Below are positions 1-64,000 of a stretch of DNA of 64,000 nucleotides, one piece after another (positions within the stretch are counted from its first letter, which is position 1; each line of letters begins with the position of its first letter). The notes beneath the pieces are model-generated. The model was not told where the DNA came from and made no database searches. It worked only from the letters and a program-made list of their open reading frames with translations. The stretch lies in assembly GCA_963736615.1 (NCBI GenBank), contig CAVTPP010000005.1, forward strand, positions 138,473 to 202,472, in the 5' to 3' direction. The stretch is from an uncultured Chloroflexia bacterium. Lineage in GTDB: Bacteria > Chloroflexota > Anaerolineae > Promineifilales > Promineifilaceae. The position numbers were made by a program, and so were the translations under genes.

Positions 1-55
1 AAGGTTCAACCTGTCACCAATTACCTCCAATATATTAACGTCCCCATCCCGTCGA

Positions 56-1333
56 TTGGCTGCGCACCTACCCTTTTATTATGGCTGGGTTATGCTGCCG
101 ATTGCCATGTTGGCTGCCATTGCCACCAGCCCAGCGCAAACCTTTGGCATATCCGTCTTTAATCCCTCCTTTCGATCATCTTTGGGATTGAGCCACAGCC
201 AGCTAACTGGCGCCTATATGGTCGGCACGTTATTGGCGGCGCTGCCTCAACCATATATCGGCGGCTTGATGGACCGCTTTGGCATTCGCCGGGTCATGTT
301 TTTTATTGTCATTTTGCTGGGTCTGGCCTGCATTTTTATGTCCCAGGTGCAAAATCTTGCGATGCTGTTCCTGGCTTTCTTCCTCCTGCGCATGTTGGGT
401 CAAGGGGCGCTCTCCTTGATGGCGAACAACACATTGGCCATGTGGTTTCAAGTTCGGCTGGGGACAGTGGCCGGCATTATGAGTGCCGGTGTGGCCGGTT
501 CGATCGCCTTGGTTCCCCCGATGATATTGGTGTTGATAAACCAATTAGATTGGCGTGGAACTTACGTTGTGCTGGGCGTGATGGTGTGGTTGGTCATGCT
601 GCCGCTGCTGCTGCTGTTTTATCGCAACCGGCCGGAAGACGTGGGACAGACTCTTGACGGCCGTTCTTATACAGCTGCGGCTGTCCCCAGCGTAGAAACA
701 GAAGAAGCAGTTTCTTTCAGCCTGAAAGAGGCGCGACACACCCGAGCCTACTGGATATTGATGATCTTATCTGCATCCATGGGCCTGATTGTAACGGCCG
801 TCTTCTTCAATATCGTACCGATCTTTACCAACCAAGGGTTAACTGACGCCAATGCCGCAGCTACTTTTACCACCCTGGCTTTGGCATTAGGCGCGATGCA
901 GTTGATTGGCGGCGTGTTGGCCGATCGTATTCGTTTGAATTGGTTGGCTGCTATAAGTACGGCTTTTATTACGGCTGGTATTTGGATACTCAGTCGAGCT
1001 GACTCTGTCATGTTAGCCCAAGTTTATGCCCTGCTCATTGGCATCGGGCAGGGGTTATTTGGAGCAGTGAGCAATACGGTGTGGGTTCGGTATTTCGGCC
1101 GTGCCCATCTGGGGCGCATTCGTGGAAATGTGGCCATGGCGATGGTGGCGGGCAGCAGTGCAGGCCCTTTTATTATGGGCGCAACCTATGATCTCTTCGG
1201 CAGTTACCAATTCTCCTTAAATATGTTCATCATCTTCCTCATTCCCCTGGCCATCGCTACTTTGTGGGCTACCCCTCCCGTATTATCGAATAATAAGACA
1301 ACGGTGGCGGCCAGTGAAATCCAGCGTCGGTAA
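56..1333 (+). CDS. MFS-family transporter
   Basis: 425-aa ORF with about 12 hydrophobic spans and the MFS loop signature GGLMDRFGIRR. TTG start at 56; alternative ATG at 92. Confidence 0.8.
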   Translation: MAAHLPFYYGWVMLPIAMLAAIATSPAQTFGISVFNPSFRSSLGLSHSQLTGAYMVGTLLAALPQPYIGGLMDRFGIRRVMFFIVILLGLACIFMSQVQNLAMLFLAFFLLRMLGQGALSLMANNTLAMWFQVRLGTVAGIMSAGVAGSIALVPPMILVLINQLDWRGTYVVLGVMVWLVMLPLLLLFYRNRPEDVGQTLDGRSYTAAAVPSVETEEAVSFSLKEARHTRAYWILMILSASMGLIVTAVFFNIVPIFTNQGLTDANAAATFTTLALALGAMQLIGGVLADRIRLNWLAAISTAFITAGIWILSRADSVMLAQVYALLIGIGQGLFGAVSNTVWVRYFGRAHLGRIRGNVAMAMVAGSSAGPFIMGATYDLFGSYQFSLNMFIIFLIPLAIATLWATPPVLSNNKTTVAASEIQRR

Positions 1334-1390
1334 ACATCGCAAATTTATGTTAAAATAAAGTCAAGTTAAGGTTTCTAGTAGGAGACAGAA

Positions 1391-1837
1391 ATGGCAAACG
1401 TAACAGAACCAGAAGTGTATATGGAACGGGTAGGGGATGTTTTAGGGGATGAGTTTGTTGATGGAAAATTCCAGCCTTTGCCGGATGTTTCATCTTTAGA
1501 TGAAGCCAATTTGCAAAAGGAAAAGATTTATCAGCAGCAAGAGCAGCTAAAACAAATCAAGGCAGAGATCGATCAGAATAAGGAGTATATCCGCGAAGGT
1601 TACAGAGAAGCCTCTGATAATGTCAAGCCACCTAAACGAGGCTATTGGGCAGGCATTTCTGCAGGCTTGTTTGGCAGAAGAGACAAGGACATAAAAAGAC
1701 AAAAGGAAGGTCTAGGTCACGGGCAAGAAATTGCATTAGAACCTTTCAATCAGGTCCAACAAACAATTGACGATCTGCTTACACAGCTAGATGATGCAGA
1801 GTTGACGCTAACTGACTATATAGAGGAAAACAAGTAA
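1391..1837 (+). CDS. hypothetical protein with a Gln/Glu/Lys-rich coiled-coil-like centre
   Basis: 148-aa ORF with an AGGAG RBS 6 nt upstream of the ATG. About 35-40% GC. No family recognised. Confidence 0.55.
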   Translation: MANVTEPEVYMERVGDVLGDEFVDGKFQPLPDVSSLDEANLQKEKIYQQQEQLKQIKAEIDQNKEYIREGYREASDNVKPPKRGYWAGISAGLFGRRDKDIKRQKEGLGHGQEIALEPFNQVQQTIDDLLTQLDDAELTLTDYIEENK

Positions 1838-1934
1838 CAGTAGGTTATCATTGGCTAGCATATCCTTTTGTTGTTAAATTCCAATCAGCACCCTTAGATT
1901 TTTTAGAATATTGACAAATCCAAATGCAATTAAT

Positions 1935-1992
1935 AGAATGTATACAAATGTACACAATTTATACATGTTCAACATGGTGATATGTATACTGC
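1935..1992. promoter_or_regulatory. cluster of TGTAyACA-like palindromic sites (candidate GntR/AraR-type operators) upstream of the regulator gene
   Basis: TGTATACA at 1939-1946 (perfect palindrome), TGTACACA at 1949-1956, TATACATG at 1960-1967, ATGTATAC at 1982-1989. GntR-family operators usually carry GT-N-AC cores. Confidence 0.3.
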
Positions 1993-2000
1993 CTATTTAA

Positions 2001-3173
2001 TTGCAGCTCATGAGTATTAAACCACTTTCTGATTATGACTTGCTTCCAGTCTACATGCGTGTAACTGAAGATTTACGGTCAAAATTAGGAACGCCAGGGT
2101 TCGAATTCGGTTCATACCTGCCGGGTGAATATGAAATTGCCACCCAATATAATCTCAGCAGGGGAACAATTCGCCGAGCATTAGGCATCCTCGAAGCTGA
2201 AGGATTGTTAAGCAGGCAACCTGGGCGCGGCACCCTGATTCTGTCACCTTCAGAACCTGAATCAGGACCAAGATCAAAAGTTGCTGTTGTGTGGACAATG
2301 ATGCGGTGGCTTGGTTTAGAGATGTTCAGTGCACTTGAAGAACATCTTTCTGCTGCTAACTGCGATATTCTTATCAGCTCATCGAAACATGACCATCACA
2401 AAGAGATTGAAATCCTCAATGGATTGCTTTATTCTGAGGTTGACGCCGTTGTCTTGTACAGCACAGGACACCCCTGCACTTATTCAATAATTCAACAACT
2501 GCAAGATCATGGAAAACCAGTTGTGTTGCTAGATCGGTTTGTTCAAGATCAGTGCGATAAATTAAGCTGGGTAACGTCTGAAAATGAGCAGGGAGCCTAT
2601 GAGCTTACGAGTCATCTGATTGAGCTTGGGCATAAGCGAATTGGCATGATTATGCGCACGCCGGAGAATGGGCAAATCAGCACACTAATTGAACGCGAGC
2701 AAGGTTATATAAAAGCAATGAACGAAGCGGGATTAGAAAACATGCTCATGAAAAAATGCGAGGTGCCCGAGGATCAGCTTAACGAGTCTGCTTTTGGCAA
2801 AGATTTGCTTGATTTCATCATATCACGTCAACCGACCGCTATTTTCTTCCATAATGATGCGTCTGCCTATCGTATGTACACAGTGCTAAATCAAAATGGA
2901 ATTCGGGTACCACAAGACATTTCCATTGCTGGATTTGATGGCTTAAACCTGGACTACGATCTCTCGTCCTTCCATTTGACAACAGTGGAACAGGACTTTC
3001 CAGGTCTGGGAACTGAGATTGGAAAACTGATTCTATCATTTATTCGGAATCCTAGTCGTCAAGTCAAGCAGATAAGGCTTTCCACTAAACTTCGTGTGGG
3101 AAATACGACTGCCCCTCCCCGGCAAGATGCAGAGTCTCGAAAACTAATGCCTCAAGATCCAGGAGCTGACTAA
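2001..3173 (+). CDS. AraR-type transcriptional regulator (N-terminal GntR winged-HTH plus C-terminal LacI/periplasmic-binding-like sugar sensor)
   Basis: HTH segment EIATQYNLSRGTIRRALGILEAEGLLSRQPGRGT followed by a ~280-aa LacI-type ligand domain. TTG start at 2001; ATG alternative at 2010. Confidence 0.8.
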   Translation: MQLMSIKPLSDYDLLPVYMRVTEDLRSKLGTPGFEFGSYLPGEYEIATQYNLSRGTIRRALGILEAEGLLSRQPGRGTLILSPSEPESGPRSKVAVVWTMMRWLGLEMFSALEEHLSAANCDILISSSKHDHHKEIEILNGLLYSEVDAVVLYSTGHPCTYSIIQQLQDHGKPVVLLDRFVQDQCDKLSWVTSENEQGAYELTSHLIELGHKRIGMIMRTPENGQISTLIEREQGYIKAMNEAGLENMLMKKCEVPEDQLNESAFGKDLLDFIISRQPTAIFFHNDASAYRMYTVLNQNGIRVPQDISIAGFDGLNLDYDLSSFHLTTVEQDFPGLGTEIGKLILSFIRNPSRQVKQIRLSTKLRVGNTTAPPRQDAESRKLMPQDPGAD

Positions 3174-3404
3174 CGGTCCCACATTATCTCTACTTCAAAT
3201 TATTCAGGGGGTGTCATTGGACGTGGAATACTGCGAGGGATTGCTTTGCCAAATGATTCCAGTAAGGTGGCCAGAAAATTGCAGTTTTAACCCCAATCAA
3301 TAGGCGTACGCCGTCCTTTCACTGCTGCGATGGATTTGTTTCAAATGGGCAGGATGGGGGACCTTAAGCGTGATTCACAAAGAATAACGGGAAGAATGTT
3401 GTAA

Positions 3405-4391
3405 TTGAACCAAATGGTGAATATCCCGAATATCGGGGGAATTTCGAACGAATCGGGTTTTAAACTGCTGGAGAAAACCAGCAATGGTGAGTTTTCAGTT
3501 GGGCAGAATGGCGTAAAGGCCATTGCCGCGACGGGCGACGGTAAGGTGGAGTTTATCTGCTTTGATGACAAGTCGCTGGCGTTTGTGAATTCGGGCATGG
3601 GTTATCCGGCCTACTATCCCGTCTACGACGTCGAAATGAAAAAGCCGGTCAAGGCGGTGTTGATGGATCTGGATGGAACGACTGTGCGTTCCGAAGAATT
3701 CTGGATCTGGATCATTGAAAAAACCACGGCCAGTCTGCTGGACAATCCTGGCTTTCAACTCGAAGAGGCGGATATCCCGTTTGTTTCCGGCCACAGCGTT
3801 TCAGAGCATTTGACACATTGCATCAATAAATACTGTCCTGAGAAGACGGTTGAAGAGGCGCGCGACTTCTATTTTCAGCACACCCACTTCGAAATGAACG
3901 AAATCATGGCAGGGCGCGGCAAACCCAATGCCTTTACACCGACCGAAGGGATTGCGGAATTCCTTTACAAGCTCAAGGAGCAGGACATCAAGATCGGGCT
4001 GGTGACCTCCGGCCTCTATGAAAAAGCATGGCCGGAAATCCTTGACGCCTTCAAGACGCTCGGCATGGGCGATCCGAAGGAGTTCTACGACGCGATCATC
4101 ACTGCCGGCTTCCCGCTGCGCAAGGGCAGTCCCGGAACACTGGGCGAGCTTTCGCCCAAGCCGCATCCGTGGCTGTATGCCGAAACCGCCCGCGTCGGGC
4201 TCGGTATCGAGTTTGCCGACCGCAACTCGGTCGTCGGCATCGAAGACAGCGGGGCGGGGGTTTGTTCCATTCGCCTGGCGGGCTATCCAACCATTGGGAT
4301 CGGCGGCGGCAATATTATCGAAAGCGGCACGCAGGAGCTGTGCTGCCACTATTGTGAAAACTTTGAGGAAATTGCGGAGATCATTCTATGA
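3405..4391 (+). CDS. HAD-superfamily hydrolase (beta-phosphoglucomutase/phosphatase-like)
   Basis: DxDGT motif (LMDLDGTT) and motif IV GIEDSGAG. The start is uncertain: TTG 3405, ATG 3414, or ATG 3636 (MKKPVKAVLMDLDGT). The stop overlaps the next gene's start (ATGA). Confidence 0.8.
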   Translation: MNQMVNIPNIGGISNESGFKLLEKTSNGEFSVGQNGVKAIAATGDGKVEFICFDDKSLAFVNSGMGYPAYYPVYDVEMKKPVKAVLMDLDGTTVRSEEFWIWIIEKTTASLLDNPGFQLEEADIPFVSGHSVSEHLTHCINKYCPEKTVEEARDFYFQHTHFEMNEIMAGRGKPNAFTPTEGIAEFLYKLKEQDIKIGLVTSGLYEKAWPEILDAFKTLGMGDPKEFYDAIITAGFPLRKGSPGTLGELSPKPHPWLYAETARVGLGIEFADRNSVVGIEDSGAGVCSIRLAGYPTIGIGGGNIIESGTQELCCHYCENFEEIAEIIL

Positions 4392-7298
4392 GCATGACAG
4401 TTACCAAGACAGTAGACCAGGTCGCAGGCACGGCGCAGCAAGCAGATGCCAAGATGCCGGAATGCCACTTTATTTCAAACACGCACTGGGACCGCGAGTG
4501 GCGCTACTCCATGCAGCGCACCCGCCACATGCTGGTCTACATGCTCGATATGCTGCTCGATATCCTTGAAAAGGAGCCGGAATTCCAGTCATTCCACATG
4601 GACTCGCAGACGATCCCGCTGCAGGATTATCTCGAAATCCGTCCGGAACGCCGCGAGCAGGTGATCAAGTTCATCAAGGAAGGCCGTTTCCTGATTGGTC
4701 CGTGGTTCGTGCTGCCCGACGAGTTTTGCGTCGGTGGTGAATCGCTCGTCCGCAACCTGCTGCTGGGCCACCGCCAGGCCAAGGAACTCGGTGGTGTCAG
4801 CAAGACCGGCTATTCGCCGTTCGGCTGGGGGCAGATCTCGCAAATGCCGCAGCTCTACAAGGGCTTCGGCATTCCGTTCGCCTCGTTCTATCGCGGCGTC
4901 AACACCGACGTCGCGCCGAACTCCGAGTTCCGCTGGCAGTCGCCCGACGGCACCGAGATCGTCGGGTCGCGCCTGGCCCAGCGCCCGCGCTACAACGTCT
5001 GGTATGTCGTGCAGCGCCCGGCTTATTTCAACCGCGAAGACGAAAACGCACGTCTCGCGCATTGGAACAACGGCGGCGGGCCGTTCCGTCTGGCCGACGG
5101 CGAGTTCAACGAAATCGACATGCGTTATGCCCGCCCCGAGTTCAACTACTACGAGGAAAACGTGCCCGCCCGTGCCTTGCAGGCATTGGAGGAGCAGGAC
5201 GGCGAATGGACCACCGAGCACCGCTTCTGGTCCTGCGGTCACGACTCCTCCTGCCCGGACATCCGCGAAGTGCGCATGATCAAGGATTGCGCCAAGGCGC
5301 TCGAAGGCAAGGCCGACGTATTCCACAGCACCTTCGCCGACTTCCAGCAGGGCGTGGTTGAATCCGCCTCCGAGGATCTGCCGCTGACCGTCGGCGAAAT
5401 GCGCTATTACTACACCGAAGGCTCCTCCTCGGTGCTGTTCGGCTGGATCACCTCCGCCCGCATGGACGTGAAGAAGATCAACTACTGCACCGAGCGCCTG
5501 CTCGGCGACTATGCCGAGCCGATGGCCGGTTTTGCCTCGATGGCCGGCGCGGCCTATCCGCGCGGTTTCCTCGACGAGGCGTGGAACCAGCTCCTGCAGA
5601 ACCACGGCCACGACTCCATCGGCTGCTGCAGCCGCGATGTGGTGCCGCAGGACATGCTCTTCCGCTACCGCCAGGCCAACGAAATCAGCACCTGCGTCAT
5701 GGAGCAGGCCTTTGCCGATATTGCCGGCGCGATCGATATGTCGGATTACGCCAAGGACGATGTCGCCGTGGTGGCGTGGAACGCCCTGCCGCAATCCCGC
5801 ACCGAGATCGCCGAACTGGTGGTCGACATCCCGAAGGACCTCGGCGCCGAGGATTTCCGCCTCGTCGATGCCGACGGCGAGGAGGTTCCGTTCCAGCCGC
5901 TGGAATCGAGCGACCGCTACACCGTCATCCAGAATCCGAACGACTGCGCCGACATGATGGCCATGGAGCGCCAGCGCTTCTACGCCGAACTGCCGGAGCT
6001 TCCGGGATCGGGCTACAAGACATTCTTCGTCAAACCGCTCGACAGAGAAGAAGCGCACGCTGACCCGCACCATCGTCGGCAAGACCAACGGCATGGAAAA
6101 CGAGTTTCTTTCCGTGGTCATCCAGCCCAACGGCGCGCTTTCCGTCACCGACAAGCTGACCGGCCGCAGTTGGACCGATCTCGGTTATTTCCGCGACTGC
6201 TCCGAAATCGGCAATCCGTGGGAGCACATCGGCGTGCCGTACGACGAAGTGCTCAACACGCTCGGCGAAAAGGCACGCATTGCCCGCGTGTTGTCCGGCG
6301 AGCTGGTCACCACCTACAAAGTCGAGCTCGACTGGGAACTGCCGCGCGGGCGCAGCGCCGATGAAAAGAGCCGCTCCGCCGACCGGGTGCCGTACAAGAT
6401 CGTCAACATGGTCACCCTGCGCAAGGGACAGCCGTGGGTGGAGATCGAAACCACCATCGTGAACAATGCGGAAGACCACTACCTGCAGGTTTCCTTCCCG
6501 ACCAATGTCGAATCCGAAACCACGATTGCCTCGACGCCGTTCGACGTGGTGGAACGCAGCATGAAGCTGCCCGATCCCGGCAAATACGACGAAGATCTTC
6601 AGACCGAGCACCCGATGGATCGTTTCGTCGCCATCGAGGACGGCAAGGCCGGCGTCGCGCTGCTCAATGAAGGCCTCAAGGCCTACGAGCCGCACGATGA
6701 CGACGACCAGACGCTCAGCCTGACCATGCTGCGCTGCTTCCCGCTGCGCATCTGCATCACCAACCTGGAGATGACCGACTACAGCAACCAGGACAACGGT
6801 TCGCAGTGTCTCGGCACGCACACCTTCAAGTATGCGTTCATGCCGTATTCGGGAACGGTCGAGACCGCCGGGATCTGGCAGGCCGCCGAGCGCTTCAACC
6901 ATGCTGTGCGTGTGGCGCAGATCGGCCCGTCGGCTGGCGGCAAGCTGCCGCTGGCGCACTCGTTCCTCGAAGTTGAAAACGAGGCCCTCCACGTCAGCGC
7001 CGTCAAGCAGAGCGAAAACGGCGAAGGCTGGGTGGTCCGCCTGTTCAATCCGACCGATAGAACGCTCAGCGGCAAGATCAGCCTCAACGGCGGCAAGGTG
7101 CCGCCGGAGGCGCTGTCGCCCGTTGAGCGTCAGGCCGCCAACTTTGCGCTGCCCGCCGATACCGGGAAGAAGTGGAGCAAGGCGCGGCTTGTCGATCTCG
7201 AAGAGCTGGAAACCGAAGCGCTCGCACTCGATGCCGACGGCGCGGTCAGTCTGGACATCACGAAGAAGAAGATCGTCACGATCGAATTTCTTCCGTAA
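4388..7298 (+). pseudogene. GH38 alpha-mannosidase-like glycoside hydrolase (~970 aa) with one frameshift near 6044-6047
   Basis: N-terminal HFISNTHWDREW motif. ORF 4388-6364 is protein-like only up to ...FFVKPLD. The sequence continues as EKKRTLTRTIVGKTNGMENEFLSVV in the frame of ORF 6093-7298. GC is about 63-65%. Confidence 0.8.
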
Positions 7299-7362
7299 AC
7301 AAAATTGTGGTTCATCTTCTCGATTAGCCTAAATTCATTGTCGATTTATATAGGAGGAACGT

Positions 7363-8272
7363 ATGTCTTTGCCAAAGAAAACACTCGGACGCACCGGTTT
7401 AAAGGTGACACAACTCAGTTACGGAGCGATGGAGATTCGTGGGAATCGTATTTGGGGTGGGCGACCCTGTACACCTGAACAAGCTGATACCATTCTCAAT
7501 ACAGTAGTTGATGCTGGAATCAACTTTATCGATACGGCGAATGATTACGGAACTAGCGAACTCTTTATCGGGCGCTTTCTTGCAGAACGTCGTGACGAAT
7601 ACTATCTCGCGACGAAATGTGGATGCACCGTCGTTTTTGCCGGCGATCATGACGAAACACCCCATGTCTGGACACGGGATAACATCATGCGCAATATCGC
7701 CGATTCTCTGCCAGAAGATGCAAACTGATTATGTCGATATTCTTCAATTGCACAACCCTGATGTTAAAACTGCTGAAGACAATAATCTGGTTGATATATT
7801 GAACGAACTCAAAGATTCAGGAGTGGTCAAACATATTGGCTGTTCATCGACTTCACCACATCTCAAGACTTACATCGATTGGAATGTTTTTGATGTCTTT
7901 CAGATACCATATTCTGCATTAGAACGTCAGCACGAAAACCTTATTACTAAAGCCGCGGAAGCGGGGGCAGGTATTATCATTCGTGGAGGTGTGGCACGGG
8001 GTGAGCCCGGTAGTGGCCTCGGCAGTCAAGATCGTTGGAGAGTCTATGAAGACGCCCATCTCGACGAGTTGCGTGAGGAAGGCGAAAGCCGGACAGCTTT
8101 TTTACTCCGATTCACGTTAAGTCATCCTTATTGCCATACAACTATCGTTGGTACAATGAACCCCGAACACCTGCGTGAGAATATCGAAATCGCCAGCCAA
8201 GGGGCATTACCAGCCGATGTTTACAAAGAAGCCAAGAAACGGTTGGACGAAGTAGGGCACAGCCCAGAGTAA
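7363..8272 (+). pseudogene. aldo/keto reductase with one frameshift near 7708-7712
   Basis: GINFIDTANDYG and ATKCG lie in frame 1. QKMQTDYVDILQLHNP...IIRGG...TIVGT lie in frame 2. The junction reads ctg-c-cag. GGAGG RBS upstream of the ATG. Confidence 0.8.
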
Positions 8273-8361
8273 CATAAGCTGAAATTGTTTCATGGTTGGA
8301 TGTTTACTAACATTCAACTACGTCTAGTTACCCAACCGATTCTGATTTCTGAGAGACAACA

Positions 8362-9493
8362 ATGAGAAATATCTTCACCCCTCCCCCCTGGCTCGACGCC
8401 GCCCTCGAGTTCTGCTTTGACAAAACGCGCCATAATCTGGCCAATCTCGCTACTTTTCCCGAACGAACCGAAGATGGCCAGTGGGTGCAGATACCTCCCG
8501 ACTTGCATGGCTGGTGGGTGGGTGGGCATTGGGTTGGACTGCTCTGGCTGGCTTACGCTGCCACCGGTGATCCATCGCTTGAGGCCGCTGCCCGCGATTG
8601 GGCGAATCGCCTGCTTCCCGGCCTGCACGATCAAGCCGATCACGATCTGGGTTTTCTCTTCGAGTTGGGATTCATACTTGGCTACCAACTTGACCGGCGA
8701 TGAGGGACTCAAAACGCCCGCCTTGCAAGCCGCGGCAACGCTCAGCCGCCGCTTTAACCCTCGTGGCCAGTTCATCCAGGCCTGGGGAGCGCTCGATGCT
8801 TCGCCTGAACTGCGCGGCCGTACGATCATGGATACTATGATGAATCTTGATCTGCTTTTCTGGGCCAGCAAAGAAACTGGTGATCCAGGCTACGCAGAGA
8901 TCGCTGCCGCCCATGCCCGTACCACCCTGACTCACCACGTCCGATCGGATGGCAGCACAGCCCACGTCTGCGACTTTGACCCTGAGACGGGTGCGTTCCT
9001 CAAGCAAGACACGCACCAAGGCTTAAGCGGTACGTCCTGCTGGAGTCGCGGCCAAGCCTGGGGTGTGTATGGTTTTGCCGATTGCTACCGTGCAACCGGC
9101 GCTGCCGTCTTCTTGAATGCCAGCCGCCGCCTGACAGAATATCTCTGGCCACGTTTACCCGCCGATCTCATCCCGTTTTGGGATTTCGACAGCCCGCTCA
9201 TTCCTAACGATGTTCGCGACAGTTCGGCGGCATCAATCTTGGCAGCGGGCTTGCTCCATCTGGCATCCATCGAAGATGATCCCAAGCTGGCGCTTATCTG
9301 GCAAAACCGGGCCACGGCTATCCTCGAATCACTCTGGCAATCCTACACCAGCCGAGATAGCGGTGAAGACAGCTTGCTGCTGCACGGCACACGCTCTAAA
9401 CCCCATAACCTGATGGATCACGGCTTGATCTACGGCGATTATTACTTTGTTGAAGCGCTTATACGATTGTCAAAACCCACCTTAATTTTCTAA
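8362..9493 (+). pseudogene. GH88 unsaturated glucuronyl hydrolase with one frameshift near 8689-8693
   Basis: HDLGFLF, MMNLDLLFWAS and WSRGQAWGVYGF motifs. GYQL (frame 1) continues as TGDEGLK (frame 2). Confidence 0.8.
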
Positions 9494-9518
9494 TCACCTT
9501 ATTTTAAAGGAATCATCC

Positions 9519-10355
9519 ATGAAAAATCATACAATGCTTACATCCAAACAGGGACTCAATCCCTTGCCCTTCAATCCCTGTCAACTGCTCGATTTTAACT
9601 TCCTCAAACTGACGGGCGGCGAAAACCACAGCGCCAACAGCGGTGGTCGCGAAATCCTGGCCGTGATTTTGGGCGGCAAGGCCACCTTTACGGTCAACGG
9701 CACCACATTTGAAAAGATTGGCGGACGGCCGAATGTTTTCAGCGGCAAACCGCATTCGGTGTATATACCTGCTGGGGCGGAGTACAGCATTGAGGCTGAA
9801 GGTGCGGTGGAGATCGCCCTGCCAAGCGCCCCCAGCGATGAGAGTGATATCCAGCCTTATGTGATCGCTCCCCCGCAGGTGGCCAAGGCGTCTGGGGTGC
9901 GGCCAACTTCAAGCGCTACTACAACCAAATTCTCACCCTGGCTGCCCAGCCCGAACTGCCCGCCCGCCGCCTGATTGTTGGTGAGACTTTCACTCCCAGC
10001 GGAAACTGGAGCACCTACCCGCCGCACAAACATCAGGTGGATGATCTGCCGCGTGAGGCTTTCCATGAGGAAATGTATTACTTCAGAGTCAACCCCGGCG
10101 ATGGTTTTGGCATTTGCCACTATTACACCGAAGATGGCGATAAGATCAGCCGCGCGAAGACGAAAACTTTACAGTGCGCGACAACAGCATTCACATGATG
10201 CCGCGCGGCTACCACACCGTTGTCAGCGCCCCCGGCTACACCACATACTACCTGTGGTTCCTGGCGGGCAACCAGCGATCCAGGCCACGGTAGATGATCC
10301 AACCCTCGGCTGGGTTGCCAAGACGATCCCGATGTTGAAAGAACTGGGTCAATAG
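9519..10355 (+). pseudogene. IolB/KduI-family (PF04962-like) 5-deoxy-glucuronate / 5-keto-4-deoxyuronate isomerase with three frame changes (~9890, ~10150, ~10280)
   Basis: Reading across frames 0->2->1->0 restores WGAANFKR...LIVGETFTPSGNWSTYPPHKHQVDDLPREAFHEEMYYF...FTVRDNSIHMMPRGYHTVVSAPGYTTYYLWFLAGNQ...DDPTLGWV. This closely resembles B. subtilis IolB as I recall it. Confidence 0.8.
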
Positions 10356-10361
10356 AAAAAC

Positions 10362-10405
10362 CAGCGAAAAGCGTCAAGGACTTTTTTCCTTGACGCTTTT
10401 CGCTG
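10362..10405. terminator. bidirectional intrinsic terminator between convergent genes
   Basis: Perfect 19-bp inverted repeat, CAGCGAAAAGCGTCAAGGA (10362-10380) and TCCTTGACGCTTTTCGCTG (10387-10405), with a T-rich loop and A/T runs on both sides. Confidence 0.85.
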
Positions 10406-10437
10406 AATCATTTCGGATAAAGGATCCCTACGGGCTC

Positions 10438-11895
10438 TCACCCACGGTCGAGATTGATCCAGACATTTTTCAGGCGCGTGTAGGCCAATATAGCTTCGGG
10501 CCCGCCCTCGCGGCCAAGACCGCTTAACTTGACGCCCCCGAACGGGACTTCGAACCCGAAGGCGGCTGATCCGTTTATGGTAACGTGTCCCACGTCCAGC
10601 TTGGAAGCCGCCCAATGGGCGGTAGTCAAGTCGTTAGTCCAGATCTCGGCTGAAAGCCCAAAAGAGCTGTCGTTGGCCATGCCAACTGCCTCATCTAGGC
10701 TGTCCACTGGAATAACCGTAATGACTGGGCCAAAAATCTCCTCCCTGACGATACGCATCCCGTTGTGGCAGTCGGCAAAAACTGTTGGAGCAACGAAATA
10801 GCCCCGCTCACCGAAACCTTCCGGCCGGCCACCTCCGGCAATCAGCCGGGCACCCTCTTCTATGCCGAGACTTATATAACTCATTACCTTATCGTAATGT
10901 TTTTTCGACGCTAAAGGGCCAAGGTCAACCCCGGGCTTCGTGCCCGGTCCGGGTTTTAGGCTGTGAACTCGAACGGCTAATCGTTCTAGGAAGGTATCAT
11001 AAAGATCCCGCTGGACGTACCATCGCGAGCGCTGACCGCACGATTGTCCGGCATTCCAGGCCAGCGTTCCCGCTGCGTTGCTCACAGCTCCCTCCAGCTC
11101 CGAAGCATCCTTGACGAATACCAGTGCAGGGCATTTTCCGCCGAGCTCCATGGAGATTACCGGCGTAACATTGCGGGCAGCTGCTTCAAGAACCTTTCGC
11201 CCCGTCTCGACCGAACCAGTAAATACGATACCGCGAACACGGGGATCTTCAAGAAGGACCTCGCCGAGCTCCAAACCGGACCCGGGGATTACGTTAAGCA
11301 CCCCTGCTGGGATGCCTTCTTCTTGAAACAGACTAGCCAAGGCAAGTGTGACGAGGGATATTTCTTCCGCAGGCTTGACTACACAGGTGTTGCCCGCTGC
11401 TAAAGCTGGTGCAATGCTCCGGCAAAAAATGTCTAGGGGATAGTTCCAAGGCGCAATGTGCACCGTAACCCCGAGCGGCTCACGCAGAACATAGTCAAGT
11501 TGCCCTGGCCCGAGATCAACCGTCATCCCCGTTAGCTTATCCGCCAACCCGCCGAAATACTCCAGATAGCGAGCCGCATCCTCGACTTCGGACGAAGCTT
11601 GATGCAGTGGTTTTCCCTGCTCTCTGCTTAAAAGCAGGGCAAGCTCCGAAACATTCCGGCGGATAGCGGCGGCTACAGATACGAGCAAACGACCTCTCTT
11701 GGTGGGAGTCCAAGTCGACCACTCGGCGGAAAGTGCTTTTTGGGCCGCTTCCAACGCCAGACTGGCATCCTCCGCTGTCCCCCAACTCACCTCAGCGAAG
11801 ACTTCCTCCGTCGCGGGGTCTATGACCGGAACCCTTGTGCCGTCCGCTCCTTCATGCCAGACTTTTTCAACAAAACCTTTATAAGATGTATTCAT
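10438..11895 (-). CDS. NAD(P)+ aldehyde dehydrogenase
   Basis: 485 aa with ELGGK and GQSCG (catalytic Cys) motifs. Intact although about 60% GC. Confidence 0.9.
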   Translation of the reverse strand: MNTSYKGFVEKVWHEGADGTRVPVIDPATEEVFAEVSWGTAEDASLALEAAQKALSAEWSTWTPTKRGRLLVSVAAAIRRNVSELALLLSREQGKPLHQASSEVEDAARYLEYFGGLADKLTGMTVDLGPGQLDYVLREPLGVTVHIAPWNYPLDIFCRSIAPALAAGNTCVVKPAEEISLVTLALASLFQEEGIPAGVLNVIPGSGLELGEVLLEDPRVRGIVFTGSVETGRKVLEAAARNVTPVISMELGGKCPALVFVKDASELEGAVSNAAGTLAWNAGQSCGQRSRWYVQRDLYDTFLERLAVRVHSLKPGPGTKPGVDLGPLASKKHYDKVMSYISLGIEEGARLIAGGGRPEGFGERGYFVAPTVFADCHNGMRIVREEIFGPVITVIPVDSLDEAVGMANDSSFGLSAEIWTNDLTTAHWAASKLDVGHVTINGSAAFGFEVPFGGVKLSGLGREGGPEAILAYTRLKNVWINLDRG

Positions 11896-12194
11896 GAATT
11901 AACTTCCTCAATTGGCAATACCGGATTGATAGGAACAGGTAAGATTGTGCACATTGTTCCTATTTGGTTATTTTACATATCCCTTTGAAATGGTATATAT
12001 TTAGCTTGATTGTTCATCAGATATTCTATCTAGGATATGCAAACTTAGCCCTAAAACAGGGTCTTTATTCTAGAAAATTGAAAATTTGTTGATAAGAGAA
12101 TCTAAAAGCAAAAAGAGTTTTCTCACGGCAAACGAACCGCGCGAAAATTCATATTAACAGTGACAATTTCGAAAATATTTTTAAGGAGAATCGC

Positions 12195-13316
12195 ATGTCA
12201 AGACGTTGCCACAAATCGAATCCTGAATCGACTATATCTCGCCGCGATTTTCTACGCGTGGCCGGAGTCAGCGCGGCAGGTCTTATTATTCAAAGCTGCC
12301 AACCCCAAGCACGAATTATTCCTCCCGTCGCTGAGCCGACCAGCAATATTTCGACGCAGGTGGCTGTTAGCCAGGTCAGGACGTATGATCGAGCCACGAT
12401 TGAAGCCCAAATACGCGAACTGATCGAAGGTCTTGGAGGATTGGGCGATATAGTAAAGCCGGGCGACAGTGTAGCGATCAAGACGAATCTGACCGGTGGT
12501 GTTGATTCTGGGAGTTTGCGAGGCGTCGAGCCAGTTGACAGCTTTGTGACCCACCCAGAAGTTATCCGGGCCCTGACCAAAGCGGTGAAAGCGGCTGGAG
12601 CGGCCGAGATTTTCATCGTTGAAGCTGTTTACGAGTGGGAATCTTATCGCCAGTGGGGTTATGAAGATATCGCCGAGGATACCGGTGCTATCCTGATCGA
12701 TCTGAATGATTCCAAGCCATACAATGATTTCCACGACGCTTCAGTCGGCGCAGATAAATTTGTCTATGATTCTTTTATTTTCAATCCAATCATCAACGAG
12801 GTCGATGTTTTTATGTCAGTTGCCAAGATGAAGAATCATTACCTGGCGGGCGTCACTCATACGATGAAGAACCTCTATGGTTTGGTTCCCTATCGCTATT
12901 ATCGCCTGGGCGAAAATGATGAATATCGATCGGGTTTCCATGGCGTAGGAGAAGAGACACGGAGCCGCCTGCCGCGGATTATTGCCGATCTAAACCGGGC
13001 TCGCCCGATCAACTTTAGCTTGATTGATGGCATCAAGACCACACAAGGTGGTGAAGGGCCTTGGATAAACACGCTCGCTCCAATTGAGCCGGGCCTACTC
13101 GTCGCCGGCAAAAATTGTGTGGCCACCGATACAATTGCTACCGCTCTCATGGGTCATGATCCAACTGAAGAGTATCCCAATGCCCCCTACTTACGCTGCG
13201 ATAACCATTTGAACATCGCCGCGGCATTAGGGCTGGGTACTAACCGGTTAGAGGATATCGAAATTGTCGGGCAACCCATCGAAACGGTGAAAACGACGTT
13301 CTCTCCGGCCTGGTAG
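12195..13316 (+). CDS. DUF362-domain protein with twin-arginine (TAT) signal
   Basis: N-terminus SRRDFLRVAGVSAAGLIIQSC. AGGAG RBS. 373 aa. Confidence 0.7.
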   Translation: MSRRCHKSNPESTISRRDFLRVAGVSAAGLIIQSCQPQARIIPPVAEPTSNISTQVAVSQVRTYDRATIEAQIRELIEGLGGLGDIVKPGDSVAIKTNLTGGVDSGSLRGVEPVDSFVTHPEVIRALTKAVKAAGAAEIFIVEAVYEWESYRQWGYEDIAEDTGAILIDLNDSKPYNDFHDASVGADKFVYDSFIFNPIINEVDVFMSVAKMKNHYLAGVTHTMKNLYGLVPYRYYRLGENDEYRSGFHGVGEETRSRLPRIIADLNRARPINFSLIDGIKTTQGGEGPWINTLAPIEPGLLVAGKNCVATDTIATALMGHDPTEEYPNAPYLRCDNHLNIAAALGLGTNRLEDIEIVGQPIETVKTTFSPAW

Positions 13317-13491
13317 TCTATTCGGGGTAGAAAATGACCTGAACCCTGCAATAACCCCATCTAGATAGAATTCACCATCGTTCTTTTTTGGTTAAATCGG
13401 TGGGCTCTGGCCGAAATCAGGCGAGCCCATATTTAGCTATCTCACTGTACTTGCCGTGTAAAGACGGTATTTGGGCACTTGGGAGATTCAG

Positions 13492-14466
13492 ATGCCAAAA
13501 GCAAACCACCACCAAATTGATCGTGTTGTCGAAAAAGTTAAATATGCCATGCTGGCGATGCAGCGGTATTCTTGGGAACAAGGTGTTGCCGCGCAGGCAT
13601 TGCTGGAACTTGGCGAAACGGATTTCGTCGTTTTGTTGGCCAGGGAGGCTGTGCTTCGCCAGCGTGAGGACGGCCGCCTGGGCGTAATGGGCTCAAACGA
13701 TGCCGTCACTGACCCTGCCGCCAATGGTGAGGCAGTGTTATACGCAGCGAACTTTACCGGTGACCAATCGCTTCAGTCAGCGGCTGATCGAATGCTGGGC
13801 TATTTGTTGAATCAGGCTCCTAAGACAAGCAGCGGCACGCTCCATCACATTGTGACCAAGCCCCAAGTGTGGATTGATTCGATGTATATGGCCCCTCCAT
13901 TTTTGGCTGCAGCCGGGTATTTTGAGGAAGCGGTTAAGCAAATCGAAGGGATGAGAGAACTATTGTGGCTGCCGGAGAAACAACTCTTTGCGCATATTTG
14001 GGATGATGGAGAGCAAGCGTTCGAACGCATAGCATGTTGGGGAGTGGGAAATGGCTGGGCTGCTGCGGGGATGACGCGTGTGATTCGTATGCTGCCAACT
14101 GAGATGATGGCTGAAAAGCAGCGGCTCGTGGACTACGTCAAAGCTGTGCTGGATGGTTGTCTAGGTCATCAAAGGGATGATGGTTTGTTTCACGATGTCG
14201 TAGATGATCCGTCGTCGTTTGTAGAAACCAACCTCTCACAGATGTTAGCCTATACTATCTATCGAGGCATTTCAGGCGGATGGCTAAGTAAAGCTTATCT
14301 TGACATCGCTGACCATATGCGCCAGGCTGCACATGTCAAGGTGGATGATAATGGCCTGGTGCAAGATGTATGCGGTGCGCCACATTTTGATCGCCCGGGC
14401 ACCGCTTCGGAAGGGCAGGCATTTTTCTTGTTGATGGAAGCAGCATATAGAGATTATCATTCCTGA
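13492..14466 (+). CDS. GH105-like unsaturated rhamnogalacturonyl/uronyl hydrolase
   Basis: WIDSMYMAPPFLA and GNGWAAAGM motifs. ATG at 13492 with a GGGAGA RBS; the ORF is open from TTG 13471. Confidence 0.75.
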   Translation: MPKANHHQIDRVVEKVKYAMLAMQRYSWEQGVAAQALLELGETDFVVLLAREAVLRQREDGRLGVMGSNDAVTDPAANGEAVLYAANFTGDQSLQSAADRMLGYLLNQAPKTSSGTLHHIVTKPQVWIDSMYMAPPFLAAAGYFEEAVKQIEGMRELLWLPEKQLFAHIWDDGEQAFERIACWGVGNGWAAAGMTRVIRMLPTEMMAEKQRLVDYVKAVLDGCLGHQRDDGLFHDVVDDPSSFVETNLSQMLAYTIYRGISGGWLSKAYLDIADHMRQAAHVKVDDNGLVQDVCGAPHFDRPGTASEGQAFFLLMEAAYRDYHS

Positions 14467-14484
14467 GAAAACAGCGAGGAGAAA

Positions 14485-15534
14485 ATGAACAATATTCAAA
14501 AACTTAGTACCGCATCGAAGAGAGCCTTGACCTACATAAAAGGGCCGGAATGGTTTGCTGAATTTAGGGAAGCTGATCTACTCGGTGACTTCTCCTACGA
14601 AAAGGGTGTCATCAGGAGAGATCCCAGCGCTGTGCATAAGATTGATGACACCTATTACGTTTGGTATACAAAAGGTGTCGGTGAAACAGCTGGATTTGGT
14701 TCTGGTGATCCAGCCAAAAAAGTGTTCCCATGGGACTTAACCGAAGTTTGGTATGCTACGTCTGTTGATGGTTGGGTTTGGGAGGAACAAGGTCTGGCTG
14801 TGGGTAGAGGCCAAGCCGGCGCCTATGACGACCGAGCCGTTTTTACACCTGAAATCTTTATCCATAAAGGTAAATATTACTTGGTGTACCAGGTTGTTAA
14901 GGCCCCCTATGTTGTGCGTGTCAAGAATAATATCGGCATGGCTATCTCCACATCACCGGAGGGGCCCTGGAAAAAACTTCCTGAACCTATCTTAAAACCG
15001 GCCGATAACGGGATATGGTTGGGTGATGAAGATGATCGTTTTTCGGTCATTAAAAAAGGTGATTTTGACAGCCACAAAGTGCACGATCCCTGCCTGATGT
15101 ATTATCGGGATAAGTTCTACCTATACTATAAGGGAGAACGTATGGGTGAAGAGATGACCTTTGGCGGTCGAGAGATCAAATGGGGCGTGGCTATCGCAGA
15201 CAATCCAGAAGGGCCATACCTCAAATCAGAATATAATCCTGTGACCAATAGTGGTCATGAGGTTTGTATCTGGCAGTACCAAGGGGGGATTGCGGCCGTA
15301 TTAAGTACTGATGGCCCTGAAAAGAACACGATCCAGTATGCACAGGATGGCATAAACTTTGAGATCACGGCCGTCATCAAGAGGGCTCCTGAGGCGATGG
15401 GCCTTTTCCGGCCTGCAAATACGGATGACCATCCCCTTGATGGTATTCGTTGGGGTTTATGCCATAGATATGACAGTGAGGGGCATTGGCAATATATCCG
15501 CCGCTTTGAGACGTATTTCCCCCATAGGATATAA
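14485..15534 (+). CDS. GH117-like (GH43-related five-bladed beta-propeller) glycoside hydrolase
   Basis: 349 aa. N-terminus [39 protein letters not shown], then [11 protein letters not shown]...YYKGE and GHEVC blades. The assignment rests on remembered similarity to alpha-neoagarobiose hydrolases, not on a search. Confidence 0.55.
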
Positions 15535-15618
15535 GTAACAAGAATGAGCCTAGCCCAAATATCAATGTGGACGGCCGTTGCGTTCAAGAATGATATGTGA
15601 TGGTTATAATTAACCGCT

Positions 15619-17025
15619 CTAATTCTTCATTGAAATTTTGAACACAAAGGCATGTTCTCCAATCGGCTGAGCCGGTAAAGAGATTGTTAGCCCATCTTCA
15701 CCTTGTGACCAGGAAAGAGCACTATCGTCACCGGCCAACAACGTGATATTTTTGATGTTTTCAGCTATAAGTGGGGAATTTGTACTAAGTGATTGAATCG
15801 TAATCTGCTCTCCTGGCCAACCAAGGGGAATGGCGTAAAGCGCATTCCCCTTTTGGGTGAACCGAATATCCTTGGCAGTGAAAGGCTGATCGTCTTGTTC
15901 TTTGAGATTGCCTTCCCCAATCTTTGCCGGACCCTCGCCGTAAACGTGCCATGGTCGCGTGTCATAAATCGCTTCGCCATTGATTTGAAGCCATTGGCCC
16001 AAACCAAGCAACAAGCTGGCTGCTTCCTCGGGGATAGTACCGTCCGGGCGGGGACCTACGTTAAGTAACAGATTGCCGTTTTTGCTTACAATGTCTACTA
16101 AGTCATGGATGATGACGGCAGTTGGTTTGAACTCGTCATTTTCTATGTAGCTCCAAGATTTGTAGCTGACGGATGTATCAGTTTGCCAATAGTCTTCACG
16201 AAGATGATCAAGTTTCCCCCGCTCGACGTCAAGGACAGCGACCCCGTCTGGGAATTTGTCTTTATATTGAAGGACAACCTCTCTGCCCCATTTCAAGGCC
16301 TCATTGTAATAATAAGCGGCAACTCGAGGACGATAGGGCATAAATTCATCTTCGTGCCAGCCGAAATCAAACCAAAGCACATCAGGCTCGAATTTGTTTA
16401 TCAGTTCTTTGGTTCTGGTAAACCAATCCTTTAGCCATTCTTGGGGTGCAGGTTCATCTTCAAGGTGTGGGGGACTGTATAGCTGAATGTTTTCTGGGTC
16501 AGTGGTATCAAAATCGTCAGCATATGTGTAGAAGCGCCAGTTAAAGGCTCGATGGGAGGACACGCCAAATTTTAAACCAGCGGCCCTCGTAGTCCTTGCC
16601 AACTCGGTAACAATGTCTCGTTTCGGCCCCATCTTTGCCGCATTCCAGGGTGTATAGTCAGTATCATACATGGGAAAACCATCATGATGTTCCGCTACAG
16701 GCACAATGTAGCGTGCCCCAGCGGCTTTGAACAAATCCACCCAGGCGAGCGGGTCCCATTTCTCGCCCTTAAACATTGGAATAAAGTCTTTATAGCCGAA
16801 GGCCCCGGGATGACCATAAGTCTTAAGGTGATGCTGGAAGTAGTTGATTCCTCGTTCGGAGATTTCGTCACGGTACATGAATCGAGGGTACCATTCGTTA
16901 TCAAAAGCCGGGACTGAATACACACCCCAATGGATGAAAATACCTAACTTATCATCCTTAAACCAGTCAGGTACCTGGTATTTTTTTAATGAATCCCAAT
17001 TGGGTTGGTACATTGGTATCCCCAC
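15619..17025 (-). CDS. GH29 alpha-L-fucosidase
   Basis: YQPNWDSLKKYQVPDWFKDDKLGIFIHWGVYSVPAF is a classic GH29 N-terminus. 468 aa. GTG start at 17025 or ATG at 17013. Confidence 0.9.
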   Translation of the reverse strand: MGIPMYQPNWDSLKKYQVPDWFKDDKLGIFIHWGVYSVPAFDNEWYPRFMYRDEISERGINYFQHHLKTYGHPGAFGYKDFIPMFKGEKWDPLAWVDLFKAAGARYIVPVAEHHDGFPMYDTDYTPWNAAKMGPKRDIVTELARTTRAAGLKFGVSSHRAFNWRFYTYADDFDTTDPENIQLYSPPHLEDEPAPQEWLKDWFTRTKELINKFEPDVLWFDFGWHEDEFMPYRPRVAAYYYNEALKWGREVVLQYKDKFPDGVAVLDVERGKLDHLREDYWQTDTSVSYKSWSYIENDEFKPTAVIIHDLVDIVSKNGNLLLNVGPRPDGTIPEEAASLLLGLGQWLQINGEAIYDTRPWHVYGEGPAKIGEGNLKEQDDQPFTAKDIRFTQKGNALYAIPLGWPGEQITIQSLSTNSPLIAENIKNITLLAGDDSALSWSQGEDGLTISLPAQPIGEHAFVFKISMKN

Positions 17026-17030
17026 ATTTT

Positions 17031-17801
17031 TTAGCGACCCATCCAGCCGCCATCCACAGTCAGGATTTCGCCGTTAACATAATCCGAGGCGTTTGAAGCA
17101 AGAAACACGATGGGGCCTTTGAAATCCTCTGGATTTCCCCAGCGGCCGCTCGGAATGCGCTCAAGGATGGCTTTGTATCGCACGGGATCATTTCGAAGAG
17201 CTTCGGTGTTGTCCGTGACGATGTATCCGGGCGCAATTGCATTCACCTGGACTCCCAATCCTGCCCATTCGTTTGCCAGTGCTTTGGTAAGTCCAGCGAT
17301 GCCATGTTTCGATGATGTATATCCTGGAACTGTAATTCCACCCTGGAAAGTCAACAGAGATGCTGTGAAGATGATCTTGCCTTGACCCTGAGCAATCATC
17401 ATTTGACCAATCTCACGGCTGAGGACGAACTGGGCATTCAAATTCACCTCGATGATAGTATCCCAATATTCGTCTGGATGTTCAGCGGCGGGTTTTCGTA
17501 AAATAGTACCCGCATTATTGACTAATATATCAATTTCTGGGAAATCGGAACGAACCTGATTAATAAAAGCGTATAGAGCCTTTCGATCAGAAAAGTCGCA
17601 CTGGTAGGCACTGAAGTTTCGACCCAAGGCCTTGATTTCTTGCTCAATAATGCTGTTTTCAAGCTCTAAAGTGGCGCTGACGCCAATAATATCAGCTCCA
17701 GCTTCAGCAAGGGCCAAGGCCATCGCCTTGCCAATACCGCGTTTGCAGCCAGTTACCAAGGCAGTTTTGCCATTAAGTTTAAATAATTCGTGTATAGACA
17801 T
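17031..17801 (-). CDS. kduD: 2-dehydro-3-deoxy-D-gluconate 5-dehydrogenase-like SDR
   Basis: TGCKRGIG, YTSSK and NAIAPGYIVTDNT...IPSGRWG...FLASNASDYVNG...VDGGW. Collinear with E. coli KduD as remembered. Confidence 0.85.
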   Translation of the reverse strand: MSIHELFKLNGKTALVTGCKRGIGKAMALALAEAGADIIGVSATLELENSIIEQEIKALGRNFSAYQCDFSDRKALYAFINQVRSDFPEIDILVNNAGTILRKPAAEHPDEYWDTIIEVNLNAQFVLSREIGQMMIAQGQGKIIFTASLLTFQGGITVPGYTSSKHGIAGLTKALANEWAGLGVQVNAIAPGYIVTDNTEALRNDPVRYKAILERIPSGRWGNPEDFKGPIVFLASNASDYVNGEILTVDGGWMGR

Positions 17802-17802
17802 G

Positions 17803-18816
17803 TTAAACCTCTAGTAATATTTTCATTACGGAGCCGCCTTGCTCCATCTCTTCAAAACCGGCCTTTAGGTCTGCTAATGGGCGAACGGTGGTGATAAGTC
17901 TACCTAAAGGGAGTTTGCCCGAGGCCGCCAGCTTGATGGCCCGGTCAAAATCCTGGGACTCGTAAACGCGGACGCCAATCATTCTCAGCTCACGCCAGAA
18001 AAAACGAAATAAATCGACCTCTTGCGGTTGACCGAAAATGGCAACAATCACAGCAAGGCCCCGTGTGCGTAACAAATCAGTCATCACTGTGGCTCCGGCC
18101 GCTGATCCCGACACCTCGAAAACAACATCAGCACCCGCCCCATTTGTTTGGGCTAAAACATGATCTAAGAGTGCCATTTCCTTTGGGTTAATTGCATCAA
18201 AGCCCAAGGAGTGGGCCAATTCAACACGGTAGGGGTTGATTTCCGACAGCGTAACTTTTGCGCCTGCTTCTTTGGCTACCATGGCAATTAACATGCCGAT
18301 AGGCCCGCCTCCAAGAACGACTACATAATCATCGGCTTTCACCTCGGCAAGCCGCACGTCGTGGCAGGCAACTGCCATTGGTTCAATCAATGCGCCGTGA
18401 ATTAACGAAAGGCTGTCAGGTAGATGGTGTAAGGTATGGGCCGGAACCGTCCAATAGCTTTGAAAAGCGCCGGGGGTATCAATTCCCAAAAACTTAAGAT
18501 TGTGACAAATGTGAGAATGCCCTGCCTGGCAGGCAGGGCAATGCCCACAGGGATCTAACGGCATGACTGTGACCCGATCCCCTACCTGAAACCCTTCTAC
18601 GCCCGCACCTAAAGTGTGAACAACACCCGACATCTCATGCCCCATAATCTGAGGCATCGCCACGCGGGCGTCCATCACACCATGAAAGATGTGCAAATCG
18701 GTGCCGCAGATTCCACTGTGAGATACCTTGAGTTGTACTTCACCTGGCTTGGGCGGCACAGGATCACAAGTGCCTATTGAGATGCGGCGATTACCTTCAT
18801 AGTACGCTGCGTTCAT
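17803..18816 (-). CDS. Zn-dependent medium-chain alcohol/polyol dehydrogenase
   Basis: GHEMSG, structural-Zn CGHCPACQAGHSHIC and GGGPIG motifs. A 1-nt gap separates it from kduD. Confidence 0.85.
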   Translation of the reverse strand: MNAAYYEGNRRISIGTCDPVPPKPGEVQLKVSHSGICGTDLHIFHGVMDARVAMPQIMGHEMSGVVHTLGAGVEGFQVGDRVTVMPLDPCGHCPACQAGHSHICHNLKFLGIDTPGAFQSYWTVPAHTLHHLPDSLSLIHGALIEPMAVACHDVRLAEVKADDYVVVLGGGPIGMLIAMVAKEAGAKVTLSEINPYRVELAHSLGFDAINPKEMALLDHVLAQTNGAGADVVFEVSGSAAGATVMTDLLRTRGLAVIVAIFGQPQEVDLFRFFWRELRMIGVRVYESQDFDRAIKLAASGKLPLGRLITTVRPLADLKAGFEEMEQGGSVMKILLEV

Positions 18817-18824
18817 ATTTCCTC

Positions 18825-19436
18825 CTACTGGATATTTGCTTTGAGGGCTTTCATCGCTCCGGCCTTATCCCCACTGCGAATGGCGTCAAGAATGCGTTTA
18901 TGTTCGTAGAAGCTATCCATTAGTTCATCGCCAAAGCGACTATAACGGATTGACATACGCAGAGCGATGGGCTGCCACAGACCGATATAGTCGCCATTTT
19001 CGGTGCTTTCAATAAGGGCTTTATGAAAGCGCAGGTCATGTGCTACCAACATGTATTCGTCGCCCTTTCCACAGGCATCTTTGATATCTGTTAATATTCC
19101 TTCTAAATTGACGATATCATCATCATTTATTTGGTCAAAGAAATGGTCCAAGACATAGAGTTCAATCGTTTGTCTAAGTTCTATGATTAGCGAGCGCATC
19201 GAAGGCGAGGGTTGCTGCGCGACCCGCACCCCTTTATTCGGCGTAGAGATGAGTAAACCTTGCTGCGTCAACTGGCGAAACACCTCGCGGACAGGGCCAC
19301 GGCTTACGCCAAACCTTTCTGATATCTCTTGTTCACGCAAGGCCTGATCGGGTTCCAATCTACCCGAGAGGATATCGAGGCGCAGATACTCTGCAATTTG
19401 ACCCTGCATTGTACGAATTTCGTCGGTAGAAGTCAT
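18825..19436 (-). CDS. GntR-family regulator, FadR subfamily (FCD domain)
   Basis: HTH segment ISERFGVSRGPVREVFRQLTQQGLL followed by a helical C-terminal domain. 203 aa. Confidence 0.85.
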   Translation of the reverse strand: MTSTDEIRTMQGQIAEYLRLDILSGRLEPDQALREQEISERFGVSRGPVREVFRQLTQQGLLISTPNKGVRVAQQPSPSMRSLIIELRQTIELYVLDHFFDQINDDDIVNLEGILTDIKDACGKGDEYMLVAHDLRFHKALIESTENGDYIGLWQPIALRMSIRYSRFGDELMDSFYEHKRILDAIRSGDKAGAMKALKANIQ

Positions 19437-19500
19437 GATTAGTTCCGCATTTTTATGTGCTTCATTCCTTTTTTACTTACACGATCATAATGGAGGATTT

Positions 19501-19577
19501 GTAGATTGTCAACAATTTACATTTGACAATTTACAATTTAATTCTTATATTAGGCGATGGTAGATTGTATTCAATTT
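19501..19577. promoter_or_regulatory. two 18-nt direct repeats GTAGATTGTNNNCAATTT in the divergent promoter region (candidate operator)
   Basis: Copies at 19501-19518 and 19560-19577, identical at 15 of 18 positions. They lie between the GntR gene (-) and the dehydratase/AOR/eda/kdgK operon (+). Confidence 0.4.
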
Positions 19578-19677
19578 GATCGATTGTGGTCTATTTACGT
19601 AGAAAAGACCCAACTAATAATTATTGGCGTTTGTGTTTCACTTCCATAACTAATATTGGCTAAACGAGAATCCAACC

Positions 19678-20769
19678 ATGATCATTACCGACCTGGAAAC
19701 CAAGCATTTTTATCTTCCGTTGCGCACTCACATGACTGATTCGACTCATGGCGAAATGACTCATTTTGAAGTGATCATGGTCAGGATTGAAACAGATGAG
19801 GGGATCGACGGTCTTGGTTATACCTATACCATAGGCCAAGGTGGGGCAGCTATACGATCTTTAATTGACCAAGCATTAAAACCCCTGTTGTTGAATGCAA
19901 ATGCGCGAAGAATCGAACAATTATGGGACGAGATGTGGTGGCGTTTACACTATATCGGTCGGGGCGGCCTGGTTTCTTTTGCTATTTCCGCAGTAGATAT
20001 TGCTCTCTGGGATCTGATCGGCCGTAAGGAGGGGGTGTCCCTTTGGCAGTTACTTGGAGGCCACTCAAATTCCGTCAAGCCATATGCCGGTGGGATTGAT
20101 CTTCATCTCACTCTTGACGAGCTTCTCGAGCAAACTGAAGACAATTTAGCCGAAGGTTTCCGGGCTATTAAGATGAAGGTTGGTCAGCCCCACCTTCGGG
20201 AAGACATCGAGCGTGCAAAGGCCGTTAGAGAACTGGTTGGACCAGATATTGTCTTGATGGTCGATGCCAACATGCGCTGGGATGTTCCCACGGCAATCCA
20301 AGCGGCCCGCCAACTGCGCGATTACGACATCTTTTGGCTTGAAGAACCGATCATTCCGGATGATGTTCATGGCCATGCTCGAATTGCTCAAGAGGGTGGG
20401 CTGCCCATCGCCACCGGTGAAAACCTGCACACCATTTACGAATTTAAGAACATGATTCAACACGGCCGAATCGCTTATCCGGAACCTGATGTTTCCAATA
20501 TTGGTGGTATTACCAATTGGATGCGCGTGGCTAAATTGGCCTATGCCAACAACTTGCCGGTAACGACGCATGGCGTTCATGAACTTCATCTTCATCTTTT
20601 GGCCGCAATACCAAACGCCTCTTATTTGGAAGTACATAGTTTCGGGTTGGAACGATTTATCATTAATCCCCCAGCTATTATTGAAGGTGTGATGGCTGCT
20701 GCGGATGAACCTGGTCATGGTGTAAAATTCGACTGGCAATCACTCGCCGAGTTCAGCATTAATTCTTGA
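19678..20769 (+). CDS. enolase-superfamily (mandelate racemase/muconate lactonizing) sugar-acid dehydratase or cycloisomerase
   Basis: Metal-ligand motifs MVDANMRWD, WLEEP and ATGENL. 363 aa. Confidence 0.85.
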   Translation: MIITDLETKHFYLPLRTHMTDSTHGEMTHFEVIMVRIETDEGIDGLGYTYTIGQGGAAIRSLIDQALKPLLLNANARRIEQLWDEMWWRLHYIGRGGLVSFAISAVDIALWDLIGRKEGVSLWQLLGGHSNSVKPYAGGIDLHLTLDELLEQTEDNLAEGFRAIKMKVGQPHLREDIERAKAVRELVGPDIVLMVDANMRWDVPTAIQAARQLRDYDIFWLEEPIIPDDVHGHARIAQEGGLPIATGENLHTIYEFKNMIQHGRIAYPEPDVSNIGGITNWMRVAKLAYANNLPVTTHGVHELHLHLLAAIPNASYLEVHSFGLERFIINPPAIIEGVMAAADEPGHGVKFDWQSLAEFSINS

Positions 20770-20823
20770 TGTTACGTTTTTTTATAGCATAAGGATCCTT
20801 CAATCCCGTAAGGAGATAATCAA

Positions 20824-22800
20824 ATGTTTGGATATCATGGAAAGATCTTACACGTTGACCTGACTCAAGGATCAATCAACATTGAAGAACCCGAGGAATC
20901 TTTTTACCGCCGCTATTTTGGCGGCAGTGCGATGGGTGCCTATTACTTGCTTAAGCATACACCACCAGGCGTAGATGCCCTGGATCCGGAAAACACATTA
21001 GCTTTGATGCTTGGCCCGGCCACCGGTACGGCTATAGCCGGTCAAGCCCGCGTGACATCTACGGCGAAATCACCCCTCACCGGGCTCATTGGCGATGCCC
21101 AAGGAGGTGGCTATTGGCCTGCAGAGTTGAAGTTCGCCGGTTTTGATGGCATTGTCATCTATGGCAAAGCTGATAAGCCAGTTTATCTTTGGGTAAGCAA
21201 TGGAAAGGCGGAACTGCGGGACGCAGCTCATTTGTGGGGCAAGTACACGGCGGATGTAGAGGATGCCATCCGTGAAGAAATGGATGATAAACGTATCGAG
21301 GTTCTACAATGTGGGCCAGCGGGGGAGAATGGTGTGCGTTATGCTGCCCTGATCAGCTATGCTAATCGTGCTAACGGCCGTACCGGAATGGGTGCCGTCA
21401 TGGGCTCGAAGAATTTGAAAGCTGTCGCCGTACGCGGCAAGAATCGACCCGAAGTAGCCGATCCCGAGCGGTTTAAAACAGTTGCTAAATGGGGATCCTC
21501 CCATATTAAAACGGACGCAAGTTGGGGTGTACTGGGCACGCCCGGTGGTACGCTCTCGCAATCCTGGTCGGGTGGACTGCCGACAAACAACTGGGTCTCT
21601 GGAACATTTAGTAAAGCCGAGGAGATCGATGGCGAAAAATTGTACGACACGATCACACTAGAACGTGATACTTGTTACGCCTGCGCCATTCGTTGCAAAC
21701 GTGTGGTGGAAGTGACTGAGGGGCCTTATCAGGTAGAAGCGCGTTATGGTGGACCAGAATATGAAACATTAGGAATGCTGGGCTCAAGTTGTGGTGTTTC
21801 CAGCCTGGAGGCGATCTCCCTCGCCAATCAGCTCTGTAACATGTACGGCATGGACACTATTTCATGCGGCGGGACAATTGCCTGGGCAATGGATTGTTTC
21901 GAGCAGGGATTAATCACCCTGGAGGATACAGGTGGGATTGAACTCACTTTTGGCAATACAGATGCGATGGTGAAGATGGTGGAGTTGATCGGCAAACGGG
22001 AGGGTTTTGGTAATGTATTGGGCGAAGGATCGGCGCAAGCGGCAGAAATTCTCGGCGTTGGTCAGGATCTGGTAGTGACGGTGAAGAAACAGGAACTGCC
22101 GGCCCATATGCCCCAAGTCAAACGCAGCCTAGGTCTGATCTATGCCGTTAACCCTTTTGGTGCCGACCACATGTCCAGTGACCATGACTCCGGTTACGAA
22201 TCTTTCTCCGAACGACTGTCTGAATTTGGCCTGATCGATCCGCAGCCTGCCCAGACCTTGAATGGTCAAAAAGTGCGTTTCGCCTATTATACACAGCTTG
22301 TCTACAGCTTTATGGACACAGCGCCCTTGTGCAGCTTTGTTTGGGGGCCCTCCTGGCAGCTCTTCAACTCTAGTCAGTTGGAGGAGATGATACGTGCGAC
22401 CACAGGTTGGGATATGAACCTTTGGGAGTTGATGAAAATTGGCGAGCGACGTTTGAATCTTTTGCGTGCCTATAATGTGCGTGAAGGGGTCGGACGAGAG
22501 GCCGATACAATACCGAAGAAGCTAACTGTCGCCCTCCAAGGGGGAAAGAGTGATGGATTATCAGTTACTGTAAATGAAATAGAAGAGGCGAAAGACCTCT
22601 ATTTCCAGATGGCGGGATGGGATGAGAACGGCCACCCAACACGAGCAAAGCTAGAAGAACTCTCGCTCGGTTGGCTGGCAAACGAGTTATGGGGGGAAGG
22701 TGCTTTTGCAGTGAATGCTGACAGCTCAATGACATCAAAACGGCCTGGGGTTTTGGGTGAGTTCTTTGATGTTGACGATCCGGCTTCAGCCCCCCAATAA
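20824..22800 (+). CDS. aldehyde:ferredoxin oxidoreductase (tungstopterin AOR family)
   Basis: N-terminus MFGYHGKILHVDLTQG...YFGGSAMGAYYLL, then GGPEYETLGMLGSSCG and the Cys motif CYACAIRC. 658 aa. Confidence 0.9.
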   Translation: MFGYHGKILHVDLTQGSINIEEPEESFYRRYFGGSAMGAYYLLKHTPPGVDALDPENTLALMLGPATGTAIAGQARVTSTAKSPLTGLIGDAQGGGYWPAELKFAGFDGIVIYGKADKPVYLWVSNGKAELRDAAHLWGKYTADVEDAIREEMDDKRIEVLQCGPAGENGVRYAALISYANRANGRTGMGAVMGSKNLKAVAVRGKNRPEVADPERFKTVAKWGSSHIKTDASWGVLGTPGGTLSQSWSGGLPTNNWVSGTFSKAEEIDGEKLYDTITLERDTCYACAIRCKRVVEVTEGPYQVEARYGGPEYETLGMLGSSCGVSSLEAISLANQLCNMYGMDTISCGGTIAWAMDCFEQGLITLEDTGGIELTFGNTDAMVKMVELIGKREGFGNVLGEGSAQAAEILGVGQDLVVTVKKQELPAHMPQVKRSLGLIYAVNPFGADHMSSDHDSGYESFSERLSEFGLIDPQPAQTLNGQKVRFAYYTQLVYSFMDTAPLCSFVWGPSWQLFNSSQLEEMIRATTGWDMNLWELMKIGERRLNLLRAYNVREGVGREADTIPKKLTVALQGGKSDGLSVTVNEIEEAKDLYFQMAGWDENGHPTRAKLEELSLGWLANELWGEGAFAVNADSSMTSKRPGVLGEFFDVDDPASAPQ

Positions 22801-22857
22801 AAATAGTATCTATGCTTTAACAATCAGGTCAAACTAAAGAAGAGGGTCAAGTTCATT

Positions 22858-23496
22858 ATGAATGAAATTGTGGAGCAATTGGGTCGGATAGGAATTATTC
22901 CCGTGGTGGCAATAGATGATGCGGATACGGCCGTTTCTCTCGGCCAAGCACTGCTCGATGGCGGGCTGCCCTGTGCTGAAATTACCTTTCGCACAGCCGC
23001 AGCAGCAGATGCTATCCAAAAAATGAGCGCTGCGCTCCCTGACATTTTGGTTGGAGCCGGCACGGTATTGACGGTGAACCAAGCGGAGAAGGCAGCGGCT
23101 GCCGGGGCCAAATTTATTGTCACTCCTGGTTTTGATGCCCAGGTCGTAGATTGGTGTCAAGCAAATAACATGCCTGTTACGCCCGGCGTGATGACACCAA
23201 CGGACATTAACCAAGCGATTGCCAAAGGGTTGAACATTCTTAAGTTTTTCCCTGCTGAAGTGGCGGGCGGCGTCAAAGCCCTGAAAGCGATTGGTGGTCC
23301 TTATGTGGGCCTCAAATTCATCCCTACGGGAGGCATCAGTGCAAATAATCTCGCCGATTATCTCAGCCTGCCAATGGTGCATGCCTGTGGTGGTAGTTTT
23401 ATGGTGAAGAAGCAGCTGATTGCCGATGGCCAATTTGAAACCATCACCCAACTGGCGCAAACGGCCGTTGATATTGTCAAATCAGCCCGTTCATAA
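22858..23496 (+). CDS. eda: 2-dehydro-3-deoxyphosphogluconate (KDPG/KHG) aldolase
   Basis: GIIPVVAIDD...AEITFRT...GAGTVL...KFFPA motifs. 212 aa. Confidence 0.9.
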   Translation: MNEIVEQLGRIGIIPVVAIDDADTAVSLGQALLDGGLPCAEITFRTAAAADAIQKMSAALPDILVGAGTVLTVNQAEKAAAAGAKFIVTPGFDAQVVDWCQANNMPVTPGVMTPTDINQAIAKGLNILKFFPAEVAGGVKALKAIGGPYVGLKFIPTGGISANNLADYLSLPMVHACGGSFMVKKQLIADGQFETITQLAQTAVDIVKSARS

Positions 23497-23594
23497 AAAT
23501 AGCGATCCGATTTTATCGGAAACTTCGGCGCAGAATAGAATGAACTGCGGGAACAGAATGTCTCGTATTCAGGAAATTGATTTGGAGGATTATC

Positions 23595-24641
23595 ATGAGT
23601 AAGCGAGTGGTAACTTTAGGTGAGATCATGCTGCGCTTAAAACCACCTGGATTTGAGCGCTTTTTTCAAACACCAATATTAGAAACCACCTTTGGTGGAG
23701 GGGAAGGAAATGTGGCCATTTCCCTGGCGAATTTTGGGCTAGATGTTTCGTTTGTGACCGCATTGCCCAACAATCCCATTGCTGATGCGTGCATTCGTTT
23801 CTTGCGGGGATTTGGCGTCGACACCTCACTGATTCAACGAAGTGGTGAACGGATGGGGGTTTATTTTTTGGAGGGTGGCGCAAATCAACGGCCGTCGAAC
23901 GTTGTTTATGATCGTGAAAATTCTGCGATTGCCAGCGCCGCAGGCGACTCCTTCGATTGGGATATCATTTTTGATGAGGCAGGCTGGTTTCACATTACGG
24001 GTATTACACCTGCATTGAGTGAAACGGCTGCTGCTCTTTCTCTGCAAGCGGTTCAAGCTGCCCGAGCCCGGGGAGTCACCGTTTCCTGTGATTATAATTA
24101 CCGTAAAAAGCTTTGGAAATATGGTAAAACAGCGCCGGAAGTCATGTCTGAGCTGGTCAAATACGTGGATGTGGGTATTGCGAATGAAGAGGATTGCCAA
24201 CGTTCCCTTGGCGTCAGCGTTATGGAAGGGGATTGGGAACATTCTGTATCATTTGGAGAGCTTGATACGGCACGCTACGAAGCATTAGCCAAAAAGATGT
24301 TTGAGACCTTCCCTAATCTGAAATACCAGACGATCACCCTGCGCGAAAGTTATAGTGCCAGTCATAATGGCTGGTCGGCATGCCTATACAATGGCTCAGA
24401 ATTCTTTCTCAGCCCTCGCTACGACATCACTGATATTGTGGACCGCGTCGGCGGCGGCGACTCGTTTGCTGCCGGCTTGATATATGGCTTACACACCGGT
24501 ATGGGAGATGGGGATGCATTGACTTTTGCCGTGGCTGCGTCGTGTCTCAAACACAGCATCGCCGGGGATGCAAATCTATCGACGGTGGCAGAAGTCAAGC
24601 GGCTGGCTGGTGGTGACGCATCAGGACGCGTGCAGCGATAG
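23595..24641 (+). CDS. kdgK: 2-dehydro-3-deoxygluconokinase (PfkB family)
   Basis: [16 protein letters not shown]-terminus and [13 protein letters not shown] signature. ATG at 23595 follows a GGAGG RBS; the ORF is open from 23577. Confidence 0.85.
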
Positions 24642-24790
24642 AAGCATGCAAGGATAATTCGTAACTACGCATGGACTCGAGGGCTGATCCTGTCGAAGCT
24701 CGGTTCCGCCTTCGACAAGCTCAGGCTACACCTGATTAGTGACGAAAACTCTTTAAGAAGTTGGGATTTTACTTGCAGCGTGGGAACTTT

Positions 24791-25699
24791 TCATTCCGGG
24801 CCGAATGGAAAGTATTCAACTTCATGTTTGATCGCCTCAATCTGAATCGCGATCTCGCGCTTATCTGCAGCGTCAAGCTCGAGAGCACCGGCCGGAGCCC
24901 GCTCGACGGCCGTCGTAAAGACCCCTCGCCGGTTAAGCATGTAGCGCATGAAGGGGTAGGTTTCCAGATTAATCAATGGTAGCAACCGGGTATGCAGCGC
25001 CCGGGCTCCGGATTGATCACCGGCCCACCACAATTCCATTACCTTGGCCAAGAGATCTGCGATTTCACAAGCCGGCATACAGCCATTGGCTCCTCGTGTT
25101 AACTCATCAGGCAAAAACTTTCCACCCGCGCCCCCAAAGATGGTCTTGACTTTATCGCCGACTAAATCGGCGATTTCGGCGATATGTTTGGGACCAGGTT
25201 CCCGCTCTTCTTTAATATATTCTATTGAAGGAACTTCTTCGATGAGGCTGGCGATTTGCTCTCCGTTTAACGGCGCATACATCCCGGCATTTTGCAGCAC
25301 AATCGGACCGTAAAAATTGTCGGCAAGACGGCGGAACATTTCAATAGCGATTGTCTGATCGGTGCGGGCCGGGGCCATGGCAATAATCGCGTCGGCACCC
25401 GCCTTTTGTGCTGCACGGGCAAAGAGTAGTACCTGAGGTAAAGAAATGCCGGAGCAGCCAAAAATTAAAGGGAGTCGGCCGTTGATCTCTTCCAGCAGTG
25501 CGTCTAGCCCACGGATCCGTTCTTCTTCCCCCAAAAAATAAAACTCACCAACCATAACTGGCCATACGATGCCGTGCTGGCCACTGCGGCAGCAAAAGTT
25601 GGCGGCGGCCTTCAAATCCGGGATAAGAATCTCGTAATCGGCGTCATAGGGGGTTGGTAGGAGACCGAAACAGCCTTTAAGATGATCGAAGCGAGCCAT
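24791..25699 (-). CDS. DHDPS/N-acetylneuraminate-lyase-family aldolase (candidate 2-keto-3-deoxy sugar-acid aldolase)
   Basis: 302-aa ORF with the length and layout of the DapA/NAL family. Lies 12 nt downstream of an enolase-superfamily dehydratase gene. Confidence 0.75.
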   Translation of the reverse strand: MARFDHLKGCFGLLPTPYDADYEILIPDLKAAANFCCRSGQHGIVWPVMVGEFYFLGEEERIRGLDALLEEINGRLPLIFGCSGISLPQVLLFARAAQKAGADAIIAMAPARTDQTIAIEMFRRLADNFYGPIVLQNAGMYAPLNGEQIASLIEEVPSIEYIKEEREPGPKHIAEIADLVGDKVKTIFGGAGGKFLPDELTRGANGCMPACEIADLLAKVMELWWAGDQSGARALHTRLLPLINLETYPFMRYMLNRRGVFTTAVERAPAGALELDAADKREIAIQIEAIKHEVEYFPFGPE

Positions 25700-25711
25700 A
25701 TTGGTTTATCC

Positions 25712-27049
25712 TTATTCTTTCCAACGATTATCGGGTCGCCAGAAGCCAAGCTTCGGTGTGTTCCACTCATCTGTGGGCAGAAACAGTGTGTCTGGTGTGC
25801 GCAAATTAGCCTCGATGGCTTCCAGGTTAAGATCGACTCCTAACCCCGGGGAATCCGGTACCGTGACATAACCATCCTTCATATAGTCACTTGGGAGGCC
25901 GGTTACTAAGCTCTCCCAGAAGGGTAGATCAAGCCCATGATGTTCTAAGGCGAGAAAGCTAGGGATAGCTGCCGCGCAGTGTACGTTGGCCATAAAACCT
26001 ATTGGAGAACCGGCACAATGTAGTGCGGTGGGAATTCCATAACGCTCCCCGTAGTCGGCGATCTTTTTAGTTTCCATCATGCCACCAGATGTGAGTAGAT
26101 CGGGGTGCAAAATATCAATGGCTCGCTGCTCAATCCAGTCACGGAATCCATCCCACAAATAAAGTTCTTCGCCGGCCGCAATGGGTGTGTGCAAGGCATC
26201 GGCGACGCGCTTGTGGCCAACAAGGTCGTCCCACGGCATCGGATCTTCAATCCAAGCCAGGTGATAGGGTTCCCAGGCTTCCCCCAGACGGATCATTTCA
26301 TCGAGCGTCAGATGCCCATGTCCAAAATGATCGGTACAAAGAGAGATTTCTTCTCCGACAGCTTCACGAATGGCCGCCACAATATTAACTGAGGCTTCGA
26401 TTCCACGATCGGTCAGGCGTGCGCCGGCCCCTGTGCCGGGTGCTCGCCATTGACGCCCCAGTGCATAATCCCCACGTGTCGATTGGCCCACAAGCCCTCC
26501 GGGAACCGACTCGAAAAGTGTAGGTCGGAGGTCGAACTTAATGAAGGTCAACCCCAGAGCTTGTCGACTGGCGAGCGCTTCTCGATAGCCATCAACAGTT
26601 GGTTCGTCTGGTGCTGGGGTATCGGCATACAGGCGCACCATGTCGCGATATTTGCCGCCGAGCAGTTGGTAGCATGGGACACCATAAACCTTGCCCACGA
26701 GATCCCAAAGGGCTATTTCGATACCAGAGACGCCTCCGCCTTCGCGTCCCCAATTGCCAAACTTCTTGAGCGCCCGAAAGATCATATCGACATTGCATGG
26801 ATTTTGCCCAAGCAACATGCTTTTAAACTGCAGTGCATTTTCTTTGTGGCCTGCATCACGCACCTCACCCAATCCATAGATCCCCTGGTTGGTGTCAATG
26901 CGAATGATGGGGTAGTCGTAATTACTGGCGACCACGGCAATACGCATGTCGGTTATCTTGAGATCGCTTGGCTGTGAGTGGGTCCTGATGGCATCTTCAA
27001 CGCGATTAAGTTGGGCTTTTTTGCTTGATGAATTTTGCTGGATAGTCAT
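25712..27049 (-). CDS. enolase-superfamily sugar-acid dehydratase (gluconate/galactonate/mannonate dehydratase-like)
   Basis: 445 aa. Motifs GLGEVRDAG, WIEDP and AAGEEL. Confidence 0.85.
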   Translation of the reverse strand: MTIQQNSSSKKAQLNRVEDAIRTHSQPSDLKITDMRIAVVASNYDYPIIRIDTNQGIYGLGEVRDAGHKENALQFKSMLLGQNPCNVDMIFRALKKFGNWGREGGGVSGIEIALWDLVGKVYGVPCYQLLGGKYRDMVRLYADTPAPDEPTVDGYREALASRQALGLTFIKFDLRPTLFESVPGGLVGQSTRGDYALGRQWRAPGTGAGARLTDRGIEASVNIVAAIREAVGEEISLCTDHFGHGHLTLDEMIRLGEAWEPYHLAWIEDPMPWDDLVGHKRVADALHTPIAAGEELYLWDGFRDWIEQRAIDILHPDLLTSGGMMETKKIADYGERYGIPTALHCAGSPIGFMANVHCAAAIPSFLALEHHGLDLPFWESLVTGLPSDYMKDGYVTVPDSPGLGVDLNLEAIEANLRTPDTLFLPTDEWNTPKLGFWRPDNRWKE

Positions 27050-27243
27050 GGCTAATGCCTCCTACTTTTGTCAATTTCGCAAATTGCGGAACTGCGATTA
27101 TCTACCTGGGAATGAACTCGATGTCAAGTGTTACACAGTTGCGCGGAAACATTATAAAACGTATCTCGAACCTGGCAAAAACCATGTGGATTTTTCGCAT
27201 AGTAAATCTACTCTTTTCTAATTCCACGAGAGACTGTCTGTGT

Positions 27244-29567
27244 CTATGTAAGTTGGACGGTAAGTCGGCTGGCTCCATCAGTCGGGAGCAGCAGTGTTCC
27301 CTGCATATCTGCTTTACTAATGCCACCGCTGACAGCAGCAACGGCCGTTATCCCTCTCAGAAGTATCCGCCACGGTTCAGTCGCTCCCTTGACCTCGATA
27401 TTTATTATTTCACCATCGCGGCAGAGGTGTAGAGTTACGCCGGTATCTCCTTGGAGTGTGGGGACGGAAACGGAAACGACTGCCTTTTCTTCCAGATTAA
27501 AGAGATGGAAGGTCACATTATCGGCGAAGTTGTAGTCGGGACGGCTGTCGTTGGCTCCAATGGGGATGATGCTGTTCGGCCGTACCCACAGCGGCAGGCT
27601 GAAAAAATCATACGATTCCCGTCGCCAGCTGCCGCCTTGCGCTACTTCTCCACTCAGGAAATGAGTCCAACGCCCTGCAGGCAGGTAGTAATCAACCACA
27701 TTATCATGCCGGAAAACAGGCGCGACCAGCAGCGATTCGCCCAACATATATTGCCGATCCAGATAATCACAGCCGGGATCATCGGGGAATTCCAGCATCA
27801 TAGCGCGCAAAGTAGGCAGAGCCGCTCTCATGCGCTTGCACGGCTGCGCCATATAGATAGGGCATCAGGCGACATTTGAGCTTGGTGAAGTAGCGCAGCA
27901 CATCCACCGCTTCTTCGTCAAAGAGCCAGGGCACACGATAAGATTCGCTGCCATGCAGGCGGCTGTGCGAAGAAAGCAAACCAAAGGCACACCAGCGCTT
28001 GTATACATCAGCGGAAGCTGTTTGCTCAAAACCGCCAATATCATGGCTCCAAAAGCCAAAGCCAGACAGCGAAAGCGACAGGCCGCCGCGCAAACTTTCC
28101 GCCATCGACTCAAAAGTTGCGGTGCAGTCACCGCCCCAATGCACGGGGAATTGTTGACCGCCGGCGGTAGCGGAACGGGCAAAGACAACAGCTTCGCCTG
28201 GGCCACGTTCTTCCTCCAGCACTTCAAATACGGTTTGGTTGTAGAGATAGGTATAGAAGTTGTGCATCTTCACCGGGTCGGAGCCGTCATGGTAAACAAC
28301 ATCAGTGGGGATGCGTTCGCCGAAGTCGGTTTTGAAGCAGTCTACGCCCATTTTCAGCAATCCACGCAGTTTGTCTGCCAAACCAGCGGCAGGCATCGGG
28401 ATTGGTAAAATCGACCAGCCCCATGCCCGCCTGCCACCGATCCCACTGCCAGACATCGCCATCGGGCGTTTTGACCAGGTAGCCGTTTGCCATGCCTTCG
28501 TCAAACAGAGCTGAGCGTTGGGCGATATAGGGATTGATCCAGACGCAAATGTGCAGGCCGCGCGCTTTGAGCCGCTGCAGCATGCCTTCCGGATCAGGGA
28601 AAAACGCGTCATCCCATTCGAAATTGGTCCAGTGGAACTCCTTCATCCAGAAGCAATCAAAGTGGAAGACGTGCAGCGGTAAATCGCGGTCGGCCATGCC
28701 TTGCACGAAACTGGTGACGGTTGCTTCGTCGTAATCGGTGGTGAAGGAGGTGGAGAGCCAGAGGCCAAAGGACCAGGCTGGCGGCAATGCGGGCCGTCCG
28801 GTCAGCGCGGTGTAACGAGTGAGTACCTCTTGAGGCGTGGGGCCGTTGATGATGAAGTAGTCGAGTGATTCGCCAGGTACGCTGAACTGCACGCGTTCCA
28901 CTTTTTCGGAGCCGACTTCAAGGGAGACCAGTTCTGGATGGTTGATGAAGACGCCATAGCCGCGGTTGGTGAGGTAGAAGGGGATGTTCTTATAGGCCTG
29001 TTCGCTGCTGGTGCCGCCGTCTTCGTTCCACAGATCTACGACCTGGCCATTTTTGACGAAGGGGGTGAAACGTTCACCCAGACCATAGACACATTCGCCA
29101 ACGCCGAGGCCAAGCTGCTCGTGGATGTAGCGGCCATTTTCCGTATCCACATATCCCATACCACGCCAGCCACTTTGGGTCAGCAAACGCGAGCCATCGA
29201 AATATTCCACGAGCCAATTTTCGCCCTTGTGCACACGAACGGAGAGATCGCCGCTGGTCATGGCGGCGAAGGACTCTTCATTTTCAATGTGAATCTCGTG
29301 CTCGTGTTGGAATTGAAGCGGAAATGTAGGTATAGACGGCCGTTGCCCTTTGTGATGTCCGATTTGAACTCTAATCACATTGGGAATGGGTGAAGAAAAG
29401 CGCACCGTGAACAACCCCGTATTTACCGTATCGGCCCGATGAGCCAGTCGTTTTGTAGCGCCGTAAACGATGAGGGCATTTGACTCTACTTCGACATCAT
29501 AGACGTGGATAGGATGATGTGCTGTTACACCTGAGCGAATATGCCAATAACCATCAGTGAATTTCAT
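27244..29567 (-). pseudogene. GH31 alpha-xylosidase (YicI-like, ~775 aa) with two frameshifts (~28379 and ~27810-27822)
   Basis: MKFTDGYWHIRSG N-terminus, VDCFKTDFGERIPTDV, HWGGDC and RAMMLEFPDDPGCDYLDRQYMLG. The three listed ORFs join as ...DACRWF|ADKLRGLL... and ...AHESG|LPTLRAMM... Confidence 0.85.
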
Positions 29568-29880
29568 TGGTAGGAATCCTTGCTATCTCTGCTATCAAAA
29601 TTTCCAGTAACCCCCTGGTTAGGATTTGAGCATTTCAAGAATAGAATAGAGTATCTGGTGGGCTAACGCCAATTCCAATTCGATTTGGTAGGATTTCTCA
29701 AGCGTTATTTGGATCACGGCAGTATTTACCCCGTCACGGGTTCGTAAACAAGTAACTACTTTTGCTTCTCGAACTGGAAAAGATTTTGGTTGATAAAACG
29801 GGATCGCCAACTAAGCTCAGAAAGTGCAAGTACCCAACAAAAGAATATAATCTTTGATATTTTCAAGGAGATAAACGATC

Positions 29881-30332
29881 ATGTCCAAACAAGACCTTGG
29901 GACCACCATCATAACTCAAATTGGTATAGTGGTTAATAATATCGAGATTGCGGCTCAACGCTGGGCCGACGTATTTAAGCTGCCTATGCCAGAAATTCTC
30001 GTGACCGACGCGGTTGGTCTGGCCCAAACTGAATATATGGGCGTCTCGACGCCCGCGCGAGCCAAGCTCGCCTTTTTTGATTTTGGTCAAGTGGATGTCG
30101 AGTTGATTGAACCTATCGATGGGCCCAGCACATGGAAGGATCAATTGGACCTGCACGGCGAAAGCATCCACCATATCGCTTTTGAAATTCAAGGAATGGG
30201 TGAGAGTATCACTTTTCTCGCTGATAAAGGGATCTCTCTTGTCCAACGGGGTGAATACAGTGGTGGACGCTATGCCTATTTGGACGGCCTGGCCAGTTGG
30301 GCGCATTCCTGGAGCTACTTGAAAATGATTGA
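29881..30332 (+). pseudogene. VOC/glyoxalase-fold protein (methylmalonyl-CoA-epimerase-like) with a frame change near 30290-30296
   Basis: IGIVVNNIE...VELIEP...HHIAFE motifs. A family-typical C-terminus, LGAFLELLEND*, appears in the -1 frame ending at 30332. The listed ORF instead runs on to 30384. Confidence 0.6.
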
Positions 30333-30374
30333 CCCAATTGCCGTACCCAATGTCCAAATCCCTCCCGCACTCTC

Positions 30375-31303
30375 ATGTCGCTAAAGCCGCTTGCTCTGGG
30401 TGGCTGGGTTTTTGGAGATGATAGTTGGGAAGGTGCAAAACGCGATCTTCTGCAATAAGGCGATGGAGCAAGCCCTGGCAAACGACATTCGCCATTTTGA
30501 TACAGCCGCCGACTATGGCAACGGTGCATCGGAACGATTGATTGGCCAGTTTCTGGACGCCAGACGTGACCAGGTCTTTCTGGCAACTAAAACCAACATT
30601 GATGAGATGGACTCCGACCTCATGATGACTAAAGTTGACGAAAGCCTCGCGCGTCTCCAGACTGATGTGATTGACCTTTTCTACATCCATTGGCCGCGCC
30701 AAGGGCAGGATATGCGCCCTTGATGGAAGGACTCGAACGCGCGCGGGAACGGGGGAAAATTCGCGCCATCGGGGTGAGTAATTTCTCGGTCTGCACAGAT
30801 GGCTCAGCTTTCCGAGGTGGGGCGGATTGACGCGCATCAGCTTTGTTACAATCTCTTCTGGCGCGTTGCCGAAGACGACATCATCCCCTATTGTCGCCTT
30901 CATGATATCGCCGTCGTGACCTACAGCTCGATTGCCCAGGGCGTTCTTGACGGGAAAGTTTGCGACGCAATCCTGGTCTTAAAGAGGGTGATCAGCGTGC
31001 CAATACAGTCCACTTCGAAGCGACAGTCTGGCCTCATATTTATGAAGGAGTGCAAGAGCTGAAGAAGTGCTAGCCGCTGAATTAGATCGCCCGTTGACCG
31101 ATTTGGCTATTCGTTGGGTTTTGCGCCAGCCGGGAATCAATACGGCAATCGTCGGGGCCAAAGATAGTGCTCAGGTCGAGCAAAATGCGGCGGCGCTTCG
31201 AGGCGATATCCCGGACCAAATATTTGATCGCATGAGCGCGATCAGCGATAGTGTGATTGCAAAGATGCCGAATAGTGGCAATATGTACCGCTATTATCCA
31301 TAA
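30375..31303 (+). pseudogene. aldo/keto reductase broken by at least 6 frame changes (~30430, ~30718, ~30792, ~30950, ~30970, ~31063)
   Basis: Family motifs are spread over all three frames: HFDTAADYGNGASE, ATK, LQTDVIDLFYIHWP, GKIRAIGVSNFSV, AHQLCYNLFWR, VVTYSSIAQGVL, GKFATQ, PGLKEGDQR, LAIRWVLRQPGINTAIVGAK. The true start may be ATG 30350. Confidence 0.75.
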
Positions 31304-31440
31304 ACAGTTGCGGTTGTTTATCCTTGTAGAACGCTATCGTCCACGGGGGACTAAACTGAAGATAAGGTCGTGAATAGGGCATTTCAGGGCTAGATAGCGC
31401 CGCGTAGTCTATCTAGTCGGCCTTTTTGTAGGGTAAGAGA

Positions 31441-33866
31441 ATGAAAAAAACTCGCGAAGTTTTGTCTCTAAACAAAGGCTGGTTTTTTCAACTTGGTGAT
31501 GAACTCCCAGATGATATGAGATTGCACGGCAATGTGCAGATCATCAATGATGAAACCAATTTGTGGCAAAAAGCAGGCAATCATGGCCTATCTAAGCCAG
31601 ACGTACCTGGAATAGACCGGTGGCGGCGAGTTGACCTGCCGTATGATTACGTCGTTGAAGGCGAATACTCGCCAGACGCTGCCGTCAAAACCGGCTCGCT
31701 CAAGCATGGTAAAGCTATATACGTTAAGCGTTTCTTTCTTTCCGAAATGGACAGAGGCAGACGCATTTTTCTTGAGTTTGACGGTGTGTATCGCGATTGC
31801 CGTGTCTTCATGAATGGCCATTTTGTGGGGCGGCATCTGAGTGGTTACACTTCTTTTGGTTTTGATGTCAGCGAATTATGTTATTTTGGCGGCGATAACA
31901 TCGTTGCCGTGCATGTTGATGCGACTGACAATGAGTTATGGAGCTATGAAGGGGGTGGCATCTATCGCGGTGTCCGTTTAGTGAAAACAGCTAACATATT
32001 TGTGCCGCAGTGGGGAACCTATGTGCGAACGGGGCCAGCCGATGATCCTGGCAAAGTTCAGGCTGAAATTACAGTACACAATATGGATTATTCACCAATT
32101 GTTTGTGAGATAGAAAATGTGATTGTGGGGTCGGACGGCACGGCCGTCACCCAACTCCCACCAAAAACTATCAACATCAACGCCATTGATAAGTGTACAT
32201 TGAAGGTAAACGGCCACATCCCAAATCTCCAACTCTGGCAGCTAGATGATCCCAAGCTGTACACGATGGTTACGACTATTAGTGTCGATGGAACTACCGT
32301 CGACCAATACGAAACCAGATTTGGCATGCGTTATTTCGACTTTGACGCCGAGGCCGGGTTCTCGCTCAACGGCGTGCCGATGAAGCTCAAAGGGGTGTGC
32401 TGTCATCAGGATCACGCCGGTGTCGGCGCTGCTGTGCCGGCATCCCTGCAAACATGGCGTGTGGCGCGACTCAAAGAGATTGGCGCCAACGCGATCCGCA
32501 CCAGCCATAACCCGCCCGACCCTGCTTTGCTCGATGCTTGTGACAGGCTGGGAATGCTGGTCATGGACGAAATCCGCCTGCCTGGTGTCTCTGACGAAGT
32601 CCTAACACAGCTAGATGGTTTGGTGCGTCGTGATCGCAATCATCCCTCCGTCATATTGTGGAGCTTGGGCAATGAGGAAATGATTGTGCAGCATACCGAT
32701 GTAGGGCTCAATATGTTCCGCCGCATGCAGCATCTCGTGCACAAGTTAGACCCCTCACGAAAAACAACTTACGGCATGAATATGAACTGGATCGATATTT
32801 GTGATATCCACGATCAGGCTGGGTTTCGTTTTGATGTATGGGGTAGTAATTACCGCAGCGGCCAAAATAGTGAGAACTACGATATTTTCCATGAAAAGTA
32901 TCCTGACTGGCCGATGCTTGGTTCGGAGACTTGGGGCGGGGCGGCAACACGGGGGCTGTTTACTTTGGATATAAGCCCATATCCGATTAAAATCGAGGAA
33001 CGTTGGCGTATCAAGGATGTGGTTGTTTGGCGGGATCCAGAATTTGAGGGCATTGCCAGTGCCTATGGTGGCACAGCTACGCCATGGGGATATTCGATTG
33101 AGGAGATGTGGCAAGATTGTGTGCAACGGCCGTATATGGCGGGCACTTTTGTCTGGACCGGTTTTGACTATCGCGGTGAAACATTTCCTTACGACTGGCC
33201 CTCTGTGATCACCCGCTTCGGCGTGATGGATTATTGTGGCTTTTACAAAGAAGTCGCCCATTATTTACGCAGTTGGTGGCGCCAGGACGACCCCCATCTC
33301 TTCTTGCTGCCGCACTGGAATTGGAACGGCCGTGAAGGGGAGACGATCAAAGATATGGTGTTATAGCAACTGCCACGCTGTTGAACTGTGGTTCAATGGA
33401 ACATCGTTGGGACGACAAGAGATGCCGGTCAACTTCCGTCTGGAATGGCAGGTTGCTTACGAAGCTGGTGAGTTGATTGTTAAAGGTTATGACGCGACCG
33501 GGGCTGAGATGTTGGCTGATGTCCGACGAACGACGGGCGACCCGGCGCAGGTTGTGCTGCGGCCATTGCTTCTCAACAATCCCAAGGCCGTAGATGATGT
33601 GGCCGTGGTTGCCGTTGAGATTCAAGATGCCTCTGGCGATATCTGTCCACTGAGCGACAATCTTGTCACGTTTGATGTAAAAGGGCCGGCCCGGATTCTT
33701 GGTGTAGGTAATGGCAATCCGGTGAGTCATGAATCTGACAAATCTAACCAGCGCAAGGCGTATCATGGTCTATGTATGGTCTTGCTCAGTCTGACAGGAG
33801 AGGCCTGAACCGATACAGGTAAAGGCTGAATCTCCGGGGTTGACCGGGGCAATGATTGAGCTATAA
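31441..33866 (+). pseudogene. GH2 beta-galactosidase/glucuronidase-like hydrolase with two frameshifts (~33350, ~33803)
   Basis: LNKGWFF, WSLGNEE and NGREGETIK|IWCYSNCHAVELWFNG. The C-terminus ...LSLTGE|[20 protein letters not shown] lies in a third frame. Confidence 0.8.
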
Positions 33867-33892
33867 ATTCATACTGGCAAATAGTGATCGCT

Positions 33893-35266
33893 ATGAAACG
33901 ACCCAACATCCTTTTTCTTCTTACCGACGATCAACGGTTTGATACGATTCATGCATTAGGCAATGAACAAATTCACACGCCAAACCTGGATTATTTGGTA
34001 GAAAATGGCGCGGCTTTTACCCATCCGCTATCATGGGCGGCACATCTGGAGCGGTATGTATGCCCAGCCGGGCCATGATGCATACCGGTCGCACGCTCTT
34101 TCACCTGCACGCCAGGGACAGAACCATCCCCGAGGAGCATATATCTGCTGGAAGAGCCGGCAGGCGCACGGATATGAAACATGGGGCACGGGCAAATGGC
34201 ACAACTCACGGCATCGTATGCGCGCAGCTTCACCGCCGGCGACGAAATTTTTTCGGGGGCATGGACGATCACTGGAACGTGCCCGCCAACCATTATGACC
34301 GGAGCGGCGATTATCCGGCCCCGCCCCAGGTCAAAGTCCGTTGGCTGCTCGAACGAAGTGACCTAACCGTCAAACGTTGATCATATCTCCCAGGAGTACA
34401 CTCGAGCGAGTTGTTCTGCGATGCGGCCGCGAATTTCCTGCAAAGCCACAGCTCTGACGCGCCCTTTTTCATGTATCTCGCCTTCATGGCGCCGCACGAT
34501 CCACGCACCATGCCGCGGGAATATCTGGACATGTATGACCCAACGAGATCGAGCTGCCGCCCAACTTTATGCCCGAGCATCCCTTTGACAATGGCGAACT
34601 CAAGGTCCGTGACGAGCTGCTGGAAAAATGGCCTCGCACCGAAAAGGCCATCAGACGCCACCTGGCCGAGTACTATGCCATGATCACCCACGCTGACGCC
34701 CAGATGGGCCGCGTGCTGGACGCTCTGCGGGAGTCAGGTCAGGCTGAGAACACAATCATCGTGTTTGCGGGCGATAACGGTCTGGCGCTGGGGCAGCATG
34801 GGCTTATGGGCAAGCAAAGCCTCTATGACCACAGCGTGCGCGTGCCCTTGGTGATGATGGGACCGGGGATCCCGGTGGGGGAACAACGTGACGTACTTTG
34901 CTATCTGATCGATATATACCCAACGCTATGTGAGGTGACCGGGCACACGATTCCCAAATCGGTGGAAGGACTCAGCTTAGGGCCGGCATTGGTGGACACG
35001 GCCGTTCCCCATCGCACCCACCTCCATTTTGCATTTACAGATTTGCAGCGGGGCGTGACGGATGGACGTTACAAGTTGATCGAATCTATCACAAATGACT
35101 GTCTTACTACCCAACTTTTTGACCTCAAGCCAGATCCTGGGAATTAAATAACCTGTCAGACGACCAGGCTTTTTCAAGTTCTGTCGCTCGATTACGTCAG
35201 GAATTGGTGAAGTGGCGCACGGAATTGGATGATTGGGGCGATCTGTTCTGGAAAGGTTATGAATAG
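33893..35266 (+). pseudogene. formylglycine-type sulfatase, heavily disrupted (about 7 frame changes plus an in-frame TGA at 34378-34380)
   Basis: [23 protein letters not shown] (CxPSR), GYETWGTGKWHN, FGGMDDHW, PFFMYLAFMAPHDP, YYAMITHADAQMGRV, FAGDNGLALGQHGLMGKQSLYDHSVRVP and DPGELNNL tail segments are found in alternating frames. Confidence 0.85.
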
Positions 35267-35322
35267 GAAGGAAGAATCAGCACAAAAAGGCTTAAAGGTT
35301 GTTTCAAGTCAGTTAGTGAATT

Positions 35323-36382
35323 ATGTCTTATGAGGATGGGTGGGCCGCAATTAATCTGGAAAAACCGAGTCGCATTCCGCGTACGGAATACTCGGCTGAG
35401 ATGCATTGGGAATTGATAACGGCCGTTACCGGTATCAAAGTAGACGAACATAGTTCACTAGAGTTACAGCAGCGGGCTGGTACCGCCTTCATGAAGGCGT
35501 GGAACTACGATTTTTACTGGAGCACGCTCATATCCAGGGATGAGTTTGGCGTTGTACATACGAATATGGGCCATGCAGCAATAGGCTGCCGGTGGGGTGG
35601 ATTGGGACGATGATATCAAGACCCTCTTTGCCGATCCGCAAGATGTCCTAAACTTTGATCCTTGGAAACAGCTTGGAACCCGGAATAAGAACGAGATAAA
35701 AAACCGGTACGAAGCACATTACCAAGAATTATGCGCTCGCCAGCCAACCGGGATCAATATGACTGGCATTTACATCACCCTTATCTCCGGTTTCATTGAT
35801 TTATTTGGCTGGGAAATGCTGTTGTTGGCCGCTGGTGTTGATCAGAAAGGATTTGGTGAGCTTTCCAACCGGTTCGCAGGATGGATGCAGCAATATTTTG
35901 ATGCCCTGGCTGAAGCCGCTGTGCCGGTTGTGATGGTGCATGATGATATTGTCTGGTCTTTCGGGCCTTTTATTCAACCGGCATGGTATCGAGAATACCT
36001 CTTCCCGAATTACAAAAACTATTTTGCCCCACTACTGGAAAGTGGGAAGAAAATCATATACACAACCGATGGCAACTTTGACCGCTTTGTAGACGATATT
36101 GCGGATACGGGGGTACATGGTTTTGTGCTGGAACCGTGGACAGATATGGCTGCGGTCGTAGAGCGATATGGGCAAACACATGTCATTATCGGCAATGCAG
36201 ATACGCGCATTTTACTATATGGTACAAAAGAGCAGATCCGTGCTGAAGTTGAACGGTGTATGAATCTGGGGCGCGATTGTCCCGGCTTTTTTATGGCTGT
36301 AGGCAATCATATTCCCCCGAATACACCGGTAAAGAATGCGTTGTATTACAACGATATCTATTTAGAATTGAGCCATCGCTAA
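35323..36382 (+). pseudogene. uroporphyrinogen-decarboxylase (URO-D)-fold family protein with one frameshift near 35584-35592
   Basis: The 96-aa and 261-aa ORFs join as ...TNMGHAAI|AGGVDWDDDIK. C-terminal part: VMVHDDIVW...TTDGN...GFVLEP...MAVGNHIPPNTP. Confidence 0.7.
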
Positions 36383-36493
36383 GCAGCCATAAGCAAGCCG
36401 ACTCCAATGACATTGATCATCAACTAAAATATTTAATGACCAACTCGAAGAACTAAATTTTAAGAAGACAATAATAAATGGAGAAAGAAGAGA

Positions 36494-37630
36494 ATGATTG
36501 AGGATCAAACTGTAAAGATCGGCTTAGTTGGTACGGGTAATATCAGCGACATTTATTTACAAAATGGACAATGGCTCAACACGATTGAGATCATAGCCGT
36601 TTCGGATTTAGACTTGGAAAAGGCGGCTAAACAGGCAGACGCTTTTAATATTCTACAGGTTTGCACAGTGGATGAGATGTTGTCAAATCCAGAAGTAGAA
36701 ATTGTACTGAATTTGACGACCCCGGAGGCACATGGGCCAGTCGCGATGGCGTCACTGAAAGCAGGCAAGTCGGTTTACAATGAAAAGCCATTGGCTTTGA
36801 CACGTGACGAAGCACACTCTATGTTGGCATTGGCCCAACAACGAGGGCTGCTTATCGGTTGCGCGCCAGATACTGTTATGGGTGCAGGTATTCAAACTTG
36901 CCGCCAGTTGATTGACAGCGGTGCCATTGGTAAGCCGGTGGCAGCAACGGCTTTTGTCATGGGACCGGGGCATGAGTCCTGGCACCTCAACCCAGCATTT
37001 TTTTACCAGCCAGGCGGCGGGCCAATGTTTGATATGGGGCCATACTATTTGACCACGTTGATTAATTTGCTGGGACCGGTAACGGCCGTTTCTGGTATGG
37101 TCACCAAAGGGCAAACACAGCGCACAATAACTAGCCAACCTCTTGCCGGACAGAAGATAGATGTTCAACTGCCGACCCATGTTGCTGGTCTGATGACCTT
37201 CGAAAACGGTGCCGTTTGCACTATCGTCACCAGTTTCGATGTGCCAGGACATGAGCATCCATTTATTGAGATTTACGGCACTGAAGCCACTATCAGCGTC
37301 CCTGATCCCAACACATTTGGTGGGCCAGTACGGCTCAAACGGCGTGGAGAAGCGTGGCAAGAAATACCACTAAGATACGACTATGCAGGCAACTCACGGG
37401 GATTAGGCTTAGCCGATATGGCAGCAGCTCTACGCGACGGGCAGATGCGCCATCGCGCCAATGGCGAAATTGCGTACCATGTATTGGACTTAATGTGGGC
37501 ATTTCACGATGCTGCTGAACAAGGAAAGCAAATTACATTGCAAAGTCACTGTAATTATCCAGAACCAATGCCGGCTTATCCGGTTTTTGGCGAATCTAAT
37601 TTTTATAAAGGGAAGCTTAGAGAAAATTGA
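36494..37630 (+). CDS. Gfo/Idh/MocA-family NAD(P)-dependent oxidoreductase
   Basis: N-terminal Rossmann segment [15 protein letters not shown]. 378 aa. About 40% GC and intact. Confidence 0.85.
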
Positions 37631-37640
37631 CGAGGAAACT

Positions 37641-38294
37641 ATGACAAAAAAAGCTTTAATGGTCTGGGGTGGTTGGGAAAGTCACGAACCGCAGCAATGT
37701 GTGGAGATTTTTGCGCCTTTGCTGCAGCAAGCGGGGTATGAGGTAGAGATTTACGACACACTAGATGCTTATCTCAATACGGAAAAGATGAACAGTTACG
37801 ACCTCATCTCACAAACTTACACAATGAGCAGCATCTCTAAAGAGCAGCTCGACGGGCTTCTCAATGCCATTCGTCAAGGGGCGGGCTTCGCGGGCTGGCA
37901 CGGGGGTATGGCCGACGCCTTCCGTGATAGTGTTGACTATCAATTTATGGTTGGTGGGCAATGGGTGGCGCATCCTGGCAATATTATTGATTATAATGTG
38001 CAAATTTGTGCACATGACGATCCGATTACTTCCGGAATTAGTGACTTCAAGATGCACTCTGAACAATATTATATGCATGTCGATCCATCGAATGAGGTTC
38101 TGGCAACGACAATGTTTGACGCATCTTATCACGATTGGATCAACGGCGTGGTAATGCCGGTGGTCTGGAAACGTCATTGGGGCAAAGGCCGTGTCTTCTA
38201 TAGTTCGCTGGGACATGTGGCTGCGGATTTTGACGTTCCTGAAGCACGGGAAATCATGCGTCGGGGTATGTTGTGGTCAGGTTCATCAAAGTAA
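37641..38294 (+). CDS. ThuA-like (trehalose-utilisation-like) domain protein
   Basis: [17 protein letters not shown]...GWHGG...[12 protein letters not shown] motifs. ATG at 37641 follows a GAGGAA RBS; the listed ORF is open from 37509. Confidence 0.75.
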
Positions 38295-38311
38295 CAGGAT
38301 GGAAAAGGAGT

Positions 38312-39879
38312 TCATGACGCTGTGTTTGGGATGGGTAAAGCCGCCAATTCAGCGTATGCCGGTTCTGTGCGCTTAAGTAATTCGGCATAAAAGGCGGCGT
38401 ATTGACGGTAAAGCTGATGCGCTGCCGGGTCTGGTTCATAGCGCGTTGAACGCTGTATAAATTGCTCAGATGCTGCCGTCATATCGTCGAAAATGCCTAG
38501 CGCATATCCGGCCAGAATCGCATTGCCGACCGCGGCCACATCGTCCCGACCAAGGCAAACATAAGGCACGCCCATCACATCCGCCTTGATCTGGTTCCAT
38601 AAGGCGCTTTGCGAACCACCGCCATAGGCTGTGATTTCTGTCACATCTGTTTCCGGGTAAATTTCCTGGAACGATTGGAAAGTCAGATATTGGTCATAAG
38701 CGATGGATTCTAAAATGGCGCGATAGAAAATGCGCCCGTTTGTGTGTCCATGAGAAGCCAATCCATGCGCCGCGATAATTGGTGTTGTTAGGGCTGGCGC
38801 GCCCACCTAAGATGGGGAATAAAGAACAATTTCTCGGAACCGGGCGGCAGCTATTCTGCCGCCATTTATCTAGAACTGCATATGACTTTTGCCTCCCGAA
38901 TCTTGCGCAGATAATTTCGTCGGCATAGGCAAAGGTTTCTTTGAACCAGTGATGGGTCAGCCCGCCGCCGATGATGTAAGCAGACGGGTTCCAGTGCCCA
39001 GGAATTGGTGATGGCAAAATTTCGGCGACGCGGTTCTTCATATCGGGCTGAAAGGTGTTGGTACAAAGAGCGATCAAGGGATAAGTGCCGGCGTTGTCGG
39101 CCATGCGGTTGGGGTGGGTGATGCCTGCGCCGATTAACCCGGCAACCTGATCGGCCATCCCGGCCACAATGGGTGTTCCCGACCAGCAGTCCAACGGCGT
39201 CGGCAAAAACCGGGCTTAGGCTGCCGATGATGTCTGATGAGTTAACGATGCGTGGAAGTTTTTCCGGTGAGATATTCATCGCTCGGCACAGCTCATCAGA
39301 CCAAGTGTAGTGCTGGGTGTCACTGAGGCCAGTGACCCACAGATAGGTGATGTCTATGAAGATGTCGTCTACGGGCAGGCCGGCCAGTTTTGCCAACAAG
39401 TAACCACTTATTGTGGCGAATTTGGCGGTTCTCCGGTAGGCATCGGGGAAGGCATCCCGTATCCACATGATTTTGGGGGCAATGGTGGGCTGTCCAGAGC
39501 CGGTGATTGACCGGATTAGATCGTGATGATGCTCTAGAACGCGGTTGAGGTAGGGGGTAAAGCGTATATCGAGGGTGGTGGTGTACGGTGTGGTTGGGTT
39601 GCCATCTACGTCTATGCCTAAGACGCCGCTTTGCATGCCGTCAAGACATATGGCGGCGATGTTGTCGGGAGATACGGCCGTTTTTTCTACCAACTCGCGC
39701 ACCGACTCAACGACCGCATTCAAAATCATCTCCGGATCATACTCGGCCACACCTTGCTCTGGTTGATCGGGGCGGGTATCTCGTTTAGCTGCACCTAATG
39801 ATTTGCCATCGGTATCATAAATTGAAGACTTCGTAAAACTCGATCCGACGTCGATACAGACAAAATATTTTTGTTTCAT
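38312..39879 (-). pseudogene. FGGY-family carbohydrate kinase with at least 4 frame changes (~39183, ~38865, ~38808, ~38726) and a possible in-frame TAG (38851-38853)
   Basis: N-terminus YFVCIDVGSSFTKSSIYD, then SGTPIVAGMADQVAG, GGGLTHHWFKE, MAAE*LPPGSEKLLFIPHL, GGRASPNNTNYRGAWIGFSWTH, FYRAILESIAYD and AYGGGSQSALWNQIKADV across three frames. The start overlaps the upstream gene's stop (ATGA). Confidence 0.8.
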
Positions 39880-40952
39880 ATCTTCTTACTTACAGGCGCC
39901 AATTTATCCATGTCTAGTGGATATGTTCCGTATTCACGTATTGCATTGACCATTGCAGTGTATAATTCCGGCTTCACCCCCGAATGAATCGAATTGCTGG
40001 ACGAACAAGCGAAACCACCTCCAGGTCCGGCCGTGCGGATACAATCTTTAACTGCTTCAACTACATCTGCCTCAATGCCATTTGTAAGAAGCTCGGCGCA
40101 ATCTACGTTACCTTTGATCGCTATTTTACTGCCCCAATCACGCTTGATGACGCCTAGTTCCATCCCGGCCATCGCATCTATGGGGTCAATGCCGTCAATA
40201 CCTGCATTAACAAGTGACTCTAGAACAGCCATGATGTTGCCGTCAGTATGTTTCCAGTAATATAACCCGCAGTCGTGAATGGCTTGTACCCATCGACGGA
40301 AATAGGGCAAAAAAATACGATCCCACACCTTGGGAGAGATCAATGTCCGCTGATTGTCGGCAATGTCGTCTCCGGACATGATAATTTCCGCACCCAGGTC
40401 TGCTGCTATTTCCACCAGGGCGATACTCTGATCAATACATTTTTCGACCAGCGCCACCACTAGTTCCGGTTCTATGAGGCAGTTGACGAGTAGTTCCTCA
40501 TAACCCATGAGGTCACGCGGGTTCGACCAGACATCCCGGAGCTGTACGAAGATGGCTCGCCGGCCTTTGAAGCGTTGAATGCGGGCTTTCATGGTGTCAA
40601 ACCGTCCGGGTGCATATGGATCTGGGGGATTCCAGCGCTCTAGATCAGCCATGCTCTTGATCGGCGCCAGGCGGTCCACCGGCATCGCATATGCCTCATG
40701 GCCTACGATGCGTGTAACCCCCCATTCATCCAGCATGTAACCGTTGCCAACTGGCATTTTACTGTAATCTGGTCCACACATGATGGCGTCCAAGTTAAAT
40801 TTCTCGATGAAATCTTCGTAAGAGCCTCCACCGGTCATGGTTTTAACCAGTCCGGGATCAATATCCCACTCAAATGTGGGGATGCGATCGGGTTCTTTCT
40901 TTTGGATTACTGCCAGAACCCGCTCTTGGTTGGTCATGTCGCTAAAAGTCAA
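39876..40952 (-). CDS. URO-D-fold family protein (intact paralogue-type)
   Basis: 358 aa. EPDRIPTFEW...IMSGDDIA...WKHTDGN...GIDPID...SSNSIHSGV. Confidence 0.75.
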   Translation of the reverse strand: MTFSDMTNQERVLAVIQKKEPDRIPTFEWDIDPGLVKTMTGGGSYEDFIEKFNLDAIMCGPDYSKMPVGNGYMLDEWGVTRIVGHEAYAMPVDRLAPIKSMADLERWNPPDPYAPGRFDTMKARIQRFKGRRAIFVQLRDVWSNPRDLMGYEELLVNCLIEPELVVALVEKCIDQSIALVEIAADLGAEIIMSGDDIADNQRTLISPKVWDRIFLPYFRRWVQAIHDCGLYYWKHTDGNIMAVLESLVNAGIDGIDPIDAMAGMELGVIKRDWGSKIAIKGNVDCAELLTNGIEADVVEAVKDCIRTAGPGGGFACSSSNSIHSGVKPELYTAMVNAIREYGTYPLDMDKLAPVSKKI

Positions 40953-41025
40953 AATAGTATGCCCTCAATAAGAACCTGATAAATTAGGTTTTCCTACCTG
41001 CTTCACCCAGGAATAATCATCAGAA

Positions 41026-44000
41026 CTACTGCTCGATATCAGCTAATTGCAGATTGGCCCACCAGTTGTGGGGATCGATGTTCAAGACGGCTTTGAAACT
41101 GGCAGCAGCTTCTTGAGCATTTCCCTGCCCGAGATAGGCCAAGCCCAAAAGGTAATGCCCTTGAATCTCGATTTCCAAATTTGGGTCATCATCAAAGGCA
41201 ATCATTGCTGGTTTGGAAGTGAAAAATCCGCCCTCGTCATTGGAGTCGAGTTTCTTTTGGGCGAACGCTTGCAATTCGCACAACTTGTCTTCGGCTGCGG
41301 ATTCTTGCCCTAATGCTCGAAGGGAAAGGGCAGCATAATAAGTCAGCGGCGTCCGCGCTCCCCACAATGAAACCTTTGTTTCCGCATCAATCACCTGTTG
41401 GTAATAATTAGCGGCCGTTTCGGTATCGCCTAATTTCGCAATTGTTTCGGCAGCAATAAACCAGGCCAGAGCCCTATATAGGGATAGCCCATGATCAATT
41501 CCCAGATTGTTAGTTGGTTTTTCGGCACTTCGAAAATGTTCCAGCGCCAGTTGCATATCTCCTGCATCCAAAGCAGCTTGCATCAAAAGTACATGAGCCA
41601 ATGCGTATTGCCCTGCCGCGCCACCCTCACCTCCTTCCCAGGCATGGAAATTTCGAGTCGTGAGGATTTCCAGAGCTTTTTTGGGGTGGCCGTTTTGACT
41701 ATAAAGCTCTGCCATTGAGACGGACAGATCATCACGTTGTTTTACGAGATCAGCATTTTCCTCCAGAATGGTTAACCGGTCAGATGGTGAAACGCCGAGG
41801 CGCTGAAGCAGTTGGTCCATTTCCATCAATAGTCGTGGATCGCTAGGATTAGCTGCCCGAGCCTGATCATAGCACTGTTTTGCACCATCTTTTTCGCCGC
41901 GTTTATTGAAAAGTGCAGTGCCCAGGTTACGCCAGGGAATGGCAAATTTCGGCACGAGCTGCGTAGCTGTCTGCCAAGAGGTGATAGCTTTCTCGTATTG
42001 CTTTTTGTCATAGTAAAGATTGCCGAGGTAATACGCGGCGTATCCATCTGACGGGTTGGCTTTCTGGGCAGCTTCTAGGACGATTTGCTCCTCCAAGCGG
42101 ATCGGGAAACAGTAATCCGACGGTTGGCCGGCTGCTTGCCGGTACCAGTCAAGCGCAGCAGTCGGGTCTCCCATTTGATCCGCGAAGTAGCCTAGAGCGT
42201 AATAGACTATTGAGTAGATGTTTTTGAGTGGGGTATGTTCTGACGATCCAAGATAAAGGGTTTGGCTCGCTGCCATATATGGATCGGATTGACAGTAATC
42301 TAAGAGCAAATTACGCGCTTCATCAAACAGCCCTGCATTGGCGTAGTCGAAGGCCAAATCGAGATAGTTTTGAACGTCACTGCGCAAGATACGGGTCAAT
42401 TCTGCGCGATCGTTGGTCAGTAACATGAGTTCGCAGTGGGCCCACTGGTCAAGTGGGTCAAAGTTCAAAATTTCATTAGCAATTTGTTTCGCTGCTTCAA
42501 GTTCTCCCAATTTACGCAAGGCGACAACCTTCAGCGATCGTGCTTTGTTATTGTGAGCGTTGGTGACCAAGGCATGGTCAAGGTGGTCTATTGCTTTGAT
42601 GTATTCTCCAAAGCGGATGTCAATCTGCGCCAAGGCGAAATATCCGGACGCGCGCCAGGCGTAAGCCCAGGTGGCTTTATTGAAATGATCATAGGCTTCA
42701 TCATAGTGACCCTGATAAACCAACGCCAGCCCCAAATTGTAGTGCGGCTCGCCATTGTAAGGATTGAAGTTGTAGCGGGTCAACGTTTGGATCGCCCTGC
42801 GAAAGAGCTTTGCAGCACCGGTAAAATCGCCGCGGCGTAGGAGAAGCCGTCCCAGGGCGTTATTGCAGCGGCTGTCGCCTGGATCGAGTTCCAAGGCACG
42901 TTCCCAATAGGGTGCGGGATCGAGACTGAAATGAAGGTATTGTTCTACGTGAAGGCCGGTTAAGTACAGTTCTTCCAACGAGTCGATGTTGTGTGGAAGC
43001 AGGGGGGGCTTCGCTGTTTCGGGAAGGGGTTCGTTTTTGGGTGTCGTAGGTGAAAATGCTATGACTTCGCTGCCGTGGGAGTCAAGGATTTTCAATCCTG
43101 TTATTGGTTGATCGATCAATTTTAGACTCTCGGCAGTAAACAATAAAGGCTTCCCTGGAGCCAGATCAACTTGTTGATCAAGAATAATCTCTTCTTGGGA
43201 AGTGAGAATTATTCTCAAGTCAGGAAACGCTTCGGTGGCACAGACTCCAACATAATCCGATTCAAGGTTCACCGCAATCTTGGAATTCGCGTTCTTGACC
43301 ACGCCAATCTCCTGGATGGGGTACCAAATCTGGGAAAAGGTTTTGGTCTCATATGGATGTATCCAGGTGAAATCGGGCTGGTTGTCCGAGTAAGCTGATG
43401 CCATTAACTCCACATAGGGGCCATCCTCATCTGTCAGGTTCTCTTGCCAACCAGTACCAAAACTGCCTGTACCCCATGTAAAGAGTTTCTTTCCTGGAGA
43501 AATGTGGCGGTTTGCCACGTGGATTATGCCGCCTTTCTGGCCATGATCATAACCCCCAAAGAATTCGAAATTGGAGGGGTTGGCGAAATAAGATGAAGCC
43601 TCAACCACATTCTTTGGCCAGGAAATGTCCACGCCATCCGTCCAATCCAAGCCGGCATATTTTTGCTTGGCTATCGGATATTCAGCCATATAGGCCCGCG
43701 AGTGGAAGGTGACGCTTTCCACATCCGGTGGGAAGATAAGTTGGTAATCATCGTTGACATGAACGGCCGTGTTGACCCACCATAGAAAGGGTTGCGGTAG
43801 CGGCGTGCGGTTGAAGAGCTGCACCTTAAGTTCGAACAAGGCCTTGCCCGGATAGATACATACGCCTACCATCCCCTTCATACGGTTCATCGGTTCGTGC
43901 TCGCTTAGCCAGACCGTGACCGAGCCATCTTGGCCCTCTTCCAACGTGTACTCCACTGGCGAAAAGGTTGAAGGGCGATGGTGCAATGGCCAATTAAACT

Positions 44001-44379
44001 CCATCCCGCCAGAGAGCCAGAAACCGAACAGACCAATCAGCGCGGGTTTGATGACGTGTTGGCGGTAAATGAAATCGTAATTATTAGTCTTATCCAATGC
44101 AGCGTGAATACGCCCACCAAAACGGGGGAGTATCATCAGTTGAATATACTCGTTTTCCAGGAAAACAGCCTGGTAATCTCGATCGATCTTCTCGTCGTGG
44201 TTGACGCTATCAGTGAAGGGGTTAGGATAGACTCGTCCGCTGGCACCCTGATTGACCCTGCTCTCAAAGAACATCGGGTTGGGGTCGGGCGGGGGTACTG
44301 AATAAGTGGGAATGGTGACGGTTTCTTCCCATATGCGGGCTAATTTTGTGTTGTCTAAATGTGTATTCTTCTTCATCAT
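41026..44379 (-). CDS. DUF5107-domain protein fused to a long TPR array (1117 aa)
   Basis: N-terminal ~420 aa match the DUF5107 pattern as I recall it (PNPMFFE...RVYPNPFTD...GGMEFNWPLHHRPSTF). The C-terminal ~650 aa are repetitive TPR-like helices (ALELDP, Y.LG..Y, A...Y..A). Confidence 0.8.
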   Translation of the reverse strand: MMKKNTHLDNTKLARIWEETVTIPTYSVPPPDPNPMFFESRVNQGASGRVYPNPFTDSVNHDEKIDRDYQAVFLENEYIQLMILPRFGGRIHAALDKTNNYDFIYRQHVIKPALIGLFGFWLSGGMEFNWPLHHRPSTFSPVEYTLEEGQDGSVTVWLSEHEPMNRMKGMVGVCIYPGKALFELKVQLFNRTPLPQPFLWWVNTAVHVNDDYQLIFPPDVESVTFHSRAYMAEYPIAKQKYAGLDWTDGVDISWPKNVVEASSYFANPSNFEFFGGYDHGQKGGIIHVANRHISPGKKLFTWGTGSFGTGWQENLTDEDGPYVELMASAYSDNQPDFTWIHPYETKTFSQIWYPIQEIGVVKNANSKIAVNLESDYVGVCATEAFPDLRIILTSQEEIILDQQVDLAPGKPLLFTAESLKLIDQPITGLKILDSHGSEVIAFSPTTPKNEPLPETAKPPLLPHNIDSLEELYLTGLHVEQYLHFSLDPAPYWERALELDPGDSRCNNALGRLLLRRGDFTGAAKLFRRAIQTLTRYNFNPYNGEPHYNLGLALVYQGHYDEAYDHFNKATWAYAWRASGYFALAQIDIRFGEYIKAIDHLDHALVTNAHNNKARSLKVVALRKLGELEAAKQIANEILNFDPLDQWAHCELMLLTNDRAELTRILRSDVQNYLDLAFDYANAGLFDEARNLLLDYCQSDPYMAASQTLYLGSSEHTPLKNIYSIVYYALGYFADQMGDPTAALDWYRQAAGQPSDYCFPIRLEEQIVLEAAQKANPSDGYAAYYLGNLYYDKKQYEKAITSWQTATQLVPKFAIPWRNLGTALFNKRGEKDGAKQCYDQARAANPSDPRLLMEMDQLLQRLGVSPSDRLTILEENADLVKQRDDLSVSMAELYSQNGHPKKALEILTTRNFHAWEGGEGGAAGQYALAHVLLMQAALDAGDMQLALEHFRSAEKPTNNLGIDHGLSLYRALAWFIAAETIAKLGDTETAANYYQQVIDAETKVSLWGARTPLTYYAALSLRALGQESAAEDKLCELQAFAQKKLDSNDEGGFFTSKPAMIAFDDDPNLEIEIQGHYLLGLAYLGQGNAQEAAASFKAVLNIDPHNWWANLQLADIEQ

Positions 44380-44836
44380 TGGAATTTTTCCTAAAGAGTA
44401 AAAATTAAATTGGCAGGCAAGGCTAGACTAGAGTTTGTTTCTAACATTATTGATCTCATTCAATGCTACACCGAGATTCCTCGGGTAAAGTTGACGCTGT
44501 TAGATTCGAGTGATAACTTCCCCTTTATTACTCACAGGTCCTAATACTATTGCACTTTTGTCAACTTGTCACAAAGGAATTATGACTCGTCTAAGAGTTC
44601 ATACATGCTTTGAAAACTCCTTATTATGAACCAGCTAAAGAATCAAGCTCTTCTCCTTGAGAGGAGCATCAAGCGATCATTTTAGAATACTTGCCCGCTT
44701 CAGTGTCATGAAATCCTAAAGTCTCTAGGGTGACGGGTCTTTTCCGAATCCAGCTCTGTTTGATCCCACCATGTAGCAGAGTGATATCGTAGAAGGGTTC
44801 GTAGATGCAGACACTGCCTGCCTCAATCACCTCAGC

Positions 44837-45985
44837 TTATAATTTTGTTTTTTCAAGAAAAGCTTCATTTACATCTATGCCTAGGCCAGGGGATTGTGGA
44901 ACCCTTACCCACCCATCGACCACTTCAGGCGGGTTAAATACCACTTCATCCCGCAGCGGATGTGGTGTAAGATCAAGCTCAAGCAGTGGCCCTTGTGGGA
45001 AAAGTGCCGGCGGTGTCGGTGGTAAGGAGGCAATAAAGTGTAATGAAGCCACGCGCCCAATCGCTGTTCCCCAAACATGTGGAATACAGCGCATATGCCA
45101 AGTGCGCGCCATGTCTGCAATCCGGCGACCTTCCGTTAAGCCACCTGTGGCACAAATATCGGGCTGAACTATATCTACTGCACGTTGGGTGATCAGTTGT
45201 CGGAAGCCAAAGCGTGTAAACTCGGCTTCACCACCAGCAATCGGTATATCAATCGCCTTCCTGACTTCGATATAGCCCTCGATGTCTTCTGGTGAAACGG
45301 GTTCTTCAAACCAATCGATATTCAGATGCGACAGTTCCCTTCCCAGGCGTATGGCGGTGGTTGAGTCATATGCGTGGTTAGCATCAATCATCAGGTGGAT
45401 GTCATTGCCGATTGCTTCACGAACGGCCGTTACATTACGTATATCCTTTGCCAGTCCCAATCCCACCTTCATCTTTAGGTGCTCGAACCCCTGATCAATA
45501 TAGGAGCGCGCCTCTACAGCCAAATTGCTGCGGTCGTCTTCTGTATCGCGCATGTAGAGTCCGGTAGCATAACCTTGAATACGCTCAAAGAACTGTCCAC
45601 CGAGCAATGTAACGACCGGTAAATCGCTGGCTTTCCCCAGGATATCCCATAGCGCAATGTCGATAGCACTCAAAGCCGAAATAACGAGACCCTTTTGGCC
45701 GTAATCTTTAGTCCAGTTATAAAGATGATCCCATAGTACATTGATGTCCAAGGGGTTGCGTCCCAGTAATTGCGGCTTGAACGTTTTACTGATGATGGCT
45801 TCTATTGCATGACCAGCATCGTGGCAAAAGGCTTCCCCCCAGCCAACTGTGCCGTTATCAGTGACAATTTTTACAATAAGAGCGGTTCTAGCCTTGACCC
45901 ATTTCTGGGAAAAACCAAAGCCTTTATCACTAATTGGAACATATAGATTATAGGTTTGAATGTTGGTAATTTTCATGAAGTGCAA
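44837..45985 (-). CDS. enolase-superfamily (mandelate racemase-type) sugar-acid dehydratase
   Basis: MIDANHAYD, WFEEP and AGGEAE metal-ligand motifs. 382 aa. Confidence 0.85.
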   Translation of the reverse strand: MHFMKITNIQTYNLYVPISDKGFGFSQKWVKARTALIVKIVTDNGTVGWGEAFCHDAGHAIEAIISKTFKPQLLGRNPLDINVLWDHLYNWTKDYGQKGLVISALSAIDIALWDILGKASDLPVVTLLGGQFFERIQGYATGLYMRDTEDDRSNLAVEARSYIDQGFEHLKMKVGLGLAKDIRNVTAVREAIGNDIHLMIDANHAYDSTTAIRLGRELSHLNIDWFEEPVSPEDIEGYIEVRKAIDIPIAGGEAEFTRFGFRQLITQRAVDIVQPDICATGGLTEGRRIADMARTWHMRCIPHVWGTAIGRVASLHFIASLPPTPPALFPQGPLLELDLTPHPLRDEVVFNPPEVVDGWVRVPQSPGLGIDVNEAFLEKTKL

Positions 45986-46321
45986 TCCATACTATTATTT
46001 GAATACTCCCTATATCTAGTTCGACGAAAAAGTTCGATTTTGAACAAGGACATCCCCTATACTGTATTCCGATCACCAGATAAATGTTTGATTGTAAACA
46101 AAAAATAGCCCGTTCAATGTTTGTCGTCAAGCTATCTACCATGCAAAATCTCGGTTCGTGTATCTGATTGTCAACGGGAATAGATGCGAAAAAATGTTTT
46201 TCGTTAAAAGCCAATATATTTGGAACCAGATATAATGACATTACTGCCAAGATATGGTTCTCTCTGATTTATAAGTTGACTAATTTGGTGGGACCTAGAT
46301 TATATATAGGAGAGGTGATGA

Positions 46322-48043
46322 ATGGACGAAAAAAAATCTTTAAGAAGCCAAGAATGGTTCGGCAAGATTGATACACTGGGTTTTACTCACCGCAGTTGGA
46401 CGAAAAACCAGGGATATCCCGATCACATGTTTGACGGCCGTCCTGTCATCGGCATCTGTAACACATGGAGCGATTTGACACCATGCAACGCGCATCTAAG
46501 AATTATTGCAGAGATGGTTAAGCGCGGCGTATACGAGGCAGGCGGCTTCCCCCTTGAATTCCCGGTCATGTCATTGGGCGAAATCTTGATGCGACCGACG
46601 ACAATGCTTTTCCGTAATCTAGCCAGTATGGATGTTGAAGAAACCATCCGCGCCAACCCTCTGGATGGCGTGGTGTTGTTAACCGGCTGTGACAAAACAA
46701 CCCCCTCGACCCTGATGGGTGCTTGTAGTGTTGGGCTGCCGACGATTGTCGTTCCCGGTGGTCCGATGCTAAACGGCAAATATCGTGGCCGTGACATTGG
46801 ATCAGGCACAGACCTTTGGAAATTTAGCGCTGACTATCGCGCTGGAGTCATTGATAAGGCTGATTATCAAGAAGCGGAGTCTTGTATGTCGCGCAGTGAC
46901 GGCCATTGTATGACCATGGGCACAGCCTCGACTATGGCTTGCATGGTCGAAGCACTTGGTATGACCCTACCAGGCGCGGCAGCAATCCCAGCCCCAGATT
47001 CGCGAAGGCGACGTCTAGCCCATATATCCGGGAATCGCATTGTAGAAATGGTACGTGAGGATTTGCAGCTTTCGGCTATCTTGACCCGATCGGCTTTTGA
47101 GAATGCGATCAAGATCAATGCGGCCGTTGGTGGTTCTACAAACTTCGTCATTCATCTTCTTGCAATAGCAGGGCGCATCGGCGTAGAGTTGAGCATTGAT
47201 GATTTTGACAACCTGGGCAGTGAAATGCCGCTCCTAGTTAACTTGATGCCCTCGGGAGATAAGTTGATGGAAGACTTTTATTATGCAGGGGGCTTACCTG
47301 TGGTGGTACAGGAGTTGAAAGATGAACTGGATCTTGATGCACTTACAGTGACAGGTAAGAGCATTGGAGAGAATACTAAGGGAGCTCCTTGCTACGATCG
47401 CGAGACAATTGGAACAGTAGAAGAACCATTTCAAGAAAGAGTTGGCCTTGCTGTGCTGCGAGGCAATTTATGTGAGAATGGGGCCATTATCAAGCCATCG
47501 GCGGCGACGGCCGAATTGTTACAACATCGAGGCCGAGCCGTAGTCTTTGAGAATATCGAAGATCTCCACGCCCGCATTGACGATCCCGATTTAGAAGTTG
47601 ACGAAACAAATATCCTTGTGCTCAAGAATGTAGGTCCCAAAGGGTATCCAGGCATGCCTGAAGTGGGTAACTTCGAACTCCCTAAACGACTGCTTGAATC
47701 TGGTGTACGAGACATGATTCGTATTTCGGACGGCCGCATGAGCGGAACCGCATTTGGTACCGTTGTTCTCCACGTCGCTCCCGAGGCAGCGGTGGGGGGT
47801 AATCTTGCTTTGGTTGAGAGCGGTGACTTCATCGAACTGGATGTTCCAAATAGACGTTTGCATTTAGATGTTCCCGATTCTGAATTGGCCCAGCGGCGAA
47901 AAGCGTGGCAACCGTTAGAACCTCATTTGGAACGAGGATATGTGAGTATGTACCTCAATCATGTGCAACAGGCTGATCTTGGGGCAGATTTTGATTTCCT
48001 GATTGGAAATTCAGGCGCATTTGTATCTCCGGGAAATCATTGA
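46322..48043 (+). CDS. IlvD/Edd-family dehydratase (pentonate/sugar-acid dehydratase-like)
   Basis: SQEWFG...GICNTWSDLTPCNAHL, TGCDKTTP and SDGHCMTMGTAS motifs. 573 aa. Confidence 0.9.
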   Translation: MDEKKSLRSQEWFGKIDTLGFTHRSWTKNQGYPDHMFDGRPVIGICNTWSDLTPCNAHLRIIAEMVKRGVYEAGGFPLEFPVMSLGEILMRPTTMLFRNLASMDVEETIRANPLDGVVLLTGCDKTTPSTLMGACSVGLPTIVVPGGPMLNGKYRGRDIGSGTDLWKFSADYRAGVIDKADYQEAESCMSRSDGHCMTMGTASTMACMVEALGMTLPGAAAIPAPDSRRRRLAHISGNRIVEMVREDLQLSAILTRSAFENAIKINAAVGGSTNFVIHLLAIAGRIGVELSIDDFDNLGSEMPLLVNLMPSGDKLMEDFYYAGGLPVVVQELKDELDLDALTVTGKSIGENTKGAPCYDRETIGTVEEPFQERVGLAVLRGNLCENGAIIKPSAATAELLQHRGRAVVFENIEDLHARIDDPDLEVDETNILVLKNVGPKGYPGMPEVGNFELPKRLLESGVRDMIRISDGRMSGTAFGTVVLHVAPEAAVGGNLALVESGDFIELDVPNRRLHLDVPDSELAQRRKAWQPLEPHLERGYVSMYLNHVQQADLGADFDFLIGNSGAFVSPGNH

Positions 48044-48166
48044 ATGAATTGATTCTTCGTTGAATCACAAGTGCCCAAATCTAAACTAGCTAACCATGTA
48101 TTTGGCCTTGGGTACAAATTTGAAAAACTTCGCATCGCTAAAATAGCGGGTCAGAGGTGGAGAATA

Positions 48167-48709
48167 ATGTTACGGTTTTTGCAAAATTACCCCCATGCTC
48201 TTGAGCTGATCTATGATGCTTTCGAGCACATGCTGCAGCCTTTCCGACGCTTATTGAAGCCGGGCTCACGCCTTGAACCGGCCATCATCTGGGTCGAAGA
48301 GGTGGGCAAAGGGGCTGTATTTGACTGCCGGATGTGTGGACAATGTATTTTGCACAGCACCGGTATGACCTGCTCCATGACCTGCCCCAAGAATTTACGC
48401 AATGGACCCTGCGGCGGCGTACGTACCAATGGTCATTGTGAGGTCAAACCTGAGATGCGCTGTGTTTGGGTTCAGGCGTTTGAACGCTCACAAAGAATGC
48501 CCAAGTATGGCCATGAACTGCTCACCATTCAGCCACCCGTCAACCGCCGCTTGGAAGGTACGGCTTCCTGGATCAATATGCTGCACGATATTGATACCGA
48601 AATGCCGGATGGCTGGGTAAACACAACAAAGATCGCGATCATATCACCTGAAGTGGAACAAGAGACGAGAAACAGATGGACAGTGAACTCAAAGCAGGCG
48701 GCCGTTTAG
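48167..48709 (+). CDS. Cys-rich MTHFR C-terminal-domain protein (MetV-like small subunit)
   Basis: CRMCGQCILHSTGMTCSMTCPKNLRNGPCGG. ATG at 48167 follows a GAGGTGG RBS; the ORF is open from GTG 48071. Its 3' end overlaps the next gene by 34 nt. Confidence 0.7.
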   Translation: MLRFLQNYPHALELIYDAFEHMLQPFRRLLKPGSRLEPAIIWVEEVGKGAVFDCRMCGQCILHSTGMTCSMTCPKNLRNGPCGGVRTNGHCEVKPEMRCVWVQAFERSQRMPKYGHELLTIQPPVNRRLEGTASWINMLHDIDTEMPDGWVNTTKIAIISPEVEQETRNRWTVNSKQAAV

Positions 48710-49674
48710 AGCGCGTCTTACGCTCAGGTCGTTTTGCCGTAACGGCCGAACTTAACCCTCCTGACAGCGCCGACCCGGAGGACGTCTACCGGGCCGCATT
48801 GGTCCTTTCCACCGTATGTGATGGCATCAACGCCGTCGATGCTTCAGGCGCTCACTGCCATATGTCCAGCGTGGCCATATGTGCCCTTTTAACCCGCGCC
48901 GGGTATGAACCAATTTATCAGGTGGCCTGTCGTGATCGCAACCGAATCGCAATTCAAGGCGACCTCTTGGGTGCAGCGGCCATGGGTGTGCGCAATGTGC
49001 TTTGTATTACAGGTGATGATGTCACTGCCGGCGACCAGCCGGAAGCGAAACGAGTCTTTGATTTCGACTCGATTCAGCTTCTGCGCACAGCGCGGATGAT
49101 GCGGGATGAAGGCACGTTTCTCAGCGGGCGAAAGCTGACCACAAGGCCGCGGCTTTTCTTGGGCGCGGCGGCCAACCCCTTCGCACCCCCATTTGATTGG
49201 CGGCCGATGCGGCTGGCCAAGAAGATCGCTGCGGGAGCTGACTTCATCCAGACGCAGTACTGTTTTGATGTTTCTCGCTTACAGCAGTACATGAATAGGG
49301 TGAATGATCTTGGTTTACTCGAATCCGTTTACTTTCTCGTCGGCGTGGGACCTCTTCGTTCTGAGAGAGCGGCCGAATACATGAGAACCAAGGTGCCAGG
49401 CGTCGTTATCCCTGACAGAGTGGTGGAGCGGCTGCGCAAAACACCCAAGAAGCAAAAGCGAGCTGAGGGTAAACGCATTTGTGTAGAGATCATTCAACAA
49501 GTTCGAGAAATTGCGGGGGTTGATGGTGTACATGTGATGGCTTACAGGCAAGAGGAGACGGTCGCTGAAATCATAGAGGAGGCCGGATTATTCCCACGAC
49601 CAAGAAGGCATGGTGCTTCTGATCCGGCGTCTCGAGCTCAACCCAAGCAACAAACTCAGAAAAGCGAAGATTAG
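48676..49674 (+). CDS. metF: methylenetetrahydrofolate reductase (MetF family)
   Basis: FAVTAELNPP...CRDRNRIAIQGDLLGAAAMGVRNVLCITGDD...ADFIQTQYCFD. 332 aa. Confidence 0.85.
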   Translation: MDSELKAGGRLERVLRSGRFAVTAELNPPDSADPEDVYRAALVLSTVCDGINAVDASGAHCHMSSVAICALLTRAGYEPIYQVACRDRNRIAIQGDLLGAAAMGVRNVLCITGDDVTAGDQPEAKRVFDFDSIQLLRTARMMRDEGTFLSGRKLTTRPRLFLGAAANPFAPPFDWRPMRLAKKIAAGADFIQTQYCFDVSRLQQYMNRVNDLGLLESVYFLVGVGPLRSERAAEYMRTKVPGVVIPDRVVERLRKTPKKQKRAEGKRICVEIIQQVREIAGVDGVHVMAYRQEETVAEIIEEAGLFPRPRRHGASDPASRAQPKQQTQKSED

Positions 49675-49905
49675 GAAAGACGCATGAACCGCCGATGGGC
49701 ACTGTGCGAGGATAGCGGTGATCGACTCTCGTCGTTCCTGCCGAAATTATTGAAATTTTAGGAATGAAAGACTCCAAACTACTCAGACTCTTCTTCTTTC
49801 TCTGACAACTCCCCAAAACCAATTAAAATAATTGACTTTGTTGCTGTTTGACACCCCCCTTGTTACCATCTTTGATGTAAAAACCAAAAGAGGGAAATAA
49901 TCTTA

Positions 49906-52686
49906 ATGGATCGTAATGACAAAGATGCTTTATCTCGGGATATCCATCTCCTCGGCGATATTCTCGGCCGTGTGATTCGCCGGCAGGCAGGAATCGAAAT
50001 TTATGAATTAGAGGAACGCATCCGGGCTTTAACAAAAACGAGACGGATCGATGATGATCCAGCTATAGACAAGCGGCTGGCATTAATCGTCGACGGCTTG
50101 AGCGATAATGAAGCTGAGCTGGTAGCCAGGGCTTTTACCGCATATTTTGAGTTGATAAATCTTGCCGAGGAGCAGCACCGCGTTCGGGTCTTACGATCGC
50201 GCGAAGCGGCAGCGTACCCCCAACCGATGGCTGAATCGATCGCTGCAGCAGTAGCCAGATTGAATCAGTTAGGGGTCAATGATTATGAGTTCGCCCGGCT
50301 TCTGGAGCGACTGCACATCGAACTCATCTTTACAGCCCATCCAACCCAGGCGAAACGACGCACGATGTTGTCCAAGCTGCGCCGAATCGCCCAATCCTTA
50401 AGTGATCTTGAGGCTCACGATATCCTGCCAGCTGAACGTGAAAAGGTCATTTCCGAAATCACGGCCGAAATAACACTATCCTGGTTAACCAATCGCAGCA
50501 GGACCGCGAAACCATCGGTGACTGACGAAGTGCGAACAGGGCTGTATTATTTCGACGTCACCCTTTGGGACGTGCTGCCACAAATCTACGAAGCGATGGC
50601 TTCAGCCTTACGCCGTTATTATCCGCAGTTGGAGATGCCGTCAAAGTTTATTTCATTCGGTTCCTGGATTGGCGGCGACCGTGATGGCAATCCAAATGTG
50701 ACCGCAGATGTCACGGCCGAAACATTGCGATTACATCGTGGCCTGGCAGTAGAAAAATTTCGCGTACAGGCTCAGCGACTTGACCGTTCGTTGAGTATTT
50801 CTGATGAGTTGATTGACTTGGATGCGCGGTTAAAATCATCAATAGAAAGTGTTGGAACGAAAACAGATCATATTGGCTATCTAAGAAATCGTTATCCGCA
50901 AGAGCCATACCGGTTGTGGGCGGCTATGTTGGGGGCAGCCCTTGCCAAAGCATCAGCCGGGGACATGGTATCTCGATTAAAGGGGTTGGCTAATCCTCCG
51001 CTAGAAATGCGCAGGATGGACGATTTAATTGCGCCACTAGAGCGGATGGATGAGACTTTGAAAGAATTGGGATTAGGAGACGTTGCCAAAACTGATTTAG
51101 CTCGAATAAAAACCCAGGCCGAAATTTTTGGACTTCATGCTGCCCGTCTGGATATCCGGCAGTATAGTGATTTTCATACTGCCGTTCTCGATGAGATATT
51201 GGCCAAATTAGGTCTTGTTGAGGATTTCGGGGCACTTACAGGTGATGAGCGTGGACTAGTTTTGACCAATTTGTTGGCAGCACCCATTCCCGATTTAAAC
51301 TCGTTGGAAGATTTGTCAGCAGAAGCTAATGAAGTAATAGCCTTATTTCAAATTCTCAAACGGGCTGTTGATTTTTATGGCCATGAACACCTCGGCCCTT
51401 ATATTGTCAGCATGACGCGCGGTCCGGAAGATATTTTGGCTCCTTTGCTCATAGCTTATTGGTTTGAGCTTTCCCTGCGACCGGATGACGATTCGGAAGG
51501 GTTAACTTTTGTGCCGCTTTTTGAAACACGTGCGGATTTGAAGGCCGCACCGGATGTAATGAGCAGACTATTTGACCATCCTCACTATGCTGTGCACCTT
51601 GAACGTTTGCAGAGGAAACAAACGATCATGATTGGCTACTCCGACAGCAACAAGGATGCCGGTTATCTGGCCGCCAATTGGGAGCTCTATCAAGCTCAGG
51701 AGTCATTGGCCGACTGTTGTCGCAGTGCGGATGTTATGTTGACTTTGTTTCACGGTCGTGGGGGGACAATTGCCCGGGGTGGTGGTCCGGCCAATCGGGC
51801 CATTCTTTCCCAGCCCCCGGGTTCAGTAGAAGGGCGGATTCGGGTGACAGAACAGGGAGAAGTCATTGATGAGCGCTACGCGCATCCCGCCATCGCGCGT
51901 CGCCATTTAGAACAGGTCGTACACTCAGTGTTGATGGCCAGTGTGCCTGAGCAATATCGCGACCTGAGAAGGCTGCGTCCGAAGTGGCGAACTGCGATGG
52001 ATGAACTGGCAGCCGTTTCCTATCAAGCCTATCGCCAACTCATTTACGAAACGCCGGCGCTTTTGACTTATTGGAGTCAGGCTACGCCTTTGAATGAGAT
52101 CAGTCAAATGAGCATTGGTTCCAGGCCTGCGCGGCGTACGGCAAAAGCAGCCTTTGATTCACTTCGGGCTATCCCTTGGGGTTTTAGTTGGATGCAATCC
52201 CGCCATGTGCTGCCCGGTTGGTATGGCATTGGCCAGGCCTTGTCCGCCTTTGGCGATACCGTGGAAAGGCGAAGTCTGTTGCAAGAAATGTATCGTGACT
52301 GGCCCTTTTTTCAGGTTGTAATCGATAATGCCCAGCTTTCACTAGCGAAGGCAGATATGGGTATCGGCCGTTTGTATGCAAGTTTGGTAGATGATGAGCC
52401 AGTGCGAGATGAGATATTCGGAATCATAGAATCAGCATTCGAACTTACCTGCAATTGGATAATGGTGATAACGGGACAGCAGGTTCTCTTGGAGAACGAT
52501 CCTGTTTTAAGACGGTCCGTGCGCCAGCGAAATCCCTATGTCGATCCGCTCAATTTCATCCAGGTCAGCTTGCTGCGCCGGCTGCGCGCCTTACCAGATC
52601 CTGATTGTCCTGAAGGACAGCGCCTGTTACGAGCGATATTCCTAACCATTAATGGGATCGCCTCCGGTTTGAAGAATACTGGCTAA
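49906..52686 (+). CDS. ppc: phosphoenolpyruvate carboxylase
   Basis: 926 aa. TAHPTQ, IGYSDSNKDAG, FHGRGGTIARGGGP and the C-terminal GLKNTG. Confidence 0.95.
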   Translation: MDRNDKDALSRDIHLLGDILGRVIRRQAGIEIYELEERIRALTKTRRIDDDPAIDKRLALIVDGLSDNEAELVARAFTAYFELINLAEEQHRVRVLRSREAAAYPQPMAESIAAAVARLNQLGVNDYEFARLLERLHIELIFTAHPTQAKRRTMLSKLRRIAQSLSDLEAHDILPAEREKVISEITAEITLSWLTNRSRTAKPSVTDEVRTGLYYFDVTLWDVLPQIYEAMASALRRYYPQLEMPSKFISFGSWIGGDRDGNPNVTADVTAETLRLHRGLAVEKFRVQAQRLDRSLSISDELIDLDARLKSSIESVGTKTDHIGYLRNRYPQEPYRLWAAMLGAALAKASAGDMVSRLKGLANPPLEMRRMDDLIAPLERMDETLKELGLGDVAKTDLARIKTQAEIFGLHAARLDIRQYSDFHTAVLDEILAKLGLVEDFGALTGDERGLVLTNLLAAPIPDLNSLEDLSAEANEVIALFQILKRAVDFYGHEHLGPYIVSMTRGPEDILAPLLIAYWFELSLRPDDDSEGLTFVPLFETRADLKAAPDVMSRLFDHPHYAVHLERLQRKQTIMIGYSDSNKDAGYLAANWELYQAQESLADCCRSADVMLTLFHGRGGTIARGGGPANRAILSQPPGSVEGRIRVTEQGEVIDERYAHPAIARRHLEQVVHSVLMASVPEQYRDLRRLRPKWRTAMDELAAVSYQAYRQLIYETPALLTYWSQATPLNEISQMSIGSRPARRTAKAAFDSLRAIPWGFSWMQSRHVLPGWYGIGQALSAFGDTVERRSLLQEMYRDWPFFQVVIDNAQLSLAKADMGIGRLYASLVDDEPVRDEIFGIIESAFELTCNWIMVITGQQVLLENDPVLRRSVRQRNPYVDPLNFIQVSLLRRLRALPDPDCPEGQRLLRAIFLTINGIASGLKNTG

Positions 52687-52887
52687 ATATCGTAACAGTG
52701 GCAGAAAAGATCTCGATTTGTTTTCATTGGACGTCCATTGCTTTCCATGTTGCCCTACCTCCCTATCTGCCATCTGCTATAATTTGAGACCTTATTTAAG
52801 GATATTGCTGGACCCCTCGGGAGCGGCAGGTAAGATACACGGCCGATTTTGACGAAGGAATGGTTTAAAACTAGTAAGGAAAAACTA

Positions 52888-53979
52888 ATGAAAACAGATG
52901 TACATAATTTCAATGCTGGGCCATCGGTCCTTCCTAAACAAGTATTGCTTCAAGCTCAAGCAGAGTTGTTAGATTATCATGGTTTAGGAATGTCCATTAT
53001 GGAAATGAGCCACCGCTCAGCGCCATTCGGCGATTTAATGGAAAAAGTTGAGGCGGATTTGCGACGGCTTATGGGCATCCCGCAGAATTATAAGACCCTC
53101 TTCTTGCAGGGCGGCGCGAGCCTGCAATTCAGCATGGTGCCCATGAATCTGCTGCCGGGCGATGGCTCAGCGGACTATATTGTTAATGGTGTTTGGGGAC
53201 AAAAGGCAGTTAAAGAAGCCAAAAAAGTTGGGGGCGTTCGAGTTGTTGCTTCTACCGAAGATGATAATTTTAACCGTCTACCCGATCTTAAAGACGCCAG
53301 TTTTGATAAGAACGCAAATTACGTTCACTTTACTTCAAATGAAACCATACAAGGTGTTCAGTGGCCAACTGAGCCGGACACGCTTACAGGCATCCCTGTG
53401 GTTTGTGATATGTCATCTGACATCCTCAGCCGGCCGCTAGATATGTCGAAATATGGCCTGATCTATGCAGGTGCGCAGAAAAATATGGGTCCATCCGGTG
53501 TCACCTTGGTGATTATTCGCGAAGATTTGTTGGAAAAAGTACCTAACAATTTAGCAACGATGTTAGATTATCGGCTTCAAGCAGAGAAAAACTCGCTTTT
53601 CAATACACCACCAAGCTTCTCTATCTATTTGTTGGGTCTGGTTCTGGGTTGGCTGATTGAGTTAGGTGGACTGCAAAGTATTGCAAAGTTGAATAATGAA
53701 AAAGCACATTTGTTATATAAGGCCATTGATGACAGTGGTGGTTTTTATCGCGGCCATGCACAACCAGACTGCAGATCATTGATGAATGTTACCTTCCGCA
53801 TGAAATCTTCTGAATTGGAAAATGCTTTTGCAAAAGAGGCCCTGGAACAGGGTATGGTGGGTCTAAAGGGACACCGTTCCGTTGGCGGTTTGCGAGCGTC
53901 CATATACAATGCTTGCCCCAGGGATTCAGTTGCAGCTTTGGTAGAATTTATGAACGAATTTCAAAGGAAGAACGGGTAG
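52888..53979 (+). CDS. serC: phosphoserine aminotransferase
   Basis: HNFNAGPSVLP and GAQKNMGPSGVT (PLP Lys). ATG at 52888 follows an AAGGA RBS; the ORF is open from TTG 52849. Confidence 0.9.
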   Translation: MKTDVHNFNAGPSVLPKQVLLQAQAELLDYHGLGMSIMEMSHRSAPFGDLMEKVEADLRRLMGIPQNYKTLFLQGGASLQFSMVPMNLLPGDGSADYIVNGVWGQKAVKEAKKVGGVRVVASTEDDNFNRLPDLKDASFDKNANYVHFTSNETIQGVQWPTEPDTLTGIPVVCDMSSDILSRPLDMSKYGLIYAGAQKNMGPSGVTLVIIREDLLEKVPNNLATMLDYRLQAEKNSLFNTPPSFSIYLLGLVLGWLIELGGLQSIAKLNNEKAHLLYKAIDDSGGFYRGHAQPDCRSLMNVTFRMKSSELENAFAKEALEQGMVGLKGHRSVGGLRASIYNACPRDSVAALVEFMNEFQRKNG

Positions 53980-53990
53980 TTGAGGTAAAA

Positions 53991-54947
53991 ATGTACAAAA
54001 TACTCATTTCTGATAAGTTGGGCCAAGCCGGTCTGGATCGCCTGGATGATATGGATGATATTACTTACGATATGATCCCGGGCATGAGCAAAGAGGAACT
54101 GATTGCTGCCATCCCCGAGTACGATGCCCTGATAATTCGCAGCAGCACAAGACCCGATGCTGATGTAATTGCTGCGGGAGTGAACTTGAAGGTTATAGGT
54201 AGAGCTGGTATCGGCATTGATAATGTGGATATAGATGCCGCCTCGCAGCATGGTGTTATGGTAATGAATACACCGCGTGCTAACAGCGTGGCAACGGCCG
54301 AACAGACCATGGCTTTAATGCTTGCTGTTAGCCGAAATACGGTTCCCGCCCACAACTCTCTAGCTGCCGGGAATTGGGATCGAGCGAGCTTTGTAGGCAC
54401 AGAACTGGATGGCAAAACGCTTGGTGTTATTGGATTTGGTTACATCGGCCGTTTGGTTGCTCGTCGGGCACAGGCTTTTGGCATGGACATAATAGCCTAC
54501 GATCCTTACGTGCCTGAAGAAGCAGCCGCAGAGATGGGTGCACGGTTATTACCTTTGCCGGATTTGCTGGCGCAAGCGGACTTTATAACCCTACACAGTG
54601 TGGTCACGCCTGAAACAACCAACTTGATCAATAGAAGCAGTATTGCCCAGATGAAAGATGGGGTTGTTATCATCAATGTTGCCCGCGGCAAGCTGATTGA
54701 TGAACAAGCACTGGCTGATGGCTTAAAGAGCGGCAAGATTGCGGCAGCGGCGTTGGATGTTTACCAACAGGAGCCACCACAAGGAAGTCCGCTTATTGGA
54801 TTACCTAATGTATTACATACCCCCCATCTTGGCGCTAGTTCCAAAGAAGCCCAACGGCGCGTTTCTGAAGAGATGGTTGAGCAGGTCGCGGACGCCTTGC
54901 GCGGCACTGATTTACGAAATGTTATCAATTCGTTGACGATGAATTAG
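53991..54947 (+). CDS. serA: D-3-phosphoglycerate dehydrogenase-like 2-hydroxyacid dehydrogenase, short form without an ACT domain
   Basis: GRAGIGIDNVD, GVIGFGYIGR, INVARG and TPHLGAS motifs. 318 aa. ATG at 53991 follows a GAGGT RBS. Confidence 0.8.
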   Translation: MYKILISDKLGQAGLDRLDDMDDITYDMIPGMSKEELIAAIPEYDALIIRSSTRPDADVIAAGVNLKVIGRAGIGIDNVDIDAASQHGVMVMNTPRANSVATAEQTMALMLAVSRNTVPAHNSLAAGNWDRASFVGTELDGKTLGVIGFGYIGRLVARRAQAFGMDIIAYDPYVPEEAAAEMGARLLPLPDLLAQADFITLHSVVTPETTNLINRSSIAQMKDGVVIINVARGKLIDEQALADGLKSGKIAAAALDVYQQEPPQGSPLIGLPNVLHTPHLGASSKEAQRRVSEEMVEQVADALRGTDLRNVINSLTMN

Positions 54948-54952
54948 CTATC

Positions 54953-56905
54953 TCAAGCACCGGTCCTAAGCGCTACTATCGGTTCAAGACGGGCAGCGCG
55001 CAGCGCCGGATATGTGCCGGATACCAGTCCAATTAAGCCACCCACGAGTGGGGCGAGGAAGGGCACAGTTGGGTCAAGGATAGGCGTCCAAAGCTGGTAT
55101 GCTGAGATACCTACCACGATGAGTACGCCTAAACTGGCACCGATGATGCCTCCGACAACCCCTAAAAAGGTGCTTTCCAGGAGGAATTGACCAGCAATAT
55201 GCCGGCGATTAGCGCCAATGGCTCGGCGCAGGCCAATCTCACCAGTACGCTCGATTACAGATACAAGCATAATATTGGCAATACCCAACGCTCCAACAAA
55301 TAGGGATAGACCACCAAGTAAAAGAAAGAGGACATTCAAATCACTCTGTACGGCATCACGTACACGTTGGGGCTCCGGCGCCAATTCTATTTTTAGTGAC
55401 GAAGGATCGTCCGGCCGCAGCGCCAATGGTGTTTGTTGGGCAATGAGCGATGTTGCGCCGATGCGCGTTTCTAAAATCACCTTCTCTGGACCCACCAGAT
55501 TAAAATCACGCTGCGCGGTACCTTCAGGGATGATGACCGAGCCCAGTAGGTTGGGCTGGCGGGCGACATCGCGTAAGATACCTATAACCAAGTAGAGGTG
55601 ATCGCCGATTGCGATGGCTGGAAGCGGTTTAAGGTCTGTTATTCCGAGCCGGAGTGCCGCAGTTGGACCGAGAACGGCAACTCGGTCAGCCCGATCGGAA
55701 TGCCCCAAATCTGAGAAACGGCCGTTTTCCAGTTCAGCCCGAACTGCCGCAAACAGGCCGGGCGATACAGCCTGCACAGCCAAGTTGAAAGCCGTTTGGC
55801 TCCGAGGATCTTTTATAGGTGATGAACTGACCAGCGCATCGCCAACATCGACCTCGCTAACAGTACCGGCAGCTACAACACCATTCAAACGACGAAGGCG
55901 TTCCGGTGCATCCCAAGGGATGGCTTTGGACTCGACTCCGCTAACAGTAGTTTTCCCCGTTACAAAAATTTCGGTTGCGGCCAGCTCATCAAATTGACTA
56001 ATGATACGGTTGCTGGCTGTGCGCGATAGACCGAGTGTGGCCACAATGGCGGTAAGGCCAATTACAATGCCCACCATGGTTAGTACCATCCGCGTCGGCC
56101 TGGCAAATATCCCAGCCAGCGCTTCGTCAAAGAGGTCGCGTAGTGTGATGCCCGATCCGGGAATTTCTCTACGAGCCTTGACAGTCTTTGGGGTCTTATT
56201 CTGGATAGACTCCTGCTGTGTCTGATCTGTTATCGAACCGTCAACTATCTGAATGCGCCGGCTTGCACGGCTGGCCACATTTTCATCATGAGTAACAACG
56301 ATCAGGCTTAGACCTTCCCGGTTTAGCGCTTCCAGGAGATTTAGAATATCAGCCGATGTTTTCGAATCCAGGTTTCCGGTTGGTTCGTCGCATAATACAA
56401 GGCTGGGAGATCCGATGAGAGCGCGGGCAATGGCTACACGCTGGCGTTCACCTCCCGACAGCTCTGTTGGCATAAAATTGGCGCGATGACTTAGCCCGAC
56501 TCGTTCAATAGCAGCTAATGCCCGTTGGCAACGGCCGTGGTGGGATTGTTTCCGATATACCTCCGCCAGCATCACGTTCTCCAAAACAGATCGATGAGGA
56601 AGTAGATAAAATGATTGGAAGATGAAGCCAATACGACGACTACGCAAACCCGCGCGTTCATTATCACTCAGAGCGATAGTGTCGACGCCTTCAAAAAAAT
56701 ATTCGCCGCTAGATGGACGATCCAGGCAGCCAATGATGTTTAGCAATGTCGACTTACCTGCACCAGATGGACCGGTTATGGCCAGCCAATCACCTTGCTC
56801 AAGCTGCAGATCAACATTTACGAGAGCCTGGACGGCGAGACCGCTGCTAAATTCCCGACTGATCTTTTTAAACTCGATGATTTTGGTAGAGGGTTCCTGT
56901 TGCAT
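54953..56905 (-). CDS. MacB-type ABC transporter (fused ATPase plus FtsX-like permease)
   Basis: Walker A GPSGAGKST, signature LSGGERQRVAIARAL, Walker B LVLCDEPTGNLD, and a C-terminal 4-TM permease with a large extracytoplasmic loop. Confidence 0.9.
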   Translation of the reverse strand: MQQEPSTKIIEFKKISREFSSGLAVQALVNVDLQLEQGDWLAITGPSGAGKSTLLNIIGCLDRPSSGEYFFEGVDTIALSDNERAGLRSRRIGFIFQSFYLLPHRSVLENVMLAEVYRKQSHHGRCQRALAAIERVGLSHRANFMPTELSGGERQRVAIARALIGSPSLVLCDEPTGNLDSKTSADILNLLEALNREGLSLIVVTHDENVASRASRRIQIVDGSITDQTQQESIQNKTPKTVKARREIPGSGITLRDLFDEALAGIFARPTRMVLTMVGIVIGLTAIVATLGLSRTASNRIISQFDELAATEIFVTGKTTVSGVESKAIPWDAPERLRRLNGVVAAGTVSEVDVGDALVSSSPIKDPRSQTAFNLAVQAVSPGLFAAVRAELENGRFSDLGHSDRADRVAVLGPTAALRLGITDLKPLPAIAIGDHLYLVIGILRDVARQPNLLGSVIIPEGTAQRDFNLVGPEKVILETRIGATSLIAQQTPLALRPDDPSSLKIELAPEPQRVRDAVQSDLNVLFLLLGGLSLFVGALGIANIMLVSVIERTGEIGLRRAIGANRRHIAGQFLLESTFLGVVGGIIGASLGVLIVVGISAYQLWTPILDPTVPFLAPLVGGLIGLVSGTYPALRAARLEPIVALRTGA

Positions 56906-56978
56906 CTGAGATTTTACAACCTGGTTAGCTTACTAGATAGGCGATGATTCCCCAGTAAACCAGATGTTTATAAGTCAA

Positions 56979-58448
56979 TTAATGGTTTTCGAAACCGATG
57001 ACCACAAGTTGGCCTGGTACAAGCGTTCCATCAATAGGAGTCACTTCAACAAAGCCATCGGCCGAAAGACCGGGCTCGACCGTAACGAACTCCAGCGCAC
57101 CATTGTTGTCTACCTGGACCCTGGAACTCCCGTCTGCGGCTAGAGATAATGCACTGATCGGAACGGCTATCACGGGGCCGCCGGTAGATTCCACAACAAT
57201 CTTGAGTCGCAGCGAGAAGCCCTCTAATGATGTGGACGACTCCTTCACAAGCGTCTCGAAGTAAATGTGAAAGCCATCAGCCCCATCTGTTCCGGGTGCC
57301 TCAGCCACGTATTCCACGACACCTGAGGCTTCAATGCCGAGGTCCGGCTCATCTATGACAACGGCCATACCGGGCCGAACGAGCGGTGCTTCATCTAAAG
57401 GGAGCGATGAGTCGATACTGAGTTGATTATTTGTAAATGTAAACAGGGGACCACTGGCCACATCACCTATAGCTGCCTCCAGTTCCTCAACGCGAACCGG
57501 CAAATATGGGTTGAAGATGATCTCATCGATGGGTATCTTCACATTTGCAGCGTGGCGAGCCTGGTCCAAATCATCACCGATCTTATCGACTAAATCGGCT
57601 GCTATTTTTGCTTCTCGTTCAGCAACTTTTTGAGCGTCAATGGCTGCCTGTATGGTCACTTCTCCAGCCAATTGCGAAGCCAGAACCGCAGCTTGAGCCA
57701 TTTCAAGTTCGGTTTCGCTGATCGCTGCAGCGAGTTCTATGGCCGCAGCCTTGTCGACGGCTTCAGCGTTGGCGCGAGCGGCCTTCAGAGCCAGTGGTGC
57801 GCTGGCTACAGCATCGTCTGCCGCTGATTTACTATTAAGTGCATTGGCCAACGCCTGTTCAAGGGTACGGATTTCGGTCTGCTCATCAGCTGTTGACCCA
57901 AAAGGTTGGATCTCTGTGGATTCGTACCAAGCGGATACGGCTGCGCTGGTTTGTTCATCATATAGGCCATCAACTGGTCCTGGATCAAACCCTAGTCGCA
58001 CAAGTCCATTTTCTAACTGACGAACATCCGCTCCAGAAATGCCAGGCACGAGGTCTCGATAGGCCGGAATTTCCCCTTGAAGAATGAAAACCGGGCGGCC
58101 GGAGGAGGTGAGCAGCACATCTCCTTCTTGAAGTTGGGTGTCCGGATCCGGCAAGGTCGTAATTACCCCGGCGCTGGATTTTAGAGAGGAAGGTGCCAAG
58201 GAAATTGTTTGGGGAGAACCAAACCGGGCCGTGCCTCGGGTCACTACGTCAGTCGTTAAAACGCGTTCTTCAACCGGGACGAGAATTGGCGATGGTGTTG
58301 GCGGCGCCGTTCGCGCTGCCGCCTCGGCTGGTGATTGTATTTTCGATCCGGCAATCCAACTGGCTGTGGCGAGAATCACTACAGAAAGTAAGATAAGGAA
58401 GAGCGTTAGTGCGCGTTTTCTGTTCATATTCCGATTAACAGCGAGCAA
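56979..58448 (-). CDS. HlyD/MacA-like periplasmic adaptor carrying a peptidoglycan-binding (PG_binding_1-like) insert
   Basis: N-terminal TM, VRQLENGLVRLGFDPGPVDGLYDEQTSAAVSAWY, an Ala-rich coiled coil and a C-terminal beta-barrel-like region. 489 aa. Confidence 0.75.
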   Translation of the reverse strand: MLAVNRNMNRKRALTLFLILLSVVILATASWIAGSKIQSPAEAAARTAPPTPSPILVPVEERVLTTDVVTRGTARFGSPQTISLAPSSLKSSAGVITTLPDPDTQLQEGDVLLTSSGRPVFILQGEIPAYRDLVPGISGADVRQLENGLVRLGFDPGPVDGLYDEQTSAAVSAWYESTEIQPFGSTADEQTEIRTLEQALANALNSKSAADDAVASAPLALKAARANAEAVDKAAAIELAAAISETELEMAQAAVLASQLAGEVTIQAAIDAQKVAEREAKIAADLVDKIGDDLDQARHAANVKIPIDEIIFNPYLPVRVEELEAAIGDVASGPLFTFTNNQLSIDSSLPLDEAPLVRPGMAVVIDEPDLGIEASGVVEYVAEAPGTDGADGFHIYFETLVKESSTSLEGFSLRLKIVVESTGGPVIAVPISALSLAADGSSRVQVDNNGALEFVTVEPGLSADGFVEVTPIDGTLVPGQLVVIGFENH

Positions 58449-58462
58449 TTATTGGCTGCCAA

Positions 58463-59410
58463 CTAACGAGAAAACAGCTCTCGTTCTACTTGATCCTCTA
58501 CAGGATCAAGGATCCTTAATTCACAATCTAAGGCTACAACAGCGAGCGATCGCTCATAACTTTGAAGTTCTGTAAGGGCCGCCTTGGCTTCAGCTGATAG
58601 CGTATCGAGTGGAAGACCGCCAGTGATGGTATCAAGCCGATTCCTTAAGTCAGGCTCGATTTCTTTTTCATGATTGTAATCGAAACCGGCCCCTCGAATG
58701 CAATCGCCGAATTCGGCAATGGCGGCAATCATACGTGGATCTTGCTCGATTAAGGCATCCTTCGGATTTAGGTATGAGACATTGAGTTGTTCAGGCGTAA
58801 AAATCTGCTCAATGGCCGCTCGGGTACAACCACCGGTTCGCATAAGGTCTTCGATTTCAATTGCAACTGCGAAAGTTGTATTGGTATTTTCGCCGAGGAG
58901 TGTGTGATTGTAGGCTACCTGATCTGCTGGAGAAAGGTTTTTGAAGATTTGTACGTTTTGCTTACCCAAACCAATTTGGGCGGGGGTGGTTGTGTCGGCA
59001 AGCTGTGGGGGTAAGCCTGTATATAAGGTAGAAATACCGTAGCCATGCCGCTCAAAGTATTGTTTTTCACTAAGCCCGGGTAAGGATTTGTCAGAAGTCA
59101 TCCCTCTTCGTACGGTGTTGTAATCTGCTGCGATGTATTCAAATCCGGCTTCGTTCATACAGGTTGCGATGTGTCCCTCAACAGCCTCGATACTGGTGAC
59201 GAGCCCTTCTTTGGTTAAACCAAACTCTTCTGTGCCAGGAGCATCAACATTCGCTGACGATGACGCGATGGACTGCTGGTTTGTTGCGCTGCTGCAAGCT
59301 ATCAGAAGCAATGTGGTGAATAATAATAAAGGCAAAAACTTGGTAAGCCGGTTATTAAGTTTACTGTTTGCAAATTTAATCGGCCGTAAAATAGGGCGAT
59401 CTGGTTTCAT
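58463..59410 (-). CDS. lipoprotein of unknown function
   Basis: Lipobox LLLIAC|SS. ATG at 59410 follows a GAGGAGG RBS; the listed ORF starts 18 nt further upstream. Co-oriented with and 14 nt upstream of the adaptor gene. Confidence 0.6.
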   Translation of the reverse strand: MKPDRPILRPIKFANSKLNNRLTKFLPLLLFTTLLLIACSSATNQQSIASSSANVDAPGTEEFGLTKEGLVTSIEAVEGHIATCMNEAGFEYIAADYNTVRRGMTSDKSLPGLSEKQYFERHGYGISTLYTGLPPQLADTTTPAQIGLGKQNVQIFKNLSPADQVAYNHTLLGENTNTTFAVAIEIEDLMRTGGCTRAAIEQIFTPEQLNVSYLNPKDALIEQDPRMIAAIAEFGDCIRGAGFDYNHEKEIEPDLRNRLDTITGGLPLDTLSAEAKAALTELQSYERSLAVVALDCELRILDPVEDQVERELFSR

Positions 59411-59756
59411 ATTCGACCTCCTCAACATTTATCCTGCTGACAAAGCGCAAGAGCGTAGAGAAACAATAATGAGAATTAACAGGCTTCATTACTTAGCGCC
59501 TTATTTTTATCCATTCCTAGAATAGCCCAAGAGCACAGATCGCCAAAAATAATTAACCTTAAGCAATAATATATCCTAGATCATTAAGAAATCGATGAAA
59601 GTATATTGGTCAGGATGAAGAGATTGCAGTGTAGGTGTTGGCAAACAAATATGCCGATTTCTTAGGAGGTAGGAGTGGCTCGTATACATTCTTGTAGCCA
59701 ATAATTTCAGCAACTTTTTCCTCCAATAGAATCTCCGCCGTGTATGATCGAACTGT

Positions 59757-59784
59757 CCCCGGAAAGTTTTCGGGGTTGATTTTT
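59757..59784 (+). terminator. orphan terminator-like hairpin with T-run
   Basis: CCCCGGA-AAGTT-TTCGGGG stem-loop followed by TTGATTTTT. No convincing ORF upstream. Confidence 0.4.
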
Positions 59785-60268
59785 GATCTTAAATGTTTTA
59801 GACTAATGTATAATTGTTCGGGTCAATCATTTTGGGTAGGAGCGTAGCTTATTGGGCGGGTTAATTTTTAAAGAGAAGTGATTGCCCACATATTATTAAA
59901 AACCGTTGTTTTAATGGTTATGGCGATAGAATTATCTATTGTCATTTTGTTTGAAGTTCGCGTATCAGGTCTTTCTGCACATACTTCTGACCAGGGTCAT
60001 AGATTGATCCTGAAGAATATGCCATGGTGCAGGTGTATTGGTTTCGGTGATGTCGTGATATCGTTTGATTGCGAGAAGATCCCGGCCCCGAACCCGGCTA
60101 AATGCTGAAAATACCAACTCATAATACATCACAGCCCCCATCCAGAAATTTATGAGATTATAGCAAGCGGTTATCGCTATGTAACTGATCCGACTGCTAG
60201 TGCTAGATGACAGGCGTATCGCTATGTGTCGAAGGCGGCGGAGCATGTCAGGATCAGCAAACAGAAAC

Positions 60269-60463
60269 GAGGCAAGAGTGAGTTAAAGTAAATACGGATA
60301 GAACACAAAGGCTTCATTGCAGTGGGATCAGCACTAGCTTAAAGCTTACCTAAGGCACTGACTCCGGCAGTATATAGGTAAAAAAACTAAATCCTCTATC
60401 TTTTGCTGGCCAACCTTAGAACAACAGTGGTTGTTAGCTTTTACTTTAACTCACTCTTTCCTC
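60269..60463. repeat. long inverted repeat (19 bp perfect, 23 bp with one mismatch) enclosing 147 nt
   Basis: AAGAGTGAGTTAAAGTAAA at 60274-60292 pairs with TTTACTTTAACTCACTCTT at 60440-60458. After one C/T mismatch the helix extends by GAGG/CCTC (60269-60272 / 60460-60463). Confidence 0.9.
60322..60407 (+). ncRNA. conserved non-coding block, copy A (candidate structured RNA)
   Basis: GTGGGATCAGCAC-25 nt-GACTCCGGCA...TAGG..AAAACTA...ATCTTTTGCT. Homologous to 60782-60885. Lies inside the long inverted repeat. Confidence 0.3.
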
Positions 60464-60506
60464 TTTTCTAAGTACAAATAAATGGTGCCTATATATATAA
60501 ATACAG

Positions 60507-60535
60507 CCTAGCACGGAATGCCGTTAGGTTTTGTT
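60507..60535 (+). terminator. weak terminator-like hairpin
   Basis: CCTAGCACGG-AATG-CCGTTAGG (bulged stem) followed by TTTTGTT. Confidence 0.3.
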
Positions 60536-60781
60536 AAACTACTGAAGTAAAGGATGGGGTGCTAACGTCAAATATGTACATCAGACTAAAAACCTTTAGT
60601 GTTGGAAATAATAAAAGAGGGATGAGTTAGCTTCGTAGCCGACCGGATAGTTTGCAGGTAGTAGGGCGAAGATTGAACAGAATCTCGAAGGTTTGCCTGT
60701 TAATGGTTAATTCGCCGCACAATTTGGATGATTAATAAAGGGGAAATGTGTAATAAGCGTTTTCTTGGACACCCTGGACGG

Positions 60782-60885
60782 GTGGGATCAGCACAAGTCC
60801 AGGGCTAACCCACAATGCCGACTCCGGCAACTTTGTAGGCATAAAACTATGGTATACCATGGATTCTAAGCCGTCAATCTTTGCT
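60782..60885 (+). ncRNA. conserved non-coding block, copy B (candidate cis-regulatory leader of the downstream giant gene)
   Basis: Same conserved strings and the same 38-nt and 23-nt internal spacings as copy A. Runs directly into the terminator at 60870-60911. Confidence 0.35.
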
Positions 60886-60911
60886 AATTTCGATTGATGG
60901 CTTTTCCTTTT
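60870..60911 (+). terminator. intrinsic terminator / attenuator 105 nt upstream of the ATG at 61016
   Basis: 10-bp stem GCCGTCAATC / GATTGATGGC (one G-U pair), 12-nt loop, then TTTTCCTTTT. Confidence 0.6.
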
Positions 60912-61015
60912 ATCCTCAACTACAAGAATTTTTGTAGCTCCTGACTATGCACAACCCACGGTGGCAAGGTTTATGAATTCAGCATCAGATAATTTGAAGG
61001 CATTGGAGGTGACAA

Positions 61016-64000
61016 ATGCTGAATAAATACCAAGGTAGAGAAAAGATTATATATATATTGTTTACATTTTTCATAATTCTCTTCTCACTTGAGAAGGGAT
61101 CTCCCCTGGTGGCACAGAGAGGGGATGCCACTGCAAGGTATGTAGGAGTTTTTGATCCCGATGATGTTGGAGAACTAAACCCTTTTGGCCTGGCATTTCT
61201 GCCGGCGACTGATGAATTCCTTGTTCTTGAGCCGGCAGAATTAACTGTTGTGCAATCCTTACGGTCCAACTTCATCAAGATTGGGTTGGCTGGGAGACGG
61301 CATGGTACAGCAGGTGTTGCCAATATCACTGATCCAATCAATATCGCATTTGATAACAAGGGTCAGCGTTTGCTATATCTAAGTTCAGCGAGAGGGAATT
61401 TATATGAGGTTCGTGTTGACGACCAAGGGTCTCTAATCCAGGAAGCACAAAAACACCACATCAGCAGTAATCTAGGGGTTCTTGATCCACAAGGTATGGC
61501 AGTCGATCCAAGCAGCGGTGACTTATTTGTCCTTGATGGTGATGGGCCCAGACTGATTCACATCAGGCCGAATAAGTCAGGCGAATTTTCGACGGCCGTG
61601 GTTACCGAAATAGCATTGGAGAAGCCGGCCTTTGCCGGTTTGCGGGGCATAGCGTTTGATCCGACTAGTGGCCATTTACACATCATGAATGCGGAGCAAA
61701 AAAGGCTTTATGAGGTGACGACAAATGGTCGGGTTGTGGCTGTCCGTGACTTGAGCAGTATGGGATTAGGAACGACACATGGCATGGTCTTTGCGCCCAG
61801 TGGTGACAGGACCGATGATCCCGCCCAGATGAGCCTCTACCTTGCCAACAATAGGCAAGTTCATTTGGGTGATGTCGCTATAAGTGAAGGCGCAGGTAGG
61901 GAGATGGCGGGACAGATTGTTGAGGTGTCCTTCACCCCTGCAAGGTCGCATGCTCAAGCCAGCTTCGTATCCGGGTTGGTGCAGACCATAGATGGTTCAC
62001 AATGGTCACCACCCAGCCCTGATACGGCAGGTATTACATACATGGCGTCATCCGGTACGCTGCTGATTACAGATTCTGAGGTCAACGAATTGCCGCTCTA
62101 TGAGGGACGAAATGTTTTCGAGTCTACCCTTTCAGGCAGCCTAAATGCTACATTTGACACGACATCCTTCACAGATGAGCCAACCGGTATCTCCTTAAAC
62201 ACGGCCGATGGACATCTGTTCATATCCGACGATACAGGTACTCGCAGGATTTTCGAACTGGCCCCTGGATCTGATGGCTTTTATTTCTCTTCCGATGACA
62301 TCATCACATCATTTACAACCCTTGATTTTGGTAGTAACGATCCGGAAGGCATAGCTAATGCCGATGGTGACGATATTCTTTATATTGTAGATGGGGTAAA
62401 TGCGGAAGTTTACCAGGTTACACCCGGTGTAAATGGTGTCTTCGATGGTGTGTCGCCGGCCGGAGATGATCAAGTGACAAGTTTCGACACTGCGAGCTTA
62501 GGTTTGACAGACCCTGAAGGTGTTGTCTTTAATCCTGACAGCGGGAATCTGTACGTAGTTGGGGAGCCTGTAGACACGCTTTTTGAACTAACGACAGCGG
62601 GAGGACTGGTTCAGACAATAGATATCTCAGCCGCGAATGCTTATAAGCCGGCAGGTCTAGCCCTTGCCCCGAGCAGCTATAACCCAAGCACTGATAGCAT
62701 CTACCTGGTTGATCGTGGGGTTGATAATAACAGCGATCCCAATGAAAATGATGGCAAAATATATGAACTAACCCTGCCGGCCAGTGGAGCTGTTCCCCCT
62801 GCCGCTGTCGGAGATGATGCCAACACGAACGAGGATACTGCTGTGACCATTGATGTTGCCGGGAATGACAGCGACCCGAATGACAATTTGGATCCCAATT
62901 CGGCCAACAGCAGTTGTGCCAACGGTTCTACCGGCTGTGTGGGCGCGGCCAACGGCTTGGTGAGTGATAATGGTGATGGCACGATTACATATACGCCTGA
63001 TTCAGGGTTTAGTGGCGATGATAGCTTTGTCTATGAGATTTGCGACACCGATCCGTTGTGCAGCACGGCCGTAGTAAACATCACCGTTAGTGTAAACGCT
63101 CCCCCTGTGGCTGTCGGTGACAGCAGTAGCACAGCTGAGGGCATTCTGGTGGTCCTCGATGTGGCTGGAAATGACAGCGACCCGAATAACAACCTGGATC
63201 TAACTTCGGTCAACACAAACTGTGGGGTCTGTTCTGACCCATCCGATGGGACATTGGTTAATAATGCCGACGGGACCCTTGATTACACACCTGACCCAGG
63301 CTTTACTGGGGACGACAATTTTGTTTATGAGATCTGTGATACGATTGGCGCTTGCGATACAGCAACCGTGACCATCACCGTTTTTGAGAAGCCATTTTTC
63401 GATACAATCTATCTAAGTTTTGCCGGCAGTGGATCAGTCGGCGGCGTCGCTTTTACTGACAATGATATCGTGGCCTTTGACAGCGGGACCGAGACATGGT
63501 CAATGTACTTCGATGGCTCAGATGTGGGTCTGGATGCAAGCGCAAGCTTTCAGGAAATCGATGCCCTACATGTCAATGTGGATGGTTCTGTCTTACTCAG
63601 CCTTGGTTTAGATAGCGCCTTGCCTGGTATTGGCGCTGTTGACGATTCCGATATTGTAAAGTTCATTCCAACCTCTACAGGCGATAATACAGCCGGTACT
63701 TTCGAATGGTATTTCGACGGCTCGGATGTTGAATTGACGACTGACGGTGAGGATATTGACGCATTGGGGATTGTTCAAAACGGAATTTTAATCATCAGTA
63801 GTAGAAGTATCCTAAATGTCAGCGGCGTTTCGACCGCTGATGAAGATATGGTCTTTTTTATCCCCACACAGTTGGGTGAAAACACCAGTGGATCATGGGC
63901 GTTATATTTTGATGGTTCTGACGTAGCCTTAAACGCTCCCGATACAGAAGATGTCAATGGGACATGGATTAATGACAATGGTGATATTTACTTGACTGTG
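61016..64000 (+). CDS. giant secreted/cell-surface protein, 5' partial (at least 995 aa): signal anchor, NHL/SdiA-regulated-like beta-propeller repeats, two cadherin-like/Big_9-like domains, YFDGSDV repeats
   Basis: My own translation from ATG 61016 (GGAGGT RBS 5 nt upstream) runs to the window end without a stop. N-terminal hydrophobic IIYILFTFFIILFSL. Repeats DPQGMAVDP..G.L.V.D. Cadherin-like segments AVGDDANTNEDTAVTIDVAGNDSDPN and DGTITYTPDSGFSGDDSFVYEICD occur twice. Three W.(M/Y)YFDGSDV(G/E/A)L modules. Confidence 0.85.
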   Translation, partial: MLNKYQGREKIIYILFTFFIILFSLEKGSPLVAQRGDATARYVGVFDPDDVGELNPFGLAFLPATDEFLVLEPAELTVVQSLRSNFIKIGLAGRRHGTAGVANITDPINIAFDNKGQRLLYLSSARGNLYEVRVDDQGSLIQEAQKHHISSNLGVLDPQGMAVDPSSGDLFVLDGDGPRLIHIRPNKSGEFSTAVVTEIALEKPAFAGLRGIAFDPTSGHLHIMNAEQKRLYEVTTNGRVVAVRDLSSMGLGTTHGMVFAPSGDRTDDPAQMSLYLANNRQVHLGDVAISEGAGREMAGQIVEVSFTPARSHAQASFVSGLVQTIDGSQWSPPSPDTAGITYMASSGTLLITDSEVNELPLYEGRNVFESTLSGSLNATFDTTSFTDEPTGISLNTADGHLFISDDTGTRRIFELAPGSDGFYFSSDDIITSFTTLDFGSNDPEGIANADGDDILYIVDGVNAEVYQVTPGVNGVFDGVSPAGDDQVTSFDTASLGLTDPEGVVFNPDSGNLYVVGEPVDTLFELTTAGGLVQTIDISAANAYKPAGLALAPSSYNPSTDSIYLVDRGVDNNSDPNENDGKIYELTLPASGAVPPAAVGDDANTNEDTAVTIDVAGNDSDPNDNLDPNSANSSCANGSTGCVGAANGLVSDNGDGTITYTPDSGFSGDDSFVYEICDTDPLCSTAVVNITVSVNAPPVAVGDSSSTAEGILVVLDVAGNDSDPNNNLDLTSVNTNCGVCSDPSDGTLVNNADGTLDYTPDPGFTGDDNFVYEICDTIGACDTATVTITVFEKPFFDTIYLSFAGSGSVGGVAFTDNDIVAFDSGTETWSMYFDGSDVGLDASASFQEIDALHVNVDGSVLLSLGLDSALPGIGAVDDSDIVKFIPTSTGDNTAGTFEWYFDGSDVELTTDGEDIDALGIVQNGILIISSRSILNVSGVSTADEDMVFFIPTQLGENTSGSWALYFDGSDVALNAPDTEDVNGTWINDNGDIYLTV

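Follow-up and report, generated by a model that had tools for sequence, protein, structure and literature searches.

The question raised by this locus is whether eleven sugar-degrading genes have been broken in the organism itself, or only in the assembly deposited for it. The window, by which we mean the whole 64,000-nt stretch analysed here, belongs to a contig held as a 221,237-nt NCBI/ENA record, and it carries ~37 indel events and two in-frame TAG codons across the 11 genes, in two zones at 4.4–10.4 kb and 27.2–39.9 kb. A preliminary description of this DNA had placed at least 29 breaks in 11 genes and in two such zones; the breaks are present as placed, and are slightly more numerous. 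The broken genes and the two control zones are as follows.

4388–7298, plus strand: GH38 alpha-mannosidase (62% GC), one extra base at ~6043
7363–8272, plus strand: aldo-keto reductase 1 (AKR1), one extra base at 7709
8362–9493, plus strand: GH88-like hydrolase, one shift at ~8690, placed by motif continuity only
9519–10352, plus strand: IolB (5-deoxy-glucuronate isomerase), bases missing at ~9885, 10139 and 10279
10438–27049: control zone 1, intact genes of sugar-acid and fucose catabolism, with no indel against environmental contigs over 10.5–27.0 kb
27244–29567, minus strand: GH31, extra bases at 27821 and 28377, and a compensating pair (28603 missing, 28610 extra)
29881–31300, plus strand: VOC/glyoxalase and aldo-keto reductase 2 (AKR2), nine indel events between 30290 and 31064
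31441–33808, plus strand: GH2, extra bases at 33349 and 33810
33884–35275, plus strand: sulfatase, eight frameshifts (seven missing bases, one extra)
35323–36382, plus strand: URO-D-like gene, extra base at 35581 and an in-frame TAG at 35582–35584 (TAC elsewhere)
38312–39879, minus strand: FGGY sugar kinase, seven indels and a TAG at 38851–38853
39876–59428: control zone 2, which holds intact genes (among them PEP carboxylase, IlvD/Edd and MTHFR) and over 40.0–59.5 kb has no indel relative to environmental contigs

The window was compared with Logan contigs of other samples, assembled from the short reads of six public runs on sediment or salt marsh: X1–X4 (from three studies), ERR11523668 (L162) and SRR23867504 (L164). 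Most of the contig proves to be a backbone 99.8–100% identical to a population widespread in coastal and other sediments. At every break site covered, the contigs of the six runs are mutually concordant against the window, and none of the lesions is found on any covering contig, whether from these runs or from the orthologues L161 and L163. Of the truncated ORFs looked up in a collection of 15 billion proteins, those found there occur only on the source contig. Upon applying the environmental indels, full-length ORFs result for GH38, AKR1, GH31, AKR2, GH2, the URO-D-like gene and the FGGY kinase. The k-mer share in indexed runs is at best 0.64 overall, at most 0.23 for the kinase patch and at most 0.11 for GH38; tblastn found almost no homologues of the zone 1 genes in 160 fetched loci; and scans of genome and metagenome contigs for syntenic relatives, by way of the intact Gfo-type oxidoreductase at 36494–37630, yielded best matches of 65% and 69% identity.

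In GH38, the extra base divides the gene into ORFs of 658 and 401 aa, and the C-terminal Pfam domains lie in a different frame from the N-terminal and middle ones. Two X3 contigs lack this base, and its removal gives a 976-codon ORF. The gene as a whole is only ~90% identical to environmental contigs, with ~15 of the first 24 mismatches listed (5162–5545, counted by hand) at third codon positions. The AKR1 Pfam profile also falls in two frames (positions 2–95 and 95–287); an X4 contig is missing the extra base, and the corrected ORF has 305 codons. In the GH88-like hydrolase, a continuous motif runs across frames (...HDLGFLFELGFILGYQ, followed by LTGDEGLKTP...), and such a shift from frame 1 to frame 2 would most simply be one extra base. 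The IolB breaks are located by protein homologues, the environmental contig at 9481–9741 reaching none of the three sites. Here, frameshift-aware alignment gives the same three sites against P0253, P0254, P0255 and P0258, Pfam KduI positions 25–125, 129–208 and 208–250 lie in three frames, and once the frames are corrected the protein aligns end to end with its homologues at 87% amino-acid identity.

In the second zone, all of the GH31 indels lie within a private divergent patch at 27680–29230, where divergence is 8.8% (133 substitutions, as against at most 2 per 200-nt bin outside it) and GC content is 55.6% versus 52.4% in L162. The corrected gene is a 778-codon ORF, and an intact 773-aa form is found on Logan contig L162 and also in the same 90% protein cluster as the truncated ORFs. 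The VOC/AKR2 events (bases missing at 30290 and 30716; extra at 30372, 30374, 30454, 30791, 30950 and 30965; two extra at 31063–64) are absent from all covering contigs of X1–X4 and L162, which are concordant against the window. With the nine edits applied, AKR2 becomes an ORF of 334 codons bearing only 8 substitutions (synonymous to nonsynonymous, 5:3). GH2, the Pfam domains of which are divided between two ORFs, is restored to 791 codons; relative to L162 it has a single substitution in the whole gene and zero in 31412–33611.

For the sulfatase, plain tblastn HSPs crossed stop codons, and a custom frameshift-aware dynamic-programming aligner was used, as also for the kinase and IolB. The shift sites (34025, 34159, 34209, 34247, 34348, 34388, 34543 and 35136) are consistent against four homologues, with which the protein aligns end to end once its frames are corrected. 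From ~34047 to ~34860 the gene is a private, GC-richer allele: environmental contigs cease matching at 34047, divergence from L164, whose coverage begins at 34238, is ~15–35%, and the same alignment gives a sharp right-hand border at ~34860. L164 itself carries an intact sulfatase C-terminal portion of 348 aa and an intact URO-D-like gene. In the window the latter is restored to 353 codons, and intact 352-aa versions sit in the same 90% cluster. Its TAG lies among 4 differences packed into 11 nt (35580–35590). The orthologues L161 and L163 (82% identical) each have one gap when aligned with the window here; ENA contigs of 573 kb and 11 kb (URO-D-like protein identity at least 90%, DNA 82%, not syntenic) were treated as orthologues only.

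The lesions of the FGGY kinase (bases extra at 38725, 38807, 38863, 38865, 38915 and 39181, one missing at 38884) all fall within a patch at 38406–39181, the remainder of the gene being clean, and the corresponding edits yield a 522-codon ORF. Its TAG lies in a dense cluster of 5 indels in 110 nt (38807–38915), and its substitutions comprise 18 synonymous, 12 nonsynonymous and 1 nonsense. Taken gene by gene, the earlier counts hold for GH38, AKR1 and the GH88-like hydrolase (one each), for IolB (three), for GH2 (two) and, as net breaks, for GH31 (two, plus the compensating pair). One break in VOC and at least six in AKR2 have become nine events across the pair; the one URO-D-like break is joined by the TAG; and at least four kinase breaks with a possible TAG have become seven indels, equivalent to four net shifts at the protein level, with the TAG in place. 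The ~7 sulfatase breaks are now eight, while the TGA that had been listed with them, at 34378, lies between two shifts and so need not be in frame.

How are the breaks distributed? Random placement over the 54.9 kb examined would put all events within the 18.9 kb of the two zones with a probability of ~7e-18. The two stretches originally described as unbroken (10438–27049 and 39876–59410) indeed have zero indels, there being none in 36 kb of controls compared with environmental contigs, and the control-zone ORFs give Pfam matches near full length. A single X1 contig that spans position 40000 has 7 gaps before it and none over the 2.4 kb that follow. Within the zones, the breaks are confined to sharply bounded patches of 0.8–3 kb that carry a private divergent allele, such that the damage follows patches and not genes, the other half of the same gene being clean. 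The kinase has 41 differences in 780 nt versus 2 in 651 nt (p = 2e-9), and the flanks of its patch are nearly free of differences (0 over 521 nt, 2 over 651 nt).

The region from 59.5 to 64 kb has few ORFs. We considered it as a third broken zone and rejected it, as it consists of an intergenic stretch and then an ORF of >996 aa that leaves the window. An Rfam scan found no RNA families in the window.

It had been proposed that the breaks fall mostly in GC-rich genes. A weak link of this kind is present, with mean GC of 53.0% in broken and 49.7% in intact genes (one-sided Mann-Whitney p = 0.019), but 4 of the 11 broken genes have a GC content of 50.5% or less, and an effect of this size is too weak for GC bias to be the main driver. 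Possession of a private divergent allele is the better correlate of the breaks.

Given that uninterrupted versions exist in at least six public runs and that the breaks lie in short patches, the most likely account is that the frame breaks are consensus errors of the deposited assembly as opposed to mutations of the organism. We put the probability of this reading, and of its best specific form, errors that a long-read or hybrid consensus retained at loci differing between strains, at about 0.78. The breaks are private to one assembly, patchy, indel-dominated and reversible by environmental sequence, and removing them restores ORFs typical of their families. The second of the two explanations offered in the preliminary description, residual long-read errors left by GC-biased polishing, would thus be right in essence as to error, though GC bias is not supported as the cause. 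Some observations count against consensus error: zero backbone indels in 36 kb mean that the error process would have to be very uneven, and insertions outside homopolymers are unlike the classic Nanopore error type.

Mechanistically, the contig is on this reading a mosaic in which a common backbone is joined to short patches bearing private, divergent accessory glycan-catabolism alleles. The source sample presumably held several strains that share the backbone and differ in the patches. With a long-read or hybrid approach, reads of every strain would then add up over the backbone, or short reads would polish it cleanly, while each patch allele would be covered by its own strain's reads only, or be affected by reads of the other allele aligned to it wrongly; alternatively, where the short-read graph is broken, long reads may have filled the patches. 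In either case the patch consensus would retain 1-nt indels and a few wrong bases. Both the platform and the precise step of the pipeline at which the errors would have arisen are inferred.

A rival reading is genuine decay: one strain has recently inactivated its accessory glycan-catabolism genes, and the assembly is correct. All 11 broken genes are dispensable and catabolic, with the core PEP carboxylase, IlvD/Edd and MTHFR intact; this accessory gene set and the two in-frame TAG codons would fit relaxed selection; and since contigs drop rare variants, a minor broken allele could exist in nature. Yet the breaks are absent from the other public samples, relatives and protein records examined, and relaxed constraint is not gene-wide, one gene half being damaged and the other spared. 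Substitutions within the same patches bear the mark of purifying selection: synonymous changes exceed nonsynonymous ones in every patch counted (GH31 100:31, with differences at the three codon positions of 22/10/108; kinase 18:12; AKR2 5:3), and the Pfam score is not lowered by them (83.0 versus 83.1 bits). That the patch substitutions are mainly synonymous indicates that the patch alleles are real and under selection, and excludes random sequencing noise as their source.

The indels themselves also look unlike those of decaying genes. Over 29231–33920 (4.7 kb, backbone identical) there are 14 substitutions and 10 indel events, a ratio near 1:1 that has p ~2e-6 if natural substitutions outnumber indels 10:1. 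Insertions exceed deletions, 22 to 14, and 12 of 20 extra bases differ from both neighbours, with no long homopolymers or simple-sequence repeats at these sites (runs of at most 3 nt). Homopolymer slippage is rejected on these grounds, and homopolymer context, raised earlier as a check, applies to a minority of the indels. Natural bacterial indels, as Chen and colleagues (2009, cited in PMC5930550) are said to have found, are skewed instead to repeats and deletions. The indels here are thus neither a minority, nor repeat-linked, nor deletion-biased. The proposed decay of horizontally acquired GC-rich genes is accordingly not supported, covered break sites being unbroken elsewhere, damage patch-wise and substitutions mainly synonymous; nor do the nonsense codons, once cited in its favour, weigh heavily, both TAGs lying inside dense clusters of differences. 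We consider genuine strain-private pseudogenes unlikely.

About equally improbable is that the private alleles are themselves unreal, the consensus having been blended from recruited reads of other organisms' homologues, with the frameshifts marking blend junctions. The sulfatase patch, 15–35% divergent and GC-richer, does have stretches near-identical to the population allele, and frameshift 34543 sits at the edge of one. Many environmental contigs of other organisms match conserved parts of GH31, GH38 and the sulfatase at 88–95% identity, and the window's patches are GC-shifted relative to all relatives (in GH31, 77 versus 29 changes). On the other hand, divergence in GH31 and the kinase is even (8–22 substitutions per 200 nt) and strongly synonymous, as would be expected of one coherent allele, and in AKR2 and GH2 indels are numerous and substitutions nearly absent. 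With their sharp borders, even and mainly synonymous divergence and identical backbone, the divergent patches have the hallmarks of mosaic alleles arising by recombination or horizontal transfer.

It is less probable still that the indels are real features of one strain's recombination-imported accessory glycan-catabolism alleles, which would have acquired their many frameshifts during import or shortly afterwards. An uncultured sediment bacterium, probably of the Chloroflexota, would then have a strongly mutagenic repair or recombination process confined to patches, or else have taken up donor copies already decayed; were the breaks real, they would indicate an unusual mutagenic process limited to patches. 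Least credible of all are biological frameshift bursts, whether by error-prone repair synthesis accompanying divergent recombination, programmed frameshifting or phase variation, for although the breaks coincide with import-like patches (sharp borders, synonymous divergence), there are several sites per gene (up to 8–9), none conserved in orthologues or shifted in the environmental population, no repeat tract or homopolymer at any site exceeds 3 nt, GH2 has indels without imported divergence, and up to 9 frameshifts per kb is, to our knowledge, orders of magnitude above any mutagenic repair.

If the breaks are consensus errors, annotation of the deposited contig would turn 11 genes into pseudogenes or split ORFs, the organism's ability to use sulfated glycans, mannosides, uronates and inositol would be underestimated, and completeness and "genome decay" statistics would be skewed. 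Such errors would cluster where strains differ, and not simply where GC is high. As a diagnostic that works even without the source reads, short-read contigs publicly available for the population allow consensus errors, which are patchy, reversible and dominated by indels, to be told apart from allelic divergence, which is synonymous and keeps the frame.

Among known systems, bacterial pseudogene decay resembles this locus in its several frameshifts and stops in dispensable catabolic genes with recognisable motifs, but differs in that the breaks here are unshared and not gene-wide, with purifying selection kept and an atypical indel ratio and context. As in homologous-recombination mosaics, sharp patches in GH31, GH38, IolB, the kinase and the sulfatase, 5–10% and up to ~30% divergent and mostly synonymously so, stand against a near-identical backbone; recombination would explain why the alleles diverge and why GC is shifted, but leaves the frameshifts unaccounted for. 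Residual indels in long-read assemblies (Nanopore, PacBio CLR) are known to create apparent pseudogenes (PMC8103633; PMC12007338), and in Nanopore MAGs they are the dominant error, worse at low coverage (PMC8103633). There, too, single-base indels split well-conserved genes, relatives restore the frames and errors are uneven, although here the backbone is error-free over 36 kb, the errors lie in patches of 0.8–3 kb and most extra bases fall outside homopolymers. In Trypanosoma brucei Lister 427, collapsed divergent alleles lead to wrong read alignments, INDEL errors and truncated ORFs (PMC8445201). That organism is a diploid eukaryote, whereas the alleles here would be those of bacterial strains that we infer to co-occur; the breaks here sit where the contig departs from the sequence of the widespread sediment population.

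The preliminary description of this DNA had placed at least 29 reading-frame breaks in 11 genes, within two zones. That clustering is confirmed: the 11 genes carry ~37 indel events plus two in-frame TAG codons, every one inside those zones (4.4-10.4 and 27.2-39.9 kb of the window), with none in either control zone (10.5-27.0 and 40.0-59.5 kb), where the ORFs are intact as had been claimed. Chance clustering is excluded (~7e-18). For GH38, the first of two aldo-keto reductases (AKR1), IolB and GH2, neighbouring ORF pieces in different frames match successive parts of one Pfam model, while for the URO-D-like gene the match of the C-terminal piece is limited to profile positions 174-336, in the distal part. 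The frameshift-aware alignment that had been proposed was carried out with a purpose-written protein-to-DNA aligner and four homologues per gene, and yields 8 consistent frameshifts in the sulfatase, 3 in IolB and 4 net shifts in the FGGY kinase. Base-exact break positions in the remaining genes come from comparison with environmental DNA; the GH88 break (~8690) is placed by motif continuity alone.

The genes of the window make up a region for carbohydrate and sugar-acid utilisation, with glycoside hydrolases (GH38, two copies of GH88, GH43, a fucosidase, GH31, GH2), a sulfatase, IolB, three enolase-superfamily dehydratases, KDPG aldolase, PfkB and FGGY kinases and an aldehyde:ferredoxin oxidoreductase (AFOR), followed by the core genes IlvD/Edd, MTHFR and PEP carboxylase. 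GC is ~50%, rising to 60-63% over 4-7 kb and to 56-58% over 28-29 and 34-35 kb. The names of the best protein hits hint weakly at Chloroflexota/Anaerolineae. The tungsten-type AFOR (20824-22800) sits amid sugar-acid dehydratase, aldolase and kinase genes, which suggests an anaerobic, ferredoxin-linked pathway step. Two URO-D-like paralogues (35323-36382 and 39876-40952) lie on either side of the Gfo, ThuA and kinase genes; proteins of the same 90% amino-acid-identity cluster (DNA 82%) are encoded on two environmental contigs (L161:10001-11204 and L163:9977-11180) in a context unlike that of the window, beside caspase-like peptidase C14 genes, with a 41-aa ORF coming next. At 59500-64000, 1.5 kb of AT-rich DNA (41-42% GC) without long ORFs precedes an ORF of >996 aa that runs past the window end and, with its repeated '...VAGNDSDPN...' units, resembles a large secreted or adhesin-type protein. 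No Rfam match was found across the whole window.

A k-mer search detects the window's DNA in numerous metagenomes from marine sediment, salt marsh and other sediments, and Logan contigs from four runs of three studies were aligned to it. Over the controls these contigs are 99.8-100% identical to the window, with 0 indels in 36 kb; in the zones, every covering contig agrees with the others against the window at single-base indels. One 6,698-nt contig (L162, ERR11523668) covers 27212-33920 with exactly the indel list of the other contigs and encodes GH31 (773 aa), the glyoxalase-type VOC protein and the second aldo-keto reductase (AKR2), all three intact, and a 2,737-nt contig (SRR23867504) carries the sulfatase C-terminus and the URO-D-like gene, both intact. 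When the window is edited to match the environmental indels, the reading frames of seven genes are restored, and the two TAG codons, both within dense clusters of differences, read TAC (URO-D-like) and AAG (FGGY kinase) in environmental sequence.

Broken genes: restored ORFs and differences from environmental sequence
GH38: 976 codons restored; ~90% identity to all environmental contigs, gap-free
AKR1: 305 codons restored
IolB: ~95% identity, from one 261-nt contig
GH31: 778 codons restored; patch 27680-29230 with 133 substitutions and 4 indels; 100 synonymous, 31 nonsynonymous, 0 nonsense
AKR2: 334 codons restored; 5 synonymous, 3 nonsynonymous, 0 nonsense substitutions
GH2: 791 codons restored
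Sulfatase: match to the environmental population ends at 34047; ~15-35% divergent and GC-richer until a sharp border at ~34860
URO-D-like: 353 codons restored
FGGY kinase: 522 codons restored; patch 38406-39181 with 33 substitutions, 7 indels and 1 nonsense change; 18 synonymous, 12 nonsynonymous, 1 nonsense

Those truncated products that a 15-billion-protein collection contains are confined to the source contig (221,237 nt, NCBI/ENA), and in any indexed run the k-mer share is at most 0.23 for the kinase patch and 0.11 for GH38. Given these results and the agreement of the contigs against the window, the breaks are private to this assembly. The kinase-patch k-mers are present at 16% in one run, labelled 'organism A' (2022, study P18), which may come from enriching or culturing a close relative and could lead to the source strain. 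L162 has a 1-nt deletion of its own in GH2 (contig ~1000, window 32840), giving ORFs of 510 and 316 aa, at a site where the window and contigs from two other runs are intact; public contigs, too, thus carry occasional private frameshifts.

The differences are distributed patch-wise. Outside the GH31 patch, 200-nt bins have at most 2 substitutions (0 across 29412-30011). One flank of the kinase patch is identical over 521 nt; the other, which lies within the same gene, has 2 differences in 651 nt (p = 2e-9). Private alleles occupy 4388-7298, ~9480-10350, 27680-29230, 34047-34860 and 38406-39181, and are 5-30% divergent, mostly synonymous, GC-shifted (slightly richer, 55.6% vs 52.4% in GH31) and sharply bordered. 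With GH31 changes falling 22/10/108 by codon position, the patch substitutions show the mark of purifying selection, a pattern that rules out noise as their origin; being rich in synonymous changes, and with window and population kinases scoring equally in Pfam, these alleles are real and coherent and come from a related lineage. Irrespective of the frameshifts, the patches have the look of a recombination or HGT mosaic affecting accessory glycan-catabolism genes.

The frameshifts are of another character. Across 29231-33920 there are 10 indel events vs 14 substitutions, and GH2 has two frameshifts and one substitution (0 substitutions across 31412-33611). Insertions outnumber deletions (22 vs 14), 12 of 20 extra bases are unlike both neighbours, and the longest homopolymer is 3 nt. 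In bacteria, indels that arise naturally make up the smaller share of changes, occur preferentially at repeats and are more often deletions; a reference for these traits is Chen et al. 2009 (PMID 19329651), cited by PMC5930550. At 30286-30294 and 35133-35141, two of six missing bases change the population's CCTAGG/CCTTGG to CCTGG, a Dcm-type CCWGG site, which may reflect motif-linked basecalling error or coincidence.

Genuine strain-private pseudogenes, the real decay once considered, would suit the dispensability of all the broken genes, and contigs, on which the comparison rests in place of source reads, conceal rare variants. Yet gene-wide relaxed selection could not spare half a gene, nor give synonymous substitutions alongside up to 9 frameshifts per kilobase, and the indel spectrum is unlike the natural one; we regard decay as improbable. 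A consensus blended with reads of other organisms, which best fits the sulfatase, is at odds with GH31, the kinase, AKR2 and GH2 and seems about equally doubtful. A biological burst of frameshifts (mutagenic repair, recoding, phase variation) is very unlikely with several shift sites per gene and homopolymers of ≤3 nt.

Sequencing or assembly error, the other alternative initially offered, is supported by indels that are private, patchy and reversible with environmental sequence. The GC link proposed alongside it holds in direction (broken genes 53.0%, intact 49.7%, p = 0.019) but is modest, several broken genes being low-GC; an explanation by private divergent alleles at loci that vary among strains should take its place. 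Biologically, the frame breaks are most likely not a real feature; they serve as a quality flag and a worked example for telling consensus error from gene decay.

The damage pattern fits known technical artefacts. When divergent alleles are merged into one sequence, reads align wrongly and the resulting indel errors truncate ORFs (PMC8445201). This fit, together with that to long-read indel errors, leads us to propose a strain-mixture consensus: the source sample would have held strains alike in backbone but not in these accessory loci, and the consensus would have been deep or well polished along the backbone but shallow, mixed or long-read-filled in the patches, so that indels were retained there; we infer both the sequencing platform and the pipeline step. 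Two contigs of ERZ25039600, an assembly not tied to the window's source, represent the same sequence (L161:4206-9089 and L163:1-5027; contig_9682, contig_43942) with 38 mismatches and 143 gap columns in 5 kb, the signature of an indel-rich long-read consensus, showing that such assemblies occur for this habitat. Errors that persist in long-read MAGs are chiefly indels, and they increase when coverage is low (PMC8103633).

Follow-up and report, generated by a model that had tools for sequence, protein, structure and literature searches.

A candidate ferredoxin-linked AHG oxidoreductase encoded in an agar-catabolic operon of an uncultured Anaerolineae bacterium

Previous work showed that the first step of the known bacterial route for 3,6-anhydro-L-galactose (AHG), a sugar of red-algal agar and of porphyran, is carried out by an AldA-type NAD(P)+ aldehyde dehydrogenase (ALDH) (PMC5943477, PMC11219438). 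In the window, by which we mean the whole 64,000-nt stretch of DNA analysed here, a gene for an AOR-family pterin/[4Fe-4S] aldehyde:ferredoxin oxidoreductase (AOR) lies within a sugar operon, and the question is which aldehyde its product oxidises. An earlier note on this DNA had proposed an archaeal-style non-phosphorylative branch with a C3 hydroxy-aldehyde as the AOR substrate. The gene (20824..22800, + strand, 658 aa) is intact, with no internal stops and with full-length AFOR_N and AFOR_C domains (Pfam), and it does lie, as the note described, between an enolase-superfamily gene and eda-kdgK; the positions and strands of these ORFs and the short same-strand gaps of 54, 57 and 80 nt (cycloisomerase-AOR, AOR-eda and eda-kdgK) were confirmed. 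Membership of a sugar-catabolic operon in a polysaccharide locus was also supported, and the linkage is conserved. The proposed substrate fared less well. From sequence comparison, the aldehyde oxidised is most likely AHG itself, the sugar that enters the pathway, rather than a C3 aldehyde at the far end, and the AOR probably stands in for the ALDH as an AHG oxidoreductase linked to ferredoxin.

The MR_MLE gene upstream of the AOR gene (19678..20769, +), labelled a dehydratase/cycloisomerase in the note, encodes a 3,6-anhydro-L-galactonate cycloisomerase (ACI) and not a dehydratase, with PDB matches to 2OVL (E 7e-128) and 5XD7 (E 7e-114), the latter titled 'anhydro-alpha-L-galactonate cycloisomerase', and a next-best match at 1.5e-65. 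The protein is 47-50% identical to the ACIs of two canonical clusters, those of a Catenovulum plasmid (GntR and ACI-ZnADH-SDR-aldA) and of B. uniformis pBUN1 (GH117..ZnADH-SDR-aldA-ACI..kinase). Downstream of the AOR gene lie genes for a KDPG/KHG aldolase, Eda (22858..23496, +; TIGR01182, 254 bits, cut-off 156; NF004325, 259 bits, cut-off 241), and a PfkB-family 2-keto-3-deoxygluconate (KDG) kinase, kdgK (23577..24641, +; Pfam PfkB; matches to the kinase half of NF041633 and to KDG/KDGal kinases), which shares 51% identity with the B. uniformis sugar kinase of that cluster. Divergent from the cycloisomerase gene is an operon that starts with a GntR/FCD regulator (18825..19436, -; Pfam GntR and FCD), whose position is kept in the Catenovulum cluster and in loci L024, L094, L099, L127, L129 and L207. 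Next come a Zn-dependent alcohol dehydrogenase (17803..18816, -; Pfam ADH_N and ADH_zinc_N), a putative 2-keto-3-deoxy-L-galactonate 5-dehydrogenase with 51-52% identity to the Zn-ADH of both canonical clusters, and a KduD-type SDR (17031..17801, -; TIGR01832 kduD, 340 bits, cut-off 338.85), 71-76% identical to the canonical SDRs. One of the latter is annotated as a 2,5-diketo-3-deoxy-L-galactonate 5-reductase, the predicted activity here, with KDG as product. The final gene of the divergent operon encodes a GH29 alpha-L-fucosidase (15619..17025, -; Pfam Alpha_L_fucos, E 3e-104); GH29 genes also adjoin AOR genes in relatives, and GH29 is part of the agar/porphyran cluster of B. uniformis. Beyond it lies a gene for a GH117 3,6-anhydro-alpha-L-galactosidase, or neoagarobiose hydrolase, which frees AHG (14485..15534, +; PDB 3R4Y, 4AK5 and 3P2N at E 1e-142 to 4e-148; 60-63% identity to the GH117 enzymes of the two clusters). 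A weak Pfam match to GH43 had suggested that label for this gene; it was dropped, the PDB matches being to GH117 anhydro-galactosidases.

The 241-nt divergent intergenic region contains two back-to-back promoter-like sites (19484..19551; consensus matches only), the best two sigma-70-like matches in a 6.3-kb scan, at 11/12 each and one per strand. In the same scan neither a comparable promoter-like site nor a terminator was found in the gaps between the cycloisomerase, AOR, eda and kdgK genes. Strong promoter-like sites are confined to the GntR gap, and the AOR gene starts 54 nt downstream of the cycloisomerase gene; co-transcription of the operon is predicted.

Orthologues of five of the six published AHG steps are thus encoded here, at 47-76% identity to the two canonical clusters. 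In the proposed scheme, GH117 would release free AHG from agar and porphyran; the AOR would oxidise the AHG aldehyde group to 3,6-anhydro-L-galactonate, passing two electrons to ferredoxin; the cycloisomerase would convert this acid to 2-keto-3-deoxy-L-galactonate; the Zn-ADH and the KduD-type SDR would convert that to KDG; and KdgK and Eda would yield pyruvate and glyceraldehyde-3-phosphate. The GntR/FCD regulator would control both divergent operons. Such a pathway, with an AOR in place of the NAD(P)-dependent dehydrogenase, would be a variant of the known AHG pathway; we found no report of one.

The non-phosphorylative branch proposed earlier would instead use an enolase-superfamily dehydratase and a DHDPS/NAL aldolase (24791-27049) to give pyruvate and glyceraldehyde or lactaldehyde, the latter two for oxidation by the AOR. 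A DHDPS-family gene (24791..25699, -) and a second MR_MLE gene, MLE2 (25712..27049, -; Pfam/NCBIfam), do converge on the operon, the locus includes the GH29 fucosidase, and fungal DHDPS-family aldolases can split 2-keto-3-deoxy-L-galactonate (PMC11219438). However, the first MR_MLE protein is a cycloisomerase, the known conversion of 2-keto-3-deoxy-L-galactonate to KDG is covered by the Zn-ADH and KduD orthologues, and the operon itself includes kdgK and eda, which mark the route as phosphorylative, with glyceraldehyde-3-phosphate as its product in place of free glyceraldehyde. Nor was the aldolase assignment borne out: the DHDPS-family protein matches Pfam weakly (62 bits), its closest solved relatives are L-2-keto-3-deoxyarabonate dehydratases (E 5e-18), and its match to DapA is weak too. 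The DHDPS/MLE2 pair is absent, moreover, from every related AOR locus examined. We consider this branch very unlikely.

The remaining published step is that of the AHG dehydrogenase, and no AldA-type orthologue was found in the window's own genome (a MAG, 87% complete) or in the genomes of L023 and L024. AldA-type enzymes were recognised by NF007497 (cut-off 500), which both reference aldA products pass, at 517 and 537 bits; they are 57% identical to each other. The best ALDH of the own genome, which has seven full-length ALDH-family loci, reaches 339 bits with this model and shares 34-37% identity with the reference aldA products. The possibility has to be considered that the AOR is a broad-specificity scavenger of reactive aldehydes, AHG included, kept in agar loci for protection, and that an NAD(P)+ ALDH, encoded at 10438-11895 or elsewhere, oxidises AHG. 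The window ALDH gene lies 2.6 kb from the GH117 gene, divergent to a DUF362-GH88-GH117 operon. Characterised AHG dehydrogenases are divergent and promiscuous, SCO3486 for example being promiscuous and 40% identical to the Vibrio enzyme (PMC9706016), and therefore a non-orthologous ALDH could do the AHG step. On the other side, model scores place the window ALDH with BADH-like enzymes (455 bits) rather than with AldA (339 bits, below the cut-off). As to the AOR, enzymes of this type typically have broad substrate ranges, as is established for P. furiosus AOR, and the enzyme here may still be a generalist, because it is the sole representative in its genome of the wider AOR clade of Anaerolineae.

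Related loci bear on the same choice. The window AOR belongs to an AHG-linked clade of 19 AORs (SH-aLRT 100) that takes in every AOR with agar context, a second AOR lineage being treated apart. GH117 and/or ACI genes adjoin the AOR gene, without an ALDH gene, in 10 of the 11 known contexts in this clade, and about ten related Anaerolineae loci have a clade member beside GH117 and/or the cycloisomerase. The L022 AOR, of the same subclade and 87% identical to the window AOR, lies outside agar loci, as a scavenger might, and some 50 sister-clade AOR loci (60-70% identity) have no GH117 or ACI neighbours. Among 401 genomes of the class, AORs of at least 74% identity occur only in G000 and G336, as does a true AHG module; these genomes are of different families, AORs of the host's own family show 52-64% identity, and none is found in genomes of the same genus. 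It follows from this distribution that the AOR gene moves together with its locus. Its linkage to agar operons is conserved and not accidental.

Two further comparisons argue against a purely protective role. Locus L129 has the architecture of the window locus, but an AldA-type ALDH gene (53% identity to B. uniformis aldA) directly 5' of ACI and no AOR gene in the 12.3 kb examined; judged by gene content, ALDH and AOR alternate within one architecture. In none of the ten related agar loci, nor in L207, is the AOR gene joined by one for an ALDH. This last locus reads GntR-AOR-ACI-ZnADH-SDR-GH117-sulfatase-GH29, with gene ends overlapping or abutting, and its AOR is of the second lineage, 39% identical to the window AOR; L208 and L209 have the same gene order, shorter or with a broken ZnADH call, and L133 (sulfatase-ACI-AOR) is also of this lineage. 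A single clade for the two groups is rejected by the AU test (delta lnL 870, p 3e-9), and on this phylogeny AOR has been recruited independently to AHG loci in two lineages. Two unrelated AOR lineages thus adjoin the cycloisomerase, one translationally coupled, and we regard the scavenger explanation as unlikely.

The AOR might also act on oligosaccharides, at the reducing-end anhydrogalactose of agarobiose-series products formed by alpha-agarase-like enzymes, or on another porphyran-processing aldehyde. The products of alpha-agarases carry anhydrogalactose at their reducing end, and four related loci have, immediately 5' of the AOR gene, a member of a family without a Pfam model that resembles an alpha-agarase (PDB 9M0B, E 2e-51). 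Genes with a URO-D fold are likewise recurrent neighbours of the AOR gene. The own genome, however, has no homologue of the alpha-agarase-like family, and in the window, L127, L133 and L207 the AOR gene adjoins that of the cycloisomerase, an enzyme whose substrate has to be the free monomer of the acid. This is the least probable of the readings, and oxidation of free AHG remains the one we favour.

Pterin-cofactor genes, a check proposed in the note, are present in the own genome (MoaA, MoaC, MoaE and three MoeA genes), as are PFOR-type enzymes and small 2x[4Fe-4S] ferredoxin ORFs, though the window has no ferredoxin gene. As for the metal that the enzyme is predicted to carry, W or Mo, a search of this 87% complete MAG gave no binding protein of the ModA, WtpA or TupA type, the last being that of the tungstate transporter tupABC named in the note. 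The genome encodes heme-copper oxidases, so the host cannot be strictly anaerobic, and in the anaerobe B. uniformis it is an ALDH that serves the AHG step.

The closest solved relative of the window AOR is P. furiosus AOR (1AOR, AOR sensu stricto), with a full-length alignment at E 6e-118. The window enzyme has the four [4Fe-4S] cysteines (C284, C287, C291 and C503) and the catalytic Glu and His (E314 and H449), all invariant in it and 99 relatives, together with the G-x-D and D-x-x-x-x-C pterin motifs, and no extra subunit genes lie nearby. Unlike the P. furiosus enzyme, it is from a mesophilic sediment bacterium, is encoded within a sugar operon and has a 36-aa C-terminal extension, common to P0002 and P0003. 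Near the catalytic Glu and His are clade-specific residues, M318, M450, D453 and A500, which residue comparison did not find in the second lineage. The natural substrates of the archaeal AOR are amino-acid-derived aldehydes, and we know of no AOR-family enzyme with a hexose-derived aldehyde as substrate.

Compared with the bacterial AHG pathway (VejAHGD/VejACI of Vibrio sp. EJY3, the six-step route of Pseudoalteromonas atlantica, and SCO3486/SCO3480 of S. coelicolor; PMC5943477, PMC9706016), the locus has orthologues of GH117, cycloisomerase, Zn-ADH, KduD-type reductase, KDG kinase and KDPG aldolase, with the GntR regulator and clustering seen in Catenovulum and B. uniformis. It differs in having an AOR-family enzyme where the AldA-type ALDH was not found, and in a predicted acceptor that is ferredoxin instead of NAD(P)+. 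Archaeal branched and non-phosphorylative Entner-Doudoroff pathways, as in Thermoproteus tenax, use an AOR-type glyceraldehyde:ferredoxin oxidoreductase. There, too, AOR-family aldehyde oxidation in sugar breakdown is tied to ferredoxin, but the aldehyde is glyceraldehyde after aldol cleavage; here it is most likely an intact C6 anhydro-sugar before ring opening, and the operon is phosphorylative. The AOR-family glyceraldehyde-3-phosphate:ferredoxin oxidoreductases (GAPOR/GOR), with a bacterial example in Caldicellulosiruptor bescii, are an earlier case in which a member of the AOR family has taken over from an NAD-dependent dehydrogenase of sugar metabolism, also in a polysaccharide-degrading bacterium. 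The window AOR is of another clade (42 bits with the NCBIfam GAPOR model, cut-off 1300), and would act on a different substrate at a different position in its pathway.

The 658-aa product of the gene at 20824-22800 (+) is a full-length member of the aldehyde:ferredoxin oxidoreductase family (hereafter AOR). In Pfam/NCBIfam searches, AFOR_N (PF02730, E 3e-74) matched residues 6-205 and AFOR_C (PF01314, E 3e-117) matched residues 227-615. The P. furiosus AOR (1AOR) aligned end to end over residues 1-615 (E 6e-118), and FOR, WOR5 and BamB gave progressively lower scores; the window protein was therefore grouped, by scores, with AOR sensu stricto. In the 1AOR alignment the [4Fe-4S] ligands C288, C291, C295 and C494 of the P. 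furiosus enzyme correspond to C284, C287, C291 and C503, the first three of which occur in every one of 99 relatives and the last in 98, with a gap in the remaining row. The catalytic Glu and His near the metal (P. furiosus E313 and H448) are E314 and H449, both invariant in the same 99 relatives. The pterin-binding motif D/N-x-x-G-x-D is N-M-Y-G-M-D at residues 339-344, with G342 and D344 invariant and N339 the residue usual among bacterial members, and the motif D-x-x-x-x-C is D-T-A-P-L-C at residues 498-503. No indels inside AOR were listed against short-read contigs. Clade-specific substitutions numbered four under strict and about fifteen under relaxed criteria, several of them adjoining E314, H449 or C503. 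Because a second AOR lineage linked to 3,6-anhydro-L-galactose (AHG) lacks the substitutions near the catalytic site, they were not used as evidence of specialization.

All of the ORFs described in the earlier note were confirmed in position and strand. AOR is the second of four genes on one strand, being preceded by an enolase-superfamily gene (ACI, also called MLE1; 19678-20769, +) and followed by eda (KDPG aldolase; 22858-23496, +) and a PfkB KDG-kinase-like gene (kdgK; 23577-24641, +), the last two assigned by Pfam/NCBIfam models; the three gaps are 54, 57 and 80 nt. ACI, taken by the earlier note to be a dehydratase, is instead a cycloisomerase. Its closest solved structures are 2OVL (E 7e-128), presumably a Streptomyces coelicolor protein, and the 3,6-anhydro-alpha-L-galactonate cycloisomerase 5XD7 (E 7e-114), with the next family at 1.5e-65. 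Divergent from this operon are genes for a GntR/FCD regulator (18825-19436, -), a zinc alcohol dehydrogenase (Zn-ADH; 17803-18816, -) and an SDR (17031-17801, -) that passes the KduD equivalog model. Of the promoter-like sites in this stretch, found as consensus matches, the two best lie back to back at 19484-19551 in the divergent gap, and none lies in the internal operon gaps. Farther along, at 14485-15534, is a gene for a GH117 3,6-anhydro-alpha-L-galactosidase, the AHG-releasing enzyme, which matches 3R4Y, 4AK5 and 3P2N at E about 1e-148 and for which Pfam gives a weak "GH43" call.

Two annotated, canonical AHG clusters served as references. The Catenovulum adriaticum plasmid has a GntR gene beside cycloisomerase, Zn-ADH, '2,5-didehydro-3-deoxy-L-galactonate 5-reductase' and aldA (the AHG dehydrogenase gene), with GH117 nearby, and Bacteroides uniformis pBUN1 has GH117, then Zn-ADH, SDR, aldA and cycloisomerase, and farther on a sugar kinase, GH29 and a sulfatase. 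Identities of the window proteins to the two references were 47-50% for ACI, 51-52% for Zn-ADH, 71-76% for the SDR and 60-63% for GH117. These values are close to those between the references themselves, as for orthologues. By this likeness in sequence, Zn-ADH and the SDR would act as L-KDGal 5-dehydrogenase and L-DDGal 5-reductase, respectively. In the published route, AHG is oxidized to anhydrogalactonate by an NAD(P)+ AHG dehydrogenase, the cycloisomerase makes L-KDGal, and L-DDGal, KDG and KDPG follow, the last being cleaved to pyruvate and glyceraldehyde-3-phosphate (PMC5943477, PMC11219438, PMC9706016). Given the published route and the orthologues of the flanking enzymes, the locus is the phosphorylative pathway for AHG seen in degraders of agar and porphyran. 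The earlier note had proposed an archaeal-style non-phosphorylative Entner-Doudoroff branch, a scheme made unlikely by the kinase and the KDPG aldolase in the operon. It had also tied AOR to a dehydratase/aldolase pair, namely the DHDPS-family protein (24791-25699, -) and a second enolase-superfamily protein, MLE2 (25712-27049, -), which were recognized by Pfam/NCBIfam models and converge on the AOR operon. That tie was lost on comparison, as no related AOR locus was found to carry homologues of the pair. The DHDPS-like protein has weak matches to L-2-keto-3-deoxyarabonate (L-KDA) dehydratases, its best solved relatives (E 5e-18), and to DapA; MLE2, with 445 aa, is an uncharacterized ManD/GalD-like protein. 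The two paired genes, which are not conserved with the agar module, may serve a Weimberg-type sugar-acid route.

AOR lies directly after the gene for the cycloisomerase, whose substrate is the acid expected from AHG oxidation. With the NCBIfam AldA model NF007497 (cut-off 500 bits), the aldA proteins of the two reference clusters, which share 57% identity, score 517 and 537 bits. Among the nine ALDH-family matches in the genome of the window, seven of them full length, no AldA-type AHG dehydrogenase was found in this 87%-complete MAG, the best scoring 339 bits and being 34-37% identical to the reference proteins. The genomes carrying two of the related AOR-agar loci (L023 and L024) likewise have no ALDH above the NF007497 cut-off. 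The best AldA-model scorer of the window's genome is encoded in the window itself, at 10438-11895 (-); a BADH-like model matches it best (455 bits). This protein may be the AHG oxidizer, since AHG dehydrogenases are divergent and promiscuous (PMC9706016). Its gene is divergent from a DUF362-GH88-GH117 operon.

AOR homologues with 60-70% identity are abundant in Anaerolineae, and no agar genes were found near AOR in about 50 Anaerolineae genome loci at that level of identity. All AORs of the Anaerolineae type that do have an agar context fall in one subclade (SH-aLRT 100), 74-90% identical to the window AOR. The order cycloisomerase-AOR-eda-kdgK is shared by the window and L024, and L127 has Zn-ADH, GntR and cycloisomerase-AOR. 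In L094/L095 the order is cycloisomerase-SBP-SDR-alpha-agarase-like-AOR, in L096 and L099 (the same as L023) cycloisomerase and SBP are followed farther on by AOR-GH117-GH16, and L122 and the contig of the AOR relative P0010 have cycloisomerase-GH117-AOR-URO-D. In L097, L098 and L121, AOR lies amid genes for alpha-agarase-like proteins, GH117, sulfatases and GH29. Across these loci no ALDH gene was found close to AOR, and the sole ALDH-family match, in L024, is 31% identical and about 9 kb downstream of AOR. One member of the subclade is an exception: the AOR of L022 (87% identical) lies amid URO-D, Gfo/Idh/MocA, ThuA and altronate-dehydratase-like genes.

In a class-wide sample of 401 genomes, an AOR with at least 74% identity was present only in the genome of the window and one other (G336), which belong to different GTDB families. 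The genuine module, made up of a cycloisomerase with at least 70% identity together with Zn-ADH, SDR and GntR, was likewise confined to this pair. AORs in the window's own family are 52-64% identical, and both same-genus genomes lack AOR. AOR therefore moves with the agar locus and not with the organism. Elsewhere in the class, ACI-like genes with 52-63% identity were in unrelated contexts, and those of L100 and L101 (67-71%) were uninformative. The possibility was also weighed that the window AOR is a generalist enzyme, which it could be as the sole member, in its genome, of the wider Anaerolineae AOR clade. The genome has two further AOR loci, with 35% and about 43% identity; the latter gene (C5:93552-95375, about 45 kb before the window) is frameshifted, being broken over several frames. 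That AOR is a functional part of agar-sugar catabolism we consider likely, more so than its specific role.

Several observations were made on the related loci in passing. In four of them (L094, 8032-9954; L097, 6133-9952; L098, 151-1926 and 4800-6791; L121, 3074-6855), the position just upstream of AOR is taken by a family without a Pfam model, which has two paralogue groups (591 aa and about 640-667 aa). The family matches the solved alpha-agarase 9M0B (E 2e-51), and no homologue of it was found in the genome of the window. URO-D-fold genes adjoin the agar-linked AOR in relatives (L098, 3227-4348; L122, 11939-12943; L022, 6873-7931; the P0010 contig) and are present in the window too, at 35597-38294. 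A speculative role for them, as corrinoid-type methyltransferases, is the oxygen-independent removal of the 6-O-methyl group of porphyran galactose. A marine-sediment contig joins 15509, the end of GH117, to 20822, the start of AOR, with 38 other bases between. The join reproduces the GH117-AOR arrangement of L121 and L122, and its 28-nt anchor is too weak to count. A locus of Litorilinea sp. (BPHT01000016.1) has the same architecture, with SDR-ZnADH-permeases opposite cycloisomerase-SBP-GH117-GH16, and neither AOR nor ALDH within 10 kb; it was set aside as uninformative.

The metagenome locus L129 has the Chloroflexi-type architecture, with SDR-ZnADH-GntR-permease-permease-GH117-like on one strand and ALDH-cycloisomerase-SBP on the other. 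The gene before its cycloisomerase encodes an ALDH of the AldA type (53% identity to B. uniformis aldA), and the 12.3 kb covered contain no AOR. A second AOR lineage, 39% identical to the window AOR and with one relative (P0250) named Planctomycetes in one source, is also found beside the cycloisomerase. In L133 the order is sulfatase-cycloisomerase-AOR. In L207 it is GntR-AOR-cycloisomerase-ZnADH-SDR-GH117, followed by three GH117-like genes, a sulfatase and GH29, with gene ends that overlap or abut and no ALDH in the operon. The contig of L208, shorter than that of L207, shows the same order to its end, the Zn-ADH call being broken; L209 covers only the first genes. The two agar-linked AOR groups form separate, fully supported clades in a 37-row tree, and an AU test on the same rows rejected their union (delta lnL 870, p 3e-9), the groups having been set by context before the test, yet after earlier trees had been seen. 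Two separate recruitments of AOR beside the cycloisomerase are the strongest argument that AOR supplies the substrate of that enzyme. Four other loci (L137, L139, L140 and L143; e.g., L139, 7870-11092) have an AOR with 35% identity divergent to an ACI-like gene with 64-66% identity. Their surroundings encode NrdD (anaerobic ribonucleotide reductase), an OYE-type flavoenzyme/reductase, an aminotransferase and an HpaB-like protein. As this context is not that of agar, these loci were left out of the count; they may represent an unrelated aldehyde-to-acid-to-MR_MLE pairing.

The earlier note had also asked for pterin-cofactor and tungstate-transport genes. The former were found in the genome of the window, which has MoaC, MoaE, MoaA (with one frame break) and three MoeA genes. 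The latter were not: a PF12849 plus PF13531 search of the 87%-complete MAG gave no ModA, WtpA or TupA, the matches being PstS, PhnS-like and thiamine-type binding proteins. The genome also has genes for PFOR-type enzymes and small ORFs for ferredoxins, with no ferredoxin gene within the window. An [FeFe]-hydrogenase that might serve as a ferredoxin sink was not found in the genome. Heme-copper oxidase subunit I genes were seen at three loci, one of them intact (C3:1506836-1508200, C6:47442-48748 and C3:158439-159618), and the host is therefore unlikely to be a strict anaerobe. A caveat on the AOR reading is that B. uniformis is an anaerobe, yet uses an ALDH.

Near-identical contigs came from marine-sediment and salt-marsh metagenomes. 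Two 151-nt contigs of a salt-marsh RNA library are identical to AOR at 21303-21584, a hint of expression at most, as DNA carry-over is possible. The GH31 alpha-xylosidase gene at 27244-29567 (-) is split over three frames, and short-read contigs from two marine-sediment runs have one base fewer at 27821/27826 and at 28377, exactly at the frame switches, so the split probably reflects assembly indels of the MAG and not a pseudogene. Other frame-split genes encode a GH38 mannosidase (4388-7298), a GH2 protein (31441-33808) and a sulfatase (33893-35266). Given the GH31 result, these splits, and many others in the window, may be long-read sequencing errors of the MAG too.

AHG is unable to close a pyranose ring and is largely a free or hydrated aldehyde. 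In the scheme we propose, AHG freed by GH117 would be oxidized by AOR to 3,6-anhydro-L-galactonate with reduction of ferredoxin, and the cycloisomerase, Zn-ADH, KduD-type reductase, KdgK and Eda would carry out the rest of the route, the divergent promoters being under GntR/FCD control. For AOR, the substrate, acceptor and metal, as well as co-transcription with its neighbors, are those that we infer. The integration of AOR into a bacterial polysaccharide locus, which the earlier note had put forward, stands on firmer ground than its author could know, and the proposed coupling of sugar catabolism to ferredoxin is retained, with ferredoxin as the presumed acceptor. Judged from sequence and context, AOR is probably a ferredoxin-linked AHG oxidoreductase that takes the place of the ALDH. 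To the broader proposal we give an even chance, namely that at least two unrelated AOR lineages, one in sediment Anaerolineae and the second in a possibly planctomycete group, were recruited as dedicated AHG:ferredoxin oxidoreductases, displacing the NAD(P)+ dehydrogenase of an agar-utilization locus that is horizontally mobile.

Among the carbon pools of red algae, agar and porphyran are major ones. If the proposed role is true, anoxic breakdown of red-algal galactans would be W/Mo-dependent and ferredoxin-linked; the turnover of algal polysaccharides in marine and salt-marsh sediments would be tied to the supply of the trace metals W or Mo, and the low-potential electrons would shift the fermentation balance of agar degraders. 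AHG loci seemingly without a first enzyme would be explained, and there is possible engineering interest for the anaerobic conversion of red-seaweed sugars. A literature search, not an exhaustive one, found no paper in which AHG or GH117 is paired with AOR-family enzymes or tungsten. Among AOR-type enzymes, it would be the first whose substrate is a hexose-derived sugar aldehyde, and the family would gain a new class of substrate. To our knowledge, the sole known entry step for AHG, the signature sugar of agar and porphyran, is the NAD(P)+ aldehyde dehydrogenase. Compared with that known pathway, the locus would be a variant, biochemically unproven, that arose by non-orthologous displacement, a clear case of such displacement and one that has apparently arisen twice.

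Follow-up and report, generated by a model that had tools for sequence, protein, structure and literature searches.

The window, i.e. the whole stretch of 64,000 nucleotides that was analysed, ends within a giant surface-protein gene on the plus strand (61016-64000, running off the window) whose ATG lies behind a GGAGG. The protein possesses SdiA-regulated, NHL, Cadherin_4/5 (Cadherin-like) and Big_9 domains, and its homologues are found mostly in metagenome-assembled genomes (MAGs) of Anaerolineae/Chloroflexota. Upstream of this gene three conserved islands are located, namely island U (60038-60180), unit A (60263-60469) and unit B (60707-60911), with spacers between them that cannot be aligned with those of related loci. 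Anaerolineae are abundant and mostly uncultured, and to our knowledge almost nothing is known about RNA-based regulation in this part of the Chloroflexota.

Repeated blocks and conserved islands

Two short blocks recur in units A and B. Block 1 (GTGGGATCAGCAC) is present at 60322-60334 and 60782-60794 and block 2 (GACTCCGGCA) at 60360-60369 and 60820-60829, the latter starting 38 nt after the start of the former, with a gap of 25 nt, in both copies. The combination GTGGGATCAGCAC-N25-GACTCCGGCA occurs in the window at 60322 and 60782 only, and a further exact copy of either block was not found elsewhere in the window. The pattern GGGATCAGCAC-N20-30-GACTCCGGCA has two matches in the 64 kb and none in 100 dinucleotide shuffles. 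A duplicated motif with fixed internal spacing had been described in a first-pass annotation of this DNA, and every string of it was recovered at its position. The 48-nt cores of copies A and B are 71% identical; in a direct count the blocks agree at 23 of 23 positions and the 25-nt middle at 11 of 25. TAGG follows at +15 in copy A and +16 in copy B and AAAACTA at +23 in both, and ATCTTTTGCT and ATCTTTGCT start at 60398 and 60877, respectively.

The family sample consists of two uncultured, Anaerolineae-like species, which together provide three loci with five copies. Besides the window these loci are L042, a related MAG with the copies A' and B', and L046, a 3.9-kb contig of the window's own species which carries unit B without unit A, plus island U. 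The regions 60707-60911, 60258-60501 and 60038-60180 of the window are 69-73% identical to L042; copies of the module are 70-77% identical and their interiors cannot be aligned. The first-pass annotation had made its proposal depend on homologous copies elsewhere, and these exist at L042 and L046. It had also considered a dispersed repeat, but just these five copies at three loci were seen in the 546 kb examined, always as the same module, with one module locus in the 64-kb window. The string AAAACTA, proposed as a shared element, is limited to the two window copies and missing from the B units of L042 and L046. The module seems to be present twice in the window species, in the window itself and at an L046-type locus; the BTAD protein of the latter is identical at 294 of 295 positions to a protein encoded on a contig of 221,237 nt, which is also the length of the contig that bears the window's own 321-aa protein.

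The genes flanking the module differ between the loci on both sides, which argues that the module is a unit of its own. Unit B lies upstream of a start codon on the same strand at all three loci, at distances of 105 (window), 184 and 140 nt. Its position just upstream of a giant surface-protein gene, emphasised before, is correct for the window but not general, as a BTAD/SARP-like regulator is encoded downstream at the other two loci. From the terminator to the start codon of the following gene no conservation is seen. Upstream of unit A conservation is lacking as well; homology begins 5 nt before its outermost stem, and the spacer between A and B (60470-60706) cannot be aligned with that of L042, which is about 100 nt shorter.

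Island U is a non-coding companion to which no strand was assigned. It consists of the core AACTCATAA-(27 nt, C-rich)-TTATGAG-ATTATAGCAAG and matches L042 16679-16536 over 145 nt with 69% identity, and its 68-nt core is 82% identical to L046 876-943. Stop codons are present in all frames of the tblastx matches, and no notable structure is predicted within the island (z +0.7). A role as promoter of the operon of a 321-aa protein was rejected, since the upstream 200 nt of that operon are separately conserved with L042 9813-10011. A leftward extended -10 element (TGCTATAAT) was discarded too; its sequence, perfect in the window and in L042, is not preserved in L046.

The first-pass annotation could not assign the blocks to a known RNA class, and in agreement with this the whole window gave no match to Rfam 15 at the gathering score. 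Searches by E-value of 59400-61100, L046 800-1600 and L042 15480-16800 returned chance-level matches that cover at most the small hairpin P3 and the terminator of unit B, and never the blocks. The best near-match, Chlorobi-RRM (RF01697), was rejected with 21.3 bits at 60844-60913 (gathering score 45, E = 0.19); it spans P3 and the terminator without the conserved blocks. The exact pattern GGGATCAGCAC-N20-30-GACTCCGGCA has 15 matches in 185,579 species genomes and 10 in JGI metagenomes, and a relaxed pattern has 14 in IMG/VR. None of these matches was accepted as a homologue: they lie in GC-rich, coding-looking DNA or, in one case (L003), on the reverse strand of an archaeal tRNA-like sequence, and flanks are never shared. 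Exact matching misses diverged copies, including both copies of L042. No match was obtained with blastn against the PLSDB plasmids, and the motif was absent from the upstream regions of two adhesin homologues (L016, L017) as well as within 10 kb of relatives of the 321-aa gene (69-76% identity; L043-L045) and of a BTAD homologue (56% identity; L048). A tRNA-like reading was dismissed, as ARAGORN finds none.

Structures of units A and B

In each copy block 1 (GGAUCAG, flanked by GUG and CAC) tops a first hairpin, and block 2 (ACUCC/GG) tops a second one with the base CCYA/UAGG. The arrangement is most regular in unit B, where the minimum free energy (MFE) structures of all three B units consist of the same four hairpins, with an ensemble frequency of 27-43% and z between -5.0 and -7.0. 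Hairpin H1 (60772-60804) is formed by the 8-bp stem CCCUGGAC/GUCCAGGG around GG-GUG[GGAUCAG]CAC-AA with block 1 (60782-60794) at the apex; it is part of the MFE structure in each of the three units, and in L046 its stem reads CUCUGGAC/GUCCAGAG with a compensatory change from C-G to U-A. Hairpin H2 (60809-60839) possesses the base CC(C)ACAA/UUGU(A)GG and the tip UGCCG-ACUC-CGGCA, which includes block 2 (60820-60829). Its cells are paired to 81-87%, and the register of the tip varies between copies; the base CCYA/UAGG and the tip CYG-ACUC-CGG are kept in all five copies of H2. The small hairpin P3 (60847-60862, CUAUGG-UAUA-CCAUGG) is predicted in all three B units with conserved pairs at 4 of 6 positions only. 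It is followed by a strong intrinsic terminator (60870-60911), GCCGUCAAUC...GAUUGAUGGC and then UUUUCCUUUU. The hairpin and T-run after copy B were already seen in the first pass and are indeed present, with GCCGTCAATC...GATTGATGGC at 60870-60901 followed by TTTTCCTTTT. At all three loci the terminator stem of 10-14 bp and the U-run are kept with changes of the wobble type only, and the terminator scan counted 14 pairs in L042 and L046. Over the B units 91% of the cells pair, compared with 28-39% when the partners are slid against each other.

Unit A contains the same core and a terminator-like hairpin inside a clamp stem of 25-30 bp. Block 1 (GUGGGAUCAGCAC, 60322-60334) is identical in L042 A' and is followed by the small hairpin Ha (60336-60346, AGCU-UAA-AGCU), which reads AACU-CGG-AGUU in L042 A' and thus shows a compensatory change from G-C to A-U. 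Hairpin H2 of unit A (60347-60380) belongs to the MFE fold, with the base UACCUA/UAGGUA and block 2 (GACUCCGGCA, 60360-60369) in apical position. A further hairpin (60405-60438, GCUGGC...GUUAGC) occupies the position of the terminator hairpin of unit B. In the RNAalifold consensus with L042 it has one compensatory change (A-U to G-C) and four wobble pairs that become Watson-Crick pairs, and the window copy contains four G.U pairs that would be mismatches if read on the minus strand. Two mutually exclusive helices, CAACC/GGTTG and AACAAC/GTTGTT, had been proposed downstream of copy A; they are not kept in L042, which after copy A retains only a basal GC-GGC/GCC-GC stem.

Copy A is enclosed by a 30-bp inverted repeat that had been overlooked in the first pass. 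The 5' arm (60263-60292) and the 3' arm (60440-60469) of this clamp stem are 30 nt long and 93% complementary, and a U-rich tail (CUCUUUUCU) follows. In the RNAalifold consensus 25 of 25 pairs are kept in L042, with one compensatory change (G-C to U-A) and two changes from G-C to G-U. Folding of the whole unit gave z -6.4 for the window and -5.5 for L042, and its 49 pairs show 4 compensatory and 7 one-sided changes and none that is broken. In the control no compensatory pair arose at any slide of the partners.

The first-pass annotation had deduced RNA-level constraint from substitutions between the two copies. For the AGC..GCU helix this is borne out by the change from G-C to A-U in L042 A', but the second helix put forward, GUGGG/CCYA, is less favoured. 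Its pairing is possible (20 of 20 cells), but it shows no two-sided change, and the rival two-hairpin fold is far more stable, being the MFE structure of all three B units. Three competing helices, UGGG/CCYA, RGUG/YRCY and GGAUCAG/CUGA-C-UCC (33 of 35 cells), are each paired in at least 20 of 25 cells, and the fold is therefore not settled. Pairing of GGAUCAG with CUGA-C-UCC as the cause of the fixed spacing was considered and rejected: although these strings can pair, the same degree of pairing is attained in 3.7% of shuffles, and in B the two-hairpin fold has a far greater stability. Likewise a helix P1 closing around H1 and H2 was dismissed, with only short A/U-rich complementarities at inconsistent positions. 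The clamp stem, hairpin 6, H1 of B (L046) and Ha of A (L042) each contain compensatory changes specific to one lineage. Among the three B units there is a single double change, and shuffles do as well in 271 of 500 cases; most of the pairing is borne by invariant sequence. Judged from the aligned copies, the few compensatory and many wobble-preserving changes support a structured RNA read from the plus strand, in a sample too small for statistics. The U-runs come after hairpins on the plus strand, and if the minus strand were read, the G.U pairs in terminator, clamp stem and hairpin 6 would turn into mismatches. The signal is mixed in the H2 base of the B units, where C.A and A.C mismatches would become wobble pairs on the minus strand.

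An inverted repeat in a module that appears to occupy two loci of one species, next to genes that vary, is also what a low-copy, non-autonomous mobile element or repeated DNA would leave, the blocks and hairpins of the stretch from U to B then being recombination or end structures in DNA or ssDNA. We regard this origin as very unlikely. The strand-specific U-runs and G.U pairs are features of RNA, and a compensatory change would not be expected in independent terminal repeats. Furthermore, no ORF for a transposase, TnpB or integrase is present in the 1.6-kb region, no duplication of a target site was noticed, the internal spacers lack conservation while copies of a recent element would be near-identical, and the module is found at one locus in 64 kb and in five copies in 546 kb. 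A MITE or other dispersed repeat, including the IS200/IS605-type PATE, was rejected on the same low copy number, the identity of 70-77% and the compensatory change. An attC site of an integron is an imperfect palindrome of 60-140 nt with RYYYAAC at its 5' and GTTRRRY at its 3' side. This identity was excluded as well, because the clamp arms GAGTTAAAG (5') and CTTTAACTC (3') stand in the opposite order and enclose 147 nt of conserved sequence.

Strand, reading frames and regulatory role

The blocks were held to be non-coding, which is corroborated by stops in every tblastx frame, by indels (one of 1 nt inside the B core) and by the lack of a conserved long ORF. The additional statement that no ORF spans them needs a restriction: mechanically defined ORFs do cross copy B (60765-60869, plus strand, 34 aa, TTG start; 60732-60860, minus strand, 42 aa), but neither is conserved at the other loci. 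A protein-coding reading was abandoned; only a 6-codon ORF is conserved. This candidate uORF (60849-60869, plus strand, MVYHGF*) is the sole ORF that keeps both its start and its stop column throughout the three B units, and its stop abuts the terminator stem. The peptides would be MVYHGF* in the window, MIYDGS* in L042 and MLCHGF* in L046, the last with a TGA stop, so that the stop is kept through a change from TAA to TGA. M1 and G5 alone are invariant, and an AGG 9-10 nt upstream (60837-60839 in the window, 9 nt before the AUG) is the only candidate for a ribosome-binding site. The P3 stem, or an antisense promoter-like TTGACG-17-TANCAT, would explain the conserved ATGNTA equally well. A part of the uORF in attenuation may be suspected from these columns and is offered as a lead only.

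The same promoter-like sequence on the opposite strand, conserved in all three B units, could be taken to indicate that the blocks are control sites in double-stranded DNA, e.g. operators for the BTAD protein, a GATC methylation phase switch of the adhesin or an antisense promoter, with incidental RNA folds. GATC is contained in block 1 of all five copies, and a locus with surface-protein and regulator genes would suit such a function. However, the antisense -35/-10 hexamers coincide with the terminator arm and the start of P3 and the uORF, so that their conservation has another cause. Neither block is palindromic or a direct repeat at helical spacing, and compensatory changes in stems together with a conserved terminator are not explained by DNA binding. 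Control at the level of DNA sites is in our view most improbable.

Our best reading is a new, lineage-restricted family of terminator-ended leaders or sRNAs. In its preferred form, which we hold tentatively and with a little less than even confidence, A and B are paralogous copies of an undescribed, lineage-restricted structured RNA of the plus strand, with B as a terminator-ended leader or attenuator read by a trans-factor. Unit B would form a transcription unit of its own, preceded by some 65 conserved nt, and would at the same time be the 5' leader and transcription attenuator of the next gene, a BTAD/SARP-like regulator in two cases and the giant adhesin in the window. The two invariant loops may serve as recognition surface for the trans-factor, a protein being likelier than a metabolite, and this factor would decide whether RNA polymerase stops at the terminator. 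If the uORF is involved, its weak AGG would be buried in the base of H2, and a ribosome at the stop codon would block folding of the terminator. Unit A, with the same loops but without a uORF and without a gene behind it, could act as a tandem first checkpoint or as a decoy for the same factor.

The earlier interpretation as aptamer plus terminator, i.e. a riboswitch, agrees with this leader reading as far as the terminator is concerned, which is conserved at all three loci; the switch itself is unproven. No conserved antiterminator linking H1/H2 to the terminator was found in MFE structures, constrained folds or the three aligned B units, where a weak AUGG/CCGU pairing of 4-6 bp is the only alternative option seen. 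A more specific version, in which A and B are decoy and leader for one RNA-binding antiterminator or small ligand, B gating SARP-type regulators and giant adhesins via the hexapeptide uORF while A titrates the factor, is improbable as a whole.

The missing antiterminator pairing is also what would be expected if A and B were stand-alone, trans-acting sRNAs, i.e. tandem paralogues whose adjacency to BTAD and adhesin genes is incidental or due to co-regulation. Unit B would then extend over about 145 nt to its own terminator and unit A, with its 5' and 3' ends paired, over about 210 nt, and the invariant loops GGAUCAG and ACUCC, the second containing a CUCC similar to an anti-Shine-Dalgarno sequence, would act as seeds or as sites for protein binding. 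In favour of this are the strong, conserved terminator with its long U-run, the unconserved sequence between it and the start codon, and the integrity of the module in spite of changes in both flanking genes; moreover, sRNA paralogue families typically have invariant single-stranded loops on variable stems. Conservation upstream of B (60707-60771), where blastn homology with L042 and L046 starts, would fit a private promoter, but unit A lacks such a region. Scans of the plus strand within these 65 nt, a candidate promoter region, gave nothing convincing and no clear sigma-70 consensus. A consistent -35/-10 pair upstream of B was not found, nor was a promoter identified for A or for B. Between terminator and gene no sigma-70-like site was detected at any of the three loci, which favours the leader reading. 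Against sRNAs speaks the location of B near a start codon on the same strand at all three loci; in addition, no targets were identified, and complementarity between CUCC and GGAG is generic. Taken together we consider stand-alone sRNAs possible but rather unlikely.

At present the module stands as a candidate RNA family that is well documented and narrowly distributed, like many from comparative genomics. A conserved, terminator-ended RNA module of this kind would give a handle on the control of surface adhesion in these filamentous bacteria, and if a shared factor reads both invariant loops, a new leader/decoy system would be at hand.

Comparison with known systems

Unit B as a leader resembles terminator-type 5' leaders in that a structured domain and an intrinsic terminator lie upstream of a gene in the same orientation, with a related tandem copy further upstream. 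However, the module belongs to no Rfam class, an antiterminator was not found and no ligand is known. Moreover, the conserved nucleotides are located in two apical loops and not in a junction or pocket, and unit A has neither a free terminator nor a gene behind it. The Chlorobi-RRM RNA (RF01697) shares with the module a hairpin that is followed by a terminator-like hairpin.

The leaders of the erm, msr and vmlR type use a short uORF for ribosome-mediated transcription attenuation. Unit B is similar in having a 6-codon ORF with conserved start and stop positions directly before an intrinsic terminator; here, however, the candidate peptide lacks conservation, its ribosome-binding site would be a weak one and the downstream genes encode a regulator or an adhesin instead of resistance proteins. 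OmrA/OmrB and PrrF1/PrrF2 are tandem paralogous sRNA genes. They too are adjacent, co-oriented paralogues with invariant short segments on diverged scaffolds, each with a terminal hairpin and a U-rich tail, but there is no match in sequence or structure, no targets or chaperone are known for the module, the phylum is another one, and unit A is enclosed in a long clamp stem.

The sites of ANTAR proteins (EutV, NasR, AmiR) likewise consist of two adjacent hairpins with conserved loops before a terminator. In these sites both loops are hexanucleotides, and the second hairpin overlaps the 5' half of the terminator (PMC5821096). An ANTAR dual-hairpin site was nevertheless rejected for unit B, as the loops comprise 7 nt (GGAUCAG) and 4 nt (ACUC or UCCG), and H2 ends at 60839, leaving a gap of 30 nt and no overlap with the terminator starting at 60870; no ANTAR gene was seen in the flanks examined. 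The decoy sRNA EutX/Rli55 offers a parallel to unit A, the two-hairpin signature being repeated in a nearby RNA without the terminator-gene arrangement; EutX sponges EutV via this signature (PMC5821096). If a decoy and a leader are indeed combined in the module, it would represent a logic like that of EutX/EutV in a new RNA family and a new phylum.

Repeated blocks in the intergenic region

A 1.6-kb gap (59429-61015) separates two gene sets: a minus-strand operon for a 321-aa protein of unknown function, a PG_binding protein and a MacB-type ABC transporter, and the giant plus-strand surface-protein (adhesin) gene starting at 61016, with SdiA-regulated, NHL, Cadherin and Big_9 domains. Direct reading of the sequence confirms the duplicated motif described in the first-pass annotation. 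Block 1, GTGGGATCAGCAC, occurs at 60322 (copy A) and 60782 (copy B), and block 2, GACTCCGGCA, at 60360 and 60820, with a gap of 25 nt in both copies; TAGG at +15/+16, AAAACTA at +23 and, further 3′, ATCTTT(T)GCT follow block 2 in each. Two instances of the combined pattern exist in the window, against zero in 100 dinucleotide shuffles, and no further exact copies of either block were found within the window. Since the blocks are identical at 23 of 23 positions and the intervening 25 nt at only 11, the substitutions are clearly unevenly spread. An inverted repeat around copy A, absent from the earlier description, joins 60263-60292 with 60440-60469 (30 bp, 93% complementary), and predicted folding reaches z −6.4 for the A region and z −5.3 for the B region.

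The same intergenic region holds two more terminator-like hairpins with T-runs on the plus strand (59757-59785 and 59920-59955), one being CCCCGGAAAGTTTTCGGGG followed by TTGATTTTTG, the other 11-bp and A/T-rich. No plus-strand ORF was found upstream of them, and they may mark other small transcripts. Elsewhere in the window, 4000-12000 has a GC content of 0.54-0.62 against about 0.46-0.52 in the remainder and is possibly foreign DNA or a stretch of distinct composition.

Homologues and distribution

Scanning for the exact pattern gave 15 loci in a set with one genome per species, 10 in JGI metagenomes and 14 in IMG/VR, all rejected as homologues: they look like chance matches, mostly in GC-rich coding DNA, and none shares the flanking features. 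The exact two-block pattern of a Candidatus Woesearchaeota MAG (L003, 6969-7017) is apparently also due to chance; it lies on the reverse strand of an apparent archaeal tRNA-like sequence, with the T-arm signature GGATTCGAACC nearby.

True homologues were reached via neighbouring proteins. A 78%-identical relative of the 321-aa protein is encoded on a 377-kb MAG contig (L042), the minus strand of which carries the homologous copies that the first reading called for, as a tandem pair, A′ near 16149 and B′ near 15803. In blastn, window and L042 share four separate homology blocks: B (60707-60911, 73% identity), A (60258-60501, 71%), a third conserved non-coding island U (60038-60180, 69%; L042 16679-16536, L046 876-943) and 59400-59602 (66% over 200 nt; L042 10011-9813, upstream of the 316-aa gene of L042). 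The last is putatively the promoter or 5′ UTR of the 321-aa operon, kept in both. The stretch with the two additional hairpins is not conserved with L042. Because U, A and B align and the spacers between them do not, U-A-B is regarded as a module in its own right. It stands between the minus-strand 321-aa operon and the adhesin gene in the window, and between a glycosyltransferase gene on the opposite strand and a BTAD/SARP-like regulator gene (BTAD) in L042. A search with the L042 BTAD protein led to a 3.9-kb contig (L046) with U and B, without A, upstream of a BTAD gene; its BTAD protein is identical to a protein-cluster member at 294 of 295 positions, and the most likely reading of L046 is a further locus of the species that the window comes from.

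In all, there are five copies, three of B and two of A, spread over three loci and two species. A mobile-element relic is a very unlikely reading of the module. Regex, nhmmer, sensitive blastn and covariance-model searches found no module in L043-L045 (69-76% identity), L048 or the adhesin homologues L016 and L017. Most of the protein homologues that have names belong to MAGs of Anaerolineae or other Chloroflexota. The distribution is probably under-sampled, since the large collections were scanned by exact pattern only, which misses even the L042 copies.

Island U is non-coding and conserved, and is found with the module at each of the three loci, at a distance that varies. At its core, CTCATAA...TTATGAG forms a 7-bp hairpin around a 27-nt C-rich loop; the island has no notable structure (z +0.7), and its minus strand carries the extended −10-like CTTGCTATAAT in the window and L042, not in L046. 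A protein-coding reading is rejected: tblastx matches between the U islands fall in several frames and all contain stop codons, a 1-nt indel separates the cores, and the only ORF with start and stop columns kept across the three B units has 6 codons. The first-pass failure to place the motif in a known riboswitch or sRNA class has held: a cmscan run at gathering thresholds over the full window gave no match. Permissive E-value Rfam searches of 59400-61100 and the homologous loci gave chance-level matches only, the best being Chlorobi-RRM (21 bits; gathering score 45) in the terminator region only. ARAGORN found no tRNA in the window.

Predicted structures and transcribed strand

All three B units are predicted to adopt the same MFE fold (27-43% of the ensemble, z −5.0 to −7.0). 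H1 (60772-60804) is an 8-bp stem with GUG[GGAUCAG]CAC on top, so that block 1 forms its apical part; H2 (60809-60839) has the base CCYA.../...UAGG and a tip made of block 2. The small hairpin P3 (60847-60862) and a terminator (60870-60901) with a U-run to 60911 follow. In the three-way alignment 91% of cells are paired, against 28-39% with slid partners; H1 in L046 shows one compensatory change (C-G to U-A), the terminator three one-sided, wobble-type changes, and P3 conserves 4 of 6 pairs. The fold is plausible, not statistically proven, because covariation on three sequences does not beat shuffles (271/500 for double changes).

In A, the consensus that RNAalifold derives from the window and L042 copies keeps 49/49 pairs in both, with seven one-sided changes and four two-sided ones, one each in the clamp stem, the small hairpin (AGCU/AGCU to AACU/AGUU), a 3-bp helix and the hairpin 60405-60438. 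Controls gave no double changes at every slide, and 24 of 500 shuffles match the observed values. Since this last hairpin and the U-rich 3′ arm are positional counterparts of B's terminator, A is a full paralogue with its U-tract recruited into a 25-30 bp clamp stem. A purine-rich stretch at 60602-60630, AAAAGAGGGATGAGTTAG, resembles the 5′ arm of this stem and, being 72% complementary to the 3′ arm (60450-60478), is a candidate alternative partner for it; in L042 the equivalent position is occupied by AAAGGGAAAC repeats.

Several helices that exclude one another are well paired in the five copies. The UGGG/CCYA helix suggested in the first-pass annotation is paired in 20/20 cells with one one-sided change, but it competes with CCYA/UAGG, with RGUG/YRCY (20/20 cells for its four core pairs and 22/25 once the flanking pair is counted; A-U became G-C in one double change) and with a local hairpin, Ha (19/20 cells, with covariation). 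Furthermore, GGAUCAG of block 1 is complementary to CUGA-C-UCC overlapping block 2 (7 bp, one bulge, 33/35 cells). This pairing, the RNAalifold choice for A, could explain the fixed block spacing. However, 3.7% of composition-preserving shuffles reach the same pairing, and the two-hairpin fold of B is favoured over it by 12-20 kcal/mol; it might still form as a loop-loop contact, outside what folding tools score. GGAUCA (60785-60790, and in A) is also the hexamer that directly precedes the anti-Shine-Dalgarno at the 16S rRNA 3′ end (GGAUCACCUCC), and block 2 contains CUCC (60822-60825, same positions in A); this likeness may be coincidence.

U-runs after the hairpins and G.U pairs (in the terminator, two in the L042 clamp stem, four in the window's hairpin 60405-60438) favour the plus strand. 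Against it, the C.A and A.C mismatches at the H2 base of B units would become wobble pairs if the minus strand were the RNA. In addition, a promoter-like TTGACG-17-TANCAT (N = C/G/T) is conserved at all three loci on the strand opposite B (60877-60849, minus; L046 1416-1388; L042 15710-15738). Its hexamers fall on the 5′ arm of the terminator and on the start of P3 and of a candidate uORF, and so may be kept for another cause. A reading of the blocks as DNA-level sites is very unlikely.

Gene context and possible function

At all three loci B lies 105-185 nt upstream of a start codon and co-oriented with it. The proposed link to the giant surface-protein gene stands at the window locus; at the other two the downstream gene is BTAD. 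About 65 nt 5′ of H1 are conserved at all three loci, and the sequence 3′ of the terminator is not. As BTAD genes in this group adjoin giant PKD or cadherin-type surface-protein genes, the common theme seems to be cell-surface control. These BTAD genes are also each followed by a 66-71-aa ORF without Pfam match (L046 2658-2867, L047 1167-1367, L048 12738-12953), near giant PKD/cadherin-type surface-protein genes (L046, L048) or a glycosyltransferase gene (L047), which looks like a recurring gene neighbourhood.

Tentatively, B is read as a terminator-ended 5′ leader or attenuator, the two invariant loops of which would be read by a factor acting in trans. That A and B are instead a pair of stand-alone sRNAs is somewhat less likely. 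The riboswitch-like switch first envisaged was not borne out, as antiterminator pairing was sought in the B units and none was found. The only concrete route for coupling is the candidate 6-codon uORF (60849-60869), which encodes MVYHGF* in the window and MIYDGS* and MLCHGF* at the other loci; since it ends with a stop codon directly against the stem of the terminator, a ribosome on it would prevent terminator folding. Its sole RBS candidate, AGG 9-10 nt upstream, is paired in the H2 base. The case for coupling of the uORF to the terminator is weak, because its peptide shows little conservation and these bases can be accounted for in two other ways.

Among known systems, terminator-type leaders are the closest working likeness of the module, and its repeated two-hairpin signature resembles ANTAR sites and the EutX decoy. 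ANTAR sites have hexanucleotide loops and a second hairpin overlapping the terminator (PMC5821096); the module has neither, and assignment to them was rejected. It fails every Rfam model and is best classed as a new family of narrow distribution inside a known kind of element.
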